Source: a virus
Lineage: Duplodnaviria > Caudoviricetes
Reading direction: 5' to 3' (one strand)
Length of the DNA stretch: 64,000 nt
Virus record (IMG/VR): IMGVR_UViG_3300021400_000252
Program-made: the position numbers and the translations under genes
Part shown: positions 1-64,000 of the stretch, piece by piece
How the letters are laid out: each line of letters starts with the position of its first letter
How positions within the stretch are numbered: position 1 is the stretch's first letter
Notes under the pieces: generated by a model
What the model was told of the DNA's origin: nothing
Seen by the model: only the letters and a program-made list of their open reading frames with translations
Database searches by the model: none

Positions 1-3000
1 GATACACCTATTTTATATTTAACATTAGAAGACGGAAGTCATATTTCTTGTGTTTTAGATCAAATTAAAGGTCCTCAAGGCGAAACAGGAGCAACTGGTC
101 CACAAGGTGAGACTGGTGCTACTGGTCCACAAGGTGAGACTGGTGCTACTGGTCCTCAAGGCGCTACTGGTCCTCAAGGAGCAACAGGTGCTACAGGTCC
201 AAGAGGTGAAAACTGGAGAATTGATTTTAAGGTAAGTTCTTATGAAGAATTATCTAAACTTTCTCCACTATTATACCAAAACGCTATTATTTTAACAACA
301 GATAGAACTGATTCTCATTATGGGGATGTTTATACTTATACTACAACTGGTTGGACATTTGTAGTTAATATGTCTTCAGCAGTTCAAGGTCCTGCTGGTG
401 CTACTGGTTTAACAGGTGCTACCGGTGATAAAGGTGATAAAGGTATTGGAATTGATAATATAACTTTAAGTGAAATTAAAGTTGACGGATCTGGAAAACA
501 ATATCAAGACTTAATTATTACATTTACAGAACCTATTGATGGTGAACTTACTAGAACATTAAAAGTATATAGTGGTCCAAAAGGCGATCAAGGTGAACCA
601 GGTGCCACTGGTTTACGTGGTGATGATGGTCTTAACGGTGTTGGTATTAGCGATATTCAATATGTCGAAGATGTAGAACACCAAGATGGAATATATCGTG
701 TATATCAAATTATTTTAACAAATAATAAAACTCAAAACATTGAATTAAAACAAGGTACTGATGGTATTGGTGTTAGTTCAATAAGTGAAATAATAAATCA
801 AGATGGTGATCATGAAGTAACAATTATATTATCTAATGATCATAAAACTACTTTCTTAGTTCATAACGGTAAAGATGGTAAAGATGGTATAAATGGTACT
901 AATGGTAGGGATGGTATCGATGGTATCACTCCACATATTGGTGAAAATGGTAATTGGTACTTCGGTCAACAGGATACCAATATTCGAGCTGAAGGAACTG
1001 ATGGTGAAACTCCACATATTGACGACGAAACAGGACATTGGTTTATCGGAACTAAAGATACAGGAGTTAGTGCTCAAGGCCCTAAAGGTGATAGTATCTT
1101 AAGAATAGAAGCAGTACAATCTGAAGATAATACTTTATTAAAATATCGTGTTATCTACGGTATAAGAGACGACTCTGGTGAAACTGTTACTGGCTCTGGA
1201 ATTTTTATGCTACCAGCTCCAGTAAGTATCTCTAAAGTTGTAGAAGATATAAATTATCAACATAACTATTCAAAAAAATATGATGGTTATTTTTCAAATA
1301 ATAAGTCACAAATTCCAGACTTCTCATTTATCGTTGAAGATGGACGTAATATTGAATTAAGAATAGGTAATGTTGATGTTAGTGAAAATGGTAATGTTGT
1401 TACTAAGAGAGTAATTCAATGAGCTGTTGTAGCTGATGATGGTGAAGTACAAACTTGGAATGATTTAGTTGCAATAGATGACTTAAAAGGTGATAAAGGT
1501 GAAACAGGAGCAACTGGTCCTCAAGGTGATTCATTCTCTGGTGTTAATGTTACAACTTTACCTGTTGGTTCTGCTTATGATGCATTAGGAATAAGACATA
1601 AATATGTTATTACTCCAAAAATTAAACATGGAGATGGAACAGAAGAACCAGCTCAAAATACGATTACTGTCAACGACGGTGCTTATTTCCTTCCATATGT
1701 TGATACAGATAAAGGAACAATCAAGTTAGCTGAAAACGGATGTAAATCATCTACAGATAAAACATTATATACATTATTTGATCTTAGAGGTCCAGGTTTA
1801 TCTTCTATTGAAGGATTAGAGCAATATACAACTCTATCTCCAGAAGAACTTGAACAAGCAGAGTCTGAAGAAGTATTATTTTATAAGAAAATAAAATTTG
1901 TTTATGATTATGTTGGTTCAGATGGACATCCAGCATATAAAGTAATTAATATTCCAACAATCAAAGGTGAAAAAGGTGCAACCGGTGCAACTGGTGAAAA
2001 AGGTGCAACCGGTGCTACAGGTGCTACTGGTCCTAGAGGTGACGCTCCTCAAGTTTATGTGACTACTCATCATCTTGCTAATTCTAAATATCCAACATTT
2101 GATGATTTAACAAATCAAGTAATTGAAACAGTAACAGCAGATAGAATGTTAAATGCATTAGTTATTAATGAATTAGGTGATTTATTCTCAGTTGTCAAGT
2201 CATTCTACAAATATAATGAGAATAATAAAACTTGGGAAATAGTTGTTACTCAAGATGAATATCAAAATAATCCAGGTAGATATTTAAACTTTATTAAGAA
2301 TTTAGTAGGTGACCGTGGTGATAGTATATTAAGTGTCGATGTTTCAGATATAAATCTTGAAACTATGACTACGACTATTACTGTTAATTATGAACATACA
2401 GATGGAAGTGGTGTTAAGAGAGAAGAATCAGTATCATTCCCAATTCAAAACGTAGTTCCTCCTACTTTTAAAGTTGATCAAGCAACAGATGCTATAGTAT
2501 ATGAATATACTGTTGGTGAAGAGACATCAGGTCCAAAAAAACTTATTTCATTAAGTGAACTTCGTGGTGCTACAGGTCCAAAAGGTAAAGATGGTAGCCA
2601 TTTAATAGAACCTACATATGTAAGTTATGATTCTAAATATGACTATGAACAAGACCCATCTAAACCATATTCAGCTGATTTAATAAATGGTGGTCTTAAA
2701 GTAAAATTTCAACAACAATCTGGTACTGAAACTCCAACAGATGTCGGTACAATTAATATTCGAAACGGTCGTAGTGTTGCAGCCGTTAGAGAAGATCGTT
2801 CATCTGATGCAACAACAGGAAAATCTTGGAGTAAAGTTAGTTTCGTAGGTAGTGATAATACTGTTATTGGTACTGCAACTATTTATGATGGTGAACCTGG
2901 TAGACCTGGTGATCCAGGTCCTACTGGTTATAGTGTTAAAAAGTTAGATCTTAATGTTGATTATAAATTAGAAGATAATAAATTTAAGACTAAATTTGTT

Positions 3001-6000
3001 ATTAATGCTAAGGTTGGTGACCCAAGTATTACTGGTTATGAACAAGATACTGATTATAGTACATCAAGTAATTTTATTTCAATGCCAGAAGTAGAAATCC
3101 AAGATGGTGCAGATATTGAAGTTGAAGGAATCAGTGCTGGTTCTATTTATTGGAGAATTATAACTCATATAGATGGTAGTGCTGATTCAGTAAGTGAATG
3201 GAAAGAATTATGTACTAAAAATGATGTACGTGGATTTAGTGTAAAGAATATTGGTAAACCAACTCAATCTAGTCCATTAGTATTTAGCTTCCCTGTTTAT
3301 AGAGAGGATGTCGATCCAAATGCACAAAAAGAAATCGGAACAATTGACTTAGACTTCTCTCCATATTTAGAATATTTAAGAGGTGTTAAAGGTGATTCAG
3401 TTGTTGGTGTAACAGCTGGTACTGCTACTTATGCAAATGGAATAACTAATACTCCTATTACATTTAAAGTTAATGTTACTAATGCTGATGGTACAACAAC
3501 TCCAAAGACTTTAGATCCAATTAATATTAGTGCTCAAGATGGTAGAAGTATTAAGAGAATTGATGCTGGTAGATTAGATGGAACTAAACAATATTTTGAT
3601 ATTATTTTCGATAGAGCAGATGAACAAGGTTCTACTACTAAGAAAGACGCTTTCTATATTGAAAGTCCAGATCAAATCGAGTTAGCATTTAGAACTATTG
3701 ATGGTCAAGAAGTATTATGTTGGAAATATAAAATGACAGATCCAAATGATCCTGAAAGCTGGCATCAAATTTGTTCAAAAGCATCTTTAAGAGGTGTAGG
3801 TATTCGTGAAATTACTACTGGTACTCCAGTTGATGACGCAAATTATACTACAACTCCATTAATTATAACTTATACAGATTCTACTGTAAACAGAGCTTTA
3901 TCAATTAAAGCTTATAGAGGAAAAGATGGTAGAGGCATCAAATCTATTGAATTAGATGATGACCAAAGTGGATTACTACCAAATCAACATGCATATAAAT
4001 TAATACTAGAAGACGACAGTGAATTAGATGAACGAATCATTGTCACTGATGGTGAAGATGGTGAAGATGGTAGAGAAATCGAATTAGGTATTAATAATGA
4101 ATATATCACTTGGAAGTATACAGATGAAGGAATATTCCGTCAATTAGTATCTCTTGAATCATTAAGAGGAGATAGTATTACAAATATTTCTGTAACTGAT
4201 ACTACTTATGATGAATCAACTCATGATTATACTTATGAAATAACTGTTCAATATTCTAGAAAAGCTGCAGATAAATTCTATATTAAGACTAGACGTGGTG
4301 AAACTGGTAATGGTATTGAATCAATAGAAAAATTAGGTTCTTCTGGATTAGTTGATACATATCAAATTAATTTCACTGACGATCAAGCTCAAAGTGTTAC
4401 ATTTGATATAACTAATGCAAAGAGTATTGTAAGTATAACACCACCACAAGTAATTGATCAAACTTCTGGTGCTGAGAATATTTATACAATTAATTTCAAT
4501 GATGGTACAAATAGACAATTCTCAATTTTTAATGGTAAGAAGGGTGAAAAAGGTTCTAGCATTATTAGCTTCAACTCAGGAACTCCAGTTGAAGAAGAAA
4601 TTGATGGAGATCTTTATACAAAAACTCCAGTAGAAGTTTATTTAAGTGATTCAGACCAACCACTTCCAATGGAAGTATTTGCTAAACGTGGTCTAGATGG
4701 ACGTGGTATTACTAGTGTTACTAAAAATACTGCTAAATCAACAAAATATAATAATGTATATGATATTAATTTCTCAGATGGTCAAATTCAACAAGAAGCT
4801 TTCGAAATTAAAGATGGAAGTGGTATTAAAAAGGTTGAATTAGTTGGTACATTTGATGATGAGTCAGGTGCAACAAATACTTATGAAATTACATATGATG
4901 ATGAAGAAAAAACACCATTCAGATTTGATGTAAAGAATGGTAAAAAAGGTGAGAAAGGTGCATCAGGCACTAAGATCACTGGATTCCAAAATATAAGTAC
5001 AACTCTTAAAGATAATAATACTACTATAGTAAATAATATTAAAGTATTATATGATGATGGTGCTTCTGGAACTCTTCAATTAGAAGCTAAAAACGGTAAA
5101 TCAATTGAGAGAATCTCTGTTAAAGAAGGTTCATCTCAAACAGATTTAACAACAACTTATGAAGCATCATTTACAGATATAAATAATCAAAAAGTTGTAG
5201 TTGGTGAATTCACAGTTAAAAATGGTCTTCCGATTGAAGTATCAGTAAGAACTGAAAATCAAAAGAAGATTTTAACTTATAATTATGCTGGAAAAACTGA
5301 ATATACAAAGATTTGTGATCTAGATGATTTAAGAGGTCGTGGAATCCAAAGTATTACAGCTACAAGCATTTCAACTGAAACTGATGGAAATAGAACATAT
5401 ACAGTTAATAATTATACTATTAATTATAATGATGGTAGTTCTACACCATTTAGTGTAAAAGCTGAAAAAGGTTCAATTGGAGCTACAGGAGCTACCGGAG
5501 CAACTGGTGCTACCGGAGCTACCGGAGCAACAGGTGCTACAGGTGTAAGTATTACAAGCGTTACACTTGATCCAACAACAGCAAATAAACGTGAAAAAGT
5601 TTATAATATTAATTACGATAGTGGTGAACCAGATCAAATAACTATTAAAGATGGTCAAAATGTTGAATTACAAAAATCAGATAATGATATGATTCAATGG
5701 AGACCAAAACCAGATACTGAAGGAATTACTACAGGTTGGAGAGATTTAATAGATGTATCTGATCTACAAGGTCCTAGAGGTTTTGATTTTATTTATCGAT
5801 GGGATGGAACTAAATTAGCTGTCGGTGATTCAAACACTGGTTTAGGTAATTATGTAGATTTACGTGGTGCAACTGGTGAAACAGGTGCTACTGGTTTAAC
5901 AGGATCTACCGGAGCTACAGGTGCTACAGGTGCTACAGGACCTGCAGGTAAACCATTTACAATTGACCATGTAATCCATATTGCAAAAGCAAATGCAGTT

Positions 6001-8373
6001 GATAAAACAATGGCTCAATTTAAACGTTATATCGAAGATTTAATTAGTGGATATGAGGATATAGATACTTACTATAGATCATATATATTAATTACTATTG
6101 ACGATGAAAACGGACAACCAGCAATAGATGTAAATCATAATGCTGAAATTTGGTATATAGATGAAAATGCAAAAGCCTTAATGGTAACAGATTTATCTGG
6201 TGCTCAAGGTATTGAAGGTCCACAAGGTGCTACAGGTGCAACTGGTTTAACTGGTGCAACCGGTGCTACCGGTGCAACAGGAGCAACCGGTTTAACCGGT
6301 GCTACAGGTGCGACTGGTGTTGGAATTAAAGATATTAGAAATCTTGGTCCAGATGCAACTTATCCAAATCAACATAAATATGAATTAATTTTCGATAATA
6401 ATACTACATATACTTACACAGTTTTAGATGGTAGTACTATTGTAGATATTTCAAAAACTAAAACAGAAGGTTTAGTAGACACATATACTATAACACTTAG
6501 TGATGGTGGAACTAAAACATTCACAGTAACTAATGGAGAAAAAGGTGACACAGGTGCTACTGGTGCAACAGGAGCAACTGGTGTAAGTGTTCAAGATATC
6601 ATTGATTATGGTATGGATGAAACAGTTGGAAATAAGCATAATTATGCATTAGAACTAACTGATGGAAATGAATTACCTTATTCTGTTCTAGATGGAACTA
6701 GTATATTAAGTATTACTAAGACAGCAAGTGATCCAGCTACTAGAATTGATACATATACAATTCAATATTCAGATAATACTACTTCAACATTTACTATTAC
6801 AAATGGTTTCGAAATAGAGTTTAGAATTTCAGGTAGTCTTTCTCAAGGAATTGATACTCGAAAATTACAATATAGAGAAGCTAAGTACGGTGTTGGTGAT
6901 GAAGAAATAGGTTGGAAAGATCTATTTAGTTTATCAACATTAAAAGGTGAAACCGGTGCTACAGGTGCTACAGGTCCACAAGGTCATAGTATTACTTCAG
7001 TTGAGTTAACAAGTACTTCTGCAGATGGATTAACTAAGACTTATACTATTAAAAATGATATTGATAATATTATTGGTACATTCAGTGTTAGTGATGGTAA
7101 AATTCCTGAATTAAGAAAAACACAAACTCACGTTCAATGGAAATATTCTAATGAAGGTGAAAATAGTTGGAATAACTTAATTCCATTAACAGATCTTAAG
7201 GGTGATCGTGGTATTGGTATTGCTAGTATAACAAAAACTAGTACTTCAGGATTAGTTGATACTTATACAATTACATTTGATGATTCTTCTACAACAACAT
7301 TTGAAGTTTCAAATGGTAAAAACCCAGAAATAACAATTGATCCAACAACTAAACATTGGATGATTGATGGTGTAGATTCTCAAATTGTTGCTGAAGGTAA
7401 AGATGGTATTGATCCACATATTGATCCAACAACTGGAAATTGGTTTATTGGAAACACTGATACTGGAACTCATGCTCAAGGTCCTCAAGGCGAAACAGGA
7501 GCAACTGGTCCTCAAGGTGATAAAGGTGAGACTGGAGATAACATTGAATTAAGAGTTGATAACGAAAAGTTACAATGGAAAGCTACTTCAGATGATACTT
7601 GGTCTGATTTAGATTATGATTTCAATGCTGATAAGATTTTATATACTTGTGCGATACCTACAACAGAAAAAGTTGGTGGTATTAAAGCAAACACAACATT
7701 TAATAAAACACCAGTTTCAGATATTTTATTTGATATGTTCCATCCATATAAACCATTTACTATTAGTTCTTACGATTTACAAACATCTTCTAATGCTAAT
7801 ATAAATACTAGCGTAGAGATTGGTACTGAACGAATTGCAAGTAAATTAAAGATTACTTGGACAAATGGTTCAAAAGCTGTAACAACCTTAAAATATAAAA
7901 TAGGAAGCGGAAGTGAAATTACTTATGACGGTGATTTAAGTAGTCAAAGTGTTACAATCAATTTTGATGAAGCAATCACATTACCAAATGATCCTTATTC
8001 ATTTACAGTTACATTAAGTGATGGTGAAACAACTCCTACTAATACTAAAACTTATTCTGTTGTGTATAATGTATATTATACAGTTATGAGCGATCCAAGC
8101 GATCTTCCAGATAAAGCTACAAACTTAAGTATTGGTAATGGAACATCAATCACAACTCAAAATAATACCTACATTGTTTACTTTGTTCCAAATGATAAGA
8201 TAGTTTCAACTATTAAAGAAAAAACTCAATTAGATGCTAGTGGTTGGGCTTCACTTGATACAACTTCTCTTGGAAGTATTTCACTTGAAAATAAAGCTGG
8301 ATATGTTTCTACTTATAAAGTATACAGAGGTCCAAAAATGACCGCAAATACTGGAACTTATAAGATAGTATAG
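1..8373 (+). CDS. Giant collagen-like repeat fibre/tail protein (>2790 aa, 5'-truncated; joins track ORFs 370..1422 and 2059..8373 through TGA=Trp at 1420)
   Basis: Frame 1 is open from base 1 to TAG 8371-8373 except for TGA 1420-1422, which sits in VIQ*AVV, matching IQWR/ITWK/VQWK/LQWK in other repeat copies; G-X-Y (GAT/GPQ) tracts alternate with repeated beta modules. Confidence 0.85.
68..200 (+). repeat. Tandem 27/18-bp collagen-coding repeats (GPQGETGAT); a 34-bp exact copy recurs at 7478-7511
   Basis: ggtccacaaggtgagactggtgctact occurs twice with variants; aaggtcctcaaggcgaaacaggagcaactggtcc at 68-101 and 7478-7511. Confidence 0.85.
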
Positions 8374-8388
8374 TAAAGGAGAATAAAT

Positions 8389-9168
8389 ATGGCAGAAGTT
8401 AAAGTAGGATTTCAACTTGGCTCAAGCTTAGCATCAAAACATTTACTTGATGCTCAATATATTAAAGGTACATACACAGTGGTTAATTCATTGGAAGAGC
8501 GTAATGCTCTTCCTATAGCCACAGTAGATAATGATGGTGTAATCCTTAAAGGTTCATTAGTTTATGTTATAAGCGAAGAAATTTTATATATTTATAATGG
8601 ATCAGAATATGAAGAACTAGAGCTTGGTGGCGGTGGTAATAGTAAATATCTTTATTTTGATAAAACAACAAATAAAGTTTATATACAAGATGAAAATGAA
8701 GAACCTGTTGAATTAAGTGAAGTTTTAAACTTAATTTCCGAAATGGAAACATTAAAAACTAATGTTCAAACTTTAGATAATAAAATTGAATCTGGTATAA
8801 CTAAGTATGAACTATTAGAAAATACTGAAACTTATACATTAAATATGGTTTATAATCATGTATATACTTGTAAAAATGCTATGACTAGTTTTAATATTAT
8901 TCTTCCAAAAGAAATGAAAACTAAAATAGGATTTTTAACAGAAGTTATTTTTAAAGGTATTATTAATCCAAATAATGTAAAAATAAATATTGTTAAAGAC
9001 GATTCAACTGGAGTTGAAGAATTTAAAAATTTAATTTATTATAATTATGGACGCATTGAGAATTCTTTAGATTTTGATGTTAATAGTAATAATACTATTG
9101 ATTTAATTTTTGGATATGATGGAATAAATTATTGTTGTTATATTACTCAATACAATAAAGACTTCTAG
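8389..9168 (+). CDS. Putative tail-associated structural protein
   Basis: AAGGAG RBS; LLDAQY..ERNALP..GSLVYV motif typical of phage fibre-adjacent proteins; gene context. Confidence 0.55.
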   Translation: MAEVKVGFQLGSSLASKHLLDAQYIKGTYTVVNSLEERNALPIATVDNDGVILKGSLVYVISEEILYIYNGSEYEELELGGGGNSKYLYFDKTTNKVYIQDENEEPVELSEVLNLISEMETLKTNVQTLDNKIESGITKYELLENTETYTLNMVYNHVYTCKNAMTSFNIILPKEMKTKIGFLTEVIFKGIINPNNVKINIVKDDSTGVEEFKNLIYYNYGRIENSLDFDVNSNNTIDLIFGYDGINYCCYITQYNKDF

Positions 9169-9177
9169 GAGACATCT

Positions 9178-10650
9178 ATGAATGCTCTTGAATTTCGATT
9201 ACTATTATATAAAAAGCAAAATTATAGTTATACATTCTTTAAATTAGGAATGTCTGAGATTTTATCTTTCGTCGAAAAACTTAGAGTTGATGTTTACGAT
9301 GAAGATAAAATTGTAAAAGTTTATTGTGCTGATCAAAACACTTTAGATACTTGTTATCAAGCTGCAATTAGTGTAGTTTCTTATCAACCAATTATTATTG
9401 ATAAAACTAATATAAAATTAGTTTCAAAAAATACTGCTGAACTTGCAACACCATATCCATCTTATATCGATGGTACAAGTAATTGTGATATAAAAACTGC
9501 AGATTTTGTTCAGATATATACTTTAGAAAAATCATTAATAAATCCATTAACAGCTCAAACTTTAAAATTTAATTTTAATTCAGGATTAAGTGCTGGTGGT
9601 GTTATTTTTCCAGAAGATTGTCAAAGTCTAACTCCTGGACTTGTTCTTGGAGCCAAAGATAAATTTACTATGACTTTAGATGATGTTGGTAATATTGCAA
9701 TGTTTTTAGTTGGAAATTTAATTAGTGATATTCAAAGTTCTAATTGTAGTATTCATATAACTGGTGTTACAACATTAAACGGAAACTTACAAATGGATAT
9801 AACTTCAATAGTATCTACAATGAATGTTGTTACACCACGTACGATTGATGCTTGTTATCTTAAAGTTGATGAAAAATTATCAGCAATAATTTCTTGGGCA
9901 AGTGCCGTAAATCCTGAAAAAATTAACGATCCAATAGACACACTTTCAGCAAAATTAATAAACTTAGAACCAATTTTAGTTACAGACGGTGGAAAAACTA
10001 ATTTTAAACCACAAACAAAAACTACTCTTTGTTTAGAAGATTTACAAAAAATTGGTACATTTATTGGAATGCAACCTGTAAGATATACGACTTATGTTAG
10101 AAGTGTTATTGAAGATGGTACTAATTTAATAAAATTATTTAAGAGTCTTATTAATAATACTGTAGTTCAAGCAACATGTTCTTTAGCTGTTATTGGACAA
10201 TTAATAATAAATATTAATCAAAAATTATTAAGTTTTAAATTGAGTTCAAATGTTTCAATTAAAGATCCGATTAAATTAACAGTAAAAGATAAAACACAAG
10301 AAGATTTACAATCTGAATTAATTATTCCAACATTAAATGTATTTTCAGGTAAAGCTATGAATGGAGATTATTTATCCATGTCTCTATTCATTCATGACAA
10401 ACGAGATTCAATTCGAGGAAATATCAATAATGATTTAGGAATATCAGCTAAAATATTTATATCAGATGAAATATATAACACTAAAACAATATTAATGAAA
10501 ACAAAGGTTAAAACTGAGATTTTAAGAGCTAGACCAATGTTTTTAAAAGATTTAGAAAATTATAAGCTAAATTATATAGATAATATGTATGATGAAATCT
10601 ATGAGACTGATTGAACATCTCTCGAAAATTTATCATACTATATATTATAA
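9178..10650 (+). CDS. Hypothetical tail-region protein (extends through TGA=Trp at 10612 to TAA 10648-10650)
   Basis: AGGAG RBS; readthrough gives C-terminus ..YETD-W-TSLENLSYYIL*. Confidence 0.6.
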
Positions 10651-10684
10651 TAAATATTATAAAAATATTAGGAGAAAAAATAAA

Positions 10685-11431
10685 ATGATTTGTCGTGCAT
10701 ATTTACAAAAACTAATGAGAACATTATTAGGAAATGGTAGTAGCAGCAGTTTTACACCTTATATCGCATTATTTAAACTTGATCCAACACTTAATTCAAG
10801 TGGATATTATGTAATGAGTGGTGAGCCTGAAACTAGTAAAGGATATCAAAGATACGTTTATTCTTATACATTTGATACTACTGTACAAGATACTATCGTT
10901 GCTTACAATACTAATACTATTTATTTTGATGAAGCAACTGCAGATTGGACAAGCGATGCAGCTTTAAAATATTTCGGTTTATGTGAAAGCAGCACAGCAT
11001 CTAATTGCTTTGCTTATGGTGAATTATTAGATGGTGATGGTAATCCAACAACTATTTTAGTTAACAAAGGACAATTACCTATTATTCGTAAGAATATGTT
11101 AAAAATCCAATTCAGTGAAAATGTAGCTCCAAAATATTCAGTTACATTAAGAGCTGGTGAAAATGAAGGAGCTGTAGAAATTTCAAGAATTGGATTATAT
11201 GCATTCCCATCTTTATCAACATTTGCAGATCCTGGTCAAGCATCTATGCGTGCTAAGATTGCTGAATTAGAAGCTGCATTACCTGAAGGTCAATATGAAG
11301 CTTGGGATGGAACTTGGATTAAGAGTGGAGATTCAAGTGAAACTCCAACAATCTATCATGCTGGTGATGCTTTAGCTGCTGATGGAGTATTCGTTCCATA
11401 CTTTGTTAAAGTACAAGCAGAACAAGAATAA
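10685..11431 (+). CDS. Putative tail-fibre-associated structural protein (start revised to ATG 10685)
   Basis: AGGAG RBS at about 10670; YIALF..EP..GY.R..I.F.EA..DW...YFG pattern seen in phage tail proteins. Confidence 0.6.
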   Translation: MICRAYLQKLMRTLLGNGSSSSFTPYIALFKLDPTLNSSGYYVMSGEPETSKGYQRYVYSYTFDTTVQDTIVAYNTNTIYFDEATADWTSDAALKYFGLCESSTASNCFAYGELLDGDGNPTTILVNKGQLPIIRKNMLKIQFSENVAPKYSVTLRAGENEGAVEISRIGLYAFPSLSTFADPGQASMRAKIAELEAALPEGQYEAWDGTWIKSGDSSETPTIYHAGDALAADGVFVPYFVKVQAEQE

Positions 11432-11440
11432 AAAAAAAAT

Positions 11441-11467
11441 AAAAGAGGTCAAATGACCTCTTTTTTT
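11441..11467. terminator. Bidirectional intrinsic terminator between the convergent structural and replication blocks
   Basis: aaaagaggtc-aaat-gacctcttttttt, flanked by A-run and T-run. Confidence 0.85.
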
Positions 11468-11468
11468 A

Positions 11469-11666
11469 TTATCTATATTTTTTATTTTTTGTATGACGCA
11501 TTAGCATATCATGCTTGAACTGAGCCATCTCTTTTGATGATCTAAAGAATTCGTGCTTCTTAACTTCATCTAGAACATAACTTCTAAGTACTTCTCTCTT
11601 AAAACGTCTTAATAACATTTCATCAGATTCACCATCACGCTTAATTACCTTAACATTTGTTGCCAT
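11469..11666 (-). CDS. rpsU: Phage-encoded ribosomal protein bS21
   Basis: 65 aa basic protein with V..RDGES.E.LLRRFKR.V....VLDEVKKHEFF, the bS21 signature. Confidence 0.85.
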   Translation of the reverse strand: MATNVKVIKRDGESDEMLLRRFKREVLRSYVLDEVKKHEFFRSSKEMAQFKHDMLMRHTKNKKYR

Positions 11667-11685
11667 TAATTAATCACCTACATTC

Positions 11686-12717
11686 CTATTTTTTATTTTC
11701 TGACTCACTAGGCAAAACCGGTAAGTCATGTTGCAACCTATATTGATTTAAGATTTTTGGATATTCTTCCAAAGTTGTAAAATTAAATTCTGACCAATTA
11801 GCTGGTCTTTCTCTTGTCCAAACACTTGCATAAGGACATAACCATTTTGATTTATTTGGTGCACTTTCATTTGTTCTACAGAATTCACACCAATGACATA
11901 ATGGTTTTGGAGCTGGTTTAAATTCTTGAGCTAATATTTTTTCAAATAATGACATTAATTTAGCAGTTCCTTTTTCGATGTAATTTTTATGTCCTGCACT
12001 AGCTAGTTCATTCGAGATTGGAAGATAATATTGACAAGAGATATCATCTGTACTTTTTTCCTTCATCTTTGCTAATGCTAACGAATAAACTACAAATTGA
12101 AGTGGAGTAGCTAATTCATCTTTATGTTTTTCGATATTAGGCCAAGATTTTATATCTTCAATTATATATTTATCAGTAGTTTTATCTCTATATAATCTAT
12201 CGATTGATCCTGTAAATGTCCAAGTATCATCAAATTTAAAATTAATCGGAACTTCTGATCCAACTATTTCTAAATTTGGATTATCTTTTAGATATTTTTC
12301 TAAATAAAACATATTTTTATGAATATAATCTTGATATTTTGTTTCATAGTCTTTACCTGAATAATCATCTTTAGTTATCCAATCATTTGAATATCTCTTC
12401 TTTACTTTTATACAATCAATCATGAACTTATTTTTTATTTTTATATAATTAATTGGTTCATTTTTTATTATATAATTTCCAATTGATTCTTCTGCTTTAT
12501 GAATTGCTGTACCAAACTCTGTTGCAATACTTCCACTGTATACAAAGTTCTTGTCTAAATACTTTAATTTAAATTTAAATCCACAGCTTTTAAAACAATC
12601 AATTTTTGAATAAGACCACTTAGACTCAAGTAATTTATCAATAAACTTTTCATATTCAGTTTTTTCGACTACTTCTTCGACTTTTTCTTCGTTCGGACTA
12701 TTATTTTGTGTTTCCAC
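11686..12717 (-). CDS. PD-(D/E)XK RecB/AddB/Cas4-like exonuclease with probable Fe-S cysteines
   Basis: WSYSKI..F..C, G.AIH, GSIDR, IEDIKS, Q...Y, C-terminal CHWCEFC...CP; GTG start with GAGGTG RBS. Confidence 0.85.
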   Translation of the reverse strand: METQNNSPNEEKVEEVVEKTEYEKFIDKLLESKWSYSKIDCFKSCGFKFKLKYLDKNFVYSGSIATEFGTAIHKAEESIGNYIIKNEPINYIKIKNKFMIDCIKVKKRYSNDWITKDDYSGKDYETKYQDYIHKNMFYLEKYLKDNPNLEIVGSEVPINFKFDDTWTFTGSIDRLYRDKTTDKYIIEDIKSWPNIEKHKDELATPLQFVVYSLALAKMKEKSTDDISCQYYLPISNELASAGHKNYIEKGTAKLMSLFEKILAQEFKPAPKPLCHWCEFCRTNESAPNKSKWLCPYASVWTRERPANWSEFNFTTLEEYPKILNQYRLQHDLPVLPSESENKK

Positions 12718-12808
12718 TGAATCACCTCGTATAAAATTTAATATAAAATAACGTTTCTAGGAACGTTTTTTAGATTTGATTGGTTTTCTATCAGGTCTAA
12801 AATAAAAC

Positions 12809-13729
12809 TTAATTAGAAATCAAATTACATACAATATAATCTAATAATATTTTAGAATTTCCGTAATCTAATTGTCCTAGATTTAATCTTAAATTAATAC
12901 TAGAAAGAAATTTTAATTGTTTTTCCATTCTCTCTAAATCTACATTTCTATAAAAATTCTTTAATGCCCAAACTTGTTTTGAAGTTAATTTTAAATCTGT
13001 TGGTAATACTCCACTATTTCCTTTAATTAAAATTAGTTGTTTTAATTTGTTAATCATTAAAGTTAAAATAAATATTGGATCGCTATCCCATAGTGTTCTA
13101 TGAGCTATCATATCAGTTAAAATTAATCTATCATTATTTATTAGTGCATCAACGAATTTAAAAGTATTTAATCCATATAAATGAGAATTCTTGTCATTTT
13201 TTAGTTTTAATAAAACTTCATTAGCAAGTTTTGGATCAAATAGATTAACTTTATCTAATTCATTATCGATTGCATAAACATTTCCATTTGTAACTGTATA
13301 TAACCAATCAGTTGCTTCTGGACTTAATGTTGGACATTGAACTTGTTTAATATAATCTTTTATTTGCCAATCAGTTAATTTTGGAACTTCAACAATATAT
13401 TGTTCTAATTTTGTTATCAACTTTTTATCTATTTTTTCACAAACAATTATAGTATTTTCAACTAAATCGAAATCATAATTTTCTTTAAATACGTCTGTTC
13501 TAATAATATTTAAATCTTTTTTAAAATCACCAATTAATGCTATAGCTGAATTCTTATTTACTTCAGCTAAACTATCAATTAGATTATGCTTATAACCATT
13601 TTGGTCACATATCCAATTAATATATTGATCAGCTAACCAAGTTTGTTTATCTTTACATACAAATACTAATAAATCAATAGTTAAAGTATCATCTTCAATA
13701 GAATGTTTTAATTCATCTAAGCTAATCAT
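12809..13729 (-). CDS. holA: DNA polymerase III delta-like clamp-loader subunit
   Basis: NELDK motif and F.FVDAL collar; follows delta' and gamma homologues, TAATG-coupled. Confidence 0.65.
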   Translation of the reverse strand: MISLDELKHSIEDDTLTIDLLVFVCKDKQTWLADQYINWICDQNGYKHNLIDSLAEVNKNSAIALIGDFKKDLNIIRTDVFKENYDFDLVENTIIVCEKIDKKLITKLEQYIVEVPKLTDWQIKDYIKQVQCPTLSPEATDWLYTVTNGNVYAIDNELDKVNLFDPKLANEVLLKLKNDKNSHLYGLNTFKFVDALINNDRLILTDMIAHRTLWDSDPIFILTLMINKLKQLILIKGNSGVLPTDLKLTSKQVWALKNFYRNVDLERMEKQLKFLSSINLRLNLGQLDYGNSKILLDYIVCNLISN

Positions 13730-14547
13730 TAATTATCACTTCCTAATACAACTTTATCATATAAAACCATTAGAAAATTTATCATAAATTGTTCTTTAAC
13801 TGGTTTATTTGCTTCAGTATATAAAGACTTATAATTATTAGTAATTTCATAAATCTTTAATGAATCTAAATTATTGGATAATAAATACTCATCAAATGCT
13901 ACATATTCTAATACATTTAAAAATAAATTAAAATCAAATAATTCATAATCTTCTTTATAATTTATTTTTGTAAAAATTCCTAAAAAAGATTCTTTAGTGT
14001 AAGCACGTATTGAACGAACAATTTTAGAACATAAAGTAGAAAGTTTAGTTAATTGGTCATCATCTTTATCTAATAGTTGACCTGGAGTTTTACAAACTTT
14101 ATACATTAAATCACTGAAATGCATATTATTTAATGATGCAATTTCTTTTAATTGATCTGGTGTATATTGAGCAAATCTAAATTTTATACATCTATTTAAT
14201 ATAGTTGGAAGTATAAATGACTCAGAAGTACTTGTTAAAATTACGAAAACATTTTTAGTAGGTTCTTCAATAAACTTTAAAAATTGATTTTGATTTTTCT
14301 GTTTAAATAAATCAAGATTAATCCTATAAATTTTTGGATGAACTCCATATAAATATGAATCTAGCTCTTCATCAGTAACTTCTTCACTTATATCTACAAT
14401 TTCTAAATCGACTTTCTTTGCTAAATAATTACTAATTAATTTCTTTCCACAACCATCTTCACCAATAAATAATATTGATTTTGGAAGTGATTCTCTAGTA
14501 TATTGATTAATTAAATTCATAATTGGTTCTTGTCCAATAATATTCAT
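13729..14547 (-). CDS. holB: DNA polymerase III delta'-like clamp-loader subunit
   Basis: IIGQE, GEDGCGK, N.FLKFIEEP, ILPTILNRC. Confidence 0.75.
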   Translation of the reverse strand: MNIIGQEPIMNLINQYTRESLPKSILFIGEDGCGKKLISNYLAKKVDLEIVDISEEVTDEELDSYLYGVHPKIYRINLDLFKQKNQNQFLKFIEEPTKNVFVILTSTSESFILPTILNRCIKFRFAQYTPDQLKEIASLNNMHFSDLMYKVCKTPGQLLDKDDDQLTKLSTLCSKIVRSIRAYTKESFLGIFTKINYKEDYELFDFNLFLNVLEYVAFDEYLLSNNLDSLKIYEITNNYKSLYTEANKPVKEQFMINFLMVLYDKVVLGSDN

Positions 14548-14560
14548 AATTAATCACCAC

Positions 14561-15589
14561 CTAACGTCTAATAAAAGATATTAAAGAAATAATAATAGTA
14601 TTTTGATAAGATGAATCGAATCTAACTAATGTTTTTAATTTTAATAATACTTCTGATAAATCATTTAAATAATTTATAGCTTCATTTGGATTACTTCCAC
14701 AATTAAATATAACAGATTGAACATTTTGTTCTAGATACTTTGGAATCGCAGTAACATCAATATTTCTAAATAAAACATATTTTGTTAAATCTAAATTAAA
14801 GCTTAGATAATTAGTTAAGAACGCTTTTAGATCATGTCCACTATTAAATAATGTAGTAATAATTTCAATGATTGTTTTTTGATCCTTTTCAATTAAAGCT
14901 TTAGTTAATCTTAACATATTTAATAAAGTTAAATCACCAACAACTGTTTTAACACTATCTAATGTTAAATTATCTGAATAATCTGAACATTGTTCTAATG
15001 TCATAATAGCATCACGAAGAGAACCATTACTAATCTTTGCAATTAAATCTAATGCATCTTCAGTGATTTTAATATTTTCACTATTACAAATAATTTGTAA
15101 TCTTGATTTAATATCTTCTAAAGAAATTTTACCAAAATTATATCTTTGTAATCTATTTAAAATTGTTTCAGGTATCTTTTCTGGTTCTGTTGTACAGAAG
15201 ATATAAATAGTAAATTCAGACGGTTCTTCAATACTCTTTAAGAATGCATTCCAAGCTGCTGAAGAGAACATGTGACATTCATCTAAAATAAATACCTTAT
15301 ATTCTCCATGCAAAACTCTTTTTCTAGATAATTTTAAAATATCTTTTACATCTTCTACTGAGTTATGTGAAGCACAGTCTAATTCAATTGGAGCTTCTTG
15401 ATCATTGACTTTATTTGCAAAAATCTTTGCTAATGTTGTCTTACCACAACCAGATGCTCCACTAAATAAATAGCCATGTTTAATTTTTTTATTCTTTAAT
15501 TGACTTTGTAGAATATCACAATTAATTGATTGTCCAACAACATGTTCAAATTCAGTTGGACGATATTTTACGGCTAAAGATTGTTCCAC
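14561..15589 (-). CDS. dnaX: DNA polymerase III gamma/tau clamp-loader ATPase (start revised to GTG 15589)
   Basis: LAVKYRP..F..VVGQ, GASGCGKTT, ILDECHM, NAFLKSIEEP, GSLRDA; GAGGTG RBS. Confidence 0.92.
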   Translation of the reverse strand: MEQSLAVKYRPTEFEHVVGQSINCDILQSQLKNKKIKHGYLFSGASGCGKTTLAKIFANKVNDQEAPIELDCASHNSVEDVKDILKLSRKRVLHGEYKVFILDECHMFSSAAWNAFLKSIEEPSEFTIYIFCTTEPEKIPETILNRLQRYNFGKISLEDIKSRLQIICNSENIKITEDALDLIAKISNGSLRDAIMTLEQCSDYSDNLTLDSVKTVVGDLTLLNMLRLTKALIEKDQKTIIEIITTLFNSGHDLKAFLTNYLSFNLDLTKYVLFRNIDVTAIPKYLEQNVQSVIFNCGSNPNEAINYLNDLSEVLLKLKTLVRFDSSYQNTIIISLISFIRR

Positions 15590-15621
15590 ATTATCACCTC
15601 GATATAATATAATACAACAAA

Positions 15622-15978
15622 TTAAAGTGGTTTTATTTGTTTTATATAGTCTATATTTAACCAACCCTCTCAAATTTTTGTTTGAGTAAATGAATCTCCA
15701 AGGTCAGCTTCAACACCCATAACTTGAATCATTTTAGCAATAGATTGGTTTACAGTTATTTTTAAATATTTTGAACTAGGTTTTCTAGTATTTTCCCATT
15801 CGTAAATTTTATCTGTTAATAATAATTCACTATTTAATTCAATAAGATAGCTTTTACCTACTGAATAAATATCACCAGAGTATTTAGGAATAAAATAAGA
15901 ATTTGTTTCTGGATCGTAAGAAGATGGAATAGCTAATTCTAGAGATAATAATTGTTTTTTAATTATGTCTGAAGGCAT
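15622..15978 (-). CDS. Hypothetical protein (reads through TGA at 15670-15672)
   Basis: Readthrough gives ..TKI-W-EGWLNIDYIKQIKPL* and removes the apparent overlap with the dnaX track ORF; AGGAG RBS. Confidence 0.65.
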
Positions 15979-15988
15979 ATTAATCTCC

Positions 15989-16384
15989 TTATTCTTCTGG
16001 ATTATTTTTTAATTCTGCAATATAATCCAATAACATATTAAATAATCTCTCATCAATAATGTAATGATTTTCATTATATGGAGCATCAGGACCAAAATTA
16101 ATTACGATAGCTGAATAGTGTTTACCCATTTGAATACTTTCTTTTAGTTGTTTATCAAACCATTCTTTTTTAATAGAAATTGATTCGGAATTTGATGTTT
16201 TTGTTTTACATTCTAAAGTAAAGTCTTCTAATAAAACATCTGATTTTTGAAATAATGAAGCACCAGAGTTTTTTGTTTGTTTACCACCTGTAGCTTTTGC
16301 TACAGCTTTTTCTTGTTTATCTGAGAAAAATCTGGTGGGTTTACCACCAGAACTCTCGGATTTTATTCTAAACGGATTGGACAT
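15989..16384 (-). CDS. Small PD-(D/E)XK nuclease, phage Holliday-junction-resolvase-like
   Basis: QE..VAK..GG....SGA....KSDV.....LECKT; directly downstream of recA. Confidence 0.65.
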   Translation of the reverse strand: MSNPFRIKSESSGGKPTRFFSDKQEKAVAKATGGKQTKNSGASLFQKSDVLLEDFTLECKTKTSNSESISIKKEWFDKQLKESIQMGKHYSAIVINFGPDAPYNENHYIIDERLFNMLLDYIAELKNNPEE

Positions 16385-17633
16385 CTTGTAAATCTTCTTC
16401 AGTAAGTCCATCAGCAGCTAGAGCTGCGGCTTCTGTTGGAATATCTTTCATAATCTGTGCTTCTTGATCCATTAATTCAGCTACGACATTTTGATCTAAT
16501 AAATTTAAGTTTTCTTTCTTACCACATAAGAAATCTAAAACTTGGAAATAGTATTCATCAAAGAAATCTTTATTTTCTTCAAGATAATTTTCTAATTCAG
16601 CATGTTTTGAAAATTGTAAATCTCTTCCTGTAACTTTATCTTTTAAAATTTCACCTGTTACTGGATCAACTAATGCTTCTGTTCTAGGAGATGGATGGAA
16701 TAAAATTTTAGCAGTTTCTATAACCTCTAAGAAGTCATATACTCTATCAATTCCTTTTCCAAATTTAACTGTAATAAATCCACCAGCATTTGTCATAATA
16801 TTAGTTCTATTTTTTACTACAACATAATGGAATTGCATTCCGTTAACCTTATCGGCATAGTCACTTTGAGCTTTAGATGAACTAATATCCGTTTTTAATA
16901 AACCTGTAGCAGTTGGAGCCGTAAATGTACGTGTACCAAATCTAATCTTAACACTTGGGAAGAATCTTAATGAATAACCACCAGATTCAGTATATGTTGT
17001 TGAGAACATTTCTTTTTCAATAGTTACTTGATTTATTACTAATAAAATATTATTTCTCTTAGGAAGATATTGAACCATTGCTCTGACAAATTTACCCATA
17101 GACTTAGCAATAGAAGCTCTTTGACCATTATCTTTAACAAATTCATTATCTAAATCAGCCATTGAAATTAAAGCTTTAGATGAATCTAATACAATCATAC
17201 CAATTTCATCATATCCTTGTAAATCGATAACATCTGAAAAAATTTCCTCAGCAGCTTTACCAGTAGTATCATACCTTAAGAAACAACTTTCATCATAAGA
17301 TAGACCATAATCAGATTTAAAATATGCACCTTGAGTTAATAGAGTATTTTCTCCATCAATCCAAAGACAAACTTTTCCAGGATTTTCTTCTTGATATCTT
17401 GCCATCATTGCTGCAGCGTAAGAAGATTTACCTGAATGTTCTACACCAGAAACAGTAACTAATTGTCCATAAGGTAAACCACCTTTAAATGATAAATCAA
17501 TTGGAAGAGATTTTAAAGGTAATTTCTTTAAATCTCTAGATGGATCACCAAATGAAAGAACTTTTCATTTTTTATTAGCGGAATTTATATTTGCAACCGC
17601 TTCTGCAAATGTTTTTGCTTCCTTTTTAGCCAT
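16368..17633 (-). CDS. recA: RecA/UvsX-like recombinase (421 aa; TGA=Trp at 17565-17567)
   Basis: Walker A GVEHSGKS and GGLPYG lie upstream of the track ORF; ATG 17633 is TAATG-coupled to the upstream gene; IDGE, VLDS, INQV, SGG..LRF motifs. Confidence 0.9.
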
Positions 17634-18160
17634 TAATTATCTCCATTTTCATCATTATTATAAGGCATTTGATCTAATTCACTACGTGGACTATATTGAT
17701 TCTTAGCTTCAGCAGCTCTTGAGATCAAAATATTACTTAATACACTTACAATTCTATGTGCTTCATCACACTTAGTTTTTAATAAGTTTGTCGAAGTATT
17801 ATACAATATTGAAACAGCTTGTCTATCTAAAGTATCTAGAATAGATTGATTCTTTTTTGCTTCTACAGAACCAGCTGTAGTTGAGAATGAACGTGCGGCT
17901 GCTTCTTTATATAAAGCTGAGGCACAAGCATCTCTAAGAGAATTTTGTTCTTTTAAAATTCCAATAGAATAAGCTTCAACACTGATCTTAGCCATAGTTT
18001 CTCTTATTTCAGCGTTGGTCATTAAATCAACACCAAGAGCAACTTTCTTAATTAAAGCATCTAATCTTGCAGTCATTTCATTAGTAAGATCTGCAACTGA
18101 TTCAGCTAATTGATCTACAACCTTATTTACTTCATCTTTAGCATTAGTAATATCTATCAT
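17633..18160 (-). CDS. Helical protein, possible UvsY-like recombination mediator
   Basis: Coiled-coil character; translationally coupled between recU and recA; function inferred from context only. Confidence 0.35.
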   Translation of the reverse strand: MIDITNAKDEVNKVVDQLAESVADLTNEMTARLDALIKKVALGVDLMTNAEIRETMAKISVEAYSIGILKEQNSLRDACASALYKEAAARSFSTTAGSVEAKKNQSILDTLDRQAVSILYNTSTNLLKTKCDEAHRIVSVLSNILISRAAEAKNQYSPRSELDQMPYNNDENGDN

Positions 18161-18654
18161 TATATCACCTCTTTATTTAATATTTTATCTTTAATTGATA
18201 AAAAATCACACTTTAAGAATGTTGAAAGTTTCTTAGTAGGTACAATTATATAATTATAATCAGTAGATTTTGAAGTAAATAATTTAACATTGATTGATTT
18301 ATTTCCATCATTCTTTATTCTCATAGCTTCTTGGTCAGAAACCATGACAACTAAATCATGGCTCTTATACCAAATAACTACATATCCCATAACATTTTTA
18401 TAAGTTGTTGATAACTTATACATACGTTCTAATTGAGGAAATTTTTGAAAATTTAAAGTATTTTCTTCAGTAACTTTACATTCTAAATAGATTAATTTAT
18501 CTTCTAAAAATGAATAATAATCGGCAGGGTTTTGAGACACATCTTTATATTTTGTTATTTGATCGTATAAACGAGCAATTAAATATTCCGGAAATGATTT
18601 AGACCAGTAATCTTTAAAGTGCTCTTCCCAAGCTTTACCGTAATTATATGCCAT
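18160..18654 (-). CDS. recU: RecU-like Holliday junction resolvase
   Basis: NYGK.WE, P.DY, YLECK, FPQ motifs. Confidence 0.75.
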   Translation of the reverse strand: MAYNYGKAWEEHFKDYWSKSFPEYLIARLYDQITKYKDVSQNPADYYSFLEDKLIYLECKVTEENTLNFQKFPQLERMYKLSTTYKNVMGYVVIWYKSHDLVVMVSDQEAMRIKNDGNKSINVKLFTSKSTDYNYIIVPTKKLSTFLKCDFLSIKDKILNKEVI

Positions 18655-18656
18655 TT

Positions 18657-19799
18657 TTATTCTCCAAATTCAGATCTAGGCCATTCAGGAATTAAGTTAT
18701 ACACATTATTATAAGTAATTAAAATTGGATTTGTTCTAATTACATCAGACTTAATTCCAAACTTAATATTAATTAAATCTGTAGTACAACTATTTAAGAT
18801 TGATTTAATGTCATAAGTATTAATTATAATTGAAATAGGAGCTTCAACCTTAGTTCCAAGTTCTAAGTATTCCATATTCTTATTCTTATCAATAATTGTA
18901 CATTCATTTTCATTTAAAACTAAATTAACTAGAGATGTTGTCTTTTCAAATAAATCGTCTGTTGACTTTCTAAAAGTGTCTAATCTATTTAAAACTTCAT
19001 AAAAAGCTTTAACTGGGAAATCAACATTATGACTATAATCTAAATTAAACATTCTCTTTGAAGATTCATAATTTGATCGAATTCTAGTAATTAAAATATC
19101 ATCAATATTAATATAAGAACATAAATAAACCTTATCTGAAACTAAAGATAACTTAGCTGTTGCATTATCAACTCCATAAGTAGCTTTAACATCCGTAGTA
19201 AATAACTTAAATAGATTTACAAAATGTTCACTTAACATTAATTCAGCATCAGTATTTAATTCAAACTGATTAAAACAGCTACCAATTCCAAATGTAAAAC
19301 ATCCATTCTTTGTTAAATAGAATAAATGATGGATTGGATCATCTGAATCCTTTACTTTCTTTACTTCTTTAGCATTAACATTTAAGATTGATTCCAAATT
19401 AGCTAAAGAAAAATCAAATTCAGAAAGTTTATTTTCAATTACTATCGGTTTAATCTGATTATTTAATTCTCTAACAATATATGGTAATGAATACTTTGAT
19501 TTGCCACTCTTAATTTTTAAAGATGTTTCTTCAAAAATTAATTCAATTTCTTCTGAAGCTAAACTTGAAACTAAAGTTAAGAATGCTTCAGCACCAACTA
19601 CAGCAGATTTATCTTCTGAATTGTCTGTTGGCTCAGCTTCTGCTTTTACAGAAACATAATATTCTTTATTTGTAACGCTTAAATATAATAAATTATCTTT
19701 AGTATTAAGCTTTACATCTTCAATATTCTTAGAATCTACACTACGTGCAGTACTAATTAATGAAACTAATTCTTTAATATTTTCTGTTTTTATTAACAT
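18657..19799 (-). CDS. dnaN: DNA sliding clamp, beta (DnaN)-like
   Basis: 380 aa; L.L.VTN.E and LKIKSGKSKYSL patterns of beta-clamp domain 1; near the clamp-loader genes. Confidence 0.65.
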   Translation of the reverse strand: MLIKTENIKELVSLISTARSVDSKNIEDVKLNTKDNLLYLSVTNKEYYVSVKAEAEPTDNSEDKSAVVGAEAFLTLVSSLASEEIELIFEETSLKIKSGKSKYSLPYIVRELNNQIKPIVIENKLSEFDFSLANLESILNVNAKEVKKVKDSDDPIHHLFYLTKNGCFTFGIGSCFNQFELNTDAELMLSEHFVNLFKLFTTDVKATYGVDNATAKLSLVSDKVYLCSYINIDDILITRIRSNYESSKRMFNLDYSHNVDFPVKAFYEVLNRLDTFRKSTDDLFEKTTSLVNLVLNENECTIIDKNKNMEYLELGTKVEAPISIIINTYDIKSILNSCTTDLINIKFGIKSDVIRTNPILITYNNVYNLIPEWPRSEFGE

Positions 19800-19848
19800 T
19801 ATTTCACCATACTTTCAATATTTTTATTATATATTATTATACAATATT

Positions 19849-21036
19849 TTATTGGTCTTCCCAAACTTTAGGGTCATCTGGATCCCATTCAATAACATCT
19901 TTTTTATTAGTTAAAACATCTATTACTGCTTGTTTAGGTAATTCACAATTTTCTTCAAGGATAATATCTTTTGCTTCTTCGAAAGACTTACCTTTAGATT
20001 CTAATTTCTTAAAATCATCTAAAATGTGGTTAGCTAACTCATCACCATACCAACGTTGAACATTATATGGGTCACAACTCATTGGAACTTTCATATAAGG
20101 TTTAGCTGAATCAATCATAATTTGTGGTAATCTTTCTTCTACTTCTTTATTATAGAAGTCTAGACATTCAACTAATATTTCATCATGTACTGAACAAACT
20201 AATCTAGCACCATATTCTTTTAATTTTTCATCAAAATAAATATTTACCATTGCTATCTTTGTTAAAGTAGCAGCACCACCTTGAATTCTTGCATTAAAGC
20301 ATTGTCTTTCACATTGTGCGATAGTTCCAGTATTTGATATTAAAATATAACCATCTTTTCTAGCTTGTTGTTGGAGCTTTTCAAAAGCTTTATCACCTTT
20401 ACATTCTTCAGCTTTAGCTAAATAAGATTTCATTTTATCAGTAACTAATTCTCTATCTTTACAACCTAAAATCGGATTAAAAGTCTCAGTTTTATTTTTA
20501 GTTGGATCCTCATATCGAATTTCAAATCTAGGTAAGAAATATTTTGGTAAATGTCTACGTCTACCAAACCAGTCTTCGACATAACCATACTTTTTTAAAC
20601 TCTCTTTTGAATAATCAATAGCTTCTTTTACTTTACTGAATTCTGCGAAGAAGTTATCAAGTAGTTCTTGACCTTCCTCTTTTGATTTACCCATTGTCAT
20701 ACCAGCTCTTGCAGCACCCATACCATAAGTAGATGCTAATAAAAGTTTTTTACCAATAGTTCTATTAGCTTTACCTTGTAAATTTTTATGTGTTTTATGT
20801 CCAGCAATAATTTTCTTTCCATCTATTTCTATTTCAGTACCTTCAGGATAAAATTCAAGATTATCTTCATAATTATTCTTTAAAGCACCAGCAGAAATAA
20901 CAGCATATAAGTCTTTACCTTCTAAGTATGCATTTAACATTTTTTCCTCACCAGATAAGTGACATGTTAAACGAGGTTCTTGAGCTGAGAAGTCTGAACC
21001 TACGATTTTTCGTCTAATTCTTGTTTTAATCTTCAT
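19849..21036 (-). CDS. Family A DNA polymerase, C-terminal catalytic part
   Basis: Motif A DFSAQEPR, motif B R..GK..LLA..YG, NARIQG, motif C VHDE; own AGGAGAGG RBS. Confidence 0.92.
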   Translation of the reverse strand: MKIKTRIRRKIVGSDFSAQEPRLTCHLSGEEKMLNAYLEGKDLYAVISAGALKNNYEDNLEFYPEGTEIEIDGKKIIAGHKTHKNLQGKANRTIGKKLLLASTYGMGAARAGMTMGKSKEEGQELLDNFFAEFSKVKEAIDYSKESLKKYGYVEDWFGRRRHLPKYFLPRFEIRYEDPTKNKTETFNPILGCKDRELVTDKMKSYLAKAEECKGDKAFEKLQQQARKDGYILISNTGTIAQCERQCFNARIQGGAATLTKIAMVNIYFDEKLKEYGARLVCSVHDEILVECLDFYNKEVEERLPQIMIDSAKPYMKVPMSCDPYNVQRWYGDELANHILDDFKKLESKGKSFEEAKDIILEENCELPKQAVIDVLTNKKDVIEWDPDDPKVWEDQ

Positions 21037-21046
21037 AATACCTCTC

Positions 21047-22891
21047 CTAAATACTTATAGAATAAGTCTTATTTTGTTCAGAATAGCTTATTTCTTTAAT
21101 CTTGAATAAACCTTCATCTGTAACTAATAAATCATCCTGAGTTAAATCTTTACAATATTTATAACCATTATTTGTTTCTAATTCTTCATATTCATTAATT
21201 TCAAAATTATCTGTAAAATCTTTTTCACCATAAGTAGTTTCACCAACAAATAATGTTCTAATATTTGTACTACCACTTGGAATATTCTGAATATTAATTC
21301 CAGGAACTTCTACTCTTTCCTCTTCATCAGTTCCATAATTATCCACATAAGCAATATCACCACCAGAAGAAAATCTTCCTGTATCAGTTCCTAATTGATT
21401 TAGGTGGAATCTAATACGACCATCTGGCCAATGCTTACATAAGATTGGAATAGTATCAATATAAGTTGAAATTAATTTCATATAACCACGACGTTCTAGA
21501 ATATAACCAATTAATTTTGTAGGTTTTAGTTCATTCATTTCTTCTAGAATATCGCCACCAGTACCACGAGGATTTTCTTTATCAACAACTGGCATTTTTA
21601 AAATATCATATAATAAAATTGACAATTGAACTGGAGAGCTTAATGGAATTGGCCAATTTAATTGTTCAGATTTAGTTGCACCATATTTAAATCTATTACC
21701 TTCTTCATCAACATTTGGATATTTTTTCTTAATATCACTTAACGATAATTTTGTTTTCTTTGGTACATATACAATAGTCTTCTCATTAGCTTCTGGAGTT
21801 AATCTCCATTGATCAATTAGTGGTTTATATTGAGCCATTTCAACTTCAACCTTTTCGTCTAATTGTTCTACTAATCTAGTATATTTCTTCTTTAACATTT
21901 TACCATATACTTCATCAACTTTAATTCCAACTAATTCTTGAGCGGCTGTTGCTAATAAAATATTCATTTCTACTCTTGTAAATAGTTTAAATAGACGTTC
22001 ATTTCCTTCAGCTAATAAAGTTTTTAATTGGAATTCACAAACTTTATTTGTCATTAACGCATCTGTCGCAGCATATAATGCAAAAATATTTGGATCAGAA
22101 TCAGCATAGAAAGTATTTAAATATAAACCTTCTAGATTATATTTAGATTGTGTTTTATCGATAAACTTAGTATATAAGTATTTCAAACCTGCTAAGTCAT
22201 TTTCATCAATTAATCTAGCTGCAAGTTGAGTATCGTAATCAACTGGAACTAGTACTCCACAAGTACAATAAATAACTTCTCTATCGAATTTACCATTAGC
22301 CATAACAATTAATGGACATGGAACATCTTCATTTCTTTTTAATTTATGTTCAATCCAATATTCTAAATATTGTTGTGTTTCAACTTGAGATGGAGCAGTA
22401 AATTCTGGTTGCCATTTAGAACGTAATTCAGCTAAAAAATTAAATTCATCAGCAATATCTTTTTCAGTTAGTTGCCAGTCTAAACGCTTTTTTGTATGTG
22501 GGTCTCTGTGGTTAATAGGAATATATGCTTGTTTACCACCTGGATAATGTAAACATAGACCAATTATTTTACAAGTAATTGGATCCAATGAGTTATTAGT
22601 TTCGGTATCGACAGCTAATACACCAACCTTACAAGCTTCAAGAATATAATTATGAAATTCAGTTTTATCTGAGATAACAACAATATTTTTCTTTTGTTTT
22701 CCTAAAACTTTTAAAACACGTTCATGAATAATTGAAATTCTTTCATCAATAGAGATTTTATTAGATTTTAATACAGTTTTTATATCAGATTCAGTAGCTT
22801 CTTTTGCTTTAATTAAAGCTAATAAATCGTTAATAGATTTTTTCTTATTTTTATTTAGATCTATATCATCAAATAATCCTAAAATATCCAT
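21047..22891 (-). CDS. Family A DNA polymerase, N-terminal part (3'-5' exonuclease, thumb) with a degenerate Hint-like C-terminal tail
   Basis: VDTET, N.KFD, YAATDA, TGRFSS, NIQNIP..IRTLF; ends at TAG. Confidence 0.9.
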   Translation of the reverse strand: MDILGLFDDIDLNKNKKKSINDLLALIKAKEATESDIKTVLKSNKISIDERISIIHERVLKVLGKQKKNIVVISDKTEFHNYILEACKVGVLAVDTETNNSLDPITCKIIGLCLHYPGGKQAYIPINHRDPHTKKRLDWQLTEKDIADEFNFLAELRSKWQPEFTAPSQVETQQYLEYWIEHKLKRNEDVPCPLIVMANGKFDREVIYCTCGVLVPVDYDTQLAARLIDENDLAGLKYLYTKFIDKTQSKYNLEGLYLNTFYADSDPNIFALYAATDALMTNKVCEFQLKTLLAEGNERLFKLFTRVEMNILLATAAQELVGIKVDEVYGKMLKKKYTRLVEQLDEKVEVEMAQYKPLIDQWRLTPEANEKTIVYVPKKTKLSLSDIKKKYPNVDEEGNRFKYGATKSEQLNWPIPLSSPVQLSILLYDILKMPVVDKENPRGTGGDILEEMNELKPTKLIGYILERRGYMKLISTYIDTIPILCKHWPDGRIRFHLNQLGTDTGRFSSGGDIAYVDNYGTDEEERVEVPGINIQNIPSGSTNIRTLFVGETTYGEKDFTDNFEINEYEELETNNGYKYCKDLTQDDLLVTDEGLFKIKEISYSEQNKTYSISI

Positions 22892-22913
22892 AAAGTCTCC
22901 TTATTTATAAATT

Positions 22914-22946
22914 AAGAGTGGACTTAATAACTTATAATCCACTCTT
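22914..22946 (-). terminator. Hairpin downstream of the SSB gene
   Basis: aagagtgga...tccactctt inverted repeat. Confidence 0.5.
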
Positions 22947-22972
22947 TAAATTAATTTAATATTAAATTTAAA

Positions 22973-23890
22973 TTAGAAACCCCAATTGAAATTATTACGT
23001 CCACTATTATTAGTAGTTACTGTTGGGTTTGTTTGAGCAGGTTGTTGAACAGTTTGAGCTTGTTGAGCTTGTTGAACTTGAGTTTCTGTTTGAACTGCTT
23101 GTTGAGAAGCAGTATTTGGTTGAGAAGCTACATTTTGATTTACATTAGTTTGAGCTGTTTGAACTGTTTGTGGAGTTTGAGTTGCTTGGTTTGTTTGAGC
23201 TGGAGCACTAAACTTACCAGTTGCAATAAACTCTTCCATTTCTTCAGCTGTCTTTTCTACATATGTAAATCCTTTAGTTCTGAAGTTTGCAAATGCACTG
23301 AAATCCTTTGGAATAGATGTGTCTGGGAATACTTGAGGTAAAGCTACATCCATTTGATAAGTTGTCTTATCAGCAGTCTTAACCTTAGTTAATGTAAATA
23401 AGAAACTACTTAATGGAGCATTTCCTAAAGATACACGCTTAGCATCTAATTGATCAATGAATCCTGCATTTCTTTCCCAAATAGTTGGAACTGGTTCTGA
23501 TAAAGCTCCAGTTACTGGATCAATATAAGATACTAACATCTTAATATAAACCTTGATTTCTCTCTTCTTAATTACCTTGTGTCCACCTTCAGCTCTAGCT
23601 GCCTTACAGAATGGACAACCTTCATCTAAACACTTAATACTTGTAAATCTGTTCTTTAAACCTGTATAACCTTGACTTTGGAATACAGTACCATGAACTG
23701 TATTAAACTCAATGTCATCAACAGAATCAAATGCAAATCTTACTAATGCATTCTTAACATTACCTTCAAACTTTAAAAATCTAATACCAGGACCAGCATT
23801 ACCTGAATCACCGTTAGCTTGAGCAGCCTTTCTAGCTTCGTTTTCCTCTACCATTTTCTTGTATTGTGCATAAGTCTTAATTTCTGCCAT
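22973..23890 (-). CDS. gp32-like single-stranded DNA-binding protein
   Basis: H...C....CPFC zinc site, P.IWER, T.Y motif, Q/T-rich low-complexity tail; lies between primase and polymerase. Confidence 0.7.
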   Translation of the reverse strand: MAEIKTYAQYKKMVEENEARKAAQANGDSGNAGPGIRFLKFEGNVKNALVRFAFDSVDDIEFNTVHGTVFQSQGYTGLKNRFTSIKCLDEGCPFCKAARAEGGHKVIKKREIKVYIKMLVSYIDPVTGALSEPVPTIWERNAGFIDQLDAKRVSLGNAPLSSFLFTLTKVKTADKTTYQMDVALPQVFPDTSIPKDFSAFANFRTKGFTYVEKTAEEMEEFIATGKFSAPAQTNQATQTPQTVQTAQTNVNQNVASQPNTASQQAVQTETQVQQAQQAQTVQQPAQTNPTVTTNNSGRNNFNWGF

Positions 23891-23933
23891 AATTAATAAA
23901 ATATCTCCTTATAAATTTTTTGTTCACAATTAA

Positions 23934-24905
23934 TTATACAATGATAATTTGTGATTTTTTACGTTTTATCTCATTTGTACAATTATTTATAGCGTTCCAA
24001 AATTCTTCATAGTTTAATTCTCCGACATCTTTTTTGTCAAGAGGTAATTCTGGTTCATAAAAAATTATACTTTTAGATAAATTCTTTTTTAATGTCTCAG
24101 CAAATTCTCTACCATGAACATCATTATCGAACATAATATACAATGTTTTTATTCCTGATTCATTAATTTGTTCAATTTGTGATGGTGATAAATTTCCAAG
24201 TGTTGCACATCCTGGAATTCCAAATTGGCTTGCTTTTAAAGCATCAAATGGACCTTCAGTTATTACTGCTTTAGTTTCACCATCTCTTATAATATTATAT
24301 AATCCAAAAACAGGTTTCGGAACGTCCTTGTCTAGACAAAATGTTTTTCTATCTATCGAACGAGTGTGCAACATAACTAAATTACCTTTAATATCATAAC
24401 ATGGAAAAACTGCAAGTCTGTGTTCAGCATCATATTTAAGATTAAATCTTTTTGCAGTTTCTCTAGTAATACCTCTGGTTTTAAAATATGGTGTCCAATC
24501 CTTAAATTCTTTTAGAATATTTTCATCGATATAAGCTTGATACTTTGAATAATTATAATTTCGTTCAATATCGTCACCTATAATAAACTTCTCACTAGTT
24601 TTTACACCATATTTTTGAATTAACCATTGTTTTGCTTCTTCTTCAGAAGTCTCGAAGCAATGAGCCACAAATGTATAAAATGGTCCTTTACTTGAACAAG
24701 CAAAGCAGTGATACACTCCATCTGATTCTCTTATATAACAAGATGGTTTTTGTTCTCGACCATTATTATGCACTGGACACGTTACTTTAATTCCAGAGCC
24801 TGTTTTACGATATGAAGATAACTTGCCATTGTGAATTAATATTTTTATCTCATCTAATATTTCTATTATTGGTTTATCTATAACATAATTATCTACATAT
24901 ATCAT
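23934..24905 (-). CDS. dnaG: DNA primase (CHC2 zinc finger plus TOPRIM)
   Basis: CPVH...HCFAC, TEGPFDA, FDND..G, KDVGE. Confidence 0.92.
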   Translation of the reverse strand: MIYVDNYVIDKPIIEILDEIKILIHNGKLSSYRKTGSGIKVTCPVHNNGREQKPSCYIRESDGVYHCFACSSKGPFYTFVAHCFETSEEEAKQWLIQKYGVKTSEKFIIGDDIERNYNYSKYQAYIDENILKEFKDWTPYFKTRGITRETAKRFNLKYDAEHRLAVFPCYDIKGNLVMLHTRSIDRKTFCLDKDVPKPVFGLYNIIRDGETKAVITEGPFDALKASQFGIPGCATLGNLSPSQIEQINESGIKTLYIMFDNDVHGREFAETLKKNLSKSIIFYEPELPLDKKDVGELNYEEFWNAINNCTNEIKRKKSQIIIV

Positions 24906-24917
24906 AATAACACTCCA

Positions 24918-26255
24918 CTACCAAGGCATATCTTCACTACCGATTTCAAATTTCTCAATAGAAGCCTTTTCAGGAGAATAACTATCTTCAATAGACTGAT
25001 AATCTTCTTCAGTAGCGATAGTATCACCTTCAACTGGAATATAATTAAATGTTCCTACATTGAAATCGATTTGATATTTTAATTTATCTACTAATGCTCC
25101 ATCACGAGCTTTAGAAATATGAATTGTAAGAACTTTATCTTGCTTTTCTAACATTAAAATTGTTGTTCCATATTGACTGATCATATCAGAACCAGCAATT
25201 TGAGTAGTATTAGGGTCAGCTTTCTTACCATTTTCATCAGTAGAACCAGTTCTGTTCATTTGAGAAACTGAAATAATAGGAATTTGAGTTAGTACTTGAA
25301 GATTTTTAATATCTTTTGCAATATTTGCAATAGCTTCATATCTGTTCTTAGTTTTATATTTACTTTCATCTTCCATTAATGAATACTGGTCAATAAATAA
25401 AATATCTAGATTATACTTTTTAATAAATGCTCTTAAATCAGAAACAGTTGGATATCTTCCTAACATATCAGAAGTTAAAACTTTTAAAGTACAATTCATT
25501 CCTGGTAATGATTTAATATATTGTTCATATTCTTTTTGAATAAATAAATCACCACGATTAATACTTGTATTTTGAATATTACCAAACATTGTATCTACAC
25601 GAGCACCGATTTTATCTTGAGACATTTCTCCTTCATAAAATCCAACATTTAAACCTTGTCTAGATGCTTCAACTGCCATTTTAACTAGTAATTGTGTTTT
25701 ACCAATACCTGTTCTGGCTGCAATAACTAGATTTTCATTTTGTCTATCAATACCACCAATTGCTTGATCTAATTCTGGTAGACCAGTTGAAATATAATAT
25801 TTAGATTTATCCTTTGTTTTATCTAAATAATGATCATATCTAGATGTATCTTGGAATAAATCAACACAAGTTATACCAACATTATTTGAAGATAAGCTAT
25901 CATAAGCATTCTTAAATAACTTTTCAGCTTTTTCAGATTGACCACTCTCTAATAATGATTTCATTTCATTGAATTGAACTCTTAAAAACTCTGCTTTATA
26001 TTGTTTTGTTAGTTCAGAAACTAAGAATGAATCTGGTTCAGTTACTTCTGTAAACTGAAAGTCTGTAAAAATATTTTTAAACGTTAATTTATCTGGTACT
26101 CTATTATACTTTTCATAATGGTTTTTGATATACTCAAATTCAGCAGTATAATCAAAGAAATAATCTTTTGTTAAATTATTATTTATGATTATTGAATAAT
26201 CACCAGTCTCTAAAACTTTATTTAATATTTGAAATTGTGCGACAACATTCACCAT
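24918..26255 (-). CDS. dnaB: Replicative DnaB-like (SF4) helicase
   Basis: TGL.ELD, ARTGIGKT, EGEM, IDQYSLM, SQMNR, KARDG. Confidence 0.93.
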   Translation of the reverse strand: MVNVVAQFQILNKVLETGDYSIIINNNLTKDYFFDYTAEFEYIKNHYEKYNRVPDKLTFKNIFTDFQFTEVTEPDSFLVSELTKQYKAEFLRVQFNEMKSLLESGQSEKAEKLFKNAYDSLSSNNVGITCVDLFQDTSRYDHYLDKTKDKSKYYISTGLPELDQAIGGIDRQNENLVIAARTGIGKTQLLVKMAVEASRQGLNVGFYEGEMSQDKIGARVDTMFGNIQNTSINRGDLFIQKEYEQYIKSLPGMNCTLKVLTSDMLGRYPTVSDLRAFIKKYNLDILFIDQYSLMEDESKYKTKNRYEAIANIAKDIKNLQVLTQIPIISVSQMNRTGSTDENGKKADPNTTQIAGSDMISQYGTTILMLEKQDKVLTIHISKARDGALVDKLKYQIDFNVGTFNYIPVEGDTIATEEDYQSIEDSYSPEKASIEKFEIGSEDMPW

Positions 26256-26261
26256 ATTAAA

Positions 26262-26957
26262 CTATTCTTCTCCTTTCGCTAAAGCTAAATTACGTTTATC
26301 AGTTCCGAATAATTCAATATTTTCACTTAAATTACAAATTCTACTACATAAACGACTTCCTAAAGACACAATAGCTTCTTTAGGTGTTAAATTAGATGTG
26401 TATATATTTGACTTACCGTAAGAAATTCTATTATCAATTAAATTTAATAAATAATTTGCTTCAAAATCTGTACTAGGTTTTGCTGCAATATCATCCCAGA
26501 CAACTAAATCTGCTTCTAGAATGTTCTTTTTAATAAAATCTATATATTCATTTGGTTCATCAAAACTAGCTTTTAATTCGATTAAAAACTTTGGTACACT
26601 AATAAACATTGCACGACATTTAGTATCAGATTTTAACCAAATCTTATTAAAGAAAGATTGAATTAATCTTATAGACCAACTTGTTTTTCCATTACCAGAT
26701 ATTTTAGAATATAAATATAATGAACGTCCATCATTAATAAAATCTAAAATATTGTCTGAAATACTTGCTAAACGTTTGTAAGCATCTAAATCTTTTCTAT
26801 CTAATGGACTATCTCCAATAAGAGTTAATTCAATATGATTCTTTTGTCGTTCTGTTAATAACGAATAGTCATAAAGAACATCTGTCTTAAATTTTCTAAG
26901 ACAGAATTCTTTATCACAATCTTTGTGACTACAGTTATTATATAAATAACACTTCAC
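26262..26957 (-). CDS. DnaC/DnaI-like helicase loader AAA+ ATPase
   Basis: N-terminal Cys cluster, SGNGKTS, VWDDI, TSN, R..SRI. Confidence 0.85.
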   Translation of the reverse strand: MKCYLYNNCSHKDCDKEFCLRKFKTDVLYDYSLLTERQKNHIELTLIGDSPLDRKDLDAYKRLASISDNILDFINDGRSLYLYSKISGNGKTSWSIRLIQSFFNKIWLKSDTKCRAMFISVPKFLIELKASFDEPNEYIDFIKKNILEADLVVWDDIAAKPSTDFEANYLLNLIDNRISYGKSNIYTSNLTPKEAIVSLGSRLCSRICNLSENIELFGTDKRNLALAKGEE

Positions 26958-26973
26958 AACAATACCTCCTAAA

Positions 26974-27525
26974 TTAATTTAGTCCAGTACTTCCAAATCC
27001 ACCATCGCCTCTTGAAGACTTTTCAGTAAAGAACTCATCTGGAGTTAATCCAGAATAAACTTTTGCGCCATTACCAATCTTTACTTCTACCATTTGCATG
27101 ATTTTTTCATCACATTTAATTGTTTGATACTCATCTGAAGTATTAATTACATGATAATGAATTATTCCTTGATAAGAATAATCAATAATACAAGCTCCAA
27201 CAACTAATTTCTTCTTAGTTGCGATACCAGACTTATTAAAATCGATTAAAGCTGAATCACTTGGAATCTTCATATATAATCCAGATGGGATTAATAAATC
27301 AGAATGTGGTGCAATAGTAATTTCACCAGTGGCTAAAGTAAAATAAGAAGTATTATCTGGTACTTCACTAGCCTCATTTAGAAATAATTTTGGATTTTTC
27401 TCAAATAACTTTGCTCTAAATTCCTTAGTGTTAGCAGGAATAAAGCCATCTATACCAGCATTAGCTGGAAATTCGAACTTAGGTTCCTTAACTTGATATT
27501 CATTTGTTAATAAAAATTCTACCAT
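26974..27525 (-). CDS. dut: Trimeric dUTPase
   Basis: AGID, KSG, IIDYSYQG, Q, RGDGGFGSTG; GAAAGGA RBS before ATG 27525. Confidence 0.92.
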   Translation of the reverse strand: MVEFLLTNEYQVKEPKFEFPANAGIDGFIPANTKEFRAKLFEKNPKLFLNEASEVPDNTSYFTLATGEITIAPHSDLLIPSGLYMKIPSDSALIDFNKSGIATKKKLVVGACIIDYSYQGIIHYHVINTSDEYQTIKCDEKIMQMVEVKIGNGAKVYSGLTPDEFFTEKSSRGDGGFGSTGLN

Positions 27526-27571
27526 ATTAAATCCTTTCATATTTTATTTTAATATACATTAAATAATACAA

Positions 27572-27608
27572 TAAAAAAACCACTACTTAAGAAAATAGTG
27601 GTAATTTT
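27572..27608 (-). terminator. Probable terminator after the 27621..29228 gene
   Basis: accacta...tagtggt stem followed by a T-run on the minus strand. Confidence 0.55.
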
Positions 27609-27620
27609 TAATTTAAAATA

Positions 27621-29228
27621 TTAAAATTGATCTAAATAACCTTTGCTTAAATCTTTTTCTAATTCGTAATCTGTATTATCTAAATCTTCATTAATTAAAT
27701 CATCAAAAATAAAATCATAATTAGGTTTTTTACCTAGCTCTTCTAAGAATTTAGAACGATAAAACATTTTAATTGAATCTATAATATCTTGAGCTGTATA
27801 ACCATCTCAAGCTTTATAGACTTTACTTTGTTCTGTTTGAGTACTTACTTGAACTTCTCGTGACTTATTTAAAACTTGTTCTAGCCAATGTTCTAAAACA
27901 TTATATTGAGTAGTTGTTAAATTATTATTAGGAAGTACACAGTAAGGAAGGATCCAAGAATCTTTACCACCACGACGTCTAATACGAACACAATTTATTG
28001 CATCCATAAACTGACTTCCATCACCATAGTCTAATTCATTAAGTTTTTGTCCATCTTTTAAACTAATATATCCAGCTCTAATTAAATATTTATCTATATC
28101 TGTGTGATTTTGTGTTTTAATTATAGTACCATCTGGCATTATATAGAAACCACCAGTAGTAATATCTCCATTATAACCATAGAAAGACTTAATTTTATCA
28201 ATACAATCATCTTGATTTGCTAAAGCTTTAGATATATCTAACTTATTCCAATATTCTTCTGTTAAATCTTCTAAATCATTATTTTTAGAAATATTTTCTT
28301 CAGTTTTACCTTTATATTTAATGTCATAAACATCAGACACTTTATACATTCCTAAAAGGTCTGTATCTTTAACTTCATCTGGGTTTTTTAGTTCAAATTT
28401 TAGAATTGATCTATAGATATTTTCTTTTTCAGCCTCAGCGACCTGTTCAATTTGATTAATTTTTTGTTTTATATCTAAGTCAGGACATTCGAAAAAATTT
28501 TTCCAAGAATAGCCAGTTCCATTTTCATTCTGTAATGCGCATCTTCAAACTAAAGTAAATGGATTACTCTTACTATCTTTTAATATAAATCCTAAAGTAA
28601 CAATTACGTCATTTTTTAAGTTAGTTTTACTACTTAATGCACGTAAATGCATTGGTAATTTAGTTGCTTTGAGGTCGGCTTTATTTCCAACCATCTTAAC
28701 TTCAACTCATAATCTTCTCGTTTCATTTTTTATTGTATCTGTATCAACAAAAACTAGATCTGGAACACCATAAGTTTTTGTGTTTCCAAAAGTTGTATGA
28801 GTATTGTTTTTTGAATCATTATCTAAGTTTGAATCAGAATTTGGATTTGTTAATTGATTATAAACAGCATCTCCATAAAAACATTTTCCTAAAGAACTTA
28901 GTTTAGTTTCAAAAGCATTTAATAATTTTGATTCGACGATATAAGCGTTATATAAAAATTGAAAACGTTTCCACCATTCCATATTATTAAATGGAGGTCT
29001 ATTTGGGATTGTTTGAGCAAGTGTTTTTATCTTTTTTGCTATTTCTTCAGGAACTTGCATTAAATCATGTCCAGATTTTGTTCGAGAAGCTGGATTTTCA
29101 CTCGATCCAGTCCATGCAAATTCGCCATTTTTAAAAATAGCTTCAAATGCATTAAAAACGTCTTCATATTTTAGTAATTGATCATCTAAAAAATCACTTG
29201 TATTTTCTTCTTGTTCTACAAATTTCAT
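27621..29228 (-). CDS. 535-aa protein with an N-terminal PD-(D/E)XK nuclease-like domain (joins two track ORFs through TGA at 28707, 28545 and 27807)
   Basis: Single continuous frame; readthrough creates PDLVF...RL-W-VEVK; TGCTAAATTA motif upstream. Confidence 0.7.
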
Positions 29229-29278
29229 AATAGTATCTCGCGATCTATAAAATATAATATGTATATAATTTAGCAAAA

Positions 29279-29303
29279 TAAAAAAGAGGCATTAAGCCTC
29301 TTT
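29279..29303 (-). terminator. Intrinsic terminator after the U32 gene
   Basis: aaagaggc-attaa-gcctcttt stem followed by TTTTTTATTTT on the minus strand. Confidence 0.7.
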
Positions 29304-30380
29304 AATATGTTCATCGAAGAACTTATGGCAATAAGTACAAGTCTCACCACATACATAATCATCACAATTATGTTCTGTATTAATGAAGAAATCAATAAAA
29401 CCATCTAATTTCTTATTATCGATATAGAATAATGGATCATGTTCAGCCTCAGTCTTTCCATCTGTAATAGATTCAAGTGGCTTCCATAATTCAATCAAAT
29501 TACCTTCAAAGTTCTCAGTAATATATGCTCTTGCAATCTTAGTAATATATTCAGTTGTTCCAGTTCTACCAGTTACTTTAAAGTGATTAATTCCAATTGC
29601 ATGATACTTCTTAATATCTTCTGGTCTAATCCAACGAGAACGAATCCAAGTTACAATATCCTTAGATCTAGATTGAGTACAGAATTTCATTGGATATTCA
29701 TCTAATAACATCGCATCTTCTCTAGTATGGTTAGTTGCATGACACATATAACAAGAATCTCTATAAATACAATGTGTTGTATAACCATTACCAGCAACAG
29801 CACAGAATTCATTTGCCATTAATTCAAAGATAATATTATTCTTATTACAATAGTCTGCAGCAGCCTTTAAGAATTTAAAGTTTCTATTCTTATTTAAATT
29901 ACAACAGAACTTATTTACTTTGTAAACATCATGGTAATACTTAATTTGAGTTACAGCATCAATATGAGCAATTGTAGATAATTCAATTTCAATATTTGAA
30001 TGAGCTTTATTTCTAATAATCTCAAGCATAATTGGATTAGCAATAGTGATTCTATAAACACCAATTCTCTCTAACCAATGTACAAAATCAATAATTTCTT
30101 GTTCATGATAAGCAATTTGAACTTTAGAACCGTAAGGATAAATTGAATTCATAGTATAATTAAAATTAATACCATTTTCCTTTGCTTTCTTTACGAATTC
30201 TTCAAAATATTCAGCTGAAATATCTTGTACTCTAAATTCAGGTCTTGCAGTTAAAGCTGCATGAGCTCTATCACTACCATAAACTTCTGTAATTTGAACT
30301 TCTGGATTAATCTTATTTAATTCAATAATTTCATCTAATAACTTCATGTCGAAGTTGCATCCTAGTTTATATTCTATCAT
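29292..30380 (-). CDS. Peptidase U32 family Fe-S protein (probable O2-independent hydroxylase)
   Basis: ELSTI, ANEFC...HCIYRDSCY, WIRPED, FKVTGRT, C-terminal C....CG..C.YC. Confidence 0.85.
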   Translation of the reverse strand: MIEYKLGCNFDMKLLDEIIELNKINPEVQITEVYGSDRAHAALTARPEFRVQDISAEYFEEFVKKAKENGINFNYTMNSIYPYGSKVQIAYHEQEIIDFVHWLERIGVYRITIANPIMLEIIRNKAHSNIEIELSTIAHIDAVTQIKYYHDVYKVNKFCCNLNKNRNFKFLKAAADYCNKNNIIFELMANEFCAVAGNGYTTHCIYRDSCYMCHATNHTREDAMLLDEYPMKFCTQSRSKDIVTWIRSRWIRPEDIKKYHAIGINHFKVTGRTGTTEYITKIARAYITENFEGNLIELWKPLESITDGKTEAEHDPLFYIDNKKLDGFIDFFINTEHNCDDYVCGETCTYCHKFFDEHIKEA

Positions 30381-30423
30381 GTTTTACACCTCATTTTAAT
30401 TTATATTATATTATACATTACTT

Positions 30424-31899
30424 TTAAATAGATTTTAAAGCATCTTTTATCATTTTTAATCCAAATTGATAAGAAATATTAACTTTCATAATGTTATCTG
30501 CAATATATGAAGCTAAACAAATCCAAATAACACCAACGACTAATTTATTAAATGGATCTAATGAATAATCAACTAATGGTTTTGGTTTTGAATAATTATT
30601 TTTATCAAAATAAATATAATTTATATTTGCATTAAAATGATCATAACCACTTATACAATAATAAACTTTAGCTAGTTCATAAAATAACGGACCAGAGCCA
30701 ATAGTATGTCCAAAATAAGCTCTTGGATCGATAAACTTGAACGTATCTCCATTAATCATAGTATTTGAACCATTCAAATCTCCGTGGAAAGCTTGATAAT
30801 AATTCTTTGTAGTGTCTTGACTTGAAAAATATCCATTAATTCGGTCGAAACTTTTATTGATTGTATCAATAAAATCTTTTTCATCAAAATCTAATAACAT
30901 ATCTTTAATTGAATTTATTCTTGTTAAAACTTTATCATAAAATTCAACTTTAATATCTTCATAAATAGTTTTTGGAGTTTGAGGACACTTTGGACTAATT
31001 TTATAAATTTGATTTAGTTTATCAATTAAAACATTAACTAAATATTCATTTGATGGATTTAATACTTTGTAAAAATTATTATAACCGTTTAAAAATTCTA
31101 CAGTTAATGAATCATCAGTATTTGAAATTAATTTAGGTGCAATACCATAATCCTTAACTTTATTATACCAAGTAACTTCTTTCTTAATTAAATGAGCATG
31201 AGATTTATCCGAAGTTTTTGTAATAGTATTATTTTCTTTATCTATTGTAAATGTATTAAAATATCTACCTTTAGCTTCAGAATCTTCTTGAGCACCTAAT
31301 TCGTTTAAATAAGTTTCTTTATCTCTTAATTCTAATAAATTAGATTTAATTGGTTTAGCTTTATAATCTAAATCTTTAAATAGCTCAACAAAATCACTAT
31401 ATTCTTTGTTTTCTACAATTGATGATTTATCTTTAATAAAATAAACACCTGGAACATTTCCATCAGTACCACAATTAATTAAGTTATTTGTCTTAGCTAG
31501 ATATCTATAATTACCTTGCTTTGTAAAGATAATATTAGTTGTTAATCTACTAACTTCAATCTTTTCATCTAAGATAATATCGGACCATAAAAATAATAGA
31601 TTAGAATTTGGTAATTGATCTAAGACACTATAAATAGTTTTAAATGAGTTTGTATGGTCAAAACTTTCAATACAAGTAATATTTAGATCATTTGCTTTAA
31701 TATAATTTAAGACTTGTTTATAAAATTTAGTATCAACGATTACATATCGATTATAATCATCAAATAATGAATATGAATTTTTTAAACAAGTTGTTGTTTC
31801 ATTATTTAAAATAAATGGTAAGATAACTTTTGAAAAGTTACTCAATTCTTTATATCGAGTGTTTAGTCCACCAGCAACAATAATTAAATTCTTTTCCAC
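30424..31899 (-). CDS. Sugar nucleotidyltransferase fused to an APH/choline-kinase-like domain
   Basis: IIVAGGLNTR...SK, WSD; C-terminal HGDLNGSN and FIDPR..FG. Confidence 0.8.
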   Translation of the reverse strand: MEKNLIIVAGGLNTRYKELSNFSKVILPFILNNETTTCLKNSYSLFDDYNRYVIVDTKFYKQVLNYIKANDLNITCIESFDHTNSFKTIYSVLDQLPNSNLLFLWSDIILDEKIEVSRLTTNIIFTKQGNYRYLAKTNNLINCGTDGNVPGVYFIKDKSSIVENKEYSDFVELFKDLDYKAKPIKSNLLELRDKETYLNELGAQEDSEAKGRYFNTFTIDKENNTITKTSDKSHAHLIKKEVTWYNKVKDYGIAPKLISNTDDSLTVEFLNGYNNFYKVLNPSNEYLVNVLIDKLNQIYKISPKCPQTPKTIYEDIKVEFYDKVLTRINSIKDMLLDFDEKDFIDTINKSFDRINGYFSSQDTTKNYYQAFHGDLNGSNTMINGDTFKFIDPRAYFGHTIGSGPLFYELAKVYYCISGYDHFNANINYIYFDKNNYSKPKPLVDYSLDPFNKLVVGVIWICLASYIADNIMKVNISYQFGLKMIKDALKSI

Positions 31900-31901
31900 T
31901 A

Positions 31902-32447
31902 CTATCGTTCTCCTTTCAATATTTTATTTAATTCTGTAAGTTCTTCTTTAAAAGAACGTTTTGGATTATAAAAGATTGCAGTCTTCATTGTAGTATTAAA
32001 TAATGAATTTTGATATAAATAATTAATCTTTTCAAATTCATCTTTTGAATATTCTACTTCACACTTTAAAAACTTACAACGAGTTAAATAATCTTCATAA
32101 GATTTATATAAAAAGATAATTTGATAAATATCATATTTTTTAGGCAAAACTTGTAGTGGATAATCAACTGACATAGTTCTATTAAATAATGAAGAATAAA
32201 CAAAATCTGATGTAAATAATCTTGCCATAATAATATTAGAATCAAAACTCATTAATTCATCAGCTTGTCCTTTAAGAAAAGAAACTAACCAAGCTTTGAA
32301 CTCCTCTTTGTTTCTATATTGAGGTGGATTATTCTTTTGAATATATACTTTTAAGCCTTCTATTTCTTTTTCTTCAACTTTCTTTAAAAAAGTGTCTTTA
32401 CCAATACGATCAAAGCCTTCAACAATGATTAGTTTCTTCTTTTCCAT
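31902..32447 (-). CDS. Thymidylate-kinase-like dNMP kinase
   Basis: IIVEGFDRIGKDT P-loop; R...S..VY. Confidence 0.8.
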   Translation of the reverse strand: MEKKKLIIVEGFDRIGKDTFLKKVEEKEIEGLKVYIQKNNPPQYRNKEEFKAWLVSFLKGQADELMSFDSNIIMARLFTSDFVYSSLFNRTMSVDYPLQVLPKKYDIYQIIFLYKSYEDYLTRCKFLKCEVEYSKDEFEKINYLYQNSLFNTTMKTAIFYNPKRSFKEELTELNKILKGER

Positions 32448-32448
32448 A

Positions 32449-33000
32449 TTAATCCTCCATTTGTTCTATCTTAATTTCAATATCTCGAATACGTTTAACA
32501 CATTCGTCATACTTAATCTTAGCTTTTTTAGCGAAATAATTATTACCTAAAGTCACTTCAGTTATACAAAATAGACAACTAGATAACATATCACAAAGAT
32601 ATACAATTAATGACTCTAAAGTCTCTCTATTATTATATTCATCTATAAGTTCTCTAGAACCTGGAAAGAAATTCTTATCATAAAATTCAATATACTTTGA
32701 ATCTAGTTGATCAAAGAATGGTTGAATTTCTGGATTTTCTTGTTTAATATGGAATGGGAAATCACTAATAAAACTTTCTGGTAAATCGTGAATTATTGCC
32801 ATCTTCATTGCTTTATCTACATCAAAATTATAATAATTAGATAAATACATAACAAATAAAGTTACGTAAAAAGAATGAGATGATACAGATTCGTCATGAA
32901 CGTGATATTCAGTTGAAAATCTATTCATTTGATTTAACTTATAAGCTTTTTCAAAATGTTCAAAACATTCATCTAAATTAAAATTTTTTATCTTAACCAT
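32449..33000 (-). CDS. HD-domain 5'-deoxynucleotidase/dNTPase (YfbR-like)
   Basis: R.....ESVSSHSF.V, IIHDLPE...SD, D motif. Confidence 0.85.
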   Translation of the reverse strand: MVKIKNFNLDECFEHFEKAYKLNQMNRFSTEYHVHDESVSSHSFYVTLFVMYLSNYYNFDVDKAMKMAIIHDLPESFISDFPFHIKQENPEIQPFFDQLDSKYIEFYDKNFFPGSRELIDEYNNRETLESLIVYLCDMLSSCLFCITEVTLGNNYFAKKAKIKYDECVKRIRDIEIKIEQMED

Positions 33001-33941
33001 TTTTCTAATGCACCTTCTAACTCATCAATGTTCTTAATATATAATACATTGTCTAACTTTAAAATATGTTGTTTAAACATAACTAATTTACAATCAAAAT
33101 GCTTAAATTCAAAAATACTCATATGCATAATCTCATCAATATCTTCAAGCATTGGAATAATAGGTTTAGATTTTAAAATAGTATTATAAACATCTCGGTC
33201 TGAACTTACGCGTTTATATAAAGTAGAATCAGTTAAAATTCCACTATCATTAACGTCAGTATAAAGTACTGTAAAATTATACTTTTTAGATAAATGTTCT
33301 AAAGCAGTCTTAATTTCTGGGATATGATATCCTGAATCAGATAATCTAAATGGTAAGAAAATTGTTTTCTTTTCTTCCATAACATCAAATAGATCAGAGT
33401 CAACATACCCACGTTCATAAAATTCTAATTGAGATTTTGTTGCATAGAAAGTAATGCACTTCTCACAAATTTCAAAATTAATCTTATCATATTCTTTTAC
33501 AAATGGAACATCTTTATTTATAGTTGTTGAAACTAAATTCCAGAAGATAATTTTACGAGATAATTCTGGTTTAGTTCTTAATAAATTTAAACAAAGATAA
33601 TTTGGTTCTACAACGATATAATCAAAATCGTCATAAGGTAAATTTGGAATTGCTTCATTAGTTCGAGTCTCTTTAGCATTTATTCCATAAAAATCGATAA
33701 ACTCAAAATTAATATTAAGATTTAATCTAGAACAAAAAGCATTTAAATCTTGAATTGAATTAATTGTTGAATTCTTTGGTAAAGTTACAGTTGCTTGACA
33801 ATTGCTCTTTTTAATCTTATATAAAACTCGATTAATATTACCATCAGCAAACACATTATAAAAATTTGTTTCATAACTGCGCATTGAAACAATTGGAATG
33901 AATAGGACGCGCTTGTCCTTAATTAAATGATCTAATTTCAT
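32988..33941 (-). CDS. Putative glycosyltransferase-like protein, first gene of the modification operon
   Basis: Two Rossmann-like halves (VLFIPIVS..; IFLPFRLSD; H.SIFE); operon context; fold inferred. Confidence 0.4.
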   Translation of the reverse strand: MKLDHLIKDKRVLFIPIVSMRSYETNFYNVFADGNINRVLYKIKKSNCQATVTLPKNSTINSIQDLNAFCSRLNLNINFEFIDFYGINAKETRTNEAIPNLPYDDFDYIVVEPNYLCLNLLRTKPELSRKIIFWNLVSTTINKDVPFVKEYDKINFEICEKCITFYATKSQLEFYERGYVDSDLFDVMEEKKTIFLPFRLSDSGYHIPEIKTALEHLSKKYNFTVLYTDVNDSGILTDSTLYKRVSSDRDVYNTILKSKPIIPMLEDIDEIMHMSIFEFKHFDCKLVMFKQHILKLDNVLYIKNIDELEGALEKWLR

Positions 33942-33984
33942 TTAATAAACCTCTCTTTACTTAATTCTAGTATATAATACAATA

Positions 33985-34020
33985 AAAAAGTAGCTAGAAA
34001 CGATGTTCTAGCTATGATTT
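33985..34020 (-). terminator. Hairpin/terminator after thyA
   Basis: tagctagaa...ttctagcta stem followed by a T-run on the minus strand. Confidence 0.6.
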
Positions 34021-34872
34021 TTAAACTGCTATTTCAATTTTTTCTTCTAATTTTGTCGACTTATAATCGATTAATTTAAAATCGTTTTCAGTCATATCTT
34101 TAATTGAAGTCTTTTCTGGGTTAATCCATAAAGTTGGAGCCGGATATTTAGTATTAAATGCAATCTTAGGCATTAAATCCATATGTCTATCATAAATATG
34201 TAGGTTATTAATATAATGAATAAATTTTCCTGGTATTAAATTACATTCTCTAGCTACCATATGAACTAATAAAGCATATTCAATATCATTAAAGCCACCA
34301 GCACCTGCAGCAGCAACTAAATCTCCAGATCTTTGAATTAAAGTCATATTTAATCTACCATCTGTTACGTCCCATAATGTTTCATAACAACATGGAGCTA
34401 AATGCATTTCTAATTCTTCTGATGGATTCCACATTGTGACAATCATTCTACGGTCCATAGGGGAATTTTTTAACTTATAGATAAGATGTTCAACTTGATC
34501 CATAAATTGATAATTACCATTATCTTTATAAACATATTTCTTACCTAATTGATAACCATAAGCTTTACCAATTGAACCTTTTTCATCTGCCCATTGATCC
34601 CAAATATGTGCATTTAAATCATTAATATTATTTGATTTATCTCTGAATAACCATAAAATCTCTCGAACAGCTGTTTTAAAAGATTGAGTTCTTAATGTTA
34701 GGATTGGGAATTCTTTTTCTAGATCATAAGTTCTTACAACTCCAAAAATTTTTGTAGTATGGGCTGGAGTTCCGTCTTCCCACTTAGGTCTTACTTCAAA
34801 ATCTTTATCTGAAAAACCTTCATTAATTAATTTACTATATTCTTGAATAAAATATCTATCTGCCTGTGACAT
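34021..34872 (-). CDS. thyA: Thymidylate synthase (dUMP-type)
   Basis: EILW, IWDQW, YGYQ, RRM...WNP, LAPC, QRSGD...N, HIYDRH. Confidence 0.93.
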   Translation of the reverse strand: MSQADRYFIQEYSKLINEGFSDKDFEVRPKWEDGTPAHTTKIFGVVRTYDLEKEFPILTLRTQSFKTAVREILWLFRDKSNNINDLNAHIWDQWADEKGSIGKAYGYQLGKKYVYKDNGNYQFMDQVEHLIYKLKNSPMDRRMIVTMWNPSEELEMHLAPCCYETLWDVTDGRLNMTLIQRSGDLVAAAGAGGFNDIEYALLVHMVARECNLIPGKFIHYINNLHIYDRHMDLMPKIAFNTKYPAPTLWINPEKTSIKDMTENDFKLIDYKSTKLEEKIEIAV

Positions 34873-34883
34873 AAAGCCTCCTA

Positions 34884-35063
34884 TTAATATTCATTTTTAG
34901 AAACGTCTAGACAAACACAGTAATCTTTATCAAGTTCATCTGCAAAGATCTGAACTATATAATATTCACCATATTTTGTTAAGTCATATTCATCCCATTT
35001 TTGTTCATCTAGATTAAAAATTACTGGATTCATAATTGTTACATCAAGATCTTTTACTTGCAT
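34884..35063 (-). CDS. Small hypothetical protein (59 aa, MQVKDLDV...)
   Basis: TAATG-coupled to sbcD; fills the gap exactly; not in the ORF track. Confidence 0.6.
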   Translation of the reverse strand: MQVKDLDVTIMNPVIFNLDEQKWDEYDLTKYGEYYIVQIFADELDKDYCVCLDVSKNEY

Positions 35064-36115
35064 TATTTAAAGACCTCCACTAGTTCATATTCTAAAACTG
35101 AATTATTATCTAACTTTGCTTTACATAATTTCTTATATTCATTTTCATAATCACTTAGAGCTAAGTCATCAACATTAAATTCTTCATCTGAAACATAAAT
35201 ATTATTTAATGAATCTATAATTCTTTTTGCAATAATCTTTTGATTATTTTCTAATTTCTCTTTTAATGTTTTTACTAATTCATGTTGACATTTTGTTTGA
35301 ACAACCGCATTGTCTTTGATTAGATCTAATTGTGCAAAATCATCTTCTGTATTTATATCTATCTTATAGAAATTAAATGCATAAGGATTTTCGATAAATT
35401 CAAGATTTAAAGTTTCAGTATCTAAAATTAAAATATTATGTGAATACTTAAATGCATCTTCACCAAAATCTTTTCCAGTTAAATTTCCTAAATTTAAAAT
35501 TTTATCTGTGACCCAAATACCATTATGTAAATGACCATTAATAAATAGATCACAATTTTCCTCAATTTCGTCTTTTTCAAAACCAACTGATGAAATAATT
35601 GGACCCATTTTAATTCCAGCTAAATCATTATGAGAAAAAATTATACGTTTTAAATCTGTTCTTTTTCCAAAATAATCTACTAATGGTTGTCTATCACTCT
35701 CTGGAATATATGGTAAAATACAAATTTCAGTATTATCGATAATAAATTTTGTTGGAGTATTAATTACAGCTCTATCAAATTCACCTTTTGAATTTTTATG
35801 CTCAAGTAAGCTTGATAAGTGGAATGTTAAATCATGAAAATGTGTTTCGTGATTACCAACAATAAAAATCATCGGAATTTTTGACCACTTAATTTCCATA
35901 AACGCTGAAGCCTCAGTATCATTTAAATTTGTTCGATCAAAAAAGTCTCCTAAACAAATTATTTGAGAACAATTATGAATTTCAGCTTGTTCATGAAGTC
36001 ATTGAAGTGACTCTAATTGATTTTCTAGTCTTAATGTAGTATATTTACCTTTTTGAGTTACAATACTGCTTTTTTCACAAAAGTGATTATCAGCATATAT
36101 TAAAATTTTACTCAT
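35063..36115 (-). CDS. sbcD: SbcD/Mre11/gp47-like metallophosphoesterase nuclease (TGA=Trp at 35999-36001)
   Basis: Readthrough restores motif I ADNH in frame with motif II LGDFFD; GNHE, SH, GHLH. Confidence 0.88.
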
Positions 36116-36755
36116 TCTTGTCTTCTTTCTTTTTTTCTACTTTTTCTTCCTTTTTAGGCTCTTCTTTCTTTTCAACACTCCAAGGAGCTAGATAACAAGT
36201 AGCTACATCTGCCATATGTGTTAAAGAGACTAATGGATTAGATTCATAAATTAAATAGATATCAGAAGCACTTTGTTCATTAAATCCACCATGACATAAT
36301 GCTAAAATTTGGTCATCAGTAAAATCTACAAAATGTTTTGCAAGCATATATGATGCAAAAGAATTATTACCATAGACTGGTCTATTATTTGTAACTTTAA
36401 ATGTTAAAACTTCTTCAGTAGCACCTGTATTAGGATTTACTTGTTGTTTATAAAATGGTTCATATAAAGCACATTTATAAAAGTTTCTAAATAATGCAAC
36501 TTTAATAATATCTTCACGTGTAACAGATTCTATATTATATACGTCACGTAATAAAATCATATTATCAAATAGCTTTAATGCTGTTTCACAAAGAGCACCT
36601 GGATAACTTCCATAACCTGTAGAGGTAAAAATTCCATTAAAATAATCGATTCTTTCTAAAAAATCAATTATTTTTTCCATATCAAAATTTAGTTCTGATA
36701 ATAATTCTAAATATCTAACTTTATTGTCAAATCTTTGTTCTTCAGTTAATGCCAT
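36108..36755 (-). CDS. HD-hydrolase-like protein with degenerate metal ligands (start revised to 36755)
   Basis: YPGALCET replaces the usual Y.GGL..H; ALFRN.YK replaces ALLHD..K; retains CHGG and PLV.L.HMAD. Confidence 0.55.
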   Translation of the reverse strand: MALTEEQRFDNKVRYLELLSELNFDMEKIIDFLERIDYFNGIFTSTGYGSYPGALCETALKLFDNMILLRDVYNIESVTREDIIKVALFRNFYKCALYEPFYKQQVNPNTGATEEVLTFKVTNNRPVYGNNSFASYMLAKHFVDFTDDQILALCHGGFNEQSASDIYLIYESNPLVSLTHMADVATCYLAPWSVEKKEEPKKEEKVEKKKEDKNE

Positions 36756-37124
36756 ATTCAAATTTCCTTTCTTAAAACTTACTTTATAATACACTATTTT
36801 TTCCTTAAATTTTAGGTCTAATTTTTTTAAAAATTTATTTTTCAATTAAATTATTTGCTAAATTGTCTGATGCGTGCAAAAATGTGTGCAGAATCCGTAA
36901 AAATTCATAAAAATAAATAAATTATAATAATAAATATAAATATTATTAATAATATATTATAAATATATAAAATATTATATATAATTATAGATAAATATAT
37001 TATAAATATTATATATTATTGTTTTTTGCGAAAAATTTTAGAAAAATTATATGCTAAAATCTTTTTTGTATAAATTGTATTATATTATATACTTCAAAAA
37101 TCAAAGAAAGGAAAAGGCTTTATA
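36756..37124. other. Divergent intergenic region with a 114-bp almost pure A/T tract; candidate replication origin
   Basis: 36907-37020 has one G and no C; aatatattataaatat at 36951 and 36994; coding strand switches here. Confidence 0.5.
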
Positions 37125-38993
37125 ATGATAAAATTTAACACTGTAAAAATACATAATTTTTATTCTTATGGAGATGCCGAAATTGATTTAAGAGATAAAG
37201 GATTTTGTTTAGTAAGTGGAAAAAATAATTTTGAAAAAGATAATGCAGCATCTAATGGGTCAGGTAAATCTGCTTGGATTAATGCAATGTGTGCATGTTT
37301 AATTGGTGAAACACTTACTGGTCAACGTAGTGGATTTAAAAATTTATTTTTAGAAGAAAATTCGTGTTGGGTAACTGTTGATATGAACTTTTTCGAAGAT
37401 AATTTTATTATCACACGAATTTTTAACCCTAAATCAGATTTAAAAATAATTAAAAATGGTGAAGATATTTCTGGAAAAACATTAAGAGATTCTGAAGCTA
37501 TCTTAGCAGAACAATTACCAGATATAAATAGAGACTTACTTGGATCTAGTATTTTAATTGGACAAGGATTTCCAGATAGATTATCTGCATTAACTCCAGC
37601 AAAAAGAAAAGAAAAACTAGAAAATCTAACAAAAACAGATTTTATGGTAAAAGAAATTAGAGAAAAAATCGAAAATCGTCTTAATGTTTTAGATACAGAT
37701 TTAAGAAATACTGAAGATAAGATTTTAGTAAAAAATACTTTAATTCAGACTAATCGAACAACATTAAATACTATTACTACAGAATTAGAAACACTTCAAA
37801 CTAATTCAAACTTCGATGCTGAGATTAAAAATCTTGAATCTGAGATCGAATCAAATAGAACATTATATGATGATAAATCAAAAGAATTAACAGAATTTAA
37901 TAATGAATTATCTGCAGTAAATACTAAATATTTAAAATTAACTTCAGATAAATCAGAACAATTACAATCTATGTTTGAAGCATTTAATACAAAATTTAAT
38001 TCAGTAAATGCTGAGAAAATTGCTTTAAATTCTGAAAAATCTAATTTACAACATCAAATTCAACATATAAAATCTATTGTAGATGTCTGTCCTACTTGTC
38101 ACCAAAAGTTAGCTGGTGTAACTAAACCAGATACTAAAGAACAAGAAGCTAGAATAGTTGAAATTGATAAACAAATTAATGTAATAGATCAAGAACTTAA
38201 TAAGTTAAAAGAAACAAAAGCTAAATATGAATTAGAAATTAAAAATACTTTTGATAAAGATATTTCAGATTTAGATAAGAAAAAGGCAGATTTAAATACT
38301 AAAATATCTTTATATAATGGAAATTTAAGTAAATTAAATACTCAAATTTTAAATTTAAATAATAAATTAAGTTCTATTCAGACAAATAAAGCTAATTATT
38401 TATCAAGATTAAATGATTTAAACTCTAAAAAAGAAGAAACCGAAAAGATTTTATTAAAATTAGACTTAGAAGTTCAAGAATTAAACACTTCTAAACAAGA
38501 AATCTTAGAACATACTCAAGTAGTTAAGAAGATGGAAAGTTTAATTAAACGTGATTTTAGAGGTATTTTATTACAAAATGTTATTAAGTATATTAATTCT
38601 AAATCTAAAACATTTAGTCAAACAGTTTTTGGAACTCAAGAAATTGAAATTGTTTTAAACGGAAATAATCTTGATATTTCTTATTGTAATAAGCCAATTG
38701 AGAGTCTTTCTGGTGGTGAAAGAACTAGAGTTGATTTAATTATTCAATTAACATTAAGAGATTTATTAAAGAATTATTTAAATTTAAATTCAAATATTCT
38801 TGCATTAGATGAAATTACAGATTTCTTAGACGAAAAGAGCTGTAATGCAGTAATGAACTTAATTGAAAATGAATTAAATTCAACTGAATCTGTCTTTATT
38901 ATAAGTCATATGGCTAATCAATTATCTTTACCTATTGACTCAGAGATCAGAGTAGAAAAAAGCGCTGAAGGCATCAGCTCGATAATATACTAA
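37125..38993 (+). CDS. sbcC: SbcC/Rad50/gp46-like SMC ATPase
   Basis: NGSGKS, Q-loop, CPTC hook in coiled coil, LSGGE, LDE, ISH. Confidence 0.93.
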   Translation: MIKFNTVKIHNFYSYGDAEIDLRDKGFCLVSGKNNFEKDNAASNGSGKSAWINAMCACLIGETLTGQRSGFKNLFLEENSCWVTVDMNFFEDNFIITRIFNPKSDLKIIKNGEDISGKTLRDSEAILAEQLPDINRDLLGSSILIGQGFPDRLSALTPAKRKEKLENLTKTDFMVKEIREKIENRLNVLDTDLRNTEDKILVKNTLIQTNRTTLNTITTELETLQTNSNFDAEIKNLESEIESNRTLYDDKSKELTEFNNELSAVNTKYLKLTSDKSEQLQSMFEAFNTKFNSVNAEKIALNSEKSNLQHQIQHIKSIVDVCPTCHQKLAGVTKPDTKEQEARIVEIDKQINVIDQELNKLKETKAKYELEIKNTFDKDISDLDKKKADLNTKISLYNGNLSKLNTQILNLNNKLSSIQTNKANYLSRLNDLNSKKEETEKILLKLDLEVQELNTSKQEILEHTQVVKKMESLIKRDFRGILLQNVIKYINSKSKTFSQTVFGTQEIEIVLNGNNLDISYCNKPIESLSGGERTRVDLIIQLTLRDLLKNYLNLNSNILALDEITDFLDEKSCNAVMNLIENELNSTESVFIISHMANQLSLPIDSEIRVEKSAEGISSIIY

Positions 38994-39030
38994 AAATATT
39001 GTATTATATTTTATATAATAGGAGATCGAT

Positions 39031-39858
39031 ATGTTATGGAAAAAACCCACAGGTATGTCTTATTGTGACATGTGTATATGAATAGATAAAAGTGGAGTTA
39101 TCCCAAGAATTGCTGAAAATAAAGGAAAATACCCTAAAGATGAGGATCTAGTTTATAATTATTTGTGGTTATTAACTAAGATGCTTGCAATTAAAAAACA
39201 TATGTTTGTAAATTTCTCAGACTATGATGGGTTTGCCTTCCATGCAGCTTCATTCTATTATTTCCAATTAATTAAGAATTGAAATAATCGTGGAAAATCA
39301 GTTAAAGGAAGAATAATTGGTCCTATTGTTAATATTCTAGATTATGTAAAAGGAACATTACACAATAGACGAGTTGAATATCAAGATCAATCATTTAGAC
39401 AGGTTTTATCTGAAGAAATGAATGATAATAATTTTGATCCATTCCAATTTAAACAACAATTATTATCTGATGCTCGGGCTCAAAATTATTCAAAAACAAT
39501 TACAACAATTACAGAATCAATTAAACAATGTGATTATCTAATCGATGAACTGTTAAAAACAACACCATTTAGGAAAGATTCATCGGATTGGAGAAATATA
39601 AAAATTTCAATTTTATTAAATACACGTAATATATTAGAAAAAAGAAATAAATTAGTTCCGCTTCAACAAGGTGTTTCGGTAACGTTATGACATTTACCAA
39701 AATCTCTTTCTGAATATGTTAGAGTATTAATTAATGAATTCTTTATTAAATTAAAGAGATTAATCTTAGATTGTTTCGAAATGGATAGAGTTGATGAATC
39801 AATCTTAACTAAAATGATTTCAAATCCGGAGGGCACTTATGAAGAAGAGCTTGATTAA
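39031..39858 (+). CDS. 275-aa protein, possible gp55-like phage sigma factor (TGA=Trp at 39079, 39280, 39688)
   Basis: AGGAG RBS and ATG 39031; continuous frame to TAA 39856-39858; helical region-2-like segment; follows the gp46-like gene. Gene is solid, function tentative. Confidence 0.45.
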
Positions 39859-40243
39859 AGCTAATTTAGATAAATTACACTTATCAGATATTTACACTTT
39901 AATGATGTTTATATTATTTAAAGTAGAAGAAGTTCCAGAATATGCAACATTAAGTAGATTATGTTTCTTATTAGATGGAAATAATTTAACTAGACTTTTA
40001 GCATATTTTGCAGGTCAAACAATTAAAATTCCTACTGAAGAAGAATTTAAAGAATTAACAAATGCATTATTATTATATCAATATATTAATCTTGAAGGTC
40101 AATCTTTAGTAGATGCACAAAGACAATTAAATGTAAAAGATGATAAAGAAAAAGAAAAGATACTTGATTTATATTTAAAAATTATTCCAATTATTAAAGA
40201 ATATAATATTGATGAGGAGTCACTTAAGAATCATGGTAGATAG
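39839..40243 (+). CDS. Mor-like transcription regulator
   Basis: LL.YFAGQTIKIP resembles the Mor-family FGG..IYIP motif. Confidence 0.45.
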   Translation: MKKSLIKANLDKLHLSDIYTLMMFILFKVEEVPEYATLSRLCFLLDGNNLTRLLAYFAGQTIKIPTEEEFKELTNALLLYQYINLEGQSLVDAQRQLNVKDDKEKEKILDLYLKIIPIIKEYNIDEESLKNHGR

Positions 40244-40472
40244 AATTGATTGGGAGTCTCCTAAATTTCTAGAAGAAAATAGAAATTTTAAAACAAGATT
40301 ATTATTTATAAATAGTATTTTTTCAGATAAATTTGATGAACAAGATATAATTGGAAGATGTATTCAACATAAATTAAATTTTATGTTAGATAATTTAGAA
40401 AAAGAAACTGAAAGATCTTTATGGAATGTTAAAGGTGTAGATCCAATAAAGATTATGAAGTATTTAGATTAA
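40233..40472 (+). CDS. Hypothetical protein
   Basis: GAGGAG upstream; operon packing. Confidence 0.55.
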   Translation: MVDRIDWESPKFLEENRNFKTRLLFINSIFSDKFDEQDIIGRCIQHKLNFMLDNLEKETERSLWNVKGVDPIKIMKYLD

Positions 40473-40483
40473 GGAGAAAATCC

Positions 40484-40816
40484 GTGGTTAAAAGAAATAT
40501 TGTAGATGATTTTGGAACTATATTTAAATTATCTTCAAAGCAAACATCATATATGACTGATATTTTTATTAATTGTATATGTGAAGCAATTAGAACAGCT
40601 AAAGCACAAAACGAATCAATATTAGTTTTAGATTTAGGAGTAAGTTCATTAAGCATAAATCTTGAAGATGGAAGTTGGAAAAGTGTACCATCTAAATCAA
40701 TGAAGAGTGCTTTTGGAAAGTCTATTTCTTCATCTCAACCAGAAGATTTACTAGTGGAGTCATTAACTGAAGCTATTGCAGCTAAGTTAAATTCTATTAT
40801 TAATGAGGTAGTATAA
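40484..40816 (+). CDS. Divergent HU/IHF-like DNA-binding protein with short arms
   Basis: LSSKQ....D.F...I.EA....LG....PSKSMK.A pattern; AAGGAG RBS, GTG start. Confidence 0.4.
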   Translation: MVKRNIVDDFGTIFKLSSKQTSYMTDIFINCICEAIRTAKAQNESILVLDLGVSSLSINLEDGSWKSVPSKSMKSAFGKSISSSQPEDLLVESLTEAIAAKLNSIINEVV

Positions 40817-40818
40817 TT

Positions 40819-41379
40819 ATGACTGATGAACAAAAACAAGATTTAGTCCTTGTAGATGATTTATCAGATGAAGATTTAAAAGAAAATATTGATGGATTAA
40901 AACGTGAAGCTTTAGAAATACTTAGCCAAATTACAACAACTTCAAATGAAGAAAAACAAAAAGATTTGCTTTATTTATTCAATCAAAATCAAAAGAAAAA
41001 AGCAATTGTTAGATCAAATAGCTATGGTGATCTATTAGATAATGTTTTAGGTGAAACAAAAGATAGAATATTAAACCATCCAGAAGAAATGGATATGGTT
41101 CAATTAATGAACATGTTAAAGATTATTCAAGATTTAATTGAAAAGAATAATAATTTAATTAATGGACAAACACCTAATACATTAATTCAAGTTAATAAAC
41201 ATACAACAAATGTTAATGTTGAAACTACAGATCCAAGACTTGAAGGAATTAATACTCAAAAAAGAAAGAATATTAATGATTTCTTAAGTTCTTTAGGTCT
41301 TTACTCTAAAGATAAAGATGAAGCTGAAGTAATTGATGCAGACATAGCTAATCTTGATGGAGATAAAAATGAAGAATAA
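40819..41379 (+). CDS. Hypothetical protein, possibly small-terminase-like
   Basis: Helical core followed by IQVN..TTNVNV beta segment as in gp16-type proteins; weak. Confidence 0.3.
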   Translation: MTDEQKQDLVLVDDLSDEDLKENIDGLKREALEILSQITTTSNEEKQKDLLYLFNQNQKKKAIVRSNSYGDLLDNVLGETKDRILNHPEEMDMVQLMNMLKIIQDLIEKNNNLINGQTPNTLIQVNKHTTNVNVETTDPRLEGINTQKRKNINDFLSSLGLYSKDKDEAEVIDADIANLDGDKNEE

Positions 41380-41674
41380 TATCAAAGATGTTTTAGATAA
41401 AATTAAGTTAAATAAAAGTGGAACATTTAAAAATCATTTTTATGTTATTGATCTTGAAGATAGCGATGAATATGCAAGAGTTTATTCTTTATTAGATGAA
41501 GTTGCTATTAATACTGAATATCCAGCTTTTACAAAGAATTCAAATAATTCAACAGTTAAAATAACAAATTATTTTGAAATAGACGTAAATGAAATAAAGT
41601 ATAATATATTTTTAATGGCTGATTTTGAAAATGATAAGTATTATTTAAAGATTGATGAACTTGGAGATGAATAA
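41369..41674 (+). CDS. Hypothetical protein
   Basis: GGAG RBS; operon packing. Confidence 0.6.
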   Translation: MKNNIKDVLDKIKLNKSGTFKNHFYVIDLEDSDEYARVYSLLDEVAINTEYPAFTKNSNNSTVKITNYFEIDVNEIKYNIFLMADFENDKYYLKIDELGDE

Positions 41675-42042
41675 TGCTAATAGGTTATAAAGGTACTTCT
41701 TCATTTGAAGATATGCTTGAATTAGACGATTGTGGTAATTTTGCAATTCGTTGTACAAATAATTTATTCTTACAATGATTTATGTGTGCCAAAACTATTA
41801 GAGGAAAATTTCATTATTTAACTTTTGGTCCAGTTTTTGTAGATAAACCAGATCTACCAACTAAATATGGATTCAATATCAAATATGGTTCAATGAAATT
41901 TAATGAACAAAAAATTTATGCAGCAATATCTAGCTTTATTAACGATCCAAAAAAAGAATTAGAAACAGTTGTTGAAGACGACTTTGACATAATTATTGAG
42001 GAAATACCTCAGATTGGAAAATTATTTAAAGCTTTAAATTAG
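41674..42042 (+). CDS. Hypothetical protein (TGA=Trp at 41776)
   Basis: TAATG-coupled ATG 41674, in frame with track ORF 41782..42042. Confidence 0.7.
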
Positions 42043-42054
42043 AAAGGAATTATT

Positions 42055-42447
42055 ATGGCATTAGCTGATGTAAAAGCTTATTTTAAAACTTTTGAGAAAG
42101 CCCATCTTGAGAGATTTGCTATTAAAGAGCAAGCTAAGGAAGCTGTTAAAGATGGTTATATTACTCAAGAAAAAGCTGACCAATTAGAAGAAACATTTAA
42201 AAAATATGATGAAACATATCAATTTTTTGCACATATAATGTATTTATATTCTAAACCAGTTCGTGGTAGAAAGAAAGAAAAATTTAAAGTTGCAAATAAA
42301 GAAATTGAAGATCATTTTTCTAGATTTGGATTAGACGAAGCATCTATTAAATTAGAAAATGAAGATGTTTTAGTTAATTTTAGAAAATATATTGAAAATT
42401 TTAAAAACGAAGTTAAGCAAGAAACCAAAGAAATTAAAGGAGAATAG
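42055..42447 (+). CDS. Hypothetical protein
   Basis: GAAAGGA RBS. Confidence 0.65.
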   Translation: MALADVKAYFKTFEKAHLERFAIKEQAKEAVKDGYITQEKADQLEETFKKYDETYQFFAHIMYLYSKPVRGRKKEKFKVANKEIEDHFSRFGLDEASIKLENEDVLVNFRKYIENFKNEVKQETKEIKGE

Positions 42448-42450
42448 TTT

Positions 42451-43305
42451 ATGGAAGAATTAATTAGAGATATTTCCAAACTTTCTGTTCCGTCAGAACC
42501 AATCTTAGTTTTAGATGAAAATAAATTAGGATTTGATTCAGAAGGAACAGCAGAATTTGATGAAGCTAAAGAAAAATTAATTAAGACTTTAGAAGAAAGA
42601 AAAGATTTATTATCAGTTTCTGCTCCTCAATTAGGAATAAATAAAAGAATCTTTGCTATTCGTTTTAATGATAAAATTAAAATTTTCTTAAATCCTCTAG
42701 TTACAAGTATCTCAAGTGATAAGATCGTAAATTTTGAACCTTATCTTGATACAGATAAGTTTGTATATATTTGTAGACCAAAAGAAATTAAAATCATTTA
42801 TTATAATGAAGATTTAAAATATGAAGATAATCAATTATTAAATGAAGTTGCTTGTGAATTTATGCGTCAATATAATTTATTAGATGGTATTATTCCAGGT
42901 GAAATTTTCAACCATGATTTTGAACAAGAAAAAGTAACTCCAGAAGTTATTCCTATGTTAATTGATGCAACTTATTCTGGTGGTGGATTTATATTTGAAA
43001 AATCTGAGGTTGAAGAGAATTCATTAGAAGAAGTTTCTGAAGCTCTATCTAAGATGTGTGAAATTTATACTTCAATAGTTGATAAGTTTGCAGATTCAGA
43101 AGATAGTGGAATTGAAGAAACAACAAGACTTATTCTTCGTAGATTTAAATTAGACGAAAGAGTTAAATTAGGTCTAACAAGTTATGTTGATATCGAAGGA
43201 TATCAAAGAGCTAAAGCAGCTAAGAGACAAGAAATAATGACTAAGCGTGCATATAGAGCTAAATCATTTAATGATTTTGTTGGTAAAAAGTCTAGGAGAC
43301 ATTAA
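42451..43305 (+). CDS. Peptide deformylase-like protein with a degenerate active site
   Basis: SVSAPQLG.NKRIF, LNP, R...I; EGCLS replaced by EPYLD and QHE.DHL.G replaced by RQYNLLDG. Confidence 0.75.
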   Translation: MEELIRDISKLSVPSEPILVLDENKLGFDSEGTAEFDEAKEKLIKTLEERKDLLSVSAPQLGINKRIFAIRFNDKIKIFLNPLVTSISSDKIVNFEPYLDTDKFVYICRPKEIKIIYYNEDLKYEDNQLLNEVACEFMRQYNLLDGIIPGEIFNHDFEQEKVTPEVIPMLIDATYSGGGFIFEKSEVEENSLEEVSEALSKMCEIYTSIVDKFADSEDSGIEETTRLILRRFKLDERVKLGLTSYVDIEGYQRAKAAKRQEIMTKRAYRAKSFNDFVGKKSRRH

Positions 43306-43306
43306 T

Positions 43307-43525
43307 ATGCCTATTAAAGAAGAATTAATTACTGATTTCTATGGTCGATATATTGGTTATCTAAGAACTGATGAAGAAGGAAATATCACAGCTTTAGATT
43401 ATCCTTCTAGGACACCTCTTGGTGTATATGATATTAAATCAAATCAAACACTTGAACTAACTTCTAGAAAGCCTATTGCTAGAGGTAATGTAGTAGTTAG
43501 TTTCTTGTATAAGAAAAAGAAATAA
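43307..43525 (+). CDS. Hypothetical protein (MPIKEE...)
   Basis: AGGAG upstream; fits between the deformylase-like gene and topA. Confidence 0.6.
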   Translation: MPIKEELITDFYGRYIGYLRTDEEGNITALDYPSRTPLGVYDIKSNQTLELTSRKPIARGNVVVSFLYKKKK

Positions 43526-43541
43526 TATTTAGGAGATTAAA

Positions 43542-45422
43542 ATGCAATTACAATTAAATAAAGAAGATAAAATACTTGTGATTGTAGAGTCTCCAACAAA
43601 AAAACCTACTATTGCAAAGATTTTAAAAGATGGTGGATATAAAAACGCAATGATTTCTGCTAGTGTCGGACATATTATGAAATTAGCTGACGATAAAAAA
43701 TCTTGGAAAAATACTGGTATTTGGCCAGATCAAGATTTTAAAGCTAATTATAAATTAAACGAAGAAAAAGCAAAAGTCGTTGAAGAATTAAAAGCAAAAG
43801 TAAAAATGGCTGATTATATTTTTATTGCAACCGACCCAGATAGAGAAGGTCATGTTATTGCTTGGTCAATTCTAAAATTTATTAAACCAGATATTAAGAA
43901 ATGTTATAGAATGACTATGCATGAAATCACAGCTAAAGCCGTACTTCGTGCATTAGAAAATCCTATTGAATTTAATGACAATATGGTTGATGCTGGAATT
44001 ACTCGTTCAATCATAGATAAATTATTAGGTTATAGTTTATCTGAATGGGCTAGATTATACATTGGTGCTAAGTCAGTTGGTAGATGTCAATCTGCAGGAT
44101 TAATCATACTAGAAAATAGAGAAAAAGAAATTCAAGAGTTTAAACCAGAATTATTTTATGATTTATATTTAAATTTTGAAAAGAATAAAACTCAATTTAA
44201 AGCTAAGTATTATGGAACTGAAGATAATAAAGTTGAACATTTTAAGACTTATGCTGAAATGGAAAATGTTGTAAAATCTTGTCTTGGAAATAAATTTAAA
44301 ATTAAAAGTATTGAAAAGAAAGAAAAGAAAGAAAACCCAAAACCTCCTTTTGATACTCCATCATTCCAACAAGAAGCATCAAGTAAATTACGTTTAAAAA
44401 CAAAAGATGCACAAAGTTGTGCTCAACAATTATTCCAAGGTATAGAAGTTAATGGTAGTCATGTTGGTTTAGTTACTTATATACGTACAGACTCAACAGA
44501 AATGGCTCCAGAATTCGTTGATGAATTAAAGCCATATATTGAATCAACTTATGGTAAAAACTCATTTAATAAGCCAAGAACTGGAAAGAAAAATGTAAAT
44601 GCTCAAGATGGACATGAATGTTTAAGATGTACTGATCCATCAATGACACCAGAAAAACTTGCAAAATATATTAAAAATGATTTATTATTAAAAGTATATA
44701 AATTAATTTGGCAAAGAACAATTGCTTCAGCATTACCTCCTACAACTATTTCAGAAACAACTTATTTAATTGAAAATAATGGTCAATTATTTACATTAGT
44801 TTCTAATGAAATTGTTGATCCAGGTTATAGAGTAGTTTATTCTTATAAAGATGATGATGAAAATGAAGATGATATTTATGTAAAAGAAACTTTTAAAAAA
44901 GGTGAAATTCTAGAAAAATGTTCTTTAGATGGTCAAGAAAAATCAACTAAACCAAAACCAAGATATACTGAAGCAACATTTAATAAAGAATTACAAAAAG
45001 CTGGTATTGGTCGTCCATCTACTTATGCAACTATTATTGATACTATCTTATCTGAATCTCGTGGATATTGTAAATTAGAAGGAAAAGAAATGGTATTAAC
45101 AGATTTAGGTAGATTAACTGCTACAACTTTAACTAGAGCATTTCCTAACTTAATTAGTTTACAATATACTAATGAACTAGAACATGAATTAGATTTAATA
45201 GCTGAAGGAAAGTTACAAAAACTAGTAGCTTTAAATAATTTTTATAATACATTAACTGAATCTATTGCAAATAATAGTGAAGGAAAAATTAATACAGATG
45301 GAGAAAAGATCTGTCCTGAATGTGGTAGTCCTTTAAAATTAAGACGAAACAGATGGGGTCAATTATTCTACGGTTGTTCTGGATATCCATCTTGCCATTA
45401 TATATTAAAAGACAAAAAGTAA
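43542..45422 (+). CDS. topA: Type IA DNA topoisomerase with one C-terminal Zn ribbon
   Basis: IVESP.K, SVGH, ATDPDREG, SVGRCQ, TYIRTDS, GIGRPSTY, CPECG..F.GCSGYPSC. Confidence 0.95.
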   Translation: MQLQLNKEDKILVIVESPTKKPTIAKILKDGGYKNAMISASVGHIMKLADDKKSWKNTGIWPDQDFKANYKLNEEKAKVVEELKAKVKMADYIFIATDPDREGHVIAWSILKFIKPDIKKCYRMTMHEITAKAVLRALENPIEFNDNMVDAGITRSIIDKLLGYSLSEWARLYIGAKSVGRCQSAGLIILENREKEIQEFKPELFYDLYLNFEKNKTQFKAKYYGTEDNKVEHFKTYAEMENVVKSCLGNKFKIKSIEKKEKKENPKPPFDTPSFQQEASSKLRLKTKDAQSCAQQLFQGIEVNGSHVGLVTYIRTDSTEMAPEFVDELKPYIESTYGKNSFNKPRTGKKNVNAQDGHECLRCTDPSMTPEKLAKYIKNDLLLKVYKLIWQRTIASALPPTTISETTYLIENNGQLFTLVSNEIVDPGYRVVYSYKDDDENEDDIYVKETFKKGEILEKCSLDGQEKSTKPKPRYTEATFNKELQKAGIGRPSTYATIIDTILSESRGYCKLEGKEMVLTDLGRLTATTLTRAFPNLISLQYTNELEHELDLIAEGKLQKLVALNNFYNTLTESIANNSEGKINTDGEKICPECGSPLKLRRNRWGQLFYGCSGYPSCHYILKDKK

Positions 45423-45450
45423 AAACGTGACATTTCACGTTTTTTATTTT
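45420..45450 (+). terminator. Intrinsic terminator after topA
   Basis: aaaaacgtga-catt-tcacgtttttt. Confidence 0.8.
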
Positions 45451-45528
45451 ACTAAAAAATAATAGTTTGCTAAATTAATTGATATTTTGAAAATTAAAAT
45501 TTCAATTAATATAACATAGGAGTAGAAC

Positions 45529-46863
45529 ATGGAAATTAATACAAAAGTATTGAATAAGTGGTTACAAATTGTTATTAGAGCAGCTAAGAATACAGATGTT
45601 TCTGATCATGTAACTAATGTTAATGAAAGATTCTATAAACTATCTAAATTTGTTATTTCTCTTTTAATGAAAAAGAGCTATAGAGTTTCAGAAATAGATG
45701 AATATTTTAGAGCTTTCGCTAATAACTATACTTATAAATTAGGTGGTGAAGAATTTAATTTAAGTGTAAAACAAGTATTTGTTGCATTTGCAATGTTCTG
45801 TAAACTTAAAGGTTTAGTATGGGATCAATCTAGTGCTCCTTCTGTTTATGAAGTTGATGCATTTAAAGACTCAAACTTTGGTAAATTATTAATTAAACAT
45901 GGTTTATTTGCTGGAGCTGATTCTAATACACAATCTGAAGAACCAACACAAGAACCAGAACAAACTACTGAGCCAACAAATGTAACTCAAGAACCTACAG
46001 CTGATACAGCTGAAGCTGAACCTACACAAGAACCAGCTGCAGAACCAGAACAAACTCAAGCTAGTGAAGTTCAACCTGAAGCACAACCTACAGAAGCTCA
46101 ACCTGCTGAAGGTGAAGCTAAGCCAAAGAGAAAGAGAAGAAAAAGAGTAAAAGATGGAGATCATTACTATGGAAATCAAAGTGATGTTGTAAAACGTTCT
46201 AGAAATAAAGATGTAGATAGAAAGAAACCAGACCGTTCATTCTATCCTCATATGTCTCCATATGTAATCGATTTAATTGGTACACCAGGTAGTCCAATTG
46301 AAATGACTGGTTCAGGTGGATATATTTATATTATAGCTGGTAGTGCTAATAAGACTAGTAATAAAACTCCAAAAGCATATGTTATGCCTCTAAAGAAACA
46401 ATTATTAAATACTAGAACTGGTGAAATTGGTGATATTAATCCTAAGAAATTACAACCAAACACTGATAGATTAAATGATAAAGGTGAATTAAAAGTTCAT
46501 ATTGCAGGTTCATCTACACTACAAAATCAAATGTTATTCTTCAATACTCCTCAAGAAGCTCAACATGTATTAGATCAAGTTTTAGCTAATCCAGAAGGAA
46601 GAATTGATACAAATAATATTGTAGTAAGTGACTTAAAGATTAAAGCTATTAAATTATTCGAAGTCGATCCTAACTGGAGACGAAACTTAGAAGTATTTAC
46701 TCGTAAGTTCTATAAAATTAAAACTGAATTTGGTGAAGCATATATTGCAGCCAAAGATTTATTTGAATCAGTTCAAGAATCTATAACTAATGATGACGGT
46801 GTTGAAACTTGGTCAGATGAATATGGAAAAGCATATGATGAAGCTTTTAGAAGATATTACTAG
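45529..46863 (+). CDS. Hypothetical late protein with an EPTQ/EAQP low-complexity linker
   Basis: AGGAG RBS; TGCTAAATTA upstream; first gene of the AAA/peptidase/vWA operon. Confidence 0.7.
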   Translation: MEINTKVLNKWLQIVIRAAKNTDVSDHVTNVNERFYKLSKFVISLLMKKSYRVSEIDEYFRAFANNYTYKLGGEEFNLSVKQVFVAFAMFCKLKGLVWDQSSAPSVYEVDAFKDSNFGKLLIKHGLFAGADSNTQSEEPTQEPEQTTEPTNVTQEPTADTAEAEPTQEPAAEPEQTQASEVQPEAQPTEAQPAEGEAKPKRKRRKRVKDGDHYYGNQSDVVKRSRNKDVDRKKPDRSFYPHMSPYVIDLIGTPGSPIEMTGSGGYIYIIAGSANKTSNKTPKAYVMPLKKQLLNTRTGEIGDINPKKLQPNTDRLNDKGELKVHIAGSSTLQNQMLFFNTPQEAQHVLDQVLANPEGRIDTNNIVVSDLKIKAIKLFEVDPNWRRNLEVFTRKFYKIKTEFGEAYIAAKDLFESVQESITNDDGVETWSDEYGKAYDEAFRRYY

Positions 46864-46872
46864 GAGTTAGAA

Positions 46873-48597
46873 ATGAAAATTAAGAAAACAAAAATTATTG
46901 AAAATTTAAAACCATTAAGAGAAGCAGATGGTGATGATGACGATCTAGATTTAGATAACCTAGATTTAGATGATATCGATTTCGATGATGCTGATTTAGA
47001 TGGATTAGATGATTTAGATGGTGATGAAGAAAAAATTCAAAAGGTTGCTCCAAAAGAACAACAAGCGCCTCAACCTCAATCTAAACCACAACCACAACCT
47101 AAATCAGAGCCAGCTCCTCAACCTAAACAAGAACAACCAAAGCCAGCTGAAGCTCATGTTGATAATGCAAAAACATTACCTTCAGGTGATGTTGTAGGTA
47201 CAACTAAAAAACCTTCAAAACCATCAAAGGTAAGACAAGTTATTGATCTTCAAAACTTATTAGATCTTAAAGGTGGAAATTTACCTAAGAATGCTGTTTA
47301 TTCTGTTTTAAATCGTTCATTAAGAGATTCAAAAATTGCAGCAATTAAACAAAGAGTTAAGAAACAACCAGACGCAAACTTTGCACGTGATTTCAATATA
47401 TTAGTTGAAGGTCTTCCTGGTGGTGGTAAAACTGCTACTATTAAAGCTTGGGCTGAGGCTAATGGTGTTAACCTAGTTGCAGTAAATGCAAAGGACCCAG
47501 ATCTAGAATTAGCAATTAATGGTGCTGTAATGAGAGATTTAAGTAATGATAGTGATAAGAACTCAATTGTTATGGCTTATTCTAAATTATTAGCTCCACT
47601 TGAAGAACCAAATTCAATCTTATTCTTAGATGAATATAATAGACAAACTGATGACCAAATCAGAGCTTCACTTTTAACATTAATTGGTGAGCACTGTATT
47701 TATGGTCAAGTTGGTGGACAAGTTGATACTGAAAAGAAACAAGGATACCATTTCTTTAAAAATATGTTATTTACAGTAGCAGCTATCAACCCAGCTGTAC
47801 CTCAAGATAAAGGTGCTGCTAAGTTAAATGATGCTGAAATGAGTAGATTCTTACGTAGAGTAGTATTTGACTCATCTCCAAAAGCTGCAGCATCATATTT
47901 TAAATGGTATTTTGATAAAGAGTTAAAAGCAATTACTGATGCAAATCAAGATACTTCTGAAGCAGATCCAGCTTATGCTTGGGTATATGCTACAACATTC
48001 TTACAAAAACATATAGCAATTTATTTAACTACTTCTCCAGATTTTAGATTTGATACTAAAGATGATTTACAAGACTTATATAATGGTGACAAAACAATGT
48101 TTAACCAAAGATTATTAACTCAATTAATTGCATCATTAGTATATCATCCAGAAGCAACAATGGCACAACAAATCTTAGATTATATTGGTAAGATTGCTCC
48201 ATTAAATCTTGTAGATTTACCTGACCAAGCCGAAGATGATTTAAGAGACTGGTCAAATATCTTAGATAAAGATAAAGATATGCTTGAAAAACTTTTAAAA
48301 GATTATAAACAACCTCCAGTAAATATTCCTGGTTATGGTGATATTTCTCAATTAGATCAAGCTATTGATGACGATGACGTTAATCCAGACGAAGTTGAAG
48401 ATGAATTCAATGATGATAATGTTGCTACTGAATTTGATGATTTAGTAAAACAAGCAGAAAATGGTGAAGAAATAGATAATGATTTATTCGCTAATGACAG
48501 TAGTACAGATTCAGCAACTGGTAATGCAGTTAATACACAAGAATTAGATGCAATTACAAATGCAATTAACAATAGTATAGATAATATTAAAATGTAA
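46873..48597 (+). CDS. MoxR/AAA_5-like AAA+ ATPase with acidic termini
   Basis: GLPGGGKT, LFLDEYNR, AAINP, AEMSRF. Confidence 0.85.
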   Translation: MKIKKTKIIENLKPLREADGDDDDLDLDNLDLDDIDFDDADLDGLDDLDGDEEKIQKVAPKEQQAPQPQSKPQPQPKSEPAPQPKQEQPKPAEAHVDNAKTLPSGDVVGTTKKPSKPSKVRQVIDLQNLLDLKGGNLPKNAVYSVLNRSLRDSKIAAIKQRVKKQPDANFARDFNILVEGLPGGGKTATIKAWAEANGVNLVAVNAKDPDLELAINGAVMRDLSNDSDKNSIVMAYSKLLAPLEEPNSILFLDEYNRQTDDQIRASLLTLIGEHCIYGQVGGQVDTEKKQGYHFFKNMLFTVAAINPAVPQDKGAAKLNDAEMSRFLRRVVFDSSPKAAASYFKWYFDKELKAITDANQDTSEADPAYAWVYATTFLQKHIAIYLTTSPDFRFDTKDDLQDLYNGDKTMFNQRLLTQLIASLVYHPEATMAQQILDYIGKIAPLNLVDLPDQAEDDLRDWSNILDKDKDMLEKLLKDYKQPPVNIPGYGDISQLDQAIDDDDVNPDEVEDEFNDDNVATEFDDLVKQAENGEEIDNDLFANDSSTDSATGNAVNTQELDAITNAINNSIDNIKM

Positions 48598-48627
48598 TTA
48601 AATTTAATTGCAATATAAGGAGATTAT

Positions 48628-49860
48628 ATGCATAAACTTAATAATCTACGTGAATCTGCAACTGATTATATGACTCAAGAAGAAAAAACTTGGAAAAATC
48701 AGATAATTAAATTATTAATTAATAAAAAACATAGTAAGTTTGCTAAACGTTTACTTTATTATGATTTAAATATCGTTGAAATTCAAGATGATCCAGATTT
48801 TACTGCTGCAATTTCAACAGATGTAACAAAACCAGTCATTTACATAAGTAGAGGATTCTTAACGAATCCTCAAACTTTTGACCAATTAGATGTACTTCTT
48901 AGACATGAATTATCTCATAATCTAATGATGCATCAATTAAGAATGATTAATAAACTTAATGCAAGTGCAAAAAAAGTTAAAGGTACTAATTCTTGGAAAG
49001 ACTTAGCAAATAGTAATTCGTTTCAAGATTTTTTAAATATAATTATGGATGATGAAATTTCTAATTTTAGATATTCACAGATCGATAAAAATACTGTTCG
49101 TTATATGGTTTTAAATGGTAAAACTATTAGCGGATTAGTTACAGAAGACCATAGAGAATCTTGGATGAAATTAACTCTTGAAGAAATGTATGAAAAAAGT
49201 TTACAAGAGTTAGAACAAGTTAGACAAAACGTACTTAATAATATTAAAAATGCAGCTCCAAAAAACATGATAGATAGATCTTATTTTAAAAATTCATCTT
49301 ATGCTAGAATTGATGCTCCAACATCAACATTTGGTACAAAAGATAAATCTGGAGCTCATGGTATTGAACAAATAAAGAAATCAAAATACTATCGTTCATT
49401 AGGTGTAAAATATAGAAGAACACAAATTATTATAAATAGAATTCTTGAGGTATTAAAGGATAAGTCAGATGACCAATTAAAAAGTGCTTTAAGAAAAATT
49501 GGTGAGTCTAAATTAACAGATAAATTATATTTTGGAGAGATTTTAGTCGATGGCAAACCAGAAAAGATTTATATCACTTCTCCAGAACAAAAGTCTATTA
49601 CTGCATCTATTATTAAATATTTATTAGGAAATATCGCCGAAAAACCTGTTGTAGACGTTCAAAGAAAATTCCACACTCAAGAATATAAGAATGCTTATAA
49701 TGAAATTATGAATAACGTTAAAGATATTTATAAGAATCTTTCTTCAAAAGATTTAGAAGAGATTTTAAATCGAATTGCTGCATCAAATGTTATTGCAAAT
49801 AAAACTTCTTATGGAACTCTTTCTAAAGAAGACTATGAGATGAGATATGGAGCTATTTAA
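48628..49860 (+). CDS. Zinc metallopeptidase-like protein (DUF2201-N-type)
   Basis: FTAA, LRHELSH...H, NIIMDDEIS. Confidence 0.75.
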   Translation: MHKLNNLRESATDYMTQEEKTWKNQIIKLLINKKHSKFAKRLLYYDLNIVEIQDDPDFTAAISTDVTKPVIYISRGFLTNPQTFDQLDVLLRHELSHNLMMHQLRMINKLNASAKKVKGTNSWKDLANSNSFQDFLNIIMDDEISNFRYSQIDKNTVRYMVLNGKTISGLVTEDHRESWMKLTLEEMYEKSLQELEQVRQNVLNNIKNAAPKNMIDRSYFKNSSYARIDAPTSTFGTKDKSGAHGIEQIKKSKYYRSLGVKYRRTQIIINRILEVLKDKSDDQLKSALRKIGESKLTDKLYFGEILVDGKPEKIYITSPEQKSITASIIKYLLGNIAEKPVVDVQRKFHTQEYKNAYNEIMNNVKDIYKNLSSKDLEEILNRIAASNVIANKTSYGTLSKEDYEMRYGAI

Positions 49861-51974
49861 TGAAAAAAGATGATTTATTAAAGAAAGTAGATAATGAAGC
49901 AACAGTCGGAACTTTTGATGCATTACAAGGATATGCAGATGCATTAGTTCAAATATTACAAAAAAAGCAACCTAAACCTGAAGGTCCACAAGGTGGTGGA
50001 GGTGGAATGCCTCCAATGCCAGATGACCTACCACCAATGGAGATAGATCCAGACTTACCAGTATTAAGTCCAGATAATCAAAGTGGAGCTGGAATGTCGA
50101 TGGATTTTGATGATCCAGAAGACTTAATGAAAAAACAAAAACAAATCGACCTTGGTGATACTCCATCTAAAGAAGAAAATGATGATGACGACGATGATGA
50201 CAGCAATAATGGTGGAAATAGTGGTAGCAGTCAATCAAAGAATAAAAAGAATAAAAAAGATGATCAATCAGATGAAAATAATGGCGGATCAGATGATGGT
50301 GGTGACTTTGAAGATGAAGATGATTTAGATAATCTTGACAATTCAAATAATAGAAAGCCTCCAAAGAATAGAAACGGAAACGATCTAGACGATTTAGACG
50401 ATCTAGATGACTTTGATGATTCAGATTTAGATAACCTAGATGACTCAGATTTAGACGATTTAGAGGACCAAGATAATAATTCTAATGGTAAAGGTAAAAA
50501 TCAAAATAAGGACGATTTGGATGATTTAGACGACCTAGATAATACTGACATTGATGATTTGGATTTAGATGATTTAGGTGATGAAGATAATGATAATGAA
50601 TTTGGTGGATTAGATGATGGTGAAGATTCTGAAGATAATTCAGATGATAACCAAAATCAAAAAGGAAAGAATGGTGATTCTAAAGACTCAGATGATTCAG
50701 AAAATCAAAGTGGAGATTCTTCTTCAAGTAGTCAAAGTAGTTCAGATAGTAGTTCAGACTCTGATCAAGATTCTAAAGAACATCAGGCAGGATCTGATAG
50801 TGACGAAAATAATTTTGAAGTAGGTAACGACAGCGATAATAAGTCTAGTCAAACAAAATCAGATAAAAATAAATCAGATAAAGATAATAAATCTTCAGAT
50901 TCAAAAGCTAATAAAGATCCACAAGATCAAAATGGTGAAAAGTCAAACGATAAAGAAAAAGAAAATACACCAAAAGACAATTCAGCAGATGATGATACTC
51001 TAGAATTACCTAGTGAAAAAAATGAAGCTAAAGCTAAAGATAGATTGAGAAGAATAAACAGACTTCAAAAGCATATTTCAAAAGTTTTAGAAAATAATAA
51101 ATTTGATAAGAAACTAGATAAATCAACTAAAGATAGATTAAAGAAAGATTTAGAAGATTTAAAAGATGCTGAAAATCATGTATATGAGGATTCAGATAAA
51201 GTTGAAGATATTCTTCTTCAAGGAATTAATGATCTAAGTCAAATATTACAAATCTCTATAAGTAAAGATTTAGAGAAGAGAGGTTCTGTAGTAACAGCTT
51301 TAAATAATGATCCATTTGCTAATATGGAAATCGATCAAGAAGAAAAAGAAATTATTAAGAACTCTGGTGCTCAAAAGAAGTCTAATTCAGCTGATGCATA
51401 TCAAGCAGTTTATACTGCAGCTGAATTAAAACGTGATATCGAAAAACTTATCGGAATGCAAGTAGAAAAGTATAAGCTTTCTATAAAATCATATAGAATT
51501 ATGAATAGACATGCTGAAGATAATAATATGATTAGAAAAGGTCACCAAGATAAACGTAGACTTGATGATAAGAAACCATATATGAGAGTTTATATTGACC
51601 AATCTGGTTCTTGGCATAAAGAAGACTTTGATAAAGCACGAGCTTTATGTTCTGGATTAAAAGCTTATCAAGATGATGGACTTCTAGATTTAGAGTATAA
51701 ATATTTCGATAGTTCAGTTTACGATACTCCAAAAAATGAAGGTAGTGGTGGAACTAGCGCTTGGCCAGAAATATACACACAAATTAGAAATAGTACATTT
51801 ACTAATGTTATGATTGTAACAGATAGTGATTTACAAGATTATGAAAAAACAAGTTATCCAACTCTTGAACTAGAAGGTGCTGTCTTCTGGGTATGGAAAG
51901 GTGGAGACAGTTCAGACAAGTTATGTAAGTACTTACATGGTGCACTTTGGAATAAACAATATTCATTAGATTAA
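49860..51974 (+). CDS. vWA (MIDAS) domain protein with a long acidic low-complexity region
   Basis: YIDQSGS, YFD, GGT, IVTD; preceded by SY...NR. Confidence 0.8.
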   Translation: MKKDDLLKKVDNEATVGTFDALQGYADALVQILQKKQPKPEGPQGGGGGMPPMPDDLPPMEIDPDLPVLSPDNQSGAGMSMDFDDPEDLMKKQKQIDLGDTPSKEENDDDDDDDSNNGGNSGSSQSKNKKNKKDDQSDENNGGSDDGGDFEDEDDLDNLDNSNNRKPPKNRNGNDLDDLDDLDDFDDSDLDNLDDSDLDDLEDQDNNSNGKGKNQNKDDLDDLDDLDNTDIDDLDLDDLGDEDNDNEFGGLDDGEDSEDNSDDNQNQKGKNGDSKDSDDSENQSGDSSSSSQSSSDSSSDSDQDSKEHQAGSDSDENNFEVGNDSDNKSSQTKSDKNKSDKDNKSSDSKANKDPQDQNGEKSNDKEKENTPKDNSADDDTLELPSEKNEAKAKDRLRRINRLQKHISKVLENNKFDKKLDKSTKDRLKKDLEDLKDAENHVYEDSDKVEDILLQGINDLSQILQISISKDLEKRGSVVTALNNDPFANMEIDQEEKEIIKNSGAQKKSNSADAYQAVYTAAELKRDIEKLIGMQVEKYKLSIKSYRIMNRHAEDNNMIRKGHQDKRRLDDKKPYMRVYIDQSGSWHKEDFDKARALCSGLKAYQDDGLLDLEYKYFDSSVYDTPKNEGSGGTSAWPEIYTQIRNSTFTNVMIVTDSDLQDYEKTSYPTLELEGAVFWVWKGGDSSDKLCKYLHGALWNKQYSLD

Positions 51975-52003
51975 TAAAAAAATTAAATAATTATTGCTAA
52001 ATT

Positions 52004-52059
52004 ATCTGTATAAGCGTATTAACTTATTCCTTTCATAAATACGCTTATACAGATTTTTT
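52004..52059 (+). other. Perfect 17-bp inverted repeat with a 17-nt loop and T-tail (terminator or small RNA)
   Basis: atctgtataagcgtatt (52004-52020) / aatacgcttatacagat (52038-52054), then ttttt. Confidence 0.8.
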
Positions 52060-52088
52060 AATCTTAAAAATTGATTAGGAGAATTATA

Positions 52089-53975
52089 ATGGCAGAACGT
52101 AAAAAGAAAAAATATTCTAATTGTACATATACTACTGGAAATTTATCTTTAAATATGAACCAATTTAATAAAGATGCTGTACTTCCAGATGATGATTCAA
52201 ATAAAGAAGTAAATGTAGATACAACAACACCTACAACTACTAGTGAAACAACTACTACTCCATCAACTGGTGATGGTGGAAACGGTGGAATGGCTGAAGG
52301 ATTAAATGAAGCAACTGCATATAGTAATGCAGTACATGTTCAAGGTGACTTTGAAATTCCAGATGAAGTAAAGATTCTTGATCAGAAGCAAATTGAAGAT
52401 GCTTTAATTGGATTGGAAATCGAAGAAGAATTTAAAGTTGGTTATGTTAGACCATTATATTTATATAAAGAATTAGTTGATTTATTTAAAATTGTAAAAA
52501 CAACAGAATTAGTTGGATATACTGGAATAGATTATATTGAAGCAAGAGCTGACTTAGATAATAATAGAGATGCTAGATTAGCGGTAGCTAAAAAAGTTGC
52601 TCAATTAGATAATGACAAAGGTACACATCTAGATTATCAACCAGGTGCTAATAGAGAAGGTGACTTCTCAGCTGATTATTATTCAGTTGGTAAATTAGTT
52701 CAAAGAGATGATAAAGTTAATAAAACTACTGATTTTAGAACAATTTTATTCTATCCAACAATTGGAAGTAAACCAAGAGTTTGTTATTGGTTTAAATTAA
52801 CTATTAAAGGACAAGAATGGCCAAACTTTAAACAAATTGGTAGAGATCAATTAGTTCAATTAGTTCTTTCTACTGCTGAAAAACTAGATAAAAAATCTAA
52901 TCGTTGGAATATGGAAAAATTAAAACGTAAAGTTTTAGATGAAATTGCTAAAGACGAACAAACTATTTCTGCTGTTGAGTTTGATCAAGAAGATAATTTA
53001 GAAACTCGTTCTAAATTAGATAAAGGTGGAGTTATTGCTAAACCTAGAGTAAGAGCGTTATATTCAAATCAAATTTATTATTTATCAACTAAGAATGTTA
53101 CATATGGTGCTCCTGTTGTTAAGTATATTAAAGAAGATCTAGATCAAGATTTAGAAGAAAAACGTGAAACTAAGAGATATTATATTAGACCTCAAAATAT
53201 TTTCTGTGCAAATAAAAAAGACGTATTAAAAGCTTTAATAGATGTAGCTGATGCTGGTGAGAACTGTACTGTGTATACTTTAAAGAACTTAGATGACCAT
53301 GATGATGTACAAAAATTAAGTAATGATGATATTATTTATACGTACGATGAGCATGCACTAAGAGATAAAAATGGTGTATTAGTAATGGATTATGACTTAT
53401 TCATTAAACATGAAGAAGAACGTCCTAAATTAGGAAAATCACCAGATCAAATTACAAAGTCAGAATTCGATCAAAATTATGACGATAGAATGACTCAAAA
53501 CACATTCGTTGAATCAAAGGAAGATAATATGGAAGATTTAGTTGGAAAGAAAGTTACAATAATTTCAATTGATCCAAACGATCCAGCTGCAGATGATTAT
53601 GCTGGTAAAGAAGGAACTATTACTGAAGTAGGTAAAGATCCTTGGGGCGATATTTATTATCGTGGAACATGGGGTGGCATTGCTCTATATCCAAATATAG
53701 ATAAGTTAAAGATTACAGAAGGATTTGAAGTAAAATATGAAGATCCATTTAATTTATCTTTTGATACTTATGAAGGTGATCGTAAATTATTTGAAGATGC
53801 AAATGAAGAACAAATCTGTTGTATTTGTGGTGAACCATATAAAGGTTATGGAAACAATGCAGAACCATATAAACATGGATATTGCTGTGATGAATGTAAT
53901 TTAAAATTTGTTATTCCAGCAAGAATGCAAGGATTAAATAGTTATTACGATAAAAAAGATGAAGATGAAGAATAA
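52089..53975 (+). CDS. Multidomain late protein (SH3-like module, C-terminal Cys-rich Zn finger)
   Basis: AGGAG RBS; VGKKV...GKEGTI...GTWGG; CCICG...GNN..P...CCDECN. Confidence 0.7.
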   Translation: MAERKKKKYSNCTYTTGNLSLNMNQFNKDAVLPDDDSNKEVNVDTTTPTTTSETTTTPSTGDGGNGGMAEGLNEATAYSNAVHVQGDFEIPDEVKILDQKQIEDALIGLEIEEEFKVGYVRPLYLYKELVDLFKIVKTTELVGYTGIDYIEARADLDNNRDARLAVAKKVAQLDNDKGTHLDYQPGANREGDFSADYYSVGKLVQRDDKVNKTTDFRTILFYPTIGSKPRVCYWFKLTIKGQEWPNFKQIGRDQLVQLVLSTAEKLDKKSNRWNMEKLKRKVLDEIAKDEQTISAVEFDQEDNLETRSKLDKGGVIAKPRVRALYSNQIYYLSTKNVTYGAPVVKYIKEDLDQDLEEKRETKRYYIRPQNIFCANKKDVLKALIDVADAGENCTVYTLKNLDDHDDVQKLSNDDIIYTYDEHALRDKNGVLVMDYDLFIKHEEERPKLGKSPDQITKSEFDQNYDDRMTQNTFVESKEDNMEDLVGKKVTIISIDPNDPAADDYAGKEGTITEVGKDPWGDIYYRGTWGGIALYPNIDKLKITEGFEVKYEDPFNLSFDTYEGDRKLFEDANEEQICCICGEPYKGYGNNAEPYKHGYCCDECNLKFVIPARMQGLNSYYDKKDEDEE

Positions 53976-53999
53976 TTAACAAATATTTAGGAGTGCATT

Positions 54000-55358
54000 A
54001 TGGATATTTTCAGAAATTTATTTGAAGAGCTCGCTCCAGAAGATAATATCGAGAAAATTAAAAAAGAAATATTAAAATTAAAAACTCCAACTGCAGAAAA
54101 AACTTCTAACTATGTTTTATATGATGAAGATTCTATTAAATATTATAAAGAAAAAGGTGAGCCAGGAACTGTAGACCACGAAACTGAGCGCTATGTATTT
54201 AGACTTGGTGGTGGTTTAAATGGCTGTGGTACTTGGTCTAATTATTTTAAAGATTTAAGTGTAATATTTAAAGAATTAGAAGAAAATACTGGTTGAGCTC
54301 CAGTTGCTACTGATTTTTCTTTAGATACTATTGATGATGTATTTGATGTTGAAATAACATTATTTAATCCAAAAGACCATGATGAATTAAATGATAAATT
54401 AAATGAAGATTTAATTTTTATTGACAAAAATAATGCTAAATCAAAATTATATGGATTAAGAAAACAAATTGAAACTACTCAAAATGATAGTGTAAAAGAA
54501 TCATTATTAAATTTATTTAATCTATATCTATATCAAATTAAATCTTTAATGTTTGATTATAAAGTAGATTTTAGTGAAGATGAATGGCAAGAAAATCGTA
54601 AATTCATGATGGATAACATGGATAACTTAGAAGGTAAATCTGATCAATTAGAAGAAGATATTGAAAAACATGAAGAGTTAAATCCAAAATTATTTAATGA
54701 AGATGAAAAATTAAAAGATGAAGTTTTAGATAAAATTAATTTAATTGTTGAATATTTTTTATCTGATCTAGAAGAAGATGGAATTAAAATCGATGTTGAA
54801 GATATTATCTTAGTTGGTTCTAACGTAAGTTATAATTATACTAAAGACTCAGATTTAGATATTCATATTATTGCTAATACAGATGATTTAGATTGTCCAG
54901 ACAATTTATATCCATTATTATATGGTGCTTATAAATCTTTATTTAATAGAAAGATGGATATTAGTTTCTATGGAATTCCAGTTGAAGTTTATGTTGAAAC
55001 AGATGATACTCCATTAAGAAGTAACGGTATTTATTCTGTAAAAGATAATGATTGGATTGTTCACCCGGTTCAAGCTAATATTCCTGATATAGATTTTGAT
55101 CAAGTTGAAGAATTAGTTAAACCTTATGAAGACAGATATAAAGAAATTCTTGAAAATCCATCTGTTGAAGAAATTGAACAACTAATTACTGATATCTATG
55201 AAGAACGTAAAAAAGGTATGAGTGATGAAAATGGTGAATATTCTTTAGAAAATTTATGTTTTAAAGAATTTAGAAACAGAGGTTATTTAGATAAATTAAA
55301 AGATTTAAAAAATGAAGTATTATCTAAAGAACTATCATTAGAAAATTTAGAAAACTAA
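54000..55358 (+). CDS. Multidomain protein with a C-terminal Pol-beta-superfamily nucleotidyltransferase (TGA=Trp at 54294)
   Basis: Continuous frame joining two track ORFs; GSN.SYNY...SDLDIH, PVE.Y, GEYS.EN..FK..R..G. Confidence 0.8.
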
Positions 55359-55407
55359 TTAAAAAGTTGTATTATATTATATATTGATATAATTAGGAGA
55401 AATTTAA

Positions 55408-56043
55408 ATGATTTTAAATGAAAAGAAACAAAAACTTCCAGAGATTTTCCTATCTACATATATTTCAGATGCTTGGGATAGAATTGCTACATTAAAAGCT
55501 GATATTGATGGAATTAAAGCTGAATATTCTGATACAAAAGATGTCGAAGAGGTATTGAATGATTTAATTGATACTTATTTAATTCTAGTAGGTACTTTTG
55601 AAAATAAATTAAAATCTATTGGTTCAAATGTTGAAATTGTTAGAAAAGAACCTGAAGTAAAGAAGGTAAATGAAAGCGTTTTACAAAGAACACAAGTTCA
55701 AAGACCACAACCTGTTCAACCTCAAGTTCAACAAAGACCTGTAAATAGAAATCCTCAACCACAGGTTCAAAGAGTTCAACCTCAGCCTCAACAAACTAGA
55801 GCTCCTCAATTAGATGATGATTTATGGAGTGATGCAGTATTTGCTCCACAAAATCAACAAAGAATGAATGAGAGTTATAATCAACAAGCTGTAACTGCTG
55901 GTGGATTAGATAGTTATTATGATGCTCCAGTTCAATCTAATTCAGATACTTATGATGTTCCAGACTTCCCAGATTCAGATTTCGAGATGTCTCAAGAAGA
56001 ATTAATGGAATTAGAAAAGTTTAAAGCACAATACAGAAGATAA
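55408..56043 (+). CDS. Hypothetical protein with a Q/P-rich linker
   Basis: AGGAG RBS; TTGTATTAT upstream. Confidence 0.7.
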   Translation: MILNEKKQKLPEIFLSTYISDAWDRIATLKADIDGIKAEYSDTKDVEEVLNDLIDTYLILVGTFENKLKSIGSNVEIVRKEPEVKKVNESVLQRTQVQRPQPVQPQVQQRPVNRNPQPQVQRVQPQPQQTRAPQLDDDLWSDAVFAPQNQQRMNESYNQQAVTAGGLDSYYDAPVQSNSDTYDVPDFPDSDFEMSQEELMELEKFKAQYRR

Positions 56044-56068
56044 TAGCTCAGCTATTATCTTTTTTTTA
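56038..56068 (+). terminator. Intrinsic terminator
   Basis: agataatagc-tca-gctattatct-ttttttt. Confidence 0.8.
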
Positions 56069-56214
56069 TTTTTATGTTATCTTATTGCTAAATTATCTGA
56101 TCGATTAATATTTTATTACGTAAAAATGCGTTTTTTATCGTTTATATATGAATATTCAAATAAACATTAAAACGCTTCCTGAGCGTAAATTTTTGATGTC
56201 TAGTGGAGAATTAT

Positions 56215-57747
56215 ATGGCACTTATTCAGTTATATTCTTGGATAAATAATGAAGAAGATATTTTAAATTTAGATTTTACAACTACACATTTTACTTCTGA
56301 TTTAGATGCTGTCGATTATTTTCAAAAAAGAGACAATTTAAATATTCCTATCGGAAGTGCTTATGCATTTACATTAGATTTTAATATTAATCCATTAATT
56401 TTCTCTTCTGATTTATTTGATTGGTCAGCTAAAAATATTATTAATAAAATATTAAATAGCTATGGAATTAATTTAAATAATGATGAATTTCAAAATGCTA
56501 ATTGTGATATATTAAATGCACCTCAATTACAAAACGTTCAAATTGAACAATTAATTGATATGTATAAGTTAATTGATGCTTTCGATGTAAATGATAGTAA
56601 GAGAAATAAAGCTTGGTTCGAATATTTATCAATTTATTTAAATAAATTAGGAATTAATGCTATTCAATATTCTGTTGGTACTTCAGATTTTTATATTTTA
56701 TTAACAAAAAATCTTGAAATTATTGAATGTAAGAAAATTGAAATTCATAAAGATGGCGAAAGAGATTTATTTAAACAATTTTTCACCGAAGATACTAGAA
56801 TGCAATTAGTTTCAACTTCAAGAAATGCTGGTCCATATAAAAATCAAAAATACGGAAAAAATAGATTTGAAAGAAAGAAATTATCAAAAATTGCTAGAAC
56901 AGTAAAACAATATAATAAAATTGATATGAATCAATTATTTAAAAATGATGTTTTAGAAGTAGAAATTCCTGTAATTGGAGAATCAGATGAATATTTAGTT
57001 ACAGTTAGAATGGATGGAGTTATTGCTGAACTAGCAAAAATTTTAAAAAATAATAAATTCAAATTAGAATATAAAATTGTTGTTCAAGCATTAACTAAAA
57101 TTTTTAATAGTGCTGATTTACAAATAAATTGTACATGTCCAGATCATAAATACCATTTTTCACATTGGAATATTATAAGAGGTGTTTCTACTTTAGATTC
57201 AGCACATGACCCAGGACAAGGTAAAGGAATTGCAAATCCAAATGATGATCAAGGTCGTGGTTGTAAACACTCTTTATTAGTTTTAAATAATGGAGATTGA
57301 ATTTTAAAAGTTGCTTCAGTTATTAATAACTATATTCATTATATGTCAGAAAAGTCTCAAAAATTATTCTTAAAATTAATATTCCCTAAATTATATGGAA
57401 TTACTAGTGATGAAATGGTTGAACAAGATTTATTAGATAAAGAAACATTACAAGATTGTTTAGATTCAAACGAAAGCTTTATTGATGCTATTAATGAGTA
57501 TGGTAAAAATAGAGGTAAATTCCAAAAAGGTTCTAATATTAACCCTGTTTACGCTGATAAGCTTGAAGCTGAACAAAAAGAAGAAAATACTAAACAACAA
57601 GTTGATCCAAACAAAAAGAATTTACAAAAAGCTGTTAAAGAGACAGAAAGAGCTAATAAACTTGCTCAAAAAGAATCTGAAAAAGCTGATAAAGAAGCTT
57701 CAAAACCTATTGAACCTCCTAAAGAAGATGAAGAACAACCAGTATAG
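56215..57747 (+). CDS. SWIM zinc-finger protein (TGA=Trp at 57298)
   Basis: CTCPD...CKH SWIM motif; frame continues into track ORF 57343..57747. Confidence 0.75.
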
Positions 57748-57799
57748 TTAATATTGTATTATATATATAATATATAATATATCCAGATTGGAGAATATT

Positions 57800-59914
57800 A
57801 TGAATTTTGATCAAGAAAAATTTAATAAACTCTCAACTGAAGAACAAAAAGTCGTTTTACAAATTTTAAAAGAATATTCTAAAACTGGAAAATCTGAACT
57901 TTTAGATTCATTACAATCTATGGAATGGGACGAATTTCCAGTAGATATTCATACATTCTTACATGACAAACGATATTTAGGAAATGCATTATATGATGCT
58001 GAAGGTAAGTTTACAGTATTCCCATACTGAGAAAAATGTTTAGAAGATATATTTCCAACTAATACTTCAACAAAATATAATACTATAGTATTTACAGGAG
58101 CTATCGGTTTAGGTAAATCAACTATAGCAGTTATTTGTTTATTATATTTATTATATAGATTACTTTGTTTAAGAGATCCATATCAATATTATGGAATGCA
58201 AAGTATTGATAAATTAAGTATTTCAATGATGAATATTACATTAGAAAATGCTAGAGGTGTTGCATTAGATAAAATGAATTCAATGCTTTTAGCTAGTGAA
58301 TGGTTTATGAGTCATGGTGAAATGCATGGTACAACTAATATGAGATATGTTACTGATAAACATATTGAAATTATTTGTGCTTCAAGTAATAATCAGATCA
58401 TAGGTCGTGCTTTGTTTGCTAACTTTACAGATGAAGTTAACTTCTCTCTTGTTCAAGACCCAGTTAAGTCTAAGAAGAGAATGATGAAAATTATTACTCA
58501 AGTAGATGCTCGTATGAAATCACGTTTCATGCGTGGTACCTACTTACCTACATTAAATATTATCGCATCTTCAAAAGATAGTGAACAATCTTTCCTAGAA
58601 GAATTTATTCAAAATAAACAAAAGAATGAAAGTAAAAATACTTTAATTGTAGATGAACCTCAATGGGTAGTTGACCCAAGAAAAGATTCACCTCAAAAAT
58701 TCTGGGTAGCTATTGGAGATAAAGTTCTTGCTAACGAATTATTACCATTAGATGCAACTCCAGAATTAGTTGATGAATATAGAAATAAAAATTATACAAT
58801 GTGACAAGTTCCAATTGGATACTTAGATACATTCCAATTAAACCTTGATGAAGCAATTTGTTCTATAATTGGTATTGCAACAGCAGCATCTTTAAAATAT
58901 ATTTCAGGTGAAAGATTAGTTAAAACAAAAACTACTGATTATGAAAATCCATTCCTGAATGATATACTTGAAATTGGAGATGGAGAAGATGATTTACATC
59001 AATATTCAGAATACTTTGATTTAAGTAGAGTTAGTGATAAAGACAAAGAAAAACCATTATTTATTCACTTAGACTTATCTGAGTCTGGAGACATGACTGG
59101 TATTGCAGGCGTATGAATAACTGGTAGAGATGAATCATTTGATAAATCTAAAATGATTGAAAATGATTTTAGTCAATTATCAAAATTAATTTTACAAGAA
59201 TCTAGTGTAGAATCTCAGATGTTAATTTATAAATTAGCTTTCTCTGTTTCAATTAAAAATCCTAGAGGCGCACATATTAGTTCAATAAAGCATAGAATAT
59301 TTATAAATTGGTTAAAAGATAATGGATTTGATATTAAAATGATTACATCAGATACTCACCAATCTGCTACTCTTTTACAAGAATTAAAAGCTGATGGATT
59401 TGAAACAGAAGTATTATCAGTAGATAGAACAACATCACTAGAAAATAAAAAGAAAGTTTGTTTACCTTATCACTATTTTAAAACAGCAATTTATGAACGC
59501 CGTTTCATAATGTATGACAAAGCTAAACTATTAACTGAAGAGTTATTAGGATTGGAACGTGAAGCTGATGGACACATCAACCACCCTGAAAATGGTAAAT
59601 ATGGTTCTAAGGACCAAGCCGATGCAGTCTGTGGTGCAGTATGAACAGCTAGTAAAAATGGTGAAAAATATTCATTTGATTTTGGTGATTCAATTGAAAC
59701 AACTGTTCAAATTTCAAAACCAAGTAATACAAGTCAAAATGAGATTGAAAAACATGATTTTGGAAAAAATCTATTAAATGTAATGTCTAAAGAAAAATAT
59801 ATTGAAGTTGATGAATATGGTAATCCAAAATATTATGGAGACCTAGATGATACTGCAATAGATGATGATGCTATAAATTCAATAGCAATTTCTAATGGAA
59901 TAATTTGTATATAA
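57800..59914 (+). CDS. Terminase large subunit (704 aa; TGA=Trp at 58028, 58802, 59114, 59642)
   Basis: Walker A GAIGLGKST lies between track fragments; Walker B FTDE, ASS coupling motif, nuclease HLDLS..GD, and H..G..GSKD.ADA. Confidence 0.92.
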
Positions 59915-59930
59915 TAATTAGGAGAATAAA

Positions 59931-61994
59931 ATGCCAGAAAATGATAACAAAACTAAAAAAATTAAAAAACAAGCATCTCAATTAGTAGGAACACTAATTC
60001 AAGCGACTCCTAATAATAACGATAATACTCGATTAGATGTAGATTTAAATAAAACGTTAGAAGACATTTTAATTTTAGGTGGATTAGAGGATAGAGTAAA
60101 TTTCTCAGAACTTGAAAAGTTTACACAAATTTCAAATTCAAGAGACTATATGTATAGTCAATTAGACACAATGTTCCAAGATGCATCAGTTTCGGCTATT
60201 GCAAGAATTTTAACTGAAAATGTTTGTGAAGTTGGAGATAATGGTCATATTGTTTGAGCTGAGTCTGATGATCCAAAAATTAGTAAATTCGTAAATTATG
60301 TATTAAATACTATGAATGTAGATAAAAATATTTTTGGATGGGCATTTAATCTTGTTAAATACGGTGATATCTATTTAAAAAATTTAAGAAATTCAGACTT
60401 TACAAATACAATTTTTAATTCACAAAGTATTCAAAATATGTATAGTGCTAAATCTCATTTAAACGAAACTATTCAATTAGATTTAAAGAATGCTAATGAT
60501 GAATTCTGTTGGAGATTAAAATTAGTTCCAGATCCTGCTACTATGTTTGAATTAAATCAAAATGATATTACTTTTGGATATGTTGAAACTCCAAATGATA
60601 TTACTCAATTAGCTAATCAAGATGCATATGCAGCTAATACTGGTTTAAATTCTAATGCATTAAATGGTGGTGGATCATTTAATTATAAAGTTAAATCAAA
60701 TGATATTATACTTCATGATGCTGAAGATTATATTCATATTTATTTATCAGATGGTCAATCAAGATTCCCAGAGACTATCGATTTAATAATGGAACCTGAC
60801 ATTAAAGATAAGAATGCTAAGAATCGTTCAAATTTAAAATCAACAACTTATGCTTTTGATGTTATTAGAGGAAAATCATTATTCTATGATGTTTATAAGA
60901 TTTGGAGAGAAAAAACTCTTATTGAATCCGCATTATTACTTGCAAGATTAACTCGTTCATCAGTATTTAGAATTGTTTCTATTGAAACAGCTAATATGGA
61001 TAGAACTAAAGCTAATCAATTACTACACCAAGTAAAAGATATGTTTGAACAAAAACGTGCTTTCTTAAGTGGTAAAAATGCTTCAGATTATAATAGCCCA
61101 GGTCCAATCGAAAACTGGATTTATAATAATACTAAGAATGGTAAAGGTGCTATCACAGTTGATACTGTAGGTGGAGATTATGATCCAAAGAATTTAACTG
61201 ACTTAGATAAATGGAACGATAGATTCTACGGTGCATTTGGTATTCCTAAACAATATTTCGGATTAACCGAAGATGGTGCTGGATTTAATGGTGGTACTGC
61301 ATTAACTATTACTTCAACAATTTTCCAAAAGAAAGTTTCTCAAGTTCAAAATGCTTTAATTCAAGGAATTAATACTGCAGTAGATTTATATTGTATTAAA
61401 AAAGGTTTAAAATCTTACGTACATAGATACACTATTAAGATGAGACCTCCAGTTTCTCAAGAAGAACTTAATTATAGAGAAAAATTAACAAATCGTTTAA
61501 ATGCTGTATCAACTGCTAATGCTTTATTCCAAGATGTTGAAACAAAGAGTAGTAGATTAATTATCTTAAAGAATTTATATAAGATGGTTGATTATGGTGA
61601 AGATGAAATTCTTCAAGTACTAGATGAAGAAATTAAATTAGCAAAAGCTGCTGAAGCTGAAGCTAAGAAACAAAAAGAAGAGGAAGCTAAACAAGCTGCT
61701 TTAGATGCTGCTAATGGTGAAGCTGCTAATGCCGAGCCAGCAAATGTTCCTGGTGGTACTGGTGAGACAGGTGGAGCTAATGAAGCATCAGCTCCTGAAG
61801 GTGAAACAGCTAGTGAAGGTGATGATTTAAATCTAGACTTAAATCTTACTGATTTACCAACAGCTGAATCTTTCAATAATACTAACCCAGATGCAGTAAC
61901 ATTAAATGAGGATGTTGACTTTCTAGATGAATCAGAAGATCTTCCAACTCCAGAAGAATTAGATGATAAAGTAGATTTTACTAAAAATAAATAA
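59931..61994 (+). CDS. T4 gp20-like portal protein (TGA=Trp at 60255)
   Basis: D.M..D..V..I, W...LVKYGD, E.ALL.AR..RS...R, FY.AFGIPK; follows terminase. Confidence 0.85.
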
Positions 61995-62017
61995 TTAATA
62001 TTTGAAAGGAATTAAAT

Positions 62018-62488
62018 ATGTTATCTAAAAATGATTGCATGAATTTATTATTAGAGCTAGAAGATAAAGGTAAAGAAGTAAATTCATATATTAGAAGATT
62101 AATGTTATCTAAAGATGTACCATTAGAAGTATTAAAATTTATTGTAGAAAACCAAGGCATGAATGCTGCAAACTTCTATGAGGTTCTTAGACAAAAACAT
62201 AATAAATCAAAATCTCAATTATATGTAAATCTTGTAAATGAAGAATTAGATGATTCTGAAATATTAATAGTTTTATCTAGCTTATTGACTCAAATTTTCT
62301 TATATAAAAATAAGAATGAAAACGTTTCAGATATTTTCTTTAATGAAGTTCGTTTAAATGAAATATTACAAGCTTTGGAAAATTTTAGACAAACTGGCAA
62401 TTTAGATTTATGTAAAAAATTATTAAGATTAGTTCGATCAGACTTATTAGTTTTAGAATATATAAGTGGTAGAAGAGAATTATCTTAA
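62018..62488 (+). CDS. Hypothetical protein in the head gene cluster
   Basis: GAAAGGA RBS. Confidence 0.65.
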   Translation: MLSKNDCMNLLLELEDKGKEVNSYIRRLMLSKDVPLEVLKFIVENQGMNAANFYEVLRQKHNKSKSQLYVNLVNEELDDSEILIVLSSLLTQIFLYKNKNENVSDIFFNEVRLNEILQALENFRQTGNLDLCKKLLRLVRSDLLVLEYISGRRELS

Positions 62489-62513
62489 AAATATTTAAAA
62501 TAGTTAAACATTT

Positions 62514-62540
62514 AAAAGGTGAATTAATTCACCTTTTTTT
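62514..62540 (+). terminator. Intrinsic terminator
   Basis: aaaaggtgaattaattcaccttttttt. Confidence 0.8.
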
Positions 62541-62629
62541 ATTTTTATTTTATAAAATCTGCTAAATTAAATGATTTAGATTTTTAAATCTTTTTCAACT
62601 TCTCAAATTAACAATTAAGGAGATATTAA

Positions 62630-63115
62630 ATGAAATTAGAGAATGGTTATAAAAAAGTATATACTGTTAATGAAGACGGTGTAAGAACTTTACATGCTAC
62701 TAAAGATGTTTTAAATCCAGCTGCTGATGAAACTATCATTGATAAAGCAAAAGCTCAAACATTAAAAACTGCTAACTTCTATCAAGATGGTGATGCAATT
62801 AGATATGTACTAGGTGCAAATAGAGCTATTGATCGTAAAGTTGATCCAGAGTTAACAGAAGTTAGAAAGTTATTCGTTGCAGTCCATGTTCATGAATATG
62901 AAAATCTTGAAGCTCGTTGGAATGAAGAAACACATGTTTGTACTTTTGATTTAAAGTGTAAGACTTGTGATGATACAAAGAGTATTCCTCAAGCAGGTGT
63001 TTTAGTTGAAGGTGAATATGTTGCAACATTAAAATTAGAGAATGGTCAAACATTTACTTCTAGAATTGCAGTTCCAGCACAAGAAACACCAGTTGCAGAA
63101 CCTGCAGGTAATTAA
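62630..63115 (+). CDS. Hypothetical late protein
   Basis: AAGGAG RBS; TGCTAAATTA upstream; H.H...C..C motif. Confidence 0.65.
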   Translation: MKLENGYKKVYTVNEDGVRTLHATKDVLNPAADETIIDKAKAQTLKTANFYQDGDAIRYVLGANRAIDRKVDPELTEVRKLFVAVHVHEYENLEARWNEETHVCTFDLKCKTCDDTKSIPQAGVLVEGEYVATLKLENGQTFTSRIAVPAQETPVAEPAGN

Positions 63116-63195
63116 TTTTTAAAATAGTAACTAAGAATTATTTGCTAAATTATTTGTAATCAAATTGATTAATGATATGTAATGGAGGTAAGTTC

Positions 63196-64000
63196 ATGAA
63201 TAACACTACGAATTTATCAACAGATAAAATCCGTGAAGCATTACATTTTCAAGAATTAACTCCTGAAGAAAAACAATCAAGAGGAATTCTTGGTAGACTT
63301 TATGGTCCTTGTGCTTCATTCATCGCACCAACAAGAAATGATCGTTTCTATGGTGATGAGTTATGGACTAATGTATTTGAAAAAAATGAAATAGTAAAAG
63401 AAATGTTTGATAATGGTGGTATTCCAATGGAACTAGACCACCCATTAGGAGATAGAGAAGAAACTACTTCAATTAACATTGCAGCTATTCTTCCAGAAAG
63501 ACCTAAAAAAGATAAAGATGGACATTTAATTACTTATGTTGATATCCTAGATACTCCAAGTGGTAAAATTGTTTATACTTTAGCTAAGTATGGTTTTAAA
63601 TGAGGTATTAGCTCAAGAGGTTCTGGTGAATTAATTTCTGATTATGACGGACATGAGTCTGTTGATCCAACTTCTTATGATTTTCAAACTTTTGATTTAG
63701 TATTACTTCCAGCAGTTAAAGATGCACGTTTAACATTCGTTGAATCTTATGATGCAAAACAAAAAACCGCTATGAAGAAAATGAAGAGAGAATTAAAAGA
63801 AGCTTTAAGTACAGCTTCAGATGGAGATCGAAAAATTATGGAAAATGCTTTAGATAATTTAAAGATAAACTTAGATGATGAAAATCTTAGTCCAGAAAAT
63901 GTTGTAACTGAAGCTATCTCAGATAAAATGTTTGATTTAAATAATGCTCCAAAAACAACACCAGATGGAATTGAAATTGAATATGTAAATATTGATGATT
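63196..64000 (+). CDS. T4 gp21-like prohead protease (TGA=Trp at 63601; runs off the window)
   Basis: RN.R.Y, ELDHP, ILDTPSG, K-W-GISSRGSG with the catalytic Ser beyond the TGA, FDLV..PA...A. Confidence 0.9.

Follow-up and report, generated by a model that had tools for sequence, protein, structure and literature searches.

A probable tryptophan meaning for TGA in a ruminant-gut phage whose lineage encodes a two-armed tRNA(UCA)

How does a phage make its terminase, portal and protease when TGA interrupts the genes for all three? The 64,000-nt stretch of DNA analysed here, which we call the window, raises this question as part of a jumbo-phage genome of ~244 kb, with 28% GC and T4-like morphogenesis genes, from ruminant gut samples (sheep rumen). 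A sequence-only reading had listed 20 TGA codons in continuous frames and taken them for tryptophan. All 20 are present on the strand given for them and in frame, and they fall in 13 of the 54 genes (24%). TGA is a sense codon at every one of these sites. The explanation that best fits the findings as a whole, and which we hold with considerable confidence, is that TGA means Trp, that genes stop at TAA or TAG only, and that the phage would supply a UGA decoder to a standard-code host, with an added arm on this decoder that may serve the host TrpRS.

Gene calling under the two codes bears out the sense reading. A greedy gene set contains 64 genes and is 91.1% coding under table 11; under table 4 the 64 ORFs merge into 54 and 94.4% of the window is coding. 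With TGA this sparse the gain is small; in a relative, G001, treating TGA as sense lifts coding density from 71% to 93%. Reading TAG as sense brings no comparable gain. The earlier count of roughly 55 gene ends, all TAA or TAG, also holds, as the table-4 stops of the 54 genes comprise 40 TAA, 14 TAG and no TGA. Pfam and PHROG domains and tblastn matches run across the TGA sites, and gene calling with table 11 would break up the phage's genes for terminase, portal, protease, UvsX and SbcD. Comparisons below are with relatives labelled L001-L089 and G001 and with homologous proteins P0002-P0006. The phage is remote from cultured ones: 20 kb of the window gave no megablast match to INPHARED phages, and the terminase is at most 34% identical to theirs.

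Four motifs that had been thought to depend on readthrough do depend on it, two of them in the morphogenesis genes. The large terminase (57788..59914, plus strand; PHROG TerL) carries TGA at 58028, 58802, 59114 and 59642, and its Walker A motif (GAIGLGKS, 104-111) comes after the TGA at residue 81 but before residue 137, the next place where translation could start. When the terminase codons are aligned with those of L001-L006, the TGA columns of the window hold TGG, L, Y, F or A, and the TGA codons of those relatives fall on TGG in the window. The head maturation protease (63172..63999, plus strand, 3' end outside the window; PHROG match over 10-234) has its GISSRG motif starting at residue 145, immediately after the TGA at codon 144 (63601). 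That column is TGG in the 99.4%-identical L039, F in L006 and L in L004. The T4-like portal of the gp20 family (59931..61994, plus strand; Pfam Portal_T4 over 75-569) is interrupted at codon 109 (60255), a position that is TGA in L004 and L005 and TGG in L006, where TGA acts as a stop. Conversely, the portal TGG codons at 60510 and 60903 are TGA in L001, L039 and L054. Upstream of the terminase, a 514-aa protein (56203..57747, plus strand) has TGA at codon 366 (57298), which is TGG in L002 (99% identity), L039, L054 and L003 and TGA in L001.

The other two motifs lie in replication and repair genes. In the RecA/UvsX-like recombinase (16368..17633, minus strand; Pfam RecA 8-231, PHROG UvsX 13-235), the Walker A at residues 63-70 falls between the TGA at codon 23 (17565) and the next start at residue 76 and is lost under table 11; the interrupted column is TGA in L007 and N in L008. 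The SbcD/Mre11-like nuclease (35063..36115, minus strand; Pfam Metallophos 3-198, PHROG SbcD 1-324) has TGA at codon 39 (35999), which parts motif I, DNH at residue 9, from GDFFD at 56 and GNHE at 87, and six relatives have W, encoded by TGG, at this position.

At the left end of the window, a tail fibre of more than 2790 aa with collagen-like repeats (1..8373, plus strand, 5' end outside the window; PHROG tail-fibre matches) reads on for 2317 open codons after the TGA at codon 474 (1420), which aligns with TGG in the 47%-identical tail fibre of L057. The sequence-only reading had drawn on repeats inside this same protein, and the alignment is as it described: VIQ[TGA]A at residue 474 matches IQW, VQW and LQW at residues 1898, 2378 and 2524, all with TGG. 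The adjoining 490-aa protein (9178..10650, plus strand) has TGA at codon 479 (10612), near its end. With an extension of just 12 codons, a true stop with start/stop overlap was considered there and was rejected, as every full-length homologue (P0002-P0006) retains the C-terminal TSLENLSYYIL that follows the TGA. These homologues came from a protein database; a scan of viral contigs with the 490-aa protein gave no match. A 118-aa protein upstream of the clamp loader (15622..15978, minus strand), with TGA at codon 103 (15670), invited the same doubt, with an extension of 16 codons. Here tblastn homology continues through the TGA to residue 118 and five relatives (L007-L011) have W, encoded by TGG, so that a true stop was rejected at this site as well.

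The remaining interrupted genes are less familiar. A 551-aa protein (27621..29276, minus strand) with TGA at 28707, 28545 and 27807 and a 275-aa protein (39031..39858, plus strand) with TGA at 39079, 39280 and 39688 have no Pfam, PHROG or PDB sequence match. For the former, the strain contig L024 (98.4% nucleotide identity) has TGG at 27807 and keeps TGA at 28545 and 28707, while two TGG codons of the window, at 27954 and 27885, are TGA in L024. Homologues of the latter in L009-L012 cover residues 1-273 and have F/F/F/W at 39079, Q/Q/Q/P at 39280 and W/W/W/F at 39688. A 122-aa protein (41674..42042, plus strand) has TGA at codon 35 (41776), where homologues in L009-L011 cross the site with Y. 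Finally, a 452-aa protein (54000..55358, plus strand; phrog_36119, with a weak nucleotidyltransferase match) has TGA at codon 99 (54294), which stays TGA in the sister strain L054, and the JGI gene call on the 100%-identical contig L055 is the same 452-aa gene.

Across these genes, the aligned columns and the behaviour of close strains support Trp, rather than Gly or stop, as the meaning of TGA, as the sequence-only reading had proposed. TGG occurs in at least one relative at 12 of the 20 sites, with mainly F, Y or L among the remaining aligned residues. The columns at 39280 (Q/P) and 17565 (N) are uninformative, and comparison at 28545, 28707 and 54294 is at strain level only. Among independent assemblies 98-99% identical to the window, eight codons switch between TGA and TGG. 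As a rate, switching affects 4 of 47 TGR codons and 52 of 1557 other two-fold codons ending in R. TGA and TGG replace one another from strain to strain.

Assembly errors, pseudogene lesions or low-level natural readthrough could in principle put TGA in these frames, and nothing beyond the metagenomic origin of the assembly speaks for them. The sequencing errors that the earlier reading had named as a danger to its claim are contradicted by assemblies made independently from other samples (L001, L002, L024, L039, L054) and by different pipelines (IMG/VR, ENA, Logan, JGI), in which the same TGAs recur. Such defects would also have to strike the essential terminase four times, as well as the portal and protease, and leave frames that stay open after the TGA, commonly for hundreds of codons (12 at 10612 and 16 at 15670). 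We give this reading practically no weight. A glycine meaning (table 25) deserves mention, as it is found in phages of Absconditabacteria and Gracilibacteria, bacteria that live in the rumen, and at 10612 the 93%-identical relatives L057-L060 have a real GGA. That column, with G, Y or F in relatives, is the only one of the 20 that is compatible with Gly, set against the 12 with TGG; the columns are not Gly-dominated, no switch between TGA and GGN occurs elsewhere to set beside the eight with TGG, and the A1-U72 and G73 of the tRNA(UCA) described below match tRNA-Trp. Glycine is accordingly a very improbable meaning.

TGA is also a rare way to write Trp. TGA makes up 11.7% of TGR codons in the window, whereas A takes 76-99% at other NNR pairs. 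The share rises from this 12% to ~27% in L057 and 48% in G001. The recoded relatives are L001-L005, L007 and L057; L006 uses TGA as a stop and has two in tandem (TGA TGA) behind its terminase, and the standard code fits L008-L011 by coding density. Within the window the share is 30-33% in two blocks and 7% in the tail-fibre block. A strong bias of TGA toward late genes was considered and set aside, as the enrichment within the window is weak (Fisher p = 0.011 in one contrast and p = 0.23 for replication genes versus the rest). The low share, 12% against ~90% predicted from AT pressure, may mean that the reassignment is young or that selection disfavours a codon for which host RF2 still competes. 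From relatives with TGA as stop or a standard code, through 12% and ~27% to 48%, and with live turnover between TGA and TGG, the clade may present a codon reassignment caught in progress.

What reads the codon? The sequence-only reading had offered two sources, a code-4 host or a phage tRNA-Trp(UCA) encoded outside the window. The window itself contains no tRNA (ARAGORN). A sister scaffold of 243.9 kb, L049, is 98.5% identical to the window; we read 60 kb of it, so that window and sister sequence together cover ~106 kb of the ~244-kb genome. The scaffold encodes a 96-nt tRNA(UCA) at L049:12712-12807 (57.6 bits to the Rfam tRNA model), which a walk along it maps ~34.3 kb past the end of the window. 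The second source thus gained ground and a code-4 host became less likely. An identical gene occurs in a further sample (L062), a diverged copy at the same locus in L050 and L051, and L049 also encodes a normal tRNA-Trp(CCA). RF1, which had been suggested as a search target together with tRNA-Trp(TCA), did not appear: with queries from G001, in which TrpRS adjoins RF1, neither protein gave a tblastn match in the window or the 60 kb of sister scaffold, a search that took in ~43% of the genome; either gene, or an anti-RF2 function, may lie in the remainder. G001 itself gave no tRNA(UCA) by regex or relaxed ARAGORN.

The structure of this tRNA is unusual. A search pattern that left the extra arm unconstrained found 18 distinct phage sequences. 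Bacterial tRNA-Trp is identified by G73, A1-U72, G5-C68 and the anticodon CCA. The L049 tRNA has the three acceptor-end marks, and among the 18 sequences G73 is present in all, A1-U72 in 17 and G5-C68 in 15. The anticodon position is UCA, and CCA, in the identical loop context (N-U-CCA-AA), sits instead in the extra arm in 18 of 18. This arm is 26 nt long in L049 and 23-28 nt across the set, and its loop is an invariant N-UCCAAA ([G/C]UCCAAA), identical to the anticodon loop of tRNA-Trp(CCA). The stem is paired in 90 of 108 cells, against 57 +/- 4 after shuffling (0 of 2000 shuffles reach 90), with 3-5 pair types per position; it covaries as a hairpin except in the L050 type, which forms a weak hairpin only. 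Unconstrained MFE folding gives a five-arm cloverleaf in 10 of the 18. Open-access papers and bioRxiv preprints yielded no account of a suppressor tRNA whose extra arm has a CCA loop, and the two-armed tRNA looks new.

Long extra arms are a hallmark of the substrates of SerRS, which recognises them and ignores the anticodon, and for this reason our case for Trp charging draws on aligned proteins rather than on the tRNA. Charging by SerRS, as with class II tRNAs, allo-tRNAs and tRNA-Sec, would give TGA the meaning Ser or Sec, a reading invited by the 23-28-nt arm and by ARAGORN, which labelled one tRNA(UCA) copy tRNA-SeC and missed another. Neither Ser nor Cys occurs at any TGA column, however, and the 20 sites lie in ordinary structural and replication proteins. 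The tRNA also has a 7-bp acceptor stem, a 5-bp T stem and a 4-bp D stem, in contrast to the 8/5 form and 6-bp D stem of bacterial tRNA-Sec, and begins with A1-U72 rather than G1-C72, all of which makes SerRS a highly unlikely charging enzyme. A host that itself uses code 4 (Mycoplasmatales-like and lacking RF2) is a more serious rival, in which the phage would follow the code of its host and the tRNA(UCA) would be a dosage booster. The very AT-rich genome (28% GC), the lack of RF1 and TrpRS in the ~106 kb seen, and the heavy recoding of G001 with no detectable tRNA(UCA) are all in its favour, and a host may supply some decoding in the wider group. A phage long adapted to such a host should use mostly TGA, not the 11.7% seen in the window, and would not be expected to recode so few of its genes; nor does this reading sit well with a phage lineage that has its own tRNA(UCA) beside a normal tRNA-Trp(CCA) or with relatives that use TGA as a stop or fit the standard code. 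We consider a code-4 host unlikely. A direct search for the host with TopA gave best matches of 34-38% identity, to Bacillota MAGs plus a single Krumholzibacteriota MAG; synteny was lacking, and the matches are too weak to assign a host. The MAG with the best of them has prfB. A standard-code host is our inference.

In the model we propose, a host with the standard code receives its UGA decoder from the phage. The 13 interrupted genes, among them those for terminase, portal, protease, tail fibre, UvsX and SbcD, would then be expressed at full length only after the tRNA(UCA) is itself expressed and charged. No TrpRS was found in any of the 18 IMG/VR records that carry the two-armed tRNA (L072-L089), including the six that are at least 90% complete, which suggests reliance on the host enzyme. 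The most likely role of the CCA-like arm, we hypothesize, would be to offer host TrpRS the anticodon it recognises while the UCA anticodon reads UGA. In such a 'two-headed' tRNA, one arm would read the codon and the covarying U-CCA-AA hairpin would act as the identity element for host TrpRS; we advance this specific assignment tentatively, as an idea that could well prove wrong. The CCA arm may act as a side arm or may swap places with the UCA arm, a swap made conceivable by their nearly symmetrical linkage between D arm and T arm.

Parts of this picture are familiar. In Mycoplasma and Spiroplasma, TGA is the major Trp codon and the tRNA(UCA) is an ordinary class I tRNA. Code 4 in these bacteria and their phages likewise combines low GC with TGA read as Trp by tRNA-Trp(UCA), whereas TGA supplies 12% of Trp codons here and the sister-strain tRNA is extended by a 26-nt extra arm. 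Class II tRNAs (Ser, Leu and bacterial Tyr), tRNA-Sec and allo-tRNAs share with the phage tRNA a long base-paired arm between the anticodon and T arms; the phage arm differs in its invariant loop, which copies the Trp anticodon loop, in 7/5 geometry and in acceptor marks of Trp, not Ser. Recoding of TGA to Trp in phages is itself a known phenomenon (Borges et al., bioRxiv 10.1101/2021.08.26.457843; Seki et al., bioRxiv 10.1101/2025.10.30.685624), of which this phage is one more well-documented case. Published examples come from the guts of cattle, pigs and humans, and mass spectrometry has shown that the phage TrpRS:tRNA(UCA) pairs AP1 and HF2 insert Trp at UGA (bioRxiv 10.1101/2025.10.30.685624). 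The Jade, Sapphire and Agate clades (bioRxiv 10.1101/2021.08.26.457843) are also large low-GC gut phages, cattle included, whose in-frame TGA codons align with Trp. Recoding there too affects only some of the genes, close relatives use TGA as a stop and TGA stops are avoided; a suppressor tRNA(UCA) occurs among them, as it does in our sister scaffold. In comparison, TGA in our phage is very sparse and is not confined to morphogenesis genes but reaches UvsX and SbcD, and the sister strain's suppressor tRNA bears a long extra arm with a CCA loop, a feature absent from the preprint's description. The 'code change operon' of Jade (tRNA-Sup(UCA), TrpRS and RF1) similarly provides phage-borne decoding of UGA as Trp, and G73 is shared with the AP1 tRNA, but the window plus 60 kb of sister scaffold gave neither TrpRS nor RF1. 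A hairpin that shows a cognate anticodon loop to a synthetase is known from the E. coli thrS mRNA operator and from the HIV-1 tRNA-like element that binds LysRS (PMC5113203). Those elements serve regulation or packaging in mRNA or genomic RNA, whereas here the mimic lies inside a decoding tRNA and would serve aminoacylation.

Beyond the phage itself, we are drawn to what a two-headed tRNA would mean if the idea is right. For a phage entering a standard-code cell, one small RNA gene and no synthetase could be enough to give a stop codon a new meaning. A suppressor tRNA is found in only 35% of code-4 genomes, and non-canonical tRNAs have been suspected (bioRxiv 10.1101/2021.08.26.457843); tRNAs with such an arm, labelled 'SeC' or missed by ARAGORN, would explain the undetected suppressors in most code-4 phage genomes. 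The conserved CCA arm in 18 records without a phage TrpRS yields a hypothesis that can be tested at the bench, on how a host synthetase that recognises its tRNA by the anticodon can still charge a suppressor in which the anticodon is altered. The two-armed tRNA may also be a compact natural part for genetic-code engineering.

A last observation concerns expression. The motif GCTAAATT occurs on the plus strand in six intergenic copies (36857, 45469, 51996, 56087, 62561 and 63144; span 36857..63151) upstream of plus-strand genes, so that six of its ten matches in the window fall within the non-coding 4.2%. Its placement is promoter-like and a promoter function would be consistent with it. On the sister scaffold, GCTAAATT lies 43 nt upstream of the tRNA(UCA), and another copy lies upstream of a tRNA array.

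All 20 in-frame TGA codons that the sequence-only reading had listed for the window lie on the strand it gave and in frame, spread over 13 genes. A greedy gene set called under the standard bacterial code (table 11) comprises 64 genes at 91.1% coding, and reading TGA as Trp (table 4) gives 54 genes at 94.4%; treating TAG as a sense codon brought no comparable gain in gene calls. The table-4 genes terminate in 40 TAA and 14 TAG codons and none in TGA, as had been claimed. In SbcD, RecA/UvsX, the large terminase, the T4-type portal and the head protease, Pfam and PHROG domains extend across the TGA codons. The view that essential motifs depend on readthrough also holds: in the terminase, Walker A (residues 104-111) falls after a TGA at 81 yet before the next possible start, at 137; in RecA, Walker A (residues 63-70) falls between a TGA at 23 and a following start at 76; the protease GISSRG motif begins one residue past the TGA of its gene; and a TGA separates SbcD motif I from motifs II and III. 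At 10612 and 15670 readthrough lengthens the frame by only 12 and 16 codons, and either TGA might have been a real terminator. Neither is a true stop, as homology reaches the end of the longer frame at 15670 and the C-terminal eleven residues past the TGA at 10612 are kept in all full-length homologues.

Homologue columns and strain switches together provide comparative confirmation, at the level of sequence, that TGA reads as Trp. Among relatives gathered from IMG/VR, JGI, ENA and Logan, at least one carries TGG at 12 of the 20 sites (1420, 15670, 27807, 35999, 39079, 39688, 57298, 58028, 58802, 59114, 60255 and 63601), the remaining residues at TGA columns being mostly F, Y and L. Gly occurs at a single site, 10612, where 93%-identical relatives have a genuine GGA codon, and neither Ser nor Cys appears at any column compared; the earlier preference for Trp over Gly is thus borne out, and its internal-repeat argument at 1420 stands. 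In the reverse direction, in-frame TGAs of relatives match TGG codons of the window. At 28545, 28707 and 54294 the comparison is at strain level only, with TGA kept in sister strains, and 39280 and 17565 are uninformative as to the amino acid.

The strongest evidence for Trp is the exchange of TGA and TGG, in either direction, between the window and assemblies from other samples at 98-99% nucleotide identity. Eight codons switch (27807, 27885, 27954, 57298, 59309, 60510, 60903 and 63601). In one comparison, 4 of 47 TGR codons (TGA plus TGG) had switched, against 52 of 1557 other two-fold R-ending codons, and the change thus behaves as synonymous. Between the protease gene and the gene at 62630, a ~200-bp segment of the window (62878-63113) fails to align with four strain contigs that are elsewhere 98-99% identical (L023, L038, L039 and L042); this stretch is locally hypervariable or has been replaced.

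TGA is nevertheless sparse, making up 20 of the 171 TGR codons in the window (11.7%), whereas in all other NNR pairs the codon ending in A accounts for 76-99%; under the AT pressure of a 28% GC genome, a far higher TGA share would be expected. Two blocks, the one at 37-43 kb and that of terminase, portal and protease, reach 30-33%, and the rest of the window, tail-fibre block included, has 3-8%. Because the contrast between TGA-rich and replication blocks is of modest significance (p = 0.011) and the tail-fibre share is low, a bias of TGA towards late genes is no more than suggestive here. Among relatives the share rises to ~27% in a 93%-related scaffold and to 48% in G001 (IMGVR_UViG_3300033463_000007), a 232 kb phage with 475 in-frame TGA and 506 TGG codons, whose coding density moves from 71% to 93% under table 4. 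Other relatives fit the standard code, by coding density in L008-L011, and in L006 the terminase terminates in tandem TGA TGA.

Recoding of this kind is already known from other gut phages, and the window adds one more case. TGA-to-Trp phages occur in the guts of cattle, pig and human, have standard-code Firmicutes or Bacteroidetes as predicted hosts, recode only partially (26-71% of genes) and can be very closely related to standard-code phages; two Jade phages carry an operon of tRNA, TrpRS and RF1, and a TGA suppressor was found in only 35% of code-4 genomes, for which possibly non-canonical tRNAs were blamed (Borges et al., bioRxiv 10.1101/2021.08.26.457843). Mass spectrometry showed that Trp is inserted at UGA by two such phage TrpRS:tRNA(UCA) pairs (Seki et al., bioRxiv 10.1101/2025.10.30.685624). 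The recoding alone is thus of moderate interest, raised by a sparse, actively turning-over TGA usage and a two-armed decoder tRNA. What we add is the comparative case for Trp, the tRNA(UCA) of a sister strain, family-wide covariation of its extra arm and the absence of TrpRS from the 18 viral records that carry such a tRNA.

The 64-kb window contains no tRNA. Contigs 100% identical to it exist (Logan SRR873599, JGI 3300002641), and a sister scaffold (ENA, 243.9 kb, 98.5% identical) was traversed by exact-protein look-ups. On this scaffold (L049), ~34.3 kb beyond the window end, lies a tRNA of 96 nt whose anticodon is UCA (Rfam tRNA, 57.6 bits; labelled 'SeC' by ARAGORN), with a SIS-domain gene on one side and a DUF5662 gene on the other. 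Its acceptor end has the A1-U72, G73 and G5-C68 characteristic of bacterial tRNA-Trp. Downstream is an array of 16 tRNAs with an ordinary tRNA-Trp(CCA), and between this array and the tRNA(UCA), at L049:13735-14352, ~35 kb past the window end, a full-length ROOL RNA (RF03087, 248 bits). An identical tRNA(UCA) gene is present in one further sample, and a diverged one, missed by ARAGORN, occupies the same locus of a second, 245 kb scaffold. In contig L051 the interval between the SIS and DUF5662 genes (11929-12833) holds, in this order, a 5' remnant of the sister-scaffold type, an intact diverged copy and a ~0.7 kb insert whose ORF has in-frame TGAs; this looks like cassette replacement or a mobile-element insertion. 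The sequence-only reading had offered either a code-4 host or a phage tRNA-Trp(UCA) outside the window. The tRNA read in the sister strain favours the phage as the source of decoding over a code-4 host, and we infer that the host uses the standard code.

A motif, GCTAAATT, may link the decoder to the genes that need it. Six of its ten window sites are intergenic (36857, 45469, 51996, 56087, 62561 and 63144, + strand), though non-coding DNA makes up only 4.2% of the window, and these six precede + strand genes, namely SbcC, the operon at 45.5 kb, the protease gene (63172) and the genes at 52071, 56203 and 62630. On the sister scaffold it stands 43 nt upstream of tRNA(UCA) (L049:12662) and before the tRNA array (L049:14399). 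The motif is a candidate promoter element common to the decoder and the genes dependent on it, and tRNA(UCA) would then be transcribed together with the genes that follow the motif.

The variable region of tRNA(UCA) is 26 nt long. A pattern scan of IMG/VR, with the UCA anticodon loop and T arm fixed, a long gap required between them and all else free, returned 18 loci on contigs of 11-167 kb, most of which code more densely under table 4; adding the two sister-strain types gives 18 distinct sequences. The extra-arm loop is [G/C]-U-C-C-A-A-A in all 18, a conservation that kinship among them inflates, and is the same as the tRNA-Trp(CCA) anticodon loop (CUCCAAA in the phage's own copy). Its stem varies by compensatory substitutions, and each position shows three to five pair types: 90 of 108 cells pair, against 57 +/- 4 with 3' strands shuffled, and none of 2000 shuffles reaches the observed value. 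The diverged copy (L050 type) is an exception, with a weak hairpin. When folded without constraints, 10 of the 18 form a five-arm cloverleaf that has two hairpins with 7-nt loops. Three IMG/VR records (L072, L074 and L086) retain a GUCCAAA loop in the extra arm with quite different D-arm and acceptor sequences, one having G1-U72, and could reflect an old tRNA family or convergent origin.

We hypothesize that the extra arm is a CCA identity element: it would present the anticodon recognised by TrpRS, and the host enzyme would thereby charge a tRNA that decodes through UCA. The same loop could possibly be a relic of an anticodon-arm duplication, and the arm may possibly serve as a determinant for a modification enzyme. 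The linkers would equally allow a swapped geometry, with the CCA arm in the canonical anticodon position and the UCA arm inserted after position 26. A search of open-access papers and bioRxiv preprints turned up no account of an extra arm with a CCA loop. As to charging by the host, no TrpRS was found in the 18 viral records with a long-armed tRNA(UCA), including the six rated at least 90% complete, and one of the 18 has an RF1-like gene. Neither RF1 nor TrpRS homologues occur within the ~106 kb seen of this ~244 kb genome. In G001 a TrpRS gene directly adjoins RF1 (L025:184-1938; prfA model, 472 bits; PET and GGQ motifs), and no tRNA(UCA) was detected there, relaxed ARAGORN included. Further RNA elements of G001 are a tmRNA, a c-di-GMP-I riboswitch and, at 99212-99293, an unusual tRNA-like gene of 82 nt whose anticodon loop has 6 nt.

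Other translation-related genes are found in the window. A peptide deformylase-domain protein (42451-43305, + strand, 284 aa; PF01327, E = 3e-12) is one, and a 65-aa ORF at 11469-11666 (- strand) resembles ribosomal protein S21 (PF01165, E = 6e-6, 26.3 bits with a cut-off of 27); it adjoins a PD-(D/E)XK nuclease gene, also in relatives L057 and L060. Family A DNA polymerase is represented by two adjacent - strand ORFs 10 nt apart (19849-22891), the first at 21047-22891 (614 aa, PHROG DNA polymerase) and the second at 19849-21036 (395 aa, the C-terminal part of Pfam DNA_pol_A).

Follow-up and report, generated by a model that had tools for sequence, protein, structure and literature searches.

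Five genes lie on the minus strand of the window (the whole 64-kb stretch of DNA that was analysed, from a large phage of gut type) between positions 33941 and 29292. All are co-oriented and tightly packed, with a hairpin at each end. Gene 1 (32988–33941; 317 aa) overlaps gene 2 (32449–33000; 183 aa) by 13 nt, gene 3 (31902–32447; 181 aa) follows after 1 nt and gene 4 (30424–31899; 491 aa) after a further 2 nt, and gene 5, which encodes a protein of the U32 family (29292–30380; 362 aa), is set off from gene 4 by a 43-nt spacer. ORFs, strand and spacing all agree with the operon described in an earlier note on this DNA, and the control signals named there can also be found. The promoter-like motif TTGTATTATAT (33972–33982, minus strand) lies 31 nt 5′ of the first ATG and is followed by a ribosome-binding site, AAAGAGAGG, ahead of gene 1. 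There are six exact copies of TTGTATTATAT in the window, five of which (33982, 37075, 38999, 55367 and 57754) lie 30–50 nt 5′ of a same-strand start codon; allowing one mismatch gives 25 matches where 11 ± 3.7 are expected. The extra motif ahead of U32 is an extended -10-like TGTATAAT (30410–30417, minus strand) within the 43-nt spacer, which was read from the sequence without statistics. A generic sigma-70 scan is uninformative in such AT-rich DNA (83 sites found, 84 expected). The closing terminator is an intrinsic terminator-like hairpin at the U32 stop codon (29283–29303, minus strand; 8-pair stem with 4 GC pairs, then TTTATTTT), and a second terminator-like hairpin in the gap behind thyA (33991–34014, minus strand; 9-pair stem, then CTTTTTTATT) may separate that gene transcriptionally from the operon. 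Seven terminator-like sites are present in the 10.7-kb region, compared with 1.2 ± 1.0 in shuffles.

The replication block and its thymidylate synthase

The operon sits within a replication and nucleotide-metabolism block (thyA, dut, primase, helicase and polymerase). Arabinosyl-5-hydroxycytosine clusters are known from Escherichia phage RB69 (gp45-gp55), Acinetobacter phage DLP3 (gp76-83) and phage HY126 (the Afh genes) (PMC13326640), and these too lie in a replication/nucleotide module. The phage backbone here, with a family A polymerase, a DnaX-type clamp loader, ~27% GC and some genes in which TGA encodes Trp, is unrelated to theirs. The operon had been said to be flanked by thyA and dut. 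The thyA gene (34021–34872, minus strand) is directly upstream, but the downstream dUTPase gene dut (26974–27540, minus strand; PF00692 E 8.5e-11, phrog_135) does not adjoin the operon, as a 551-aa ORF that is open only if TGA is Trp intervenes.

The thyA product matches PF00303 (E 4.6e-72) and the thymidylate synthase equivalog model TIGR03284 (165 bits, cut-off 108), and its best PDB match is Bacillus subtilis ThyA (1b02, E 6e-68). It has the motifs HLAPC, RSGD and GFND, whose counterparts in the RB69-type enzymes are LEYPC, RSQN and QLD. The residues diagnostic of 5-hydroxy-dCMP synthase are N177D, L143D/E and D169N (PMC13326640); the F48 and mogra homologues have all three, the window protein none. 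By these sequence signatures the operon-flanking ThyA is a canonical enzyme and not a 5-hydroxy-dCMP synthase. As the earlier note had stated, neither an RB69-type ThyA-like synthase nor an arabinose-5-phosphate isomerase is found in the 64-kb window by tblastn with RB69-type queries. The window also contains no HAD phosphatase (AfhF), so that three components of the RB69, DLP3 and HY126 clusters are missing from it, and neither chorismate mutase nor DAHP synthase is encoded there. Some 180 kb of the ~244-kb genome lies outside this search, and a ThyA-type synthase, isomerase or chorismate mutase may therefore sit elsewhere.

Genes 1 to 4 compared with RB69-type clusters

Four of the five operon genes have homologues among RB69-type cluster genes; a base-proximal GT-B transferase, a Tmk-like kinase and an AfhE-type nucleotidyltransferase/kinase are shared with RB69, DLP3 and HY126 alike. 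Gene 1 (32988–33941, minus strand; phrog_3891), here called GT1, gives an AlphaFold2 model (pLDDT 89.6) with 212 Foldseek matches to GT-B structures at E ≤ 1e-3, the top one being a glycosyltransferase of phage HY126 (9ir0_A), whose DNA carries arabinosyl-5-hydroxycytosine (PMC13326640). The earlier note had taken this gene to be glycosyltransferase-like and would have counted the lack of a transferase fold as a refutation. GT4-like clusters are among its protein-language-model look-alikes, and it is 26% identical to F48 gp098 (E 4e-11). Its tblastn matches adjoin a ThyA-homologue gene in T4-like phages of Acinetobacter, Klebsiella and Serratia; further matches come from phages of Rhizobium and Agrobacterium. 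Homology thus places GT1 in a family of proposed base-proximal DNA glycosyltransferases (RB69 gp46:47, DLP3 gp79 and RL38J1_215). Since GT-B enzymes and NDP-sugar pyrophosphorylases are generic, the operon might instead build or decorate a surface or virion glycan, or make a small-molecule glycoside. This seems very improbable for an operon that lies inside a replication and nucleotide-metabolism block and includes a nucleotide kinase and a deoxynucleotidase-family enzyme; moreover, the GT1 family adjoins 5-hydroxy-dCMP synthase in phages whose DNA bears glycosylated 5-hydroxycytosine, the best structural match is the HY126 enzyme, and a related locus (L008) has a T4 alpha-glucosyltransferase-like gene.

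Gene 2 (32449–33000, minus strand) encodes an HD-domain hydrolase of the YfbR-like 5′-deoxynucleotidase family (PF12917 71 bits, PF13023 67 bits), as had been suggested, with PDB relatives 2cqz, 1xx7 and YfbR 2paq; its score against the NCBIfam 5′-deoxynucleotidase model (45.8 bits) is under the equivalog cut-off of 122. Homologues are found in phages, among them SP-15 and Rhizobium phages; that of a Streptococcus phage adjoins a thymidylate-synthase homologue. This hydrolase is an addition relative to RB69, DLP3 and HY126; no counterpart is present in RB69-type clusters or the other U32 contexts examined, and among the fetched loci the gene is present in L006 only.

The gene 3 product (31902–32447, minus strand) is a Tmk-like P-loop nucleotide kinase (phrog_761 thymidylate kinase, E 2.6e-14), for which TIGR00041 and PF02223 match only the P-loop and below their cut-offs. 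It is the counterpart of RB69 gp45, DLP3 gp78 and RL38J1_214, which fits the dNMP kinase of the earlier note, and is inferred to phosphorylate a modified dNMP. Homologues adjoin GT1 and U32 in L003, L004/5, L008, L015, L016, L017 and L018. Gene 4 (30424–31899, minus strand; phrog_4098, E 1.5e-69) is an AfhE-like fusion with a sugar-1-phosphate nucleotidyltransferase at its N terminus and a sugar kinase at its C terminus; it has the motifs VAGGLNTRY, HGDLNGSN and IDPR, and was correctly recognised as such a fusion. Over residues 3–491 it is 29–32% identical to the "GlmU"/NTP-transferase protein of 369 phage records, and such homologues include those of Mosigvirus phages (~30% identity, full length). 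By analogy with the function of its HY126 and RB69 homologues (PMC13326640), it is inferred to make an NDP-sugar donor.

The U32 protein and its gene contexts

The U32 gene (29292–30380, minus strand) matches PF01136 (37.1 bits, cut-off 22.4) and phrog_5757 (E 1.8e-133). Its product is 50–52% identical to the proteins of 222 Straboviridae records and falls into one phage subfamily with RB69 gp50; this subfamily is represented in RB69 and HY126 but not in DLP3. Together with the Pfam score, the invariant cysteines (C159, C193, C204, C210, C213, C234 and C339/C344/C348/C351) uphold the earlier assignment to an Fe-S family. The model (pLDDT 92.9) has a U32 structure, 5d88, as its top PDB match, and the fold, a TIM barrel of a generic kind, has similarities to methylenetetrahydrofolate reductases and aldolases as well. 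Known U32 factors are RlhA (23S rRNA ho5C2501), TrhP (tRNA ho5U34) and UbiU/UbiV (O2-independent ubiquinone synthesis) (PMC5727448, PMC6599085, PMC10990095), with which the phage protein shares the Pfam domain, the TIM barrel, conserved Fe-S-type cysteines and a proposed O2-free chemistry, here hydroxylation of pyrimidine C5. It is, however, only ~13–21% identical to them, its NCBIfam UbiU and TrhP scores are negligible, and 123 phage U32 proteins form one separate, monophyletic clade. In alignment with UbiU, UbiV, TrhP and RlhA three of the four canonical cluster cysteines are kept, the fourth is missing or replaced, and there is an extra C-terminal motif, CX4CX3CX2C. The proposed phage substrate is a deoxynucleotide or DNA rather than RNA or quinone, and activity on it is unshown, as is direct hydroxylase activity for RlhA or TrhP (PMC10990095). 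No other gene in the 64-kb window is a candidate hydroxylase, and there are no biochemical data to raise U32 above a candidate.

In the published clusters the gene order is kinase, GT1, ThyA-type synthase (RL38J1 214-215-216, DLP3 78-79-80 and RB69 45-46:47-48; PMC13326640), and DLP1 has it as well. In L003, L007, L008 and L016 the order is kinase, GT1, U32, and fetched sequence of up to 10 kb per side has no ThyA-type homologue; U32 and GT1 are also together in L017, L018, L020 and L022. About 11 unrelated non-T4 metagenomic phage contexts have U32 with a GT1 homologue, mostly together with the kinase, and lack a ThyA-type synthase in the stretch fetched (up to 8–10 kb each side). U32 thus appears to occupy the gene-order slot of the ThyA-type synthase (slot replacement). 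Nonetheless, the pathway could be an ordinary RB69-type one with scattered parts, in which an O2-dependent ThyA-type synthase, and perhaps the isomerase, lies outside the window and U32 is an accessory or back-up; RB69 has both enzymes, enterobacterial T4-like phages carry the U32 and synthase genes side by side, and the search covered only 64 kb of the ~244-kb genome. We consider this unlikely, if by no means excluded: every published cluster, and DLP1 too, has the synthase immediately next to GT1 and the kinase, that position is empty of such a gene here and the adjacent ThyA is canonical, the ~11 other contexts lack the synthase in the sequence fetched, and, should the host be an obligate anaerobe, an O2-dependent enzyme would hardly serve the phage.

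The sugar genes near U32 vary. AfhE and arabinose-5-phosphate isomerase accompany it in L004/5, L018 and L022, UDP-galactopyranose mutase and a TAGT-like transferase in L008 (which adds the T4 alpha-glucosyltransferase-like gene), and no sugar genes are nearby in L003, L007 and L016; in L024 and L026 a kinase-methyltransferase fusion is present in place of the transferase. That U32 is constant while these genes change fits a role on the base and not on the sugar. In addition, U32 has as its immediate neighbour a gene for fused DAHP synthase and chorismate mutase in L004/5 (which carry the five remaining shikimate-pathway genes as well), L015 and L018, and one for a DAHP synthase in contig P0086. 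U32 and the synthase are separated in Klebsiella phage F48 by a single 81-aa gene, which encodes a chorismate mutase (PF01817, 39.5 bits). TrhP-dependent hydroxylation requires prephenate (PMC6599085), and for UbiU/V prephenate is the oxygen donor (PMC10990095), so the repeated adjacency to prephenate-making enzymes points to the prephenate-dependent hydroxylase chemistry of the U32 family. RB69 gp50 has been labelled a "sugar or heterocycle reductase" (PMC13326640, Table 1), and this label, the generic barrel and the known U32 substrates, which are RNA and quinone and not deoxynucleotides (PMC10990095, PMC6599085), would suit a U32 protein that acts on a sugar, another heterocycle or host tRNA/rRNA, with an unrecognised enzyme making the base hydroxyl. 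Such a role is quite doubtful, because U32 is kept where the genes for sugar supply differ or are lacking, varies in step with GT1 and the nucleotide kinase, occupies the synthase slot and recurs beside chorismate mutase/DAHP synthase, and because no other hydroxylase or hydroxymethylase candidate is present in the operon or window.

A proposed route to glycosylated 5-hydroxycytosine

On balance we lean, without great confidence, toward U32 being an O2-independent, prephenate-dependent cytosine-nucleotide 5-hydroxylase that feeds a glycosyl-5-hydroxycytosine pathway with an unidentified sugar. Its hydroxylase role rests on comparative genomics alone, as there are no biochemical or nucleoside data for any phage U32. 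The operon is proposed to be a pre- and post-replicative DNA hypermodification pathway with the logic of RB69, DLP3, HY126 and RL38J1 and a different hydroxylase, and most likely replaces cytosine in the phage DNA by a sugar-bearing 5-hydroxycytosine, although nucleoside data are lacking. What is observed is gene order, homologies, folds, ThyA signatures and associations in related contexts; from these are inferred all the enzymatic activities, which base and sugar are involved and whether nucleotide or DNA is the substrate. U32 would hydroxylate C5 of a cytosine deoxynucleotide, most likely dCMP, without O2, by means of an Fe-S centre and with prephenate supplying the oxygen, in line with proposals for RlhA, TrhP and UbiU/V. 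The Tmk-like kinase would convert 5-hydroxy-dCMP to the diphosphate and host NDP kinase would make the triphosphate for incorporation by the phage polymerase; the AfhE-like fusion would turn a sugar phosphate into an NDP-sugar, and GT1 would place the first sugar on the 5-hydroxyl. The HD enzyme could be a deoxynucleotidase that manages the canonical pool (which we favour) or could take the place of the HAD sugar-bisphosphate phosphatase that is absent. Thymine should stay canonical, given that the phage has thyA and dut.

The scheme resembles the T4 paradigm (gp42 dCMP hydroxymethylase, gp1 dNMP kinase, alpha/beta-glucosyltransferases and gp56 dCTPase; PMC13326640) in that a mononucleotide is modified, phosphorylated by a phage kinase, incorporated and then glycosylated on DNA while a hydrolase manages the canonical pool. 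It differs in placing oxygen directly on C5 with no hydroxymethyl group, in the family of the base-modifying enzyme and in having an HD enzyme, not a MazG-type one, as the candidate pool hydrolase. The hexosyl-5-hydroxycytosine cluster of Rhizobium phage RL38J1 (gp214 kinase, gp215 galactosyltransferase 1 and gp216 5-hydroxy-dCMP synthase; PMC13326640) has the same minimal trio of hydroxylase, dedicated kinase and first glycosyltransferase, but with a ThyA-type synthase and not U32, and it draws on host UDP-hexoses and UDP-galactopyranose mutase with no AfhE-type enzyme. The variant glycosyl-5-hydroxypyrimidine pathway of the earlier note is therefore supported (transferase fold, four RB69-type homologues, canonical ThyA and U32 as sole candidate); a different sugar is still possible, but the base is more likely cytosine. 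The system is not undescribed as a whole, since glycosyl-5-hydroxycytosine DNA is already known (NAR 2026; PMC13326640). The described source of the hydroxyl is a flavin/O2-dependent ThyA homologue, the 5-hydroxy-dCMP synthase, which takes its oxygen from O2 (PMC13326640), so the novelty is limited to the U32 route. No published proposal for a U32-prephenate route was found; He et al. 2026 (Nat Chem Biol), which was not covered, may assign or exclude a role for U32.

If the proposal is true, U32 in place of an O2-requiring enzyme would make cytosine hydroxylation possible without air. The distribution of the subfamily speaks in part for such a link with oxygen. Among isolated phages, all 60 of the matches listed, taken across the ranking of 222, come from T4-like phages whose hosts are Enterobacterales or Shewanella. 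Acinetobacter hosts are strict aerobes, and Acinetobacter phages, with 57 AfhE and 43 GT1 records, are missing from the 10 most frequent names among U32 matches; PF01136 has no match anywhere in the DLP1 genome. Vibrio hosts are facultative anaerobes, and Vibrio phages (17 AfhE-like records) are also not among the 10 commonest U32 names, which counts against an oxygen pattern. Metagenomic relatives come from bins labelled Erysipelotrichales, Gastranaerophilaceae, Romboutsia, Oscillospiraceae, Tannerella and Phocaeicola, labels that are not host assignments. The RB69-type pairing of U32 with an O2-dependent alternative mirrors TrhP/TrhO and UbiUV/UbiIHF.

Operon layout and genome setting

The phage DNA of the window is rich in A and T (GC content about 27%), and its minus strand carries a large replication block comprising a split family A polymerase, clamp, clamp loader, primase, DnaB, loader, UvsX-like protein and SbcCD. 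Its U32 protein is on record on contigs of up to 243,901 bp, which makes this a jumbo phage of about 244 kb; about 180 kb of this genome lay outside the searches, and all functions discussed here are inferred. The five genes that the earlier note had grouped as an operon (33941 to 29292, minus strand) overlap or are separated by gaps of 1-2 nt, with the exception of a 43-nt spacer before U32. Terminator-like hairpins mark both boundaries (34014-33991 at the upstream end and 29303-29283 at the U32 end, both minus strand), and the operon region contains seven such sites where 1.2 are expected. A promoter-like motif, TTGTATTATAT (33982-33972, minus strand), precedes the operon and recurs just upstream of other genes; TGTATAAT, before U32 on the same strand, was read from the sequence without a statistical test. 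A generic sigma-70 scan performed no better than on shuffled sequences and was rejected as promoter evidence. The packing of the ORFs, the bounding hairpins and the recurring motif bear out the grouping, and the five genes are a real operon.

Megablast of the operon against isolated phages gave no match, nor did exact 35-mer scans of viral contigs and genome contigs; in metagenome contigs the only exact 35-mer match was one 5.3-kb contig. When TGA is read as tryptophan (code 4), 13 long ORFs are joined and ORFs cover 95% of the window instead of 90%; TGA codons are absent from all five operon genes. The replication and modification genes use TGG only, and TGA appears to encode tryptophan in a subset of genes (27621-29276 and 35063-36115, minus strand; 39031-39858 and 57788-59914, plus strand; and others). 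The gene directly downstream of U32 is of this type: it has three TGA codons and would encode a 551-aa protein without a family match. At 19849-22891 (minus strand), the family A DNA polymerase is encoded in two parts by neighbouring genes (614 and 395 aa), a split also present in the 97%-identical contig L006, and a phage-encoded peptide deformylase homologue lies at 42451-43305 on the plus strand (PF01327, E 3e-12).

Transferase, kinase, sugar-activating and HD proteins

The DNA of phages RB69 and DLP3 contains arabinosyl-5-hydroxycytosine (Lee et al., NAR 2026, PMC13326640). Its 5-hydroxy-dCMP is made by a flavin-binding ThyA homologue that takes its oxygen from O2 and is identified by the substitutions N177D, L143D/E and especially D169N (E. 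coli numbering), and the cluster also encodes a Tmk-like kinase, a first transferase, a HAD phosphatase, a bifunctional AfhE-type enzyme and an arabinose-5-phosphate isomerase (PMC13326640). In common with the clusters of RB69, DLP3, HY126 and RL38J1 type, the window has a base-proximal GT-B transferase with a Tmk-like kinase beside it, and with the first three of these types it also shares the AfhE-type enzyme, whose substrate is inferred.

The 317-aa product of the transferase gene (GT1, 32988-33941, minus strand) matches gp098 of Klebsiella phage F48 (E 4e-11). Its tblastn matches adjoin the ThyA-homologue gene in T4-like phages of Acinetobacter, Klebsiella and Serratia, and also include Rhizobium and Agrobacterium phages. 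A PDB sequence search with the GT1 profile gave nothing usable; the predicted structure has a GT-B fold (pLDDT 89.6) and, among solved structures, comes closest to 9ir0 from phage HY126, itself a glycosyltransferase; PimA, MshA and UGT-type enzymes rank next. Lack of a transferase fold in this gene, which the earlier note had named as grounds for refutation, is thus removed from consideration. GT1 qualifies as a base-proximal GT-B DNA glycosyltransferase of the RB69 gp46:47 and DLP3 gp79 family, its activity being inferred. The kinase (31902-32447, minus strand) is a remote Tmk-like P-loop protein (phrog_761, E 2.6e-14) that keeps its position beside GT1 in many contexts; its homology to the F48 kinase is remote, since the direct BLAST match covers the P-loop only.

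The 491-aa AfhE-like protein (30424-31899, minus strand) has no Pfam match, but is 29-32% identical over its full length to phage bifunctional "GlmU"/AfhE-type proteins, with nucleotidyltransferase (G-x-G-x-R) and kinase (H-x-D-x4-N / D) motifs. A search for related loci among viral contigs with this protein found none. It is only 68% identical to its counterparts in two closely related contigs (L006:8477-9970 and L014:3813-5285), while the flanking genes are 97-100% identical and the L014 U32 protein is 100% identical to that of the window. Differences are spread over its entire length and are most marked at residues 160-320; to judge from these comparisons, the sugar-activating enzyme seems to exist as two alleles within a single phage population.

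Unlike the RB69-type cluster, which has an arabinose-5-phosphate isomerase and the HAD phosphatase AfhF to supply UDP-arabinofuranose, the window has neither. Queries with the isomerase of phage mogra and the HAD-like proteins of F48 and mogra found nothing in it by tblastn, in agreement with the earlier note, which had seen no sugar-phosphate isomerase there. With an AfhF-type phosphatase absent from the window and an unrelated HD hydrolase (32449-33000, minus strand) present in the operon, the latter might be thought to serve as the missing sugar phosphatase. By its profile scores, it is a member of the YfbR-like 5'-deoxynucleotidase family with undefined substrate (Pfam YfbR-like, 71 bits, cut-off 25.9; NCBIfam equivalog, 45.8 bits, cut-off 122). 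Its phage homologues lie in nucleotide-metabolism settings, examples being a Streptococcus phage, where the neighbour is a thymidylate-synthase homologue, and SP-15. It is more likely a nucleotide-pool hydrolase than a sugar phosphatase, and neither role has been shown. A metal-dependent phosphohydrolase-like protein (phrog_28876, E 2.6e-7) is encoded upstream of sbcD (36108-36845, minus strand); it has no Pfam or NCBIfam match and is a candidate for a further pool hydrolase.

Candidate sources of the acceptor hydroxyl

Clusters of the RB69, DLP3, HY126 and RL38J1 type carry the ThyA-homologue synthase with its N177D, L143D/E and D169N signature, whereas the window does not. No homologue of the RB69-type synthase was found by tblastn in this 64-kb portion of the roughly 244-kb genome. 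The ThyA gene that flanks the operon (34021-34872, minus strand) was considered as the cytosine hydroxylase and rejected. Its product scores 165 bits against the TIGR03284 equivalog (cut-off 108), its closest PDB relative is B. subtilis ThyA (1b02, E 6e-68), and its C-terminus is of the thymidylate-synthase type. The three signature positions are L (HLAPC), D (RSGD) and N (GFND) in this protein, against E, N and D in the homologues from F48 and mogra. With C146, N177, D169, L143, this C-terminus and the equivalog score, it fits a canonical thymidylate synthase as far as sequence can tell, and the earlier observation that the window has no cytosine-type ThyA homologue stands. An unusual feature is an insertion of three residues (AAAGAGG) in the active-site loop before the uracil-binding Asn N177 (DLVAAAGAGGFN in the window, DMALGNPFN in B. 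subtilis). The operon thus has the transferase, kinase and sugar-activation parts, and within the window nothing known but U32 could supply the acceptor hydroxyl.

The U32 protein (29292-30380, minus strand) matches PF01136 (37.1 bits, cut-off 22.4). A PDB search with its sequence gave nothing usable; its predicted structure (pLDDT 92.9) best matches 5d88, the only solved U32 structure (E 3.4e-8). End to end, it shares 50-52% identity with the product of the "peptidase" gene in 222 T4-like phage records. This is the RB69 gp50 type, which lies inside the arabinosylation cluster and is labelled only "sugar or heterocycle reductase", with no experiment (PMC13326640). The gene is not mentioned in the RB69 2018, Thanatos and Durham papers, and no literature linking U32 to phage DNA hydroxylation was found, recent work being incompletely covered. 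Hundreds of database proteins are 54-63% identical to the window protein, and in a tree these and the T4-like phage proteins group as a single clade, well apart from UbiU, TrhP and RlhA of E. coli. The phage U32 protein shares domain and fold with the hydroxylases RlhA, TrhP and UbiU/V, but its scores do not support orthology to a characterised family member (UbiU, 16 bits, cut-off 440; TrhP, 15 bits, cut-off 534). Residues C193, C210 and C234 align with canonical cysteines 1-3 of TrhP, RlhA and UbiU; the fourth is absent, and the alignment leaves room for invariant C159, C204 and C213, which could substitute for the missing cluster cysteine. Phage U32 proteins also have a second, C-terminal four-cysteine motif.

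U32 neighbourhoods, prephenate and the putative pathway

About 16 U32 contexts outside the T4-like phages were read. Among the fetched loci, L003 and L016 have kinase, radical SAM, GT1 and U32 genes, with kinase and radical SAM swapped between them; L007 has kinase-GT1-U32, with ThyX and dCMP deaminase nearby; L008 has kinase-GT1-U32 followed by a TAGT-like transferase, plus a UDP-galactopyranose mutase; and L017 has U32 ... kinase-GT1. AfhE joins U32 and GT1 in L020 (U32-GT1-AfhE) and, with an isomerase, in L022 (GT1-isomerase-AfhE-U32). Three contexts include a DAHP synthase/chorismate mutase: L015 (U32-DAHP synthase/chorismate mutase-GT1-AfhE-kinase), L018 (AfhE-isomerase-DAHP synthase/chorismate mutase-U32-GT1-kinase) and L004/5 (GT1-DAHP synthase/chorismate mutase-U32 ... 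kinase ... five shikimate-pathway genes-isomerase-AfhE). In the P0086 contig, U32-DAHP synthase comes after three unnamed genes whose sizes fit GT1, kinase and AfhE. No RB69-type ThyA homologue was present in the sequence fetched around these loci. The kinase-GT1-U32 order parallels the published kinase-GT1-ThyA-type synthase order of RL38J1, DLP3, DLP1 and RB69, and such shared order is what one expects if U32 has replaced the ThyA-type synthase non-orthologously. The radical SAM genes of the related contigs lie at L003:7451-8479 and L016:7980-9011.

Prephenate is needed for TrhP-dependent ho5U formation, whose O2-dependent counterpart is TrhO (PMC6599085); it is the oxygen donor for UbiU/V and has been proposed as such for RlhA and TrhP, whose direct hydroxylase activity has not been shown (PMC10990095). 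Prephenate-making phage genes abut U32 in four unrelated contexts, including the three with DAHP synthase-chorismate mutase. In the phage contig L004/L005 (50-107 kb) the route to prephenate is complete (8957-20025: a fused DAHP synthase-chorismate mutase, DHQ synthase, shikimate kinase, a fused DHQase-EPSP synthase, chorismate synthase and shikimate dehydrogenase) and is interleaved with U32, GT1, kinase, isomerase and AfhE. By its PF01817 match (39.5 bits), Klebsiella phage vB_Kpn_F48 gp096 (L001:7158-7403, 81 aa, annotated "hypothetical protein") is a chorismate mutase of type II; its gene lies between the U32 and 5-hydroxy-dCMP synthase genes, and the 79-aa mogra equivalent has no Pfam match. 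In the window, no DAHP synthase was found, and no chorismate mutase among its small ORFs. The sole evidence for a prephenate dependence of U32 is this genomic association in relatives, with none in the window itself.

The 60 U32 records of isolated phages listed from across the ranking are all from T4-like phages of Enterobacterales or Shewanella. Acinetobacter phages, with 57 AfhE and 43 GT1 records, are not among the 10 commonest names for U32, and no U32 was found in the DLP1 genome. Metagenomic U32 relatives lie in bins labelled with gut taxa that are obligate anaerobes. This correlation with oxygen is weakened by Vibrio phages with AfhE-like genes, which are likewise outside the 10 commonest U32 names.

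The comparative evidence supports the interpretation of the earlier note, a variant glycosyl-5-hydroxypyrimidine pathway. U32 would make a 5-hydroxy-cytosine deoxynucleotide without O2, an inferred activity; the Tmk-like kinase would take this towards the triphosphate, the polymerase would incorporate it, AfhE would make an NDP-sugar, and GT1 would glycosylate the 5-hydroxyl. Cytosine is preferred over uracil because the orthologous U32 subfamily occurs in phages whose only modified base is cytosine, and because this phage keeps a canonical ThyA and a dUTPase. A more specific reading has U32 as the sole base-modifying enzyme, an O2-independent, prephenate-dependent dCMP 5-hydroxylase, and a sugar other than arabinofuranose, the latter since the isomerase and HAD phosphatase are missing from the window and AfhE is a fast-diverging allele. 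Taken jointly these claims remain tentative, their chance of all holding falling somewhat short of even.

If true, this would be the first known case of a U32-family enzyme with DNA precursors as substrates, and the enzyme would stand in, as a non-orthologous replacement, for the flavin/O2-dependent ThyA-type synthase. Glycosylated 5-hydroxycytosine DNA has been described only in 2025-2026, and its single known hydroxyl source needs O2, whereas many such phages, including gut coliphages, replicate without it. A U32/prephenate route would resolve this conflict, give a function to the long-mislabelled "peptidase U32" gene of RB69-type phages, and extend the poorly understood prephenate-dependent hydroxylation from RNA and quinones to DNA precursors. 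The window adds a case in which U32 occurs without a ThyA-type synthase; a canonical ThyA is adjacent, an HD enzyme is present and arabinose-supply genes are missing. Because U32 is present with no competing synthase in the window, this phage lends itself to a test: should its DNA contain 5-hydroxycytosine, U32 would, so far as the window goes, be the source. Sensitivity to restriction, CRISPR and type IV systems depends on such modifications, which also affect the sequencing and cloning of gut phage DNA. The route would explain O-glycosylated 5-hydroxycytosine DNA in phages of obligate anaerobes, and perhaps an O-methylated form in Bacteroidota-associated relatives.

In two such loci from Tannerella/Phocaeicola bins, L024 and L026, U32 follows a guanylate-kinase/methyltransferase fusion, and no glycosyltransferase was found in its neighbourhood. 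U32 is here again paired with a nucleotide kinase and with an enzyme that might decorate a hydroxyl, and these genes are candidates for a pathway by which DNA would acquire an O-methylated 5-hydroxypyrimidine. The rows (L024:5186-9080 and L026:3044-7137) comprise a GP88-like gene, the kinase/SAM-methyltransferase fusion (~430 aa), an unknown 265-aa gene and U32, and the same arrangement, judged by ORF sizes, is present in L023 and L025.
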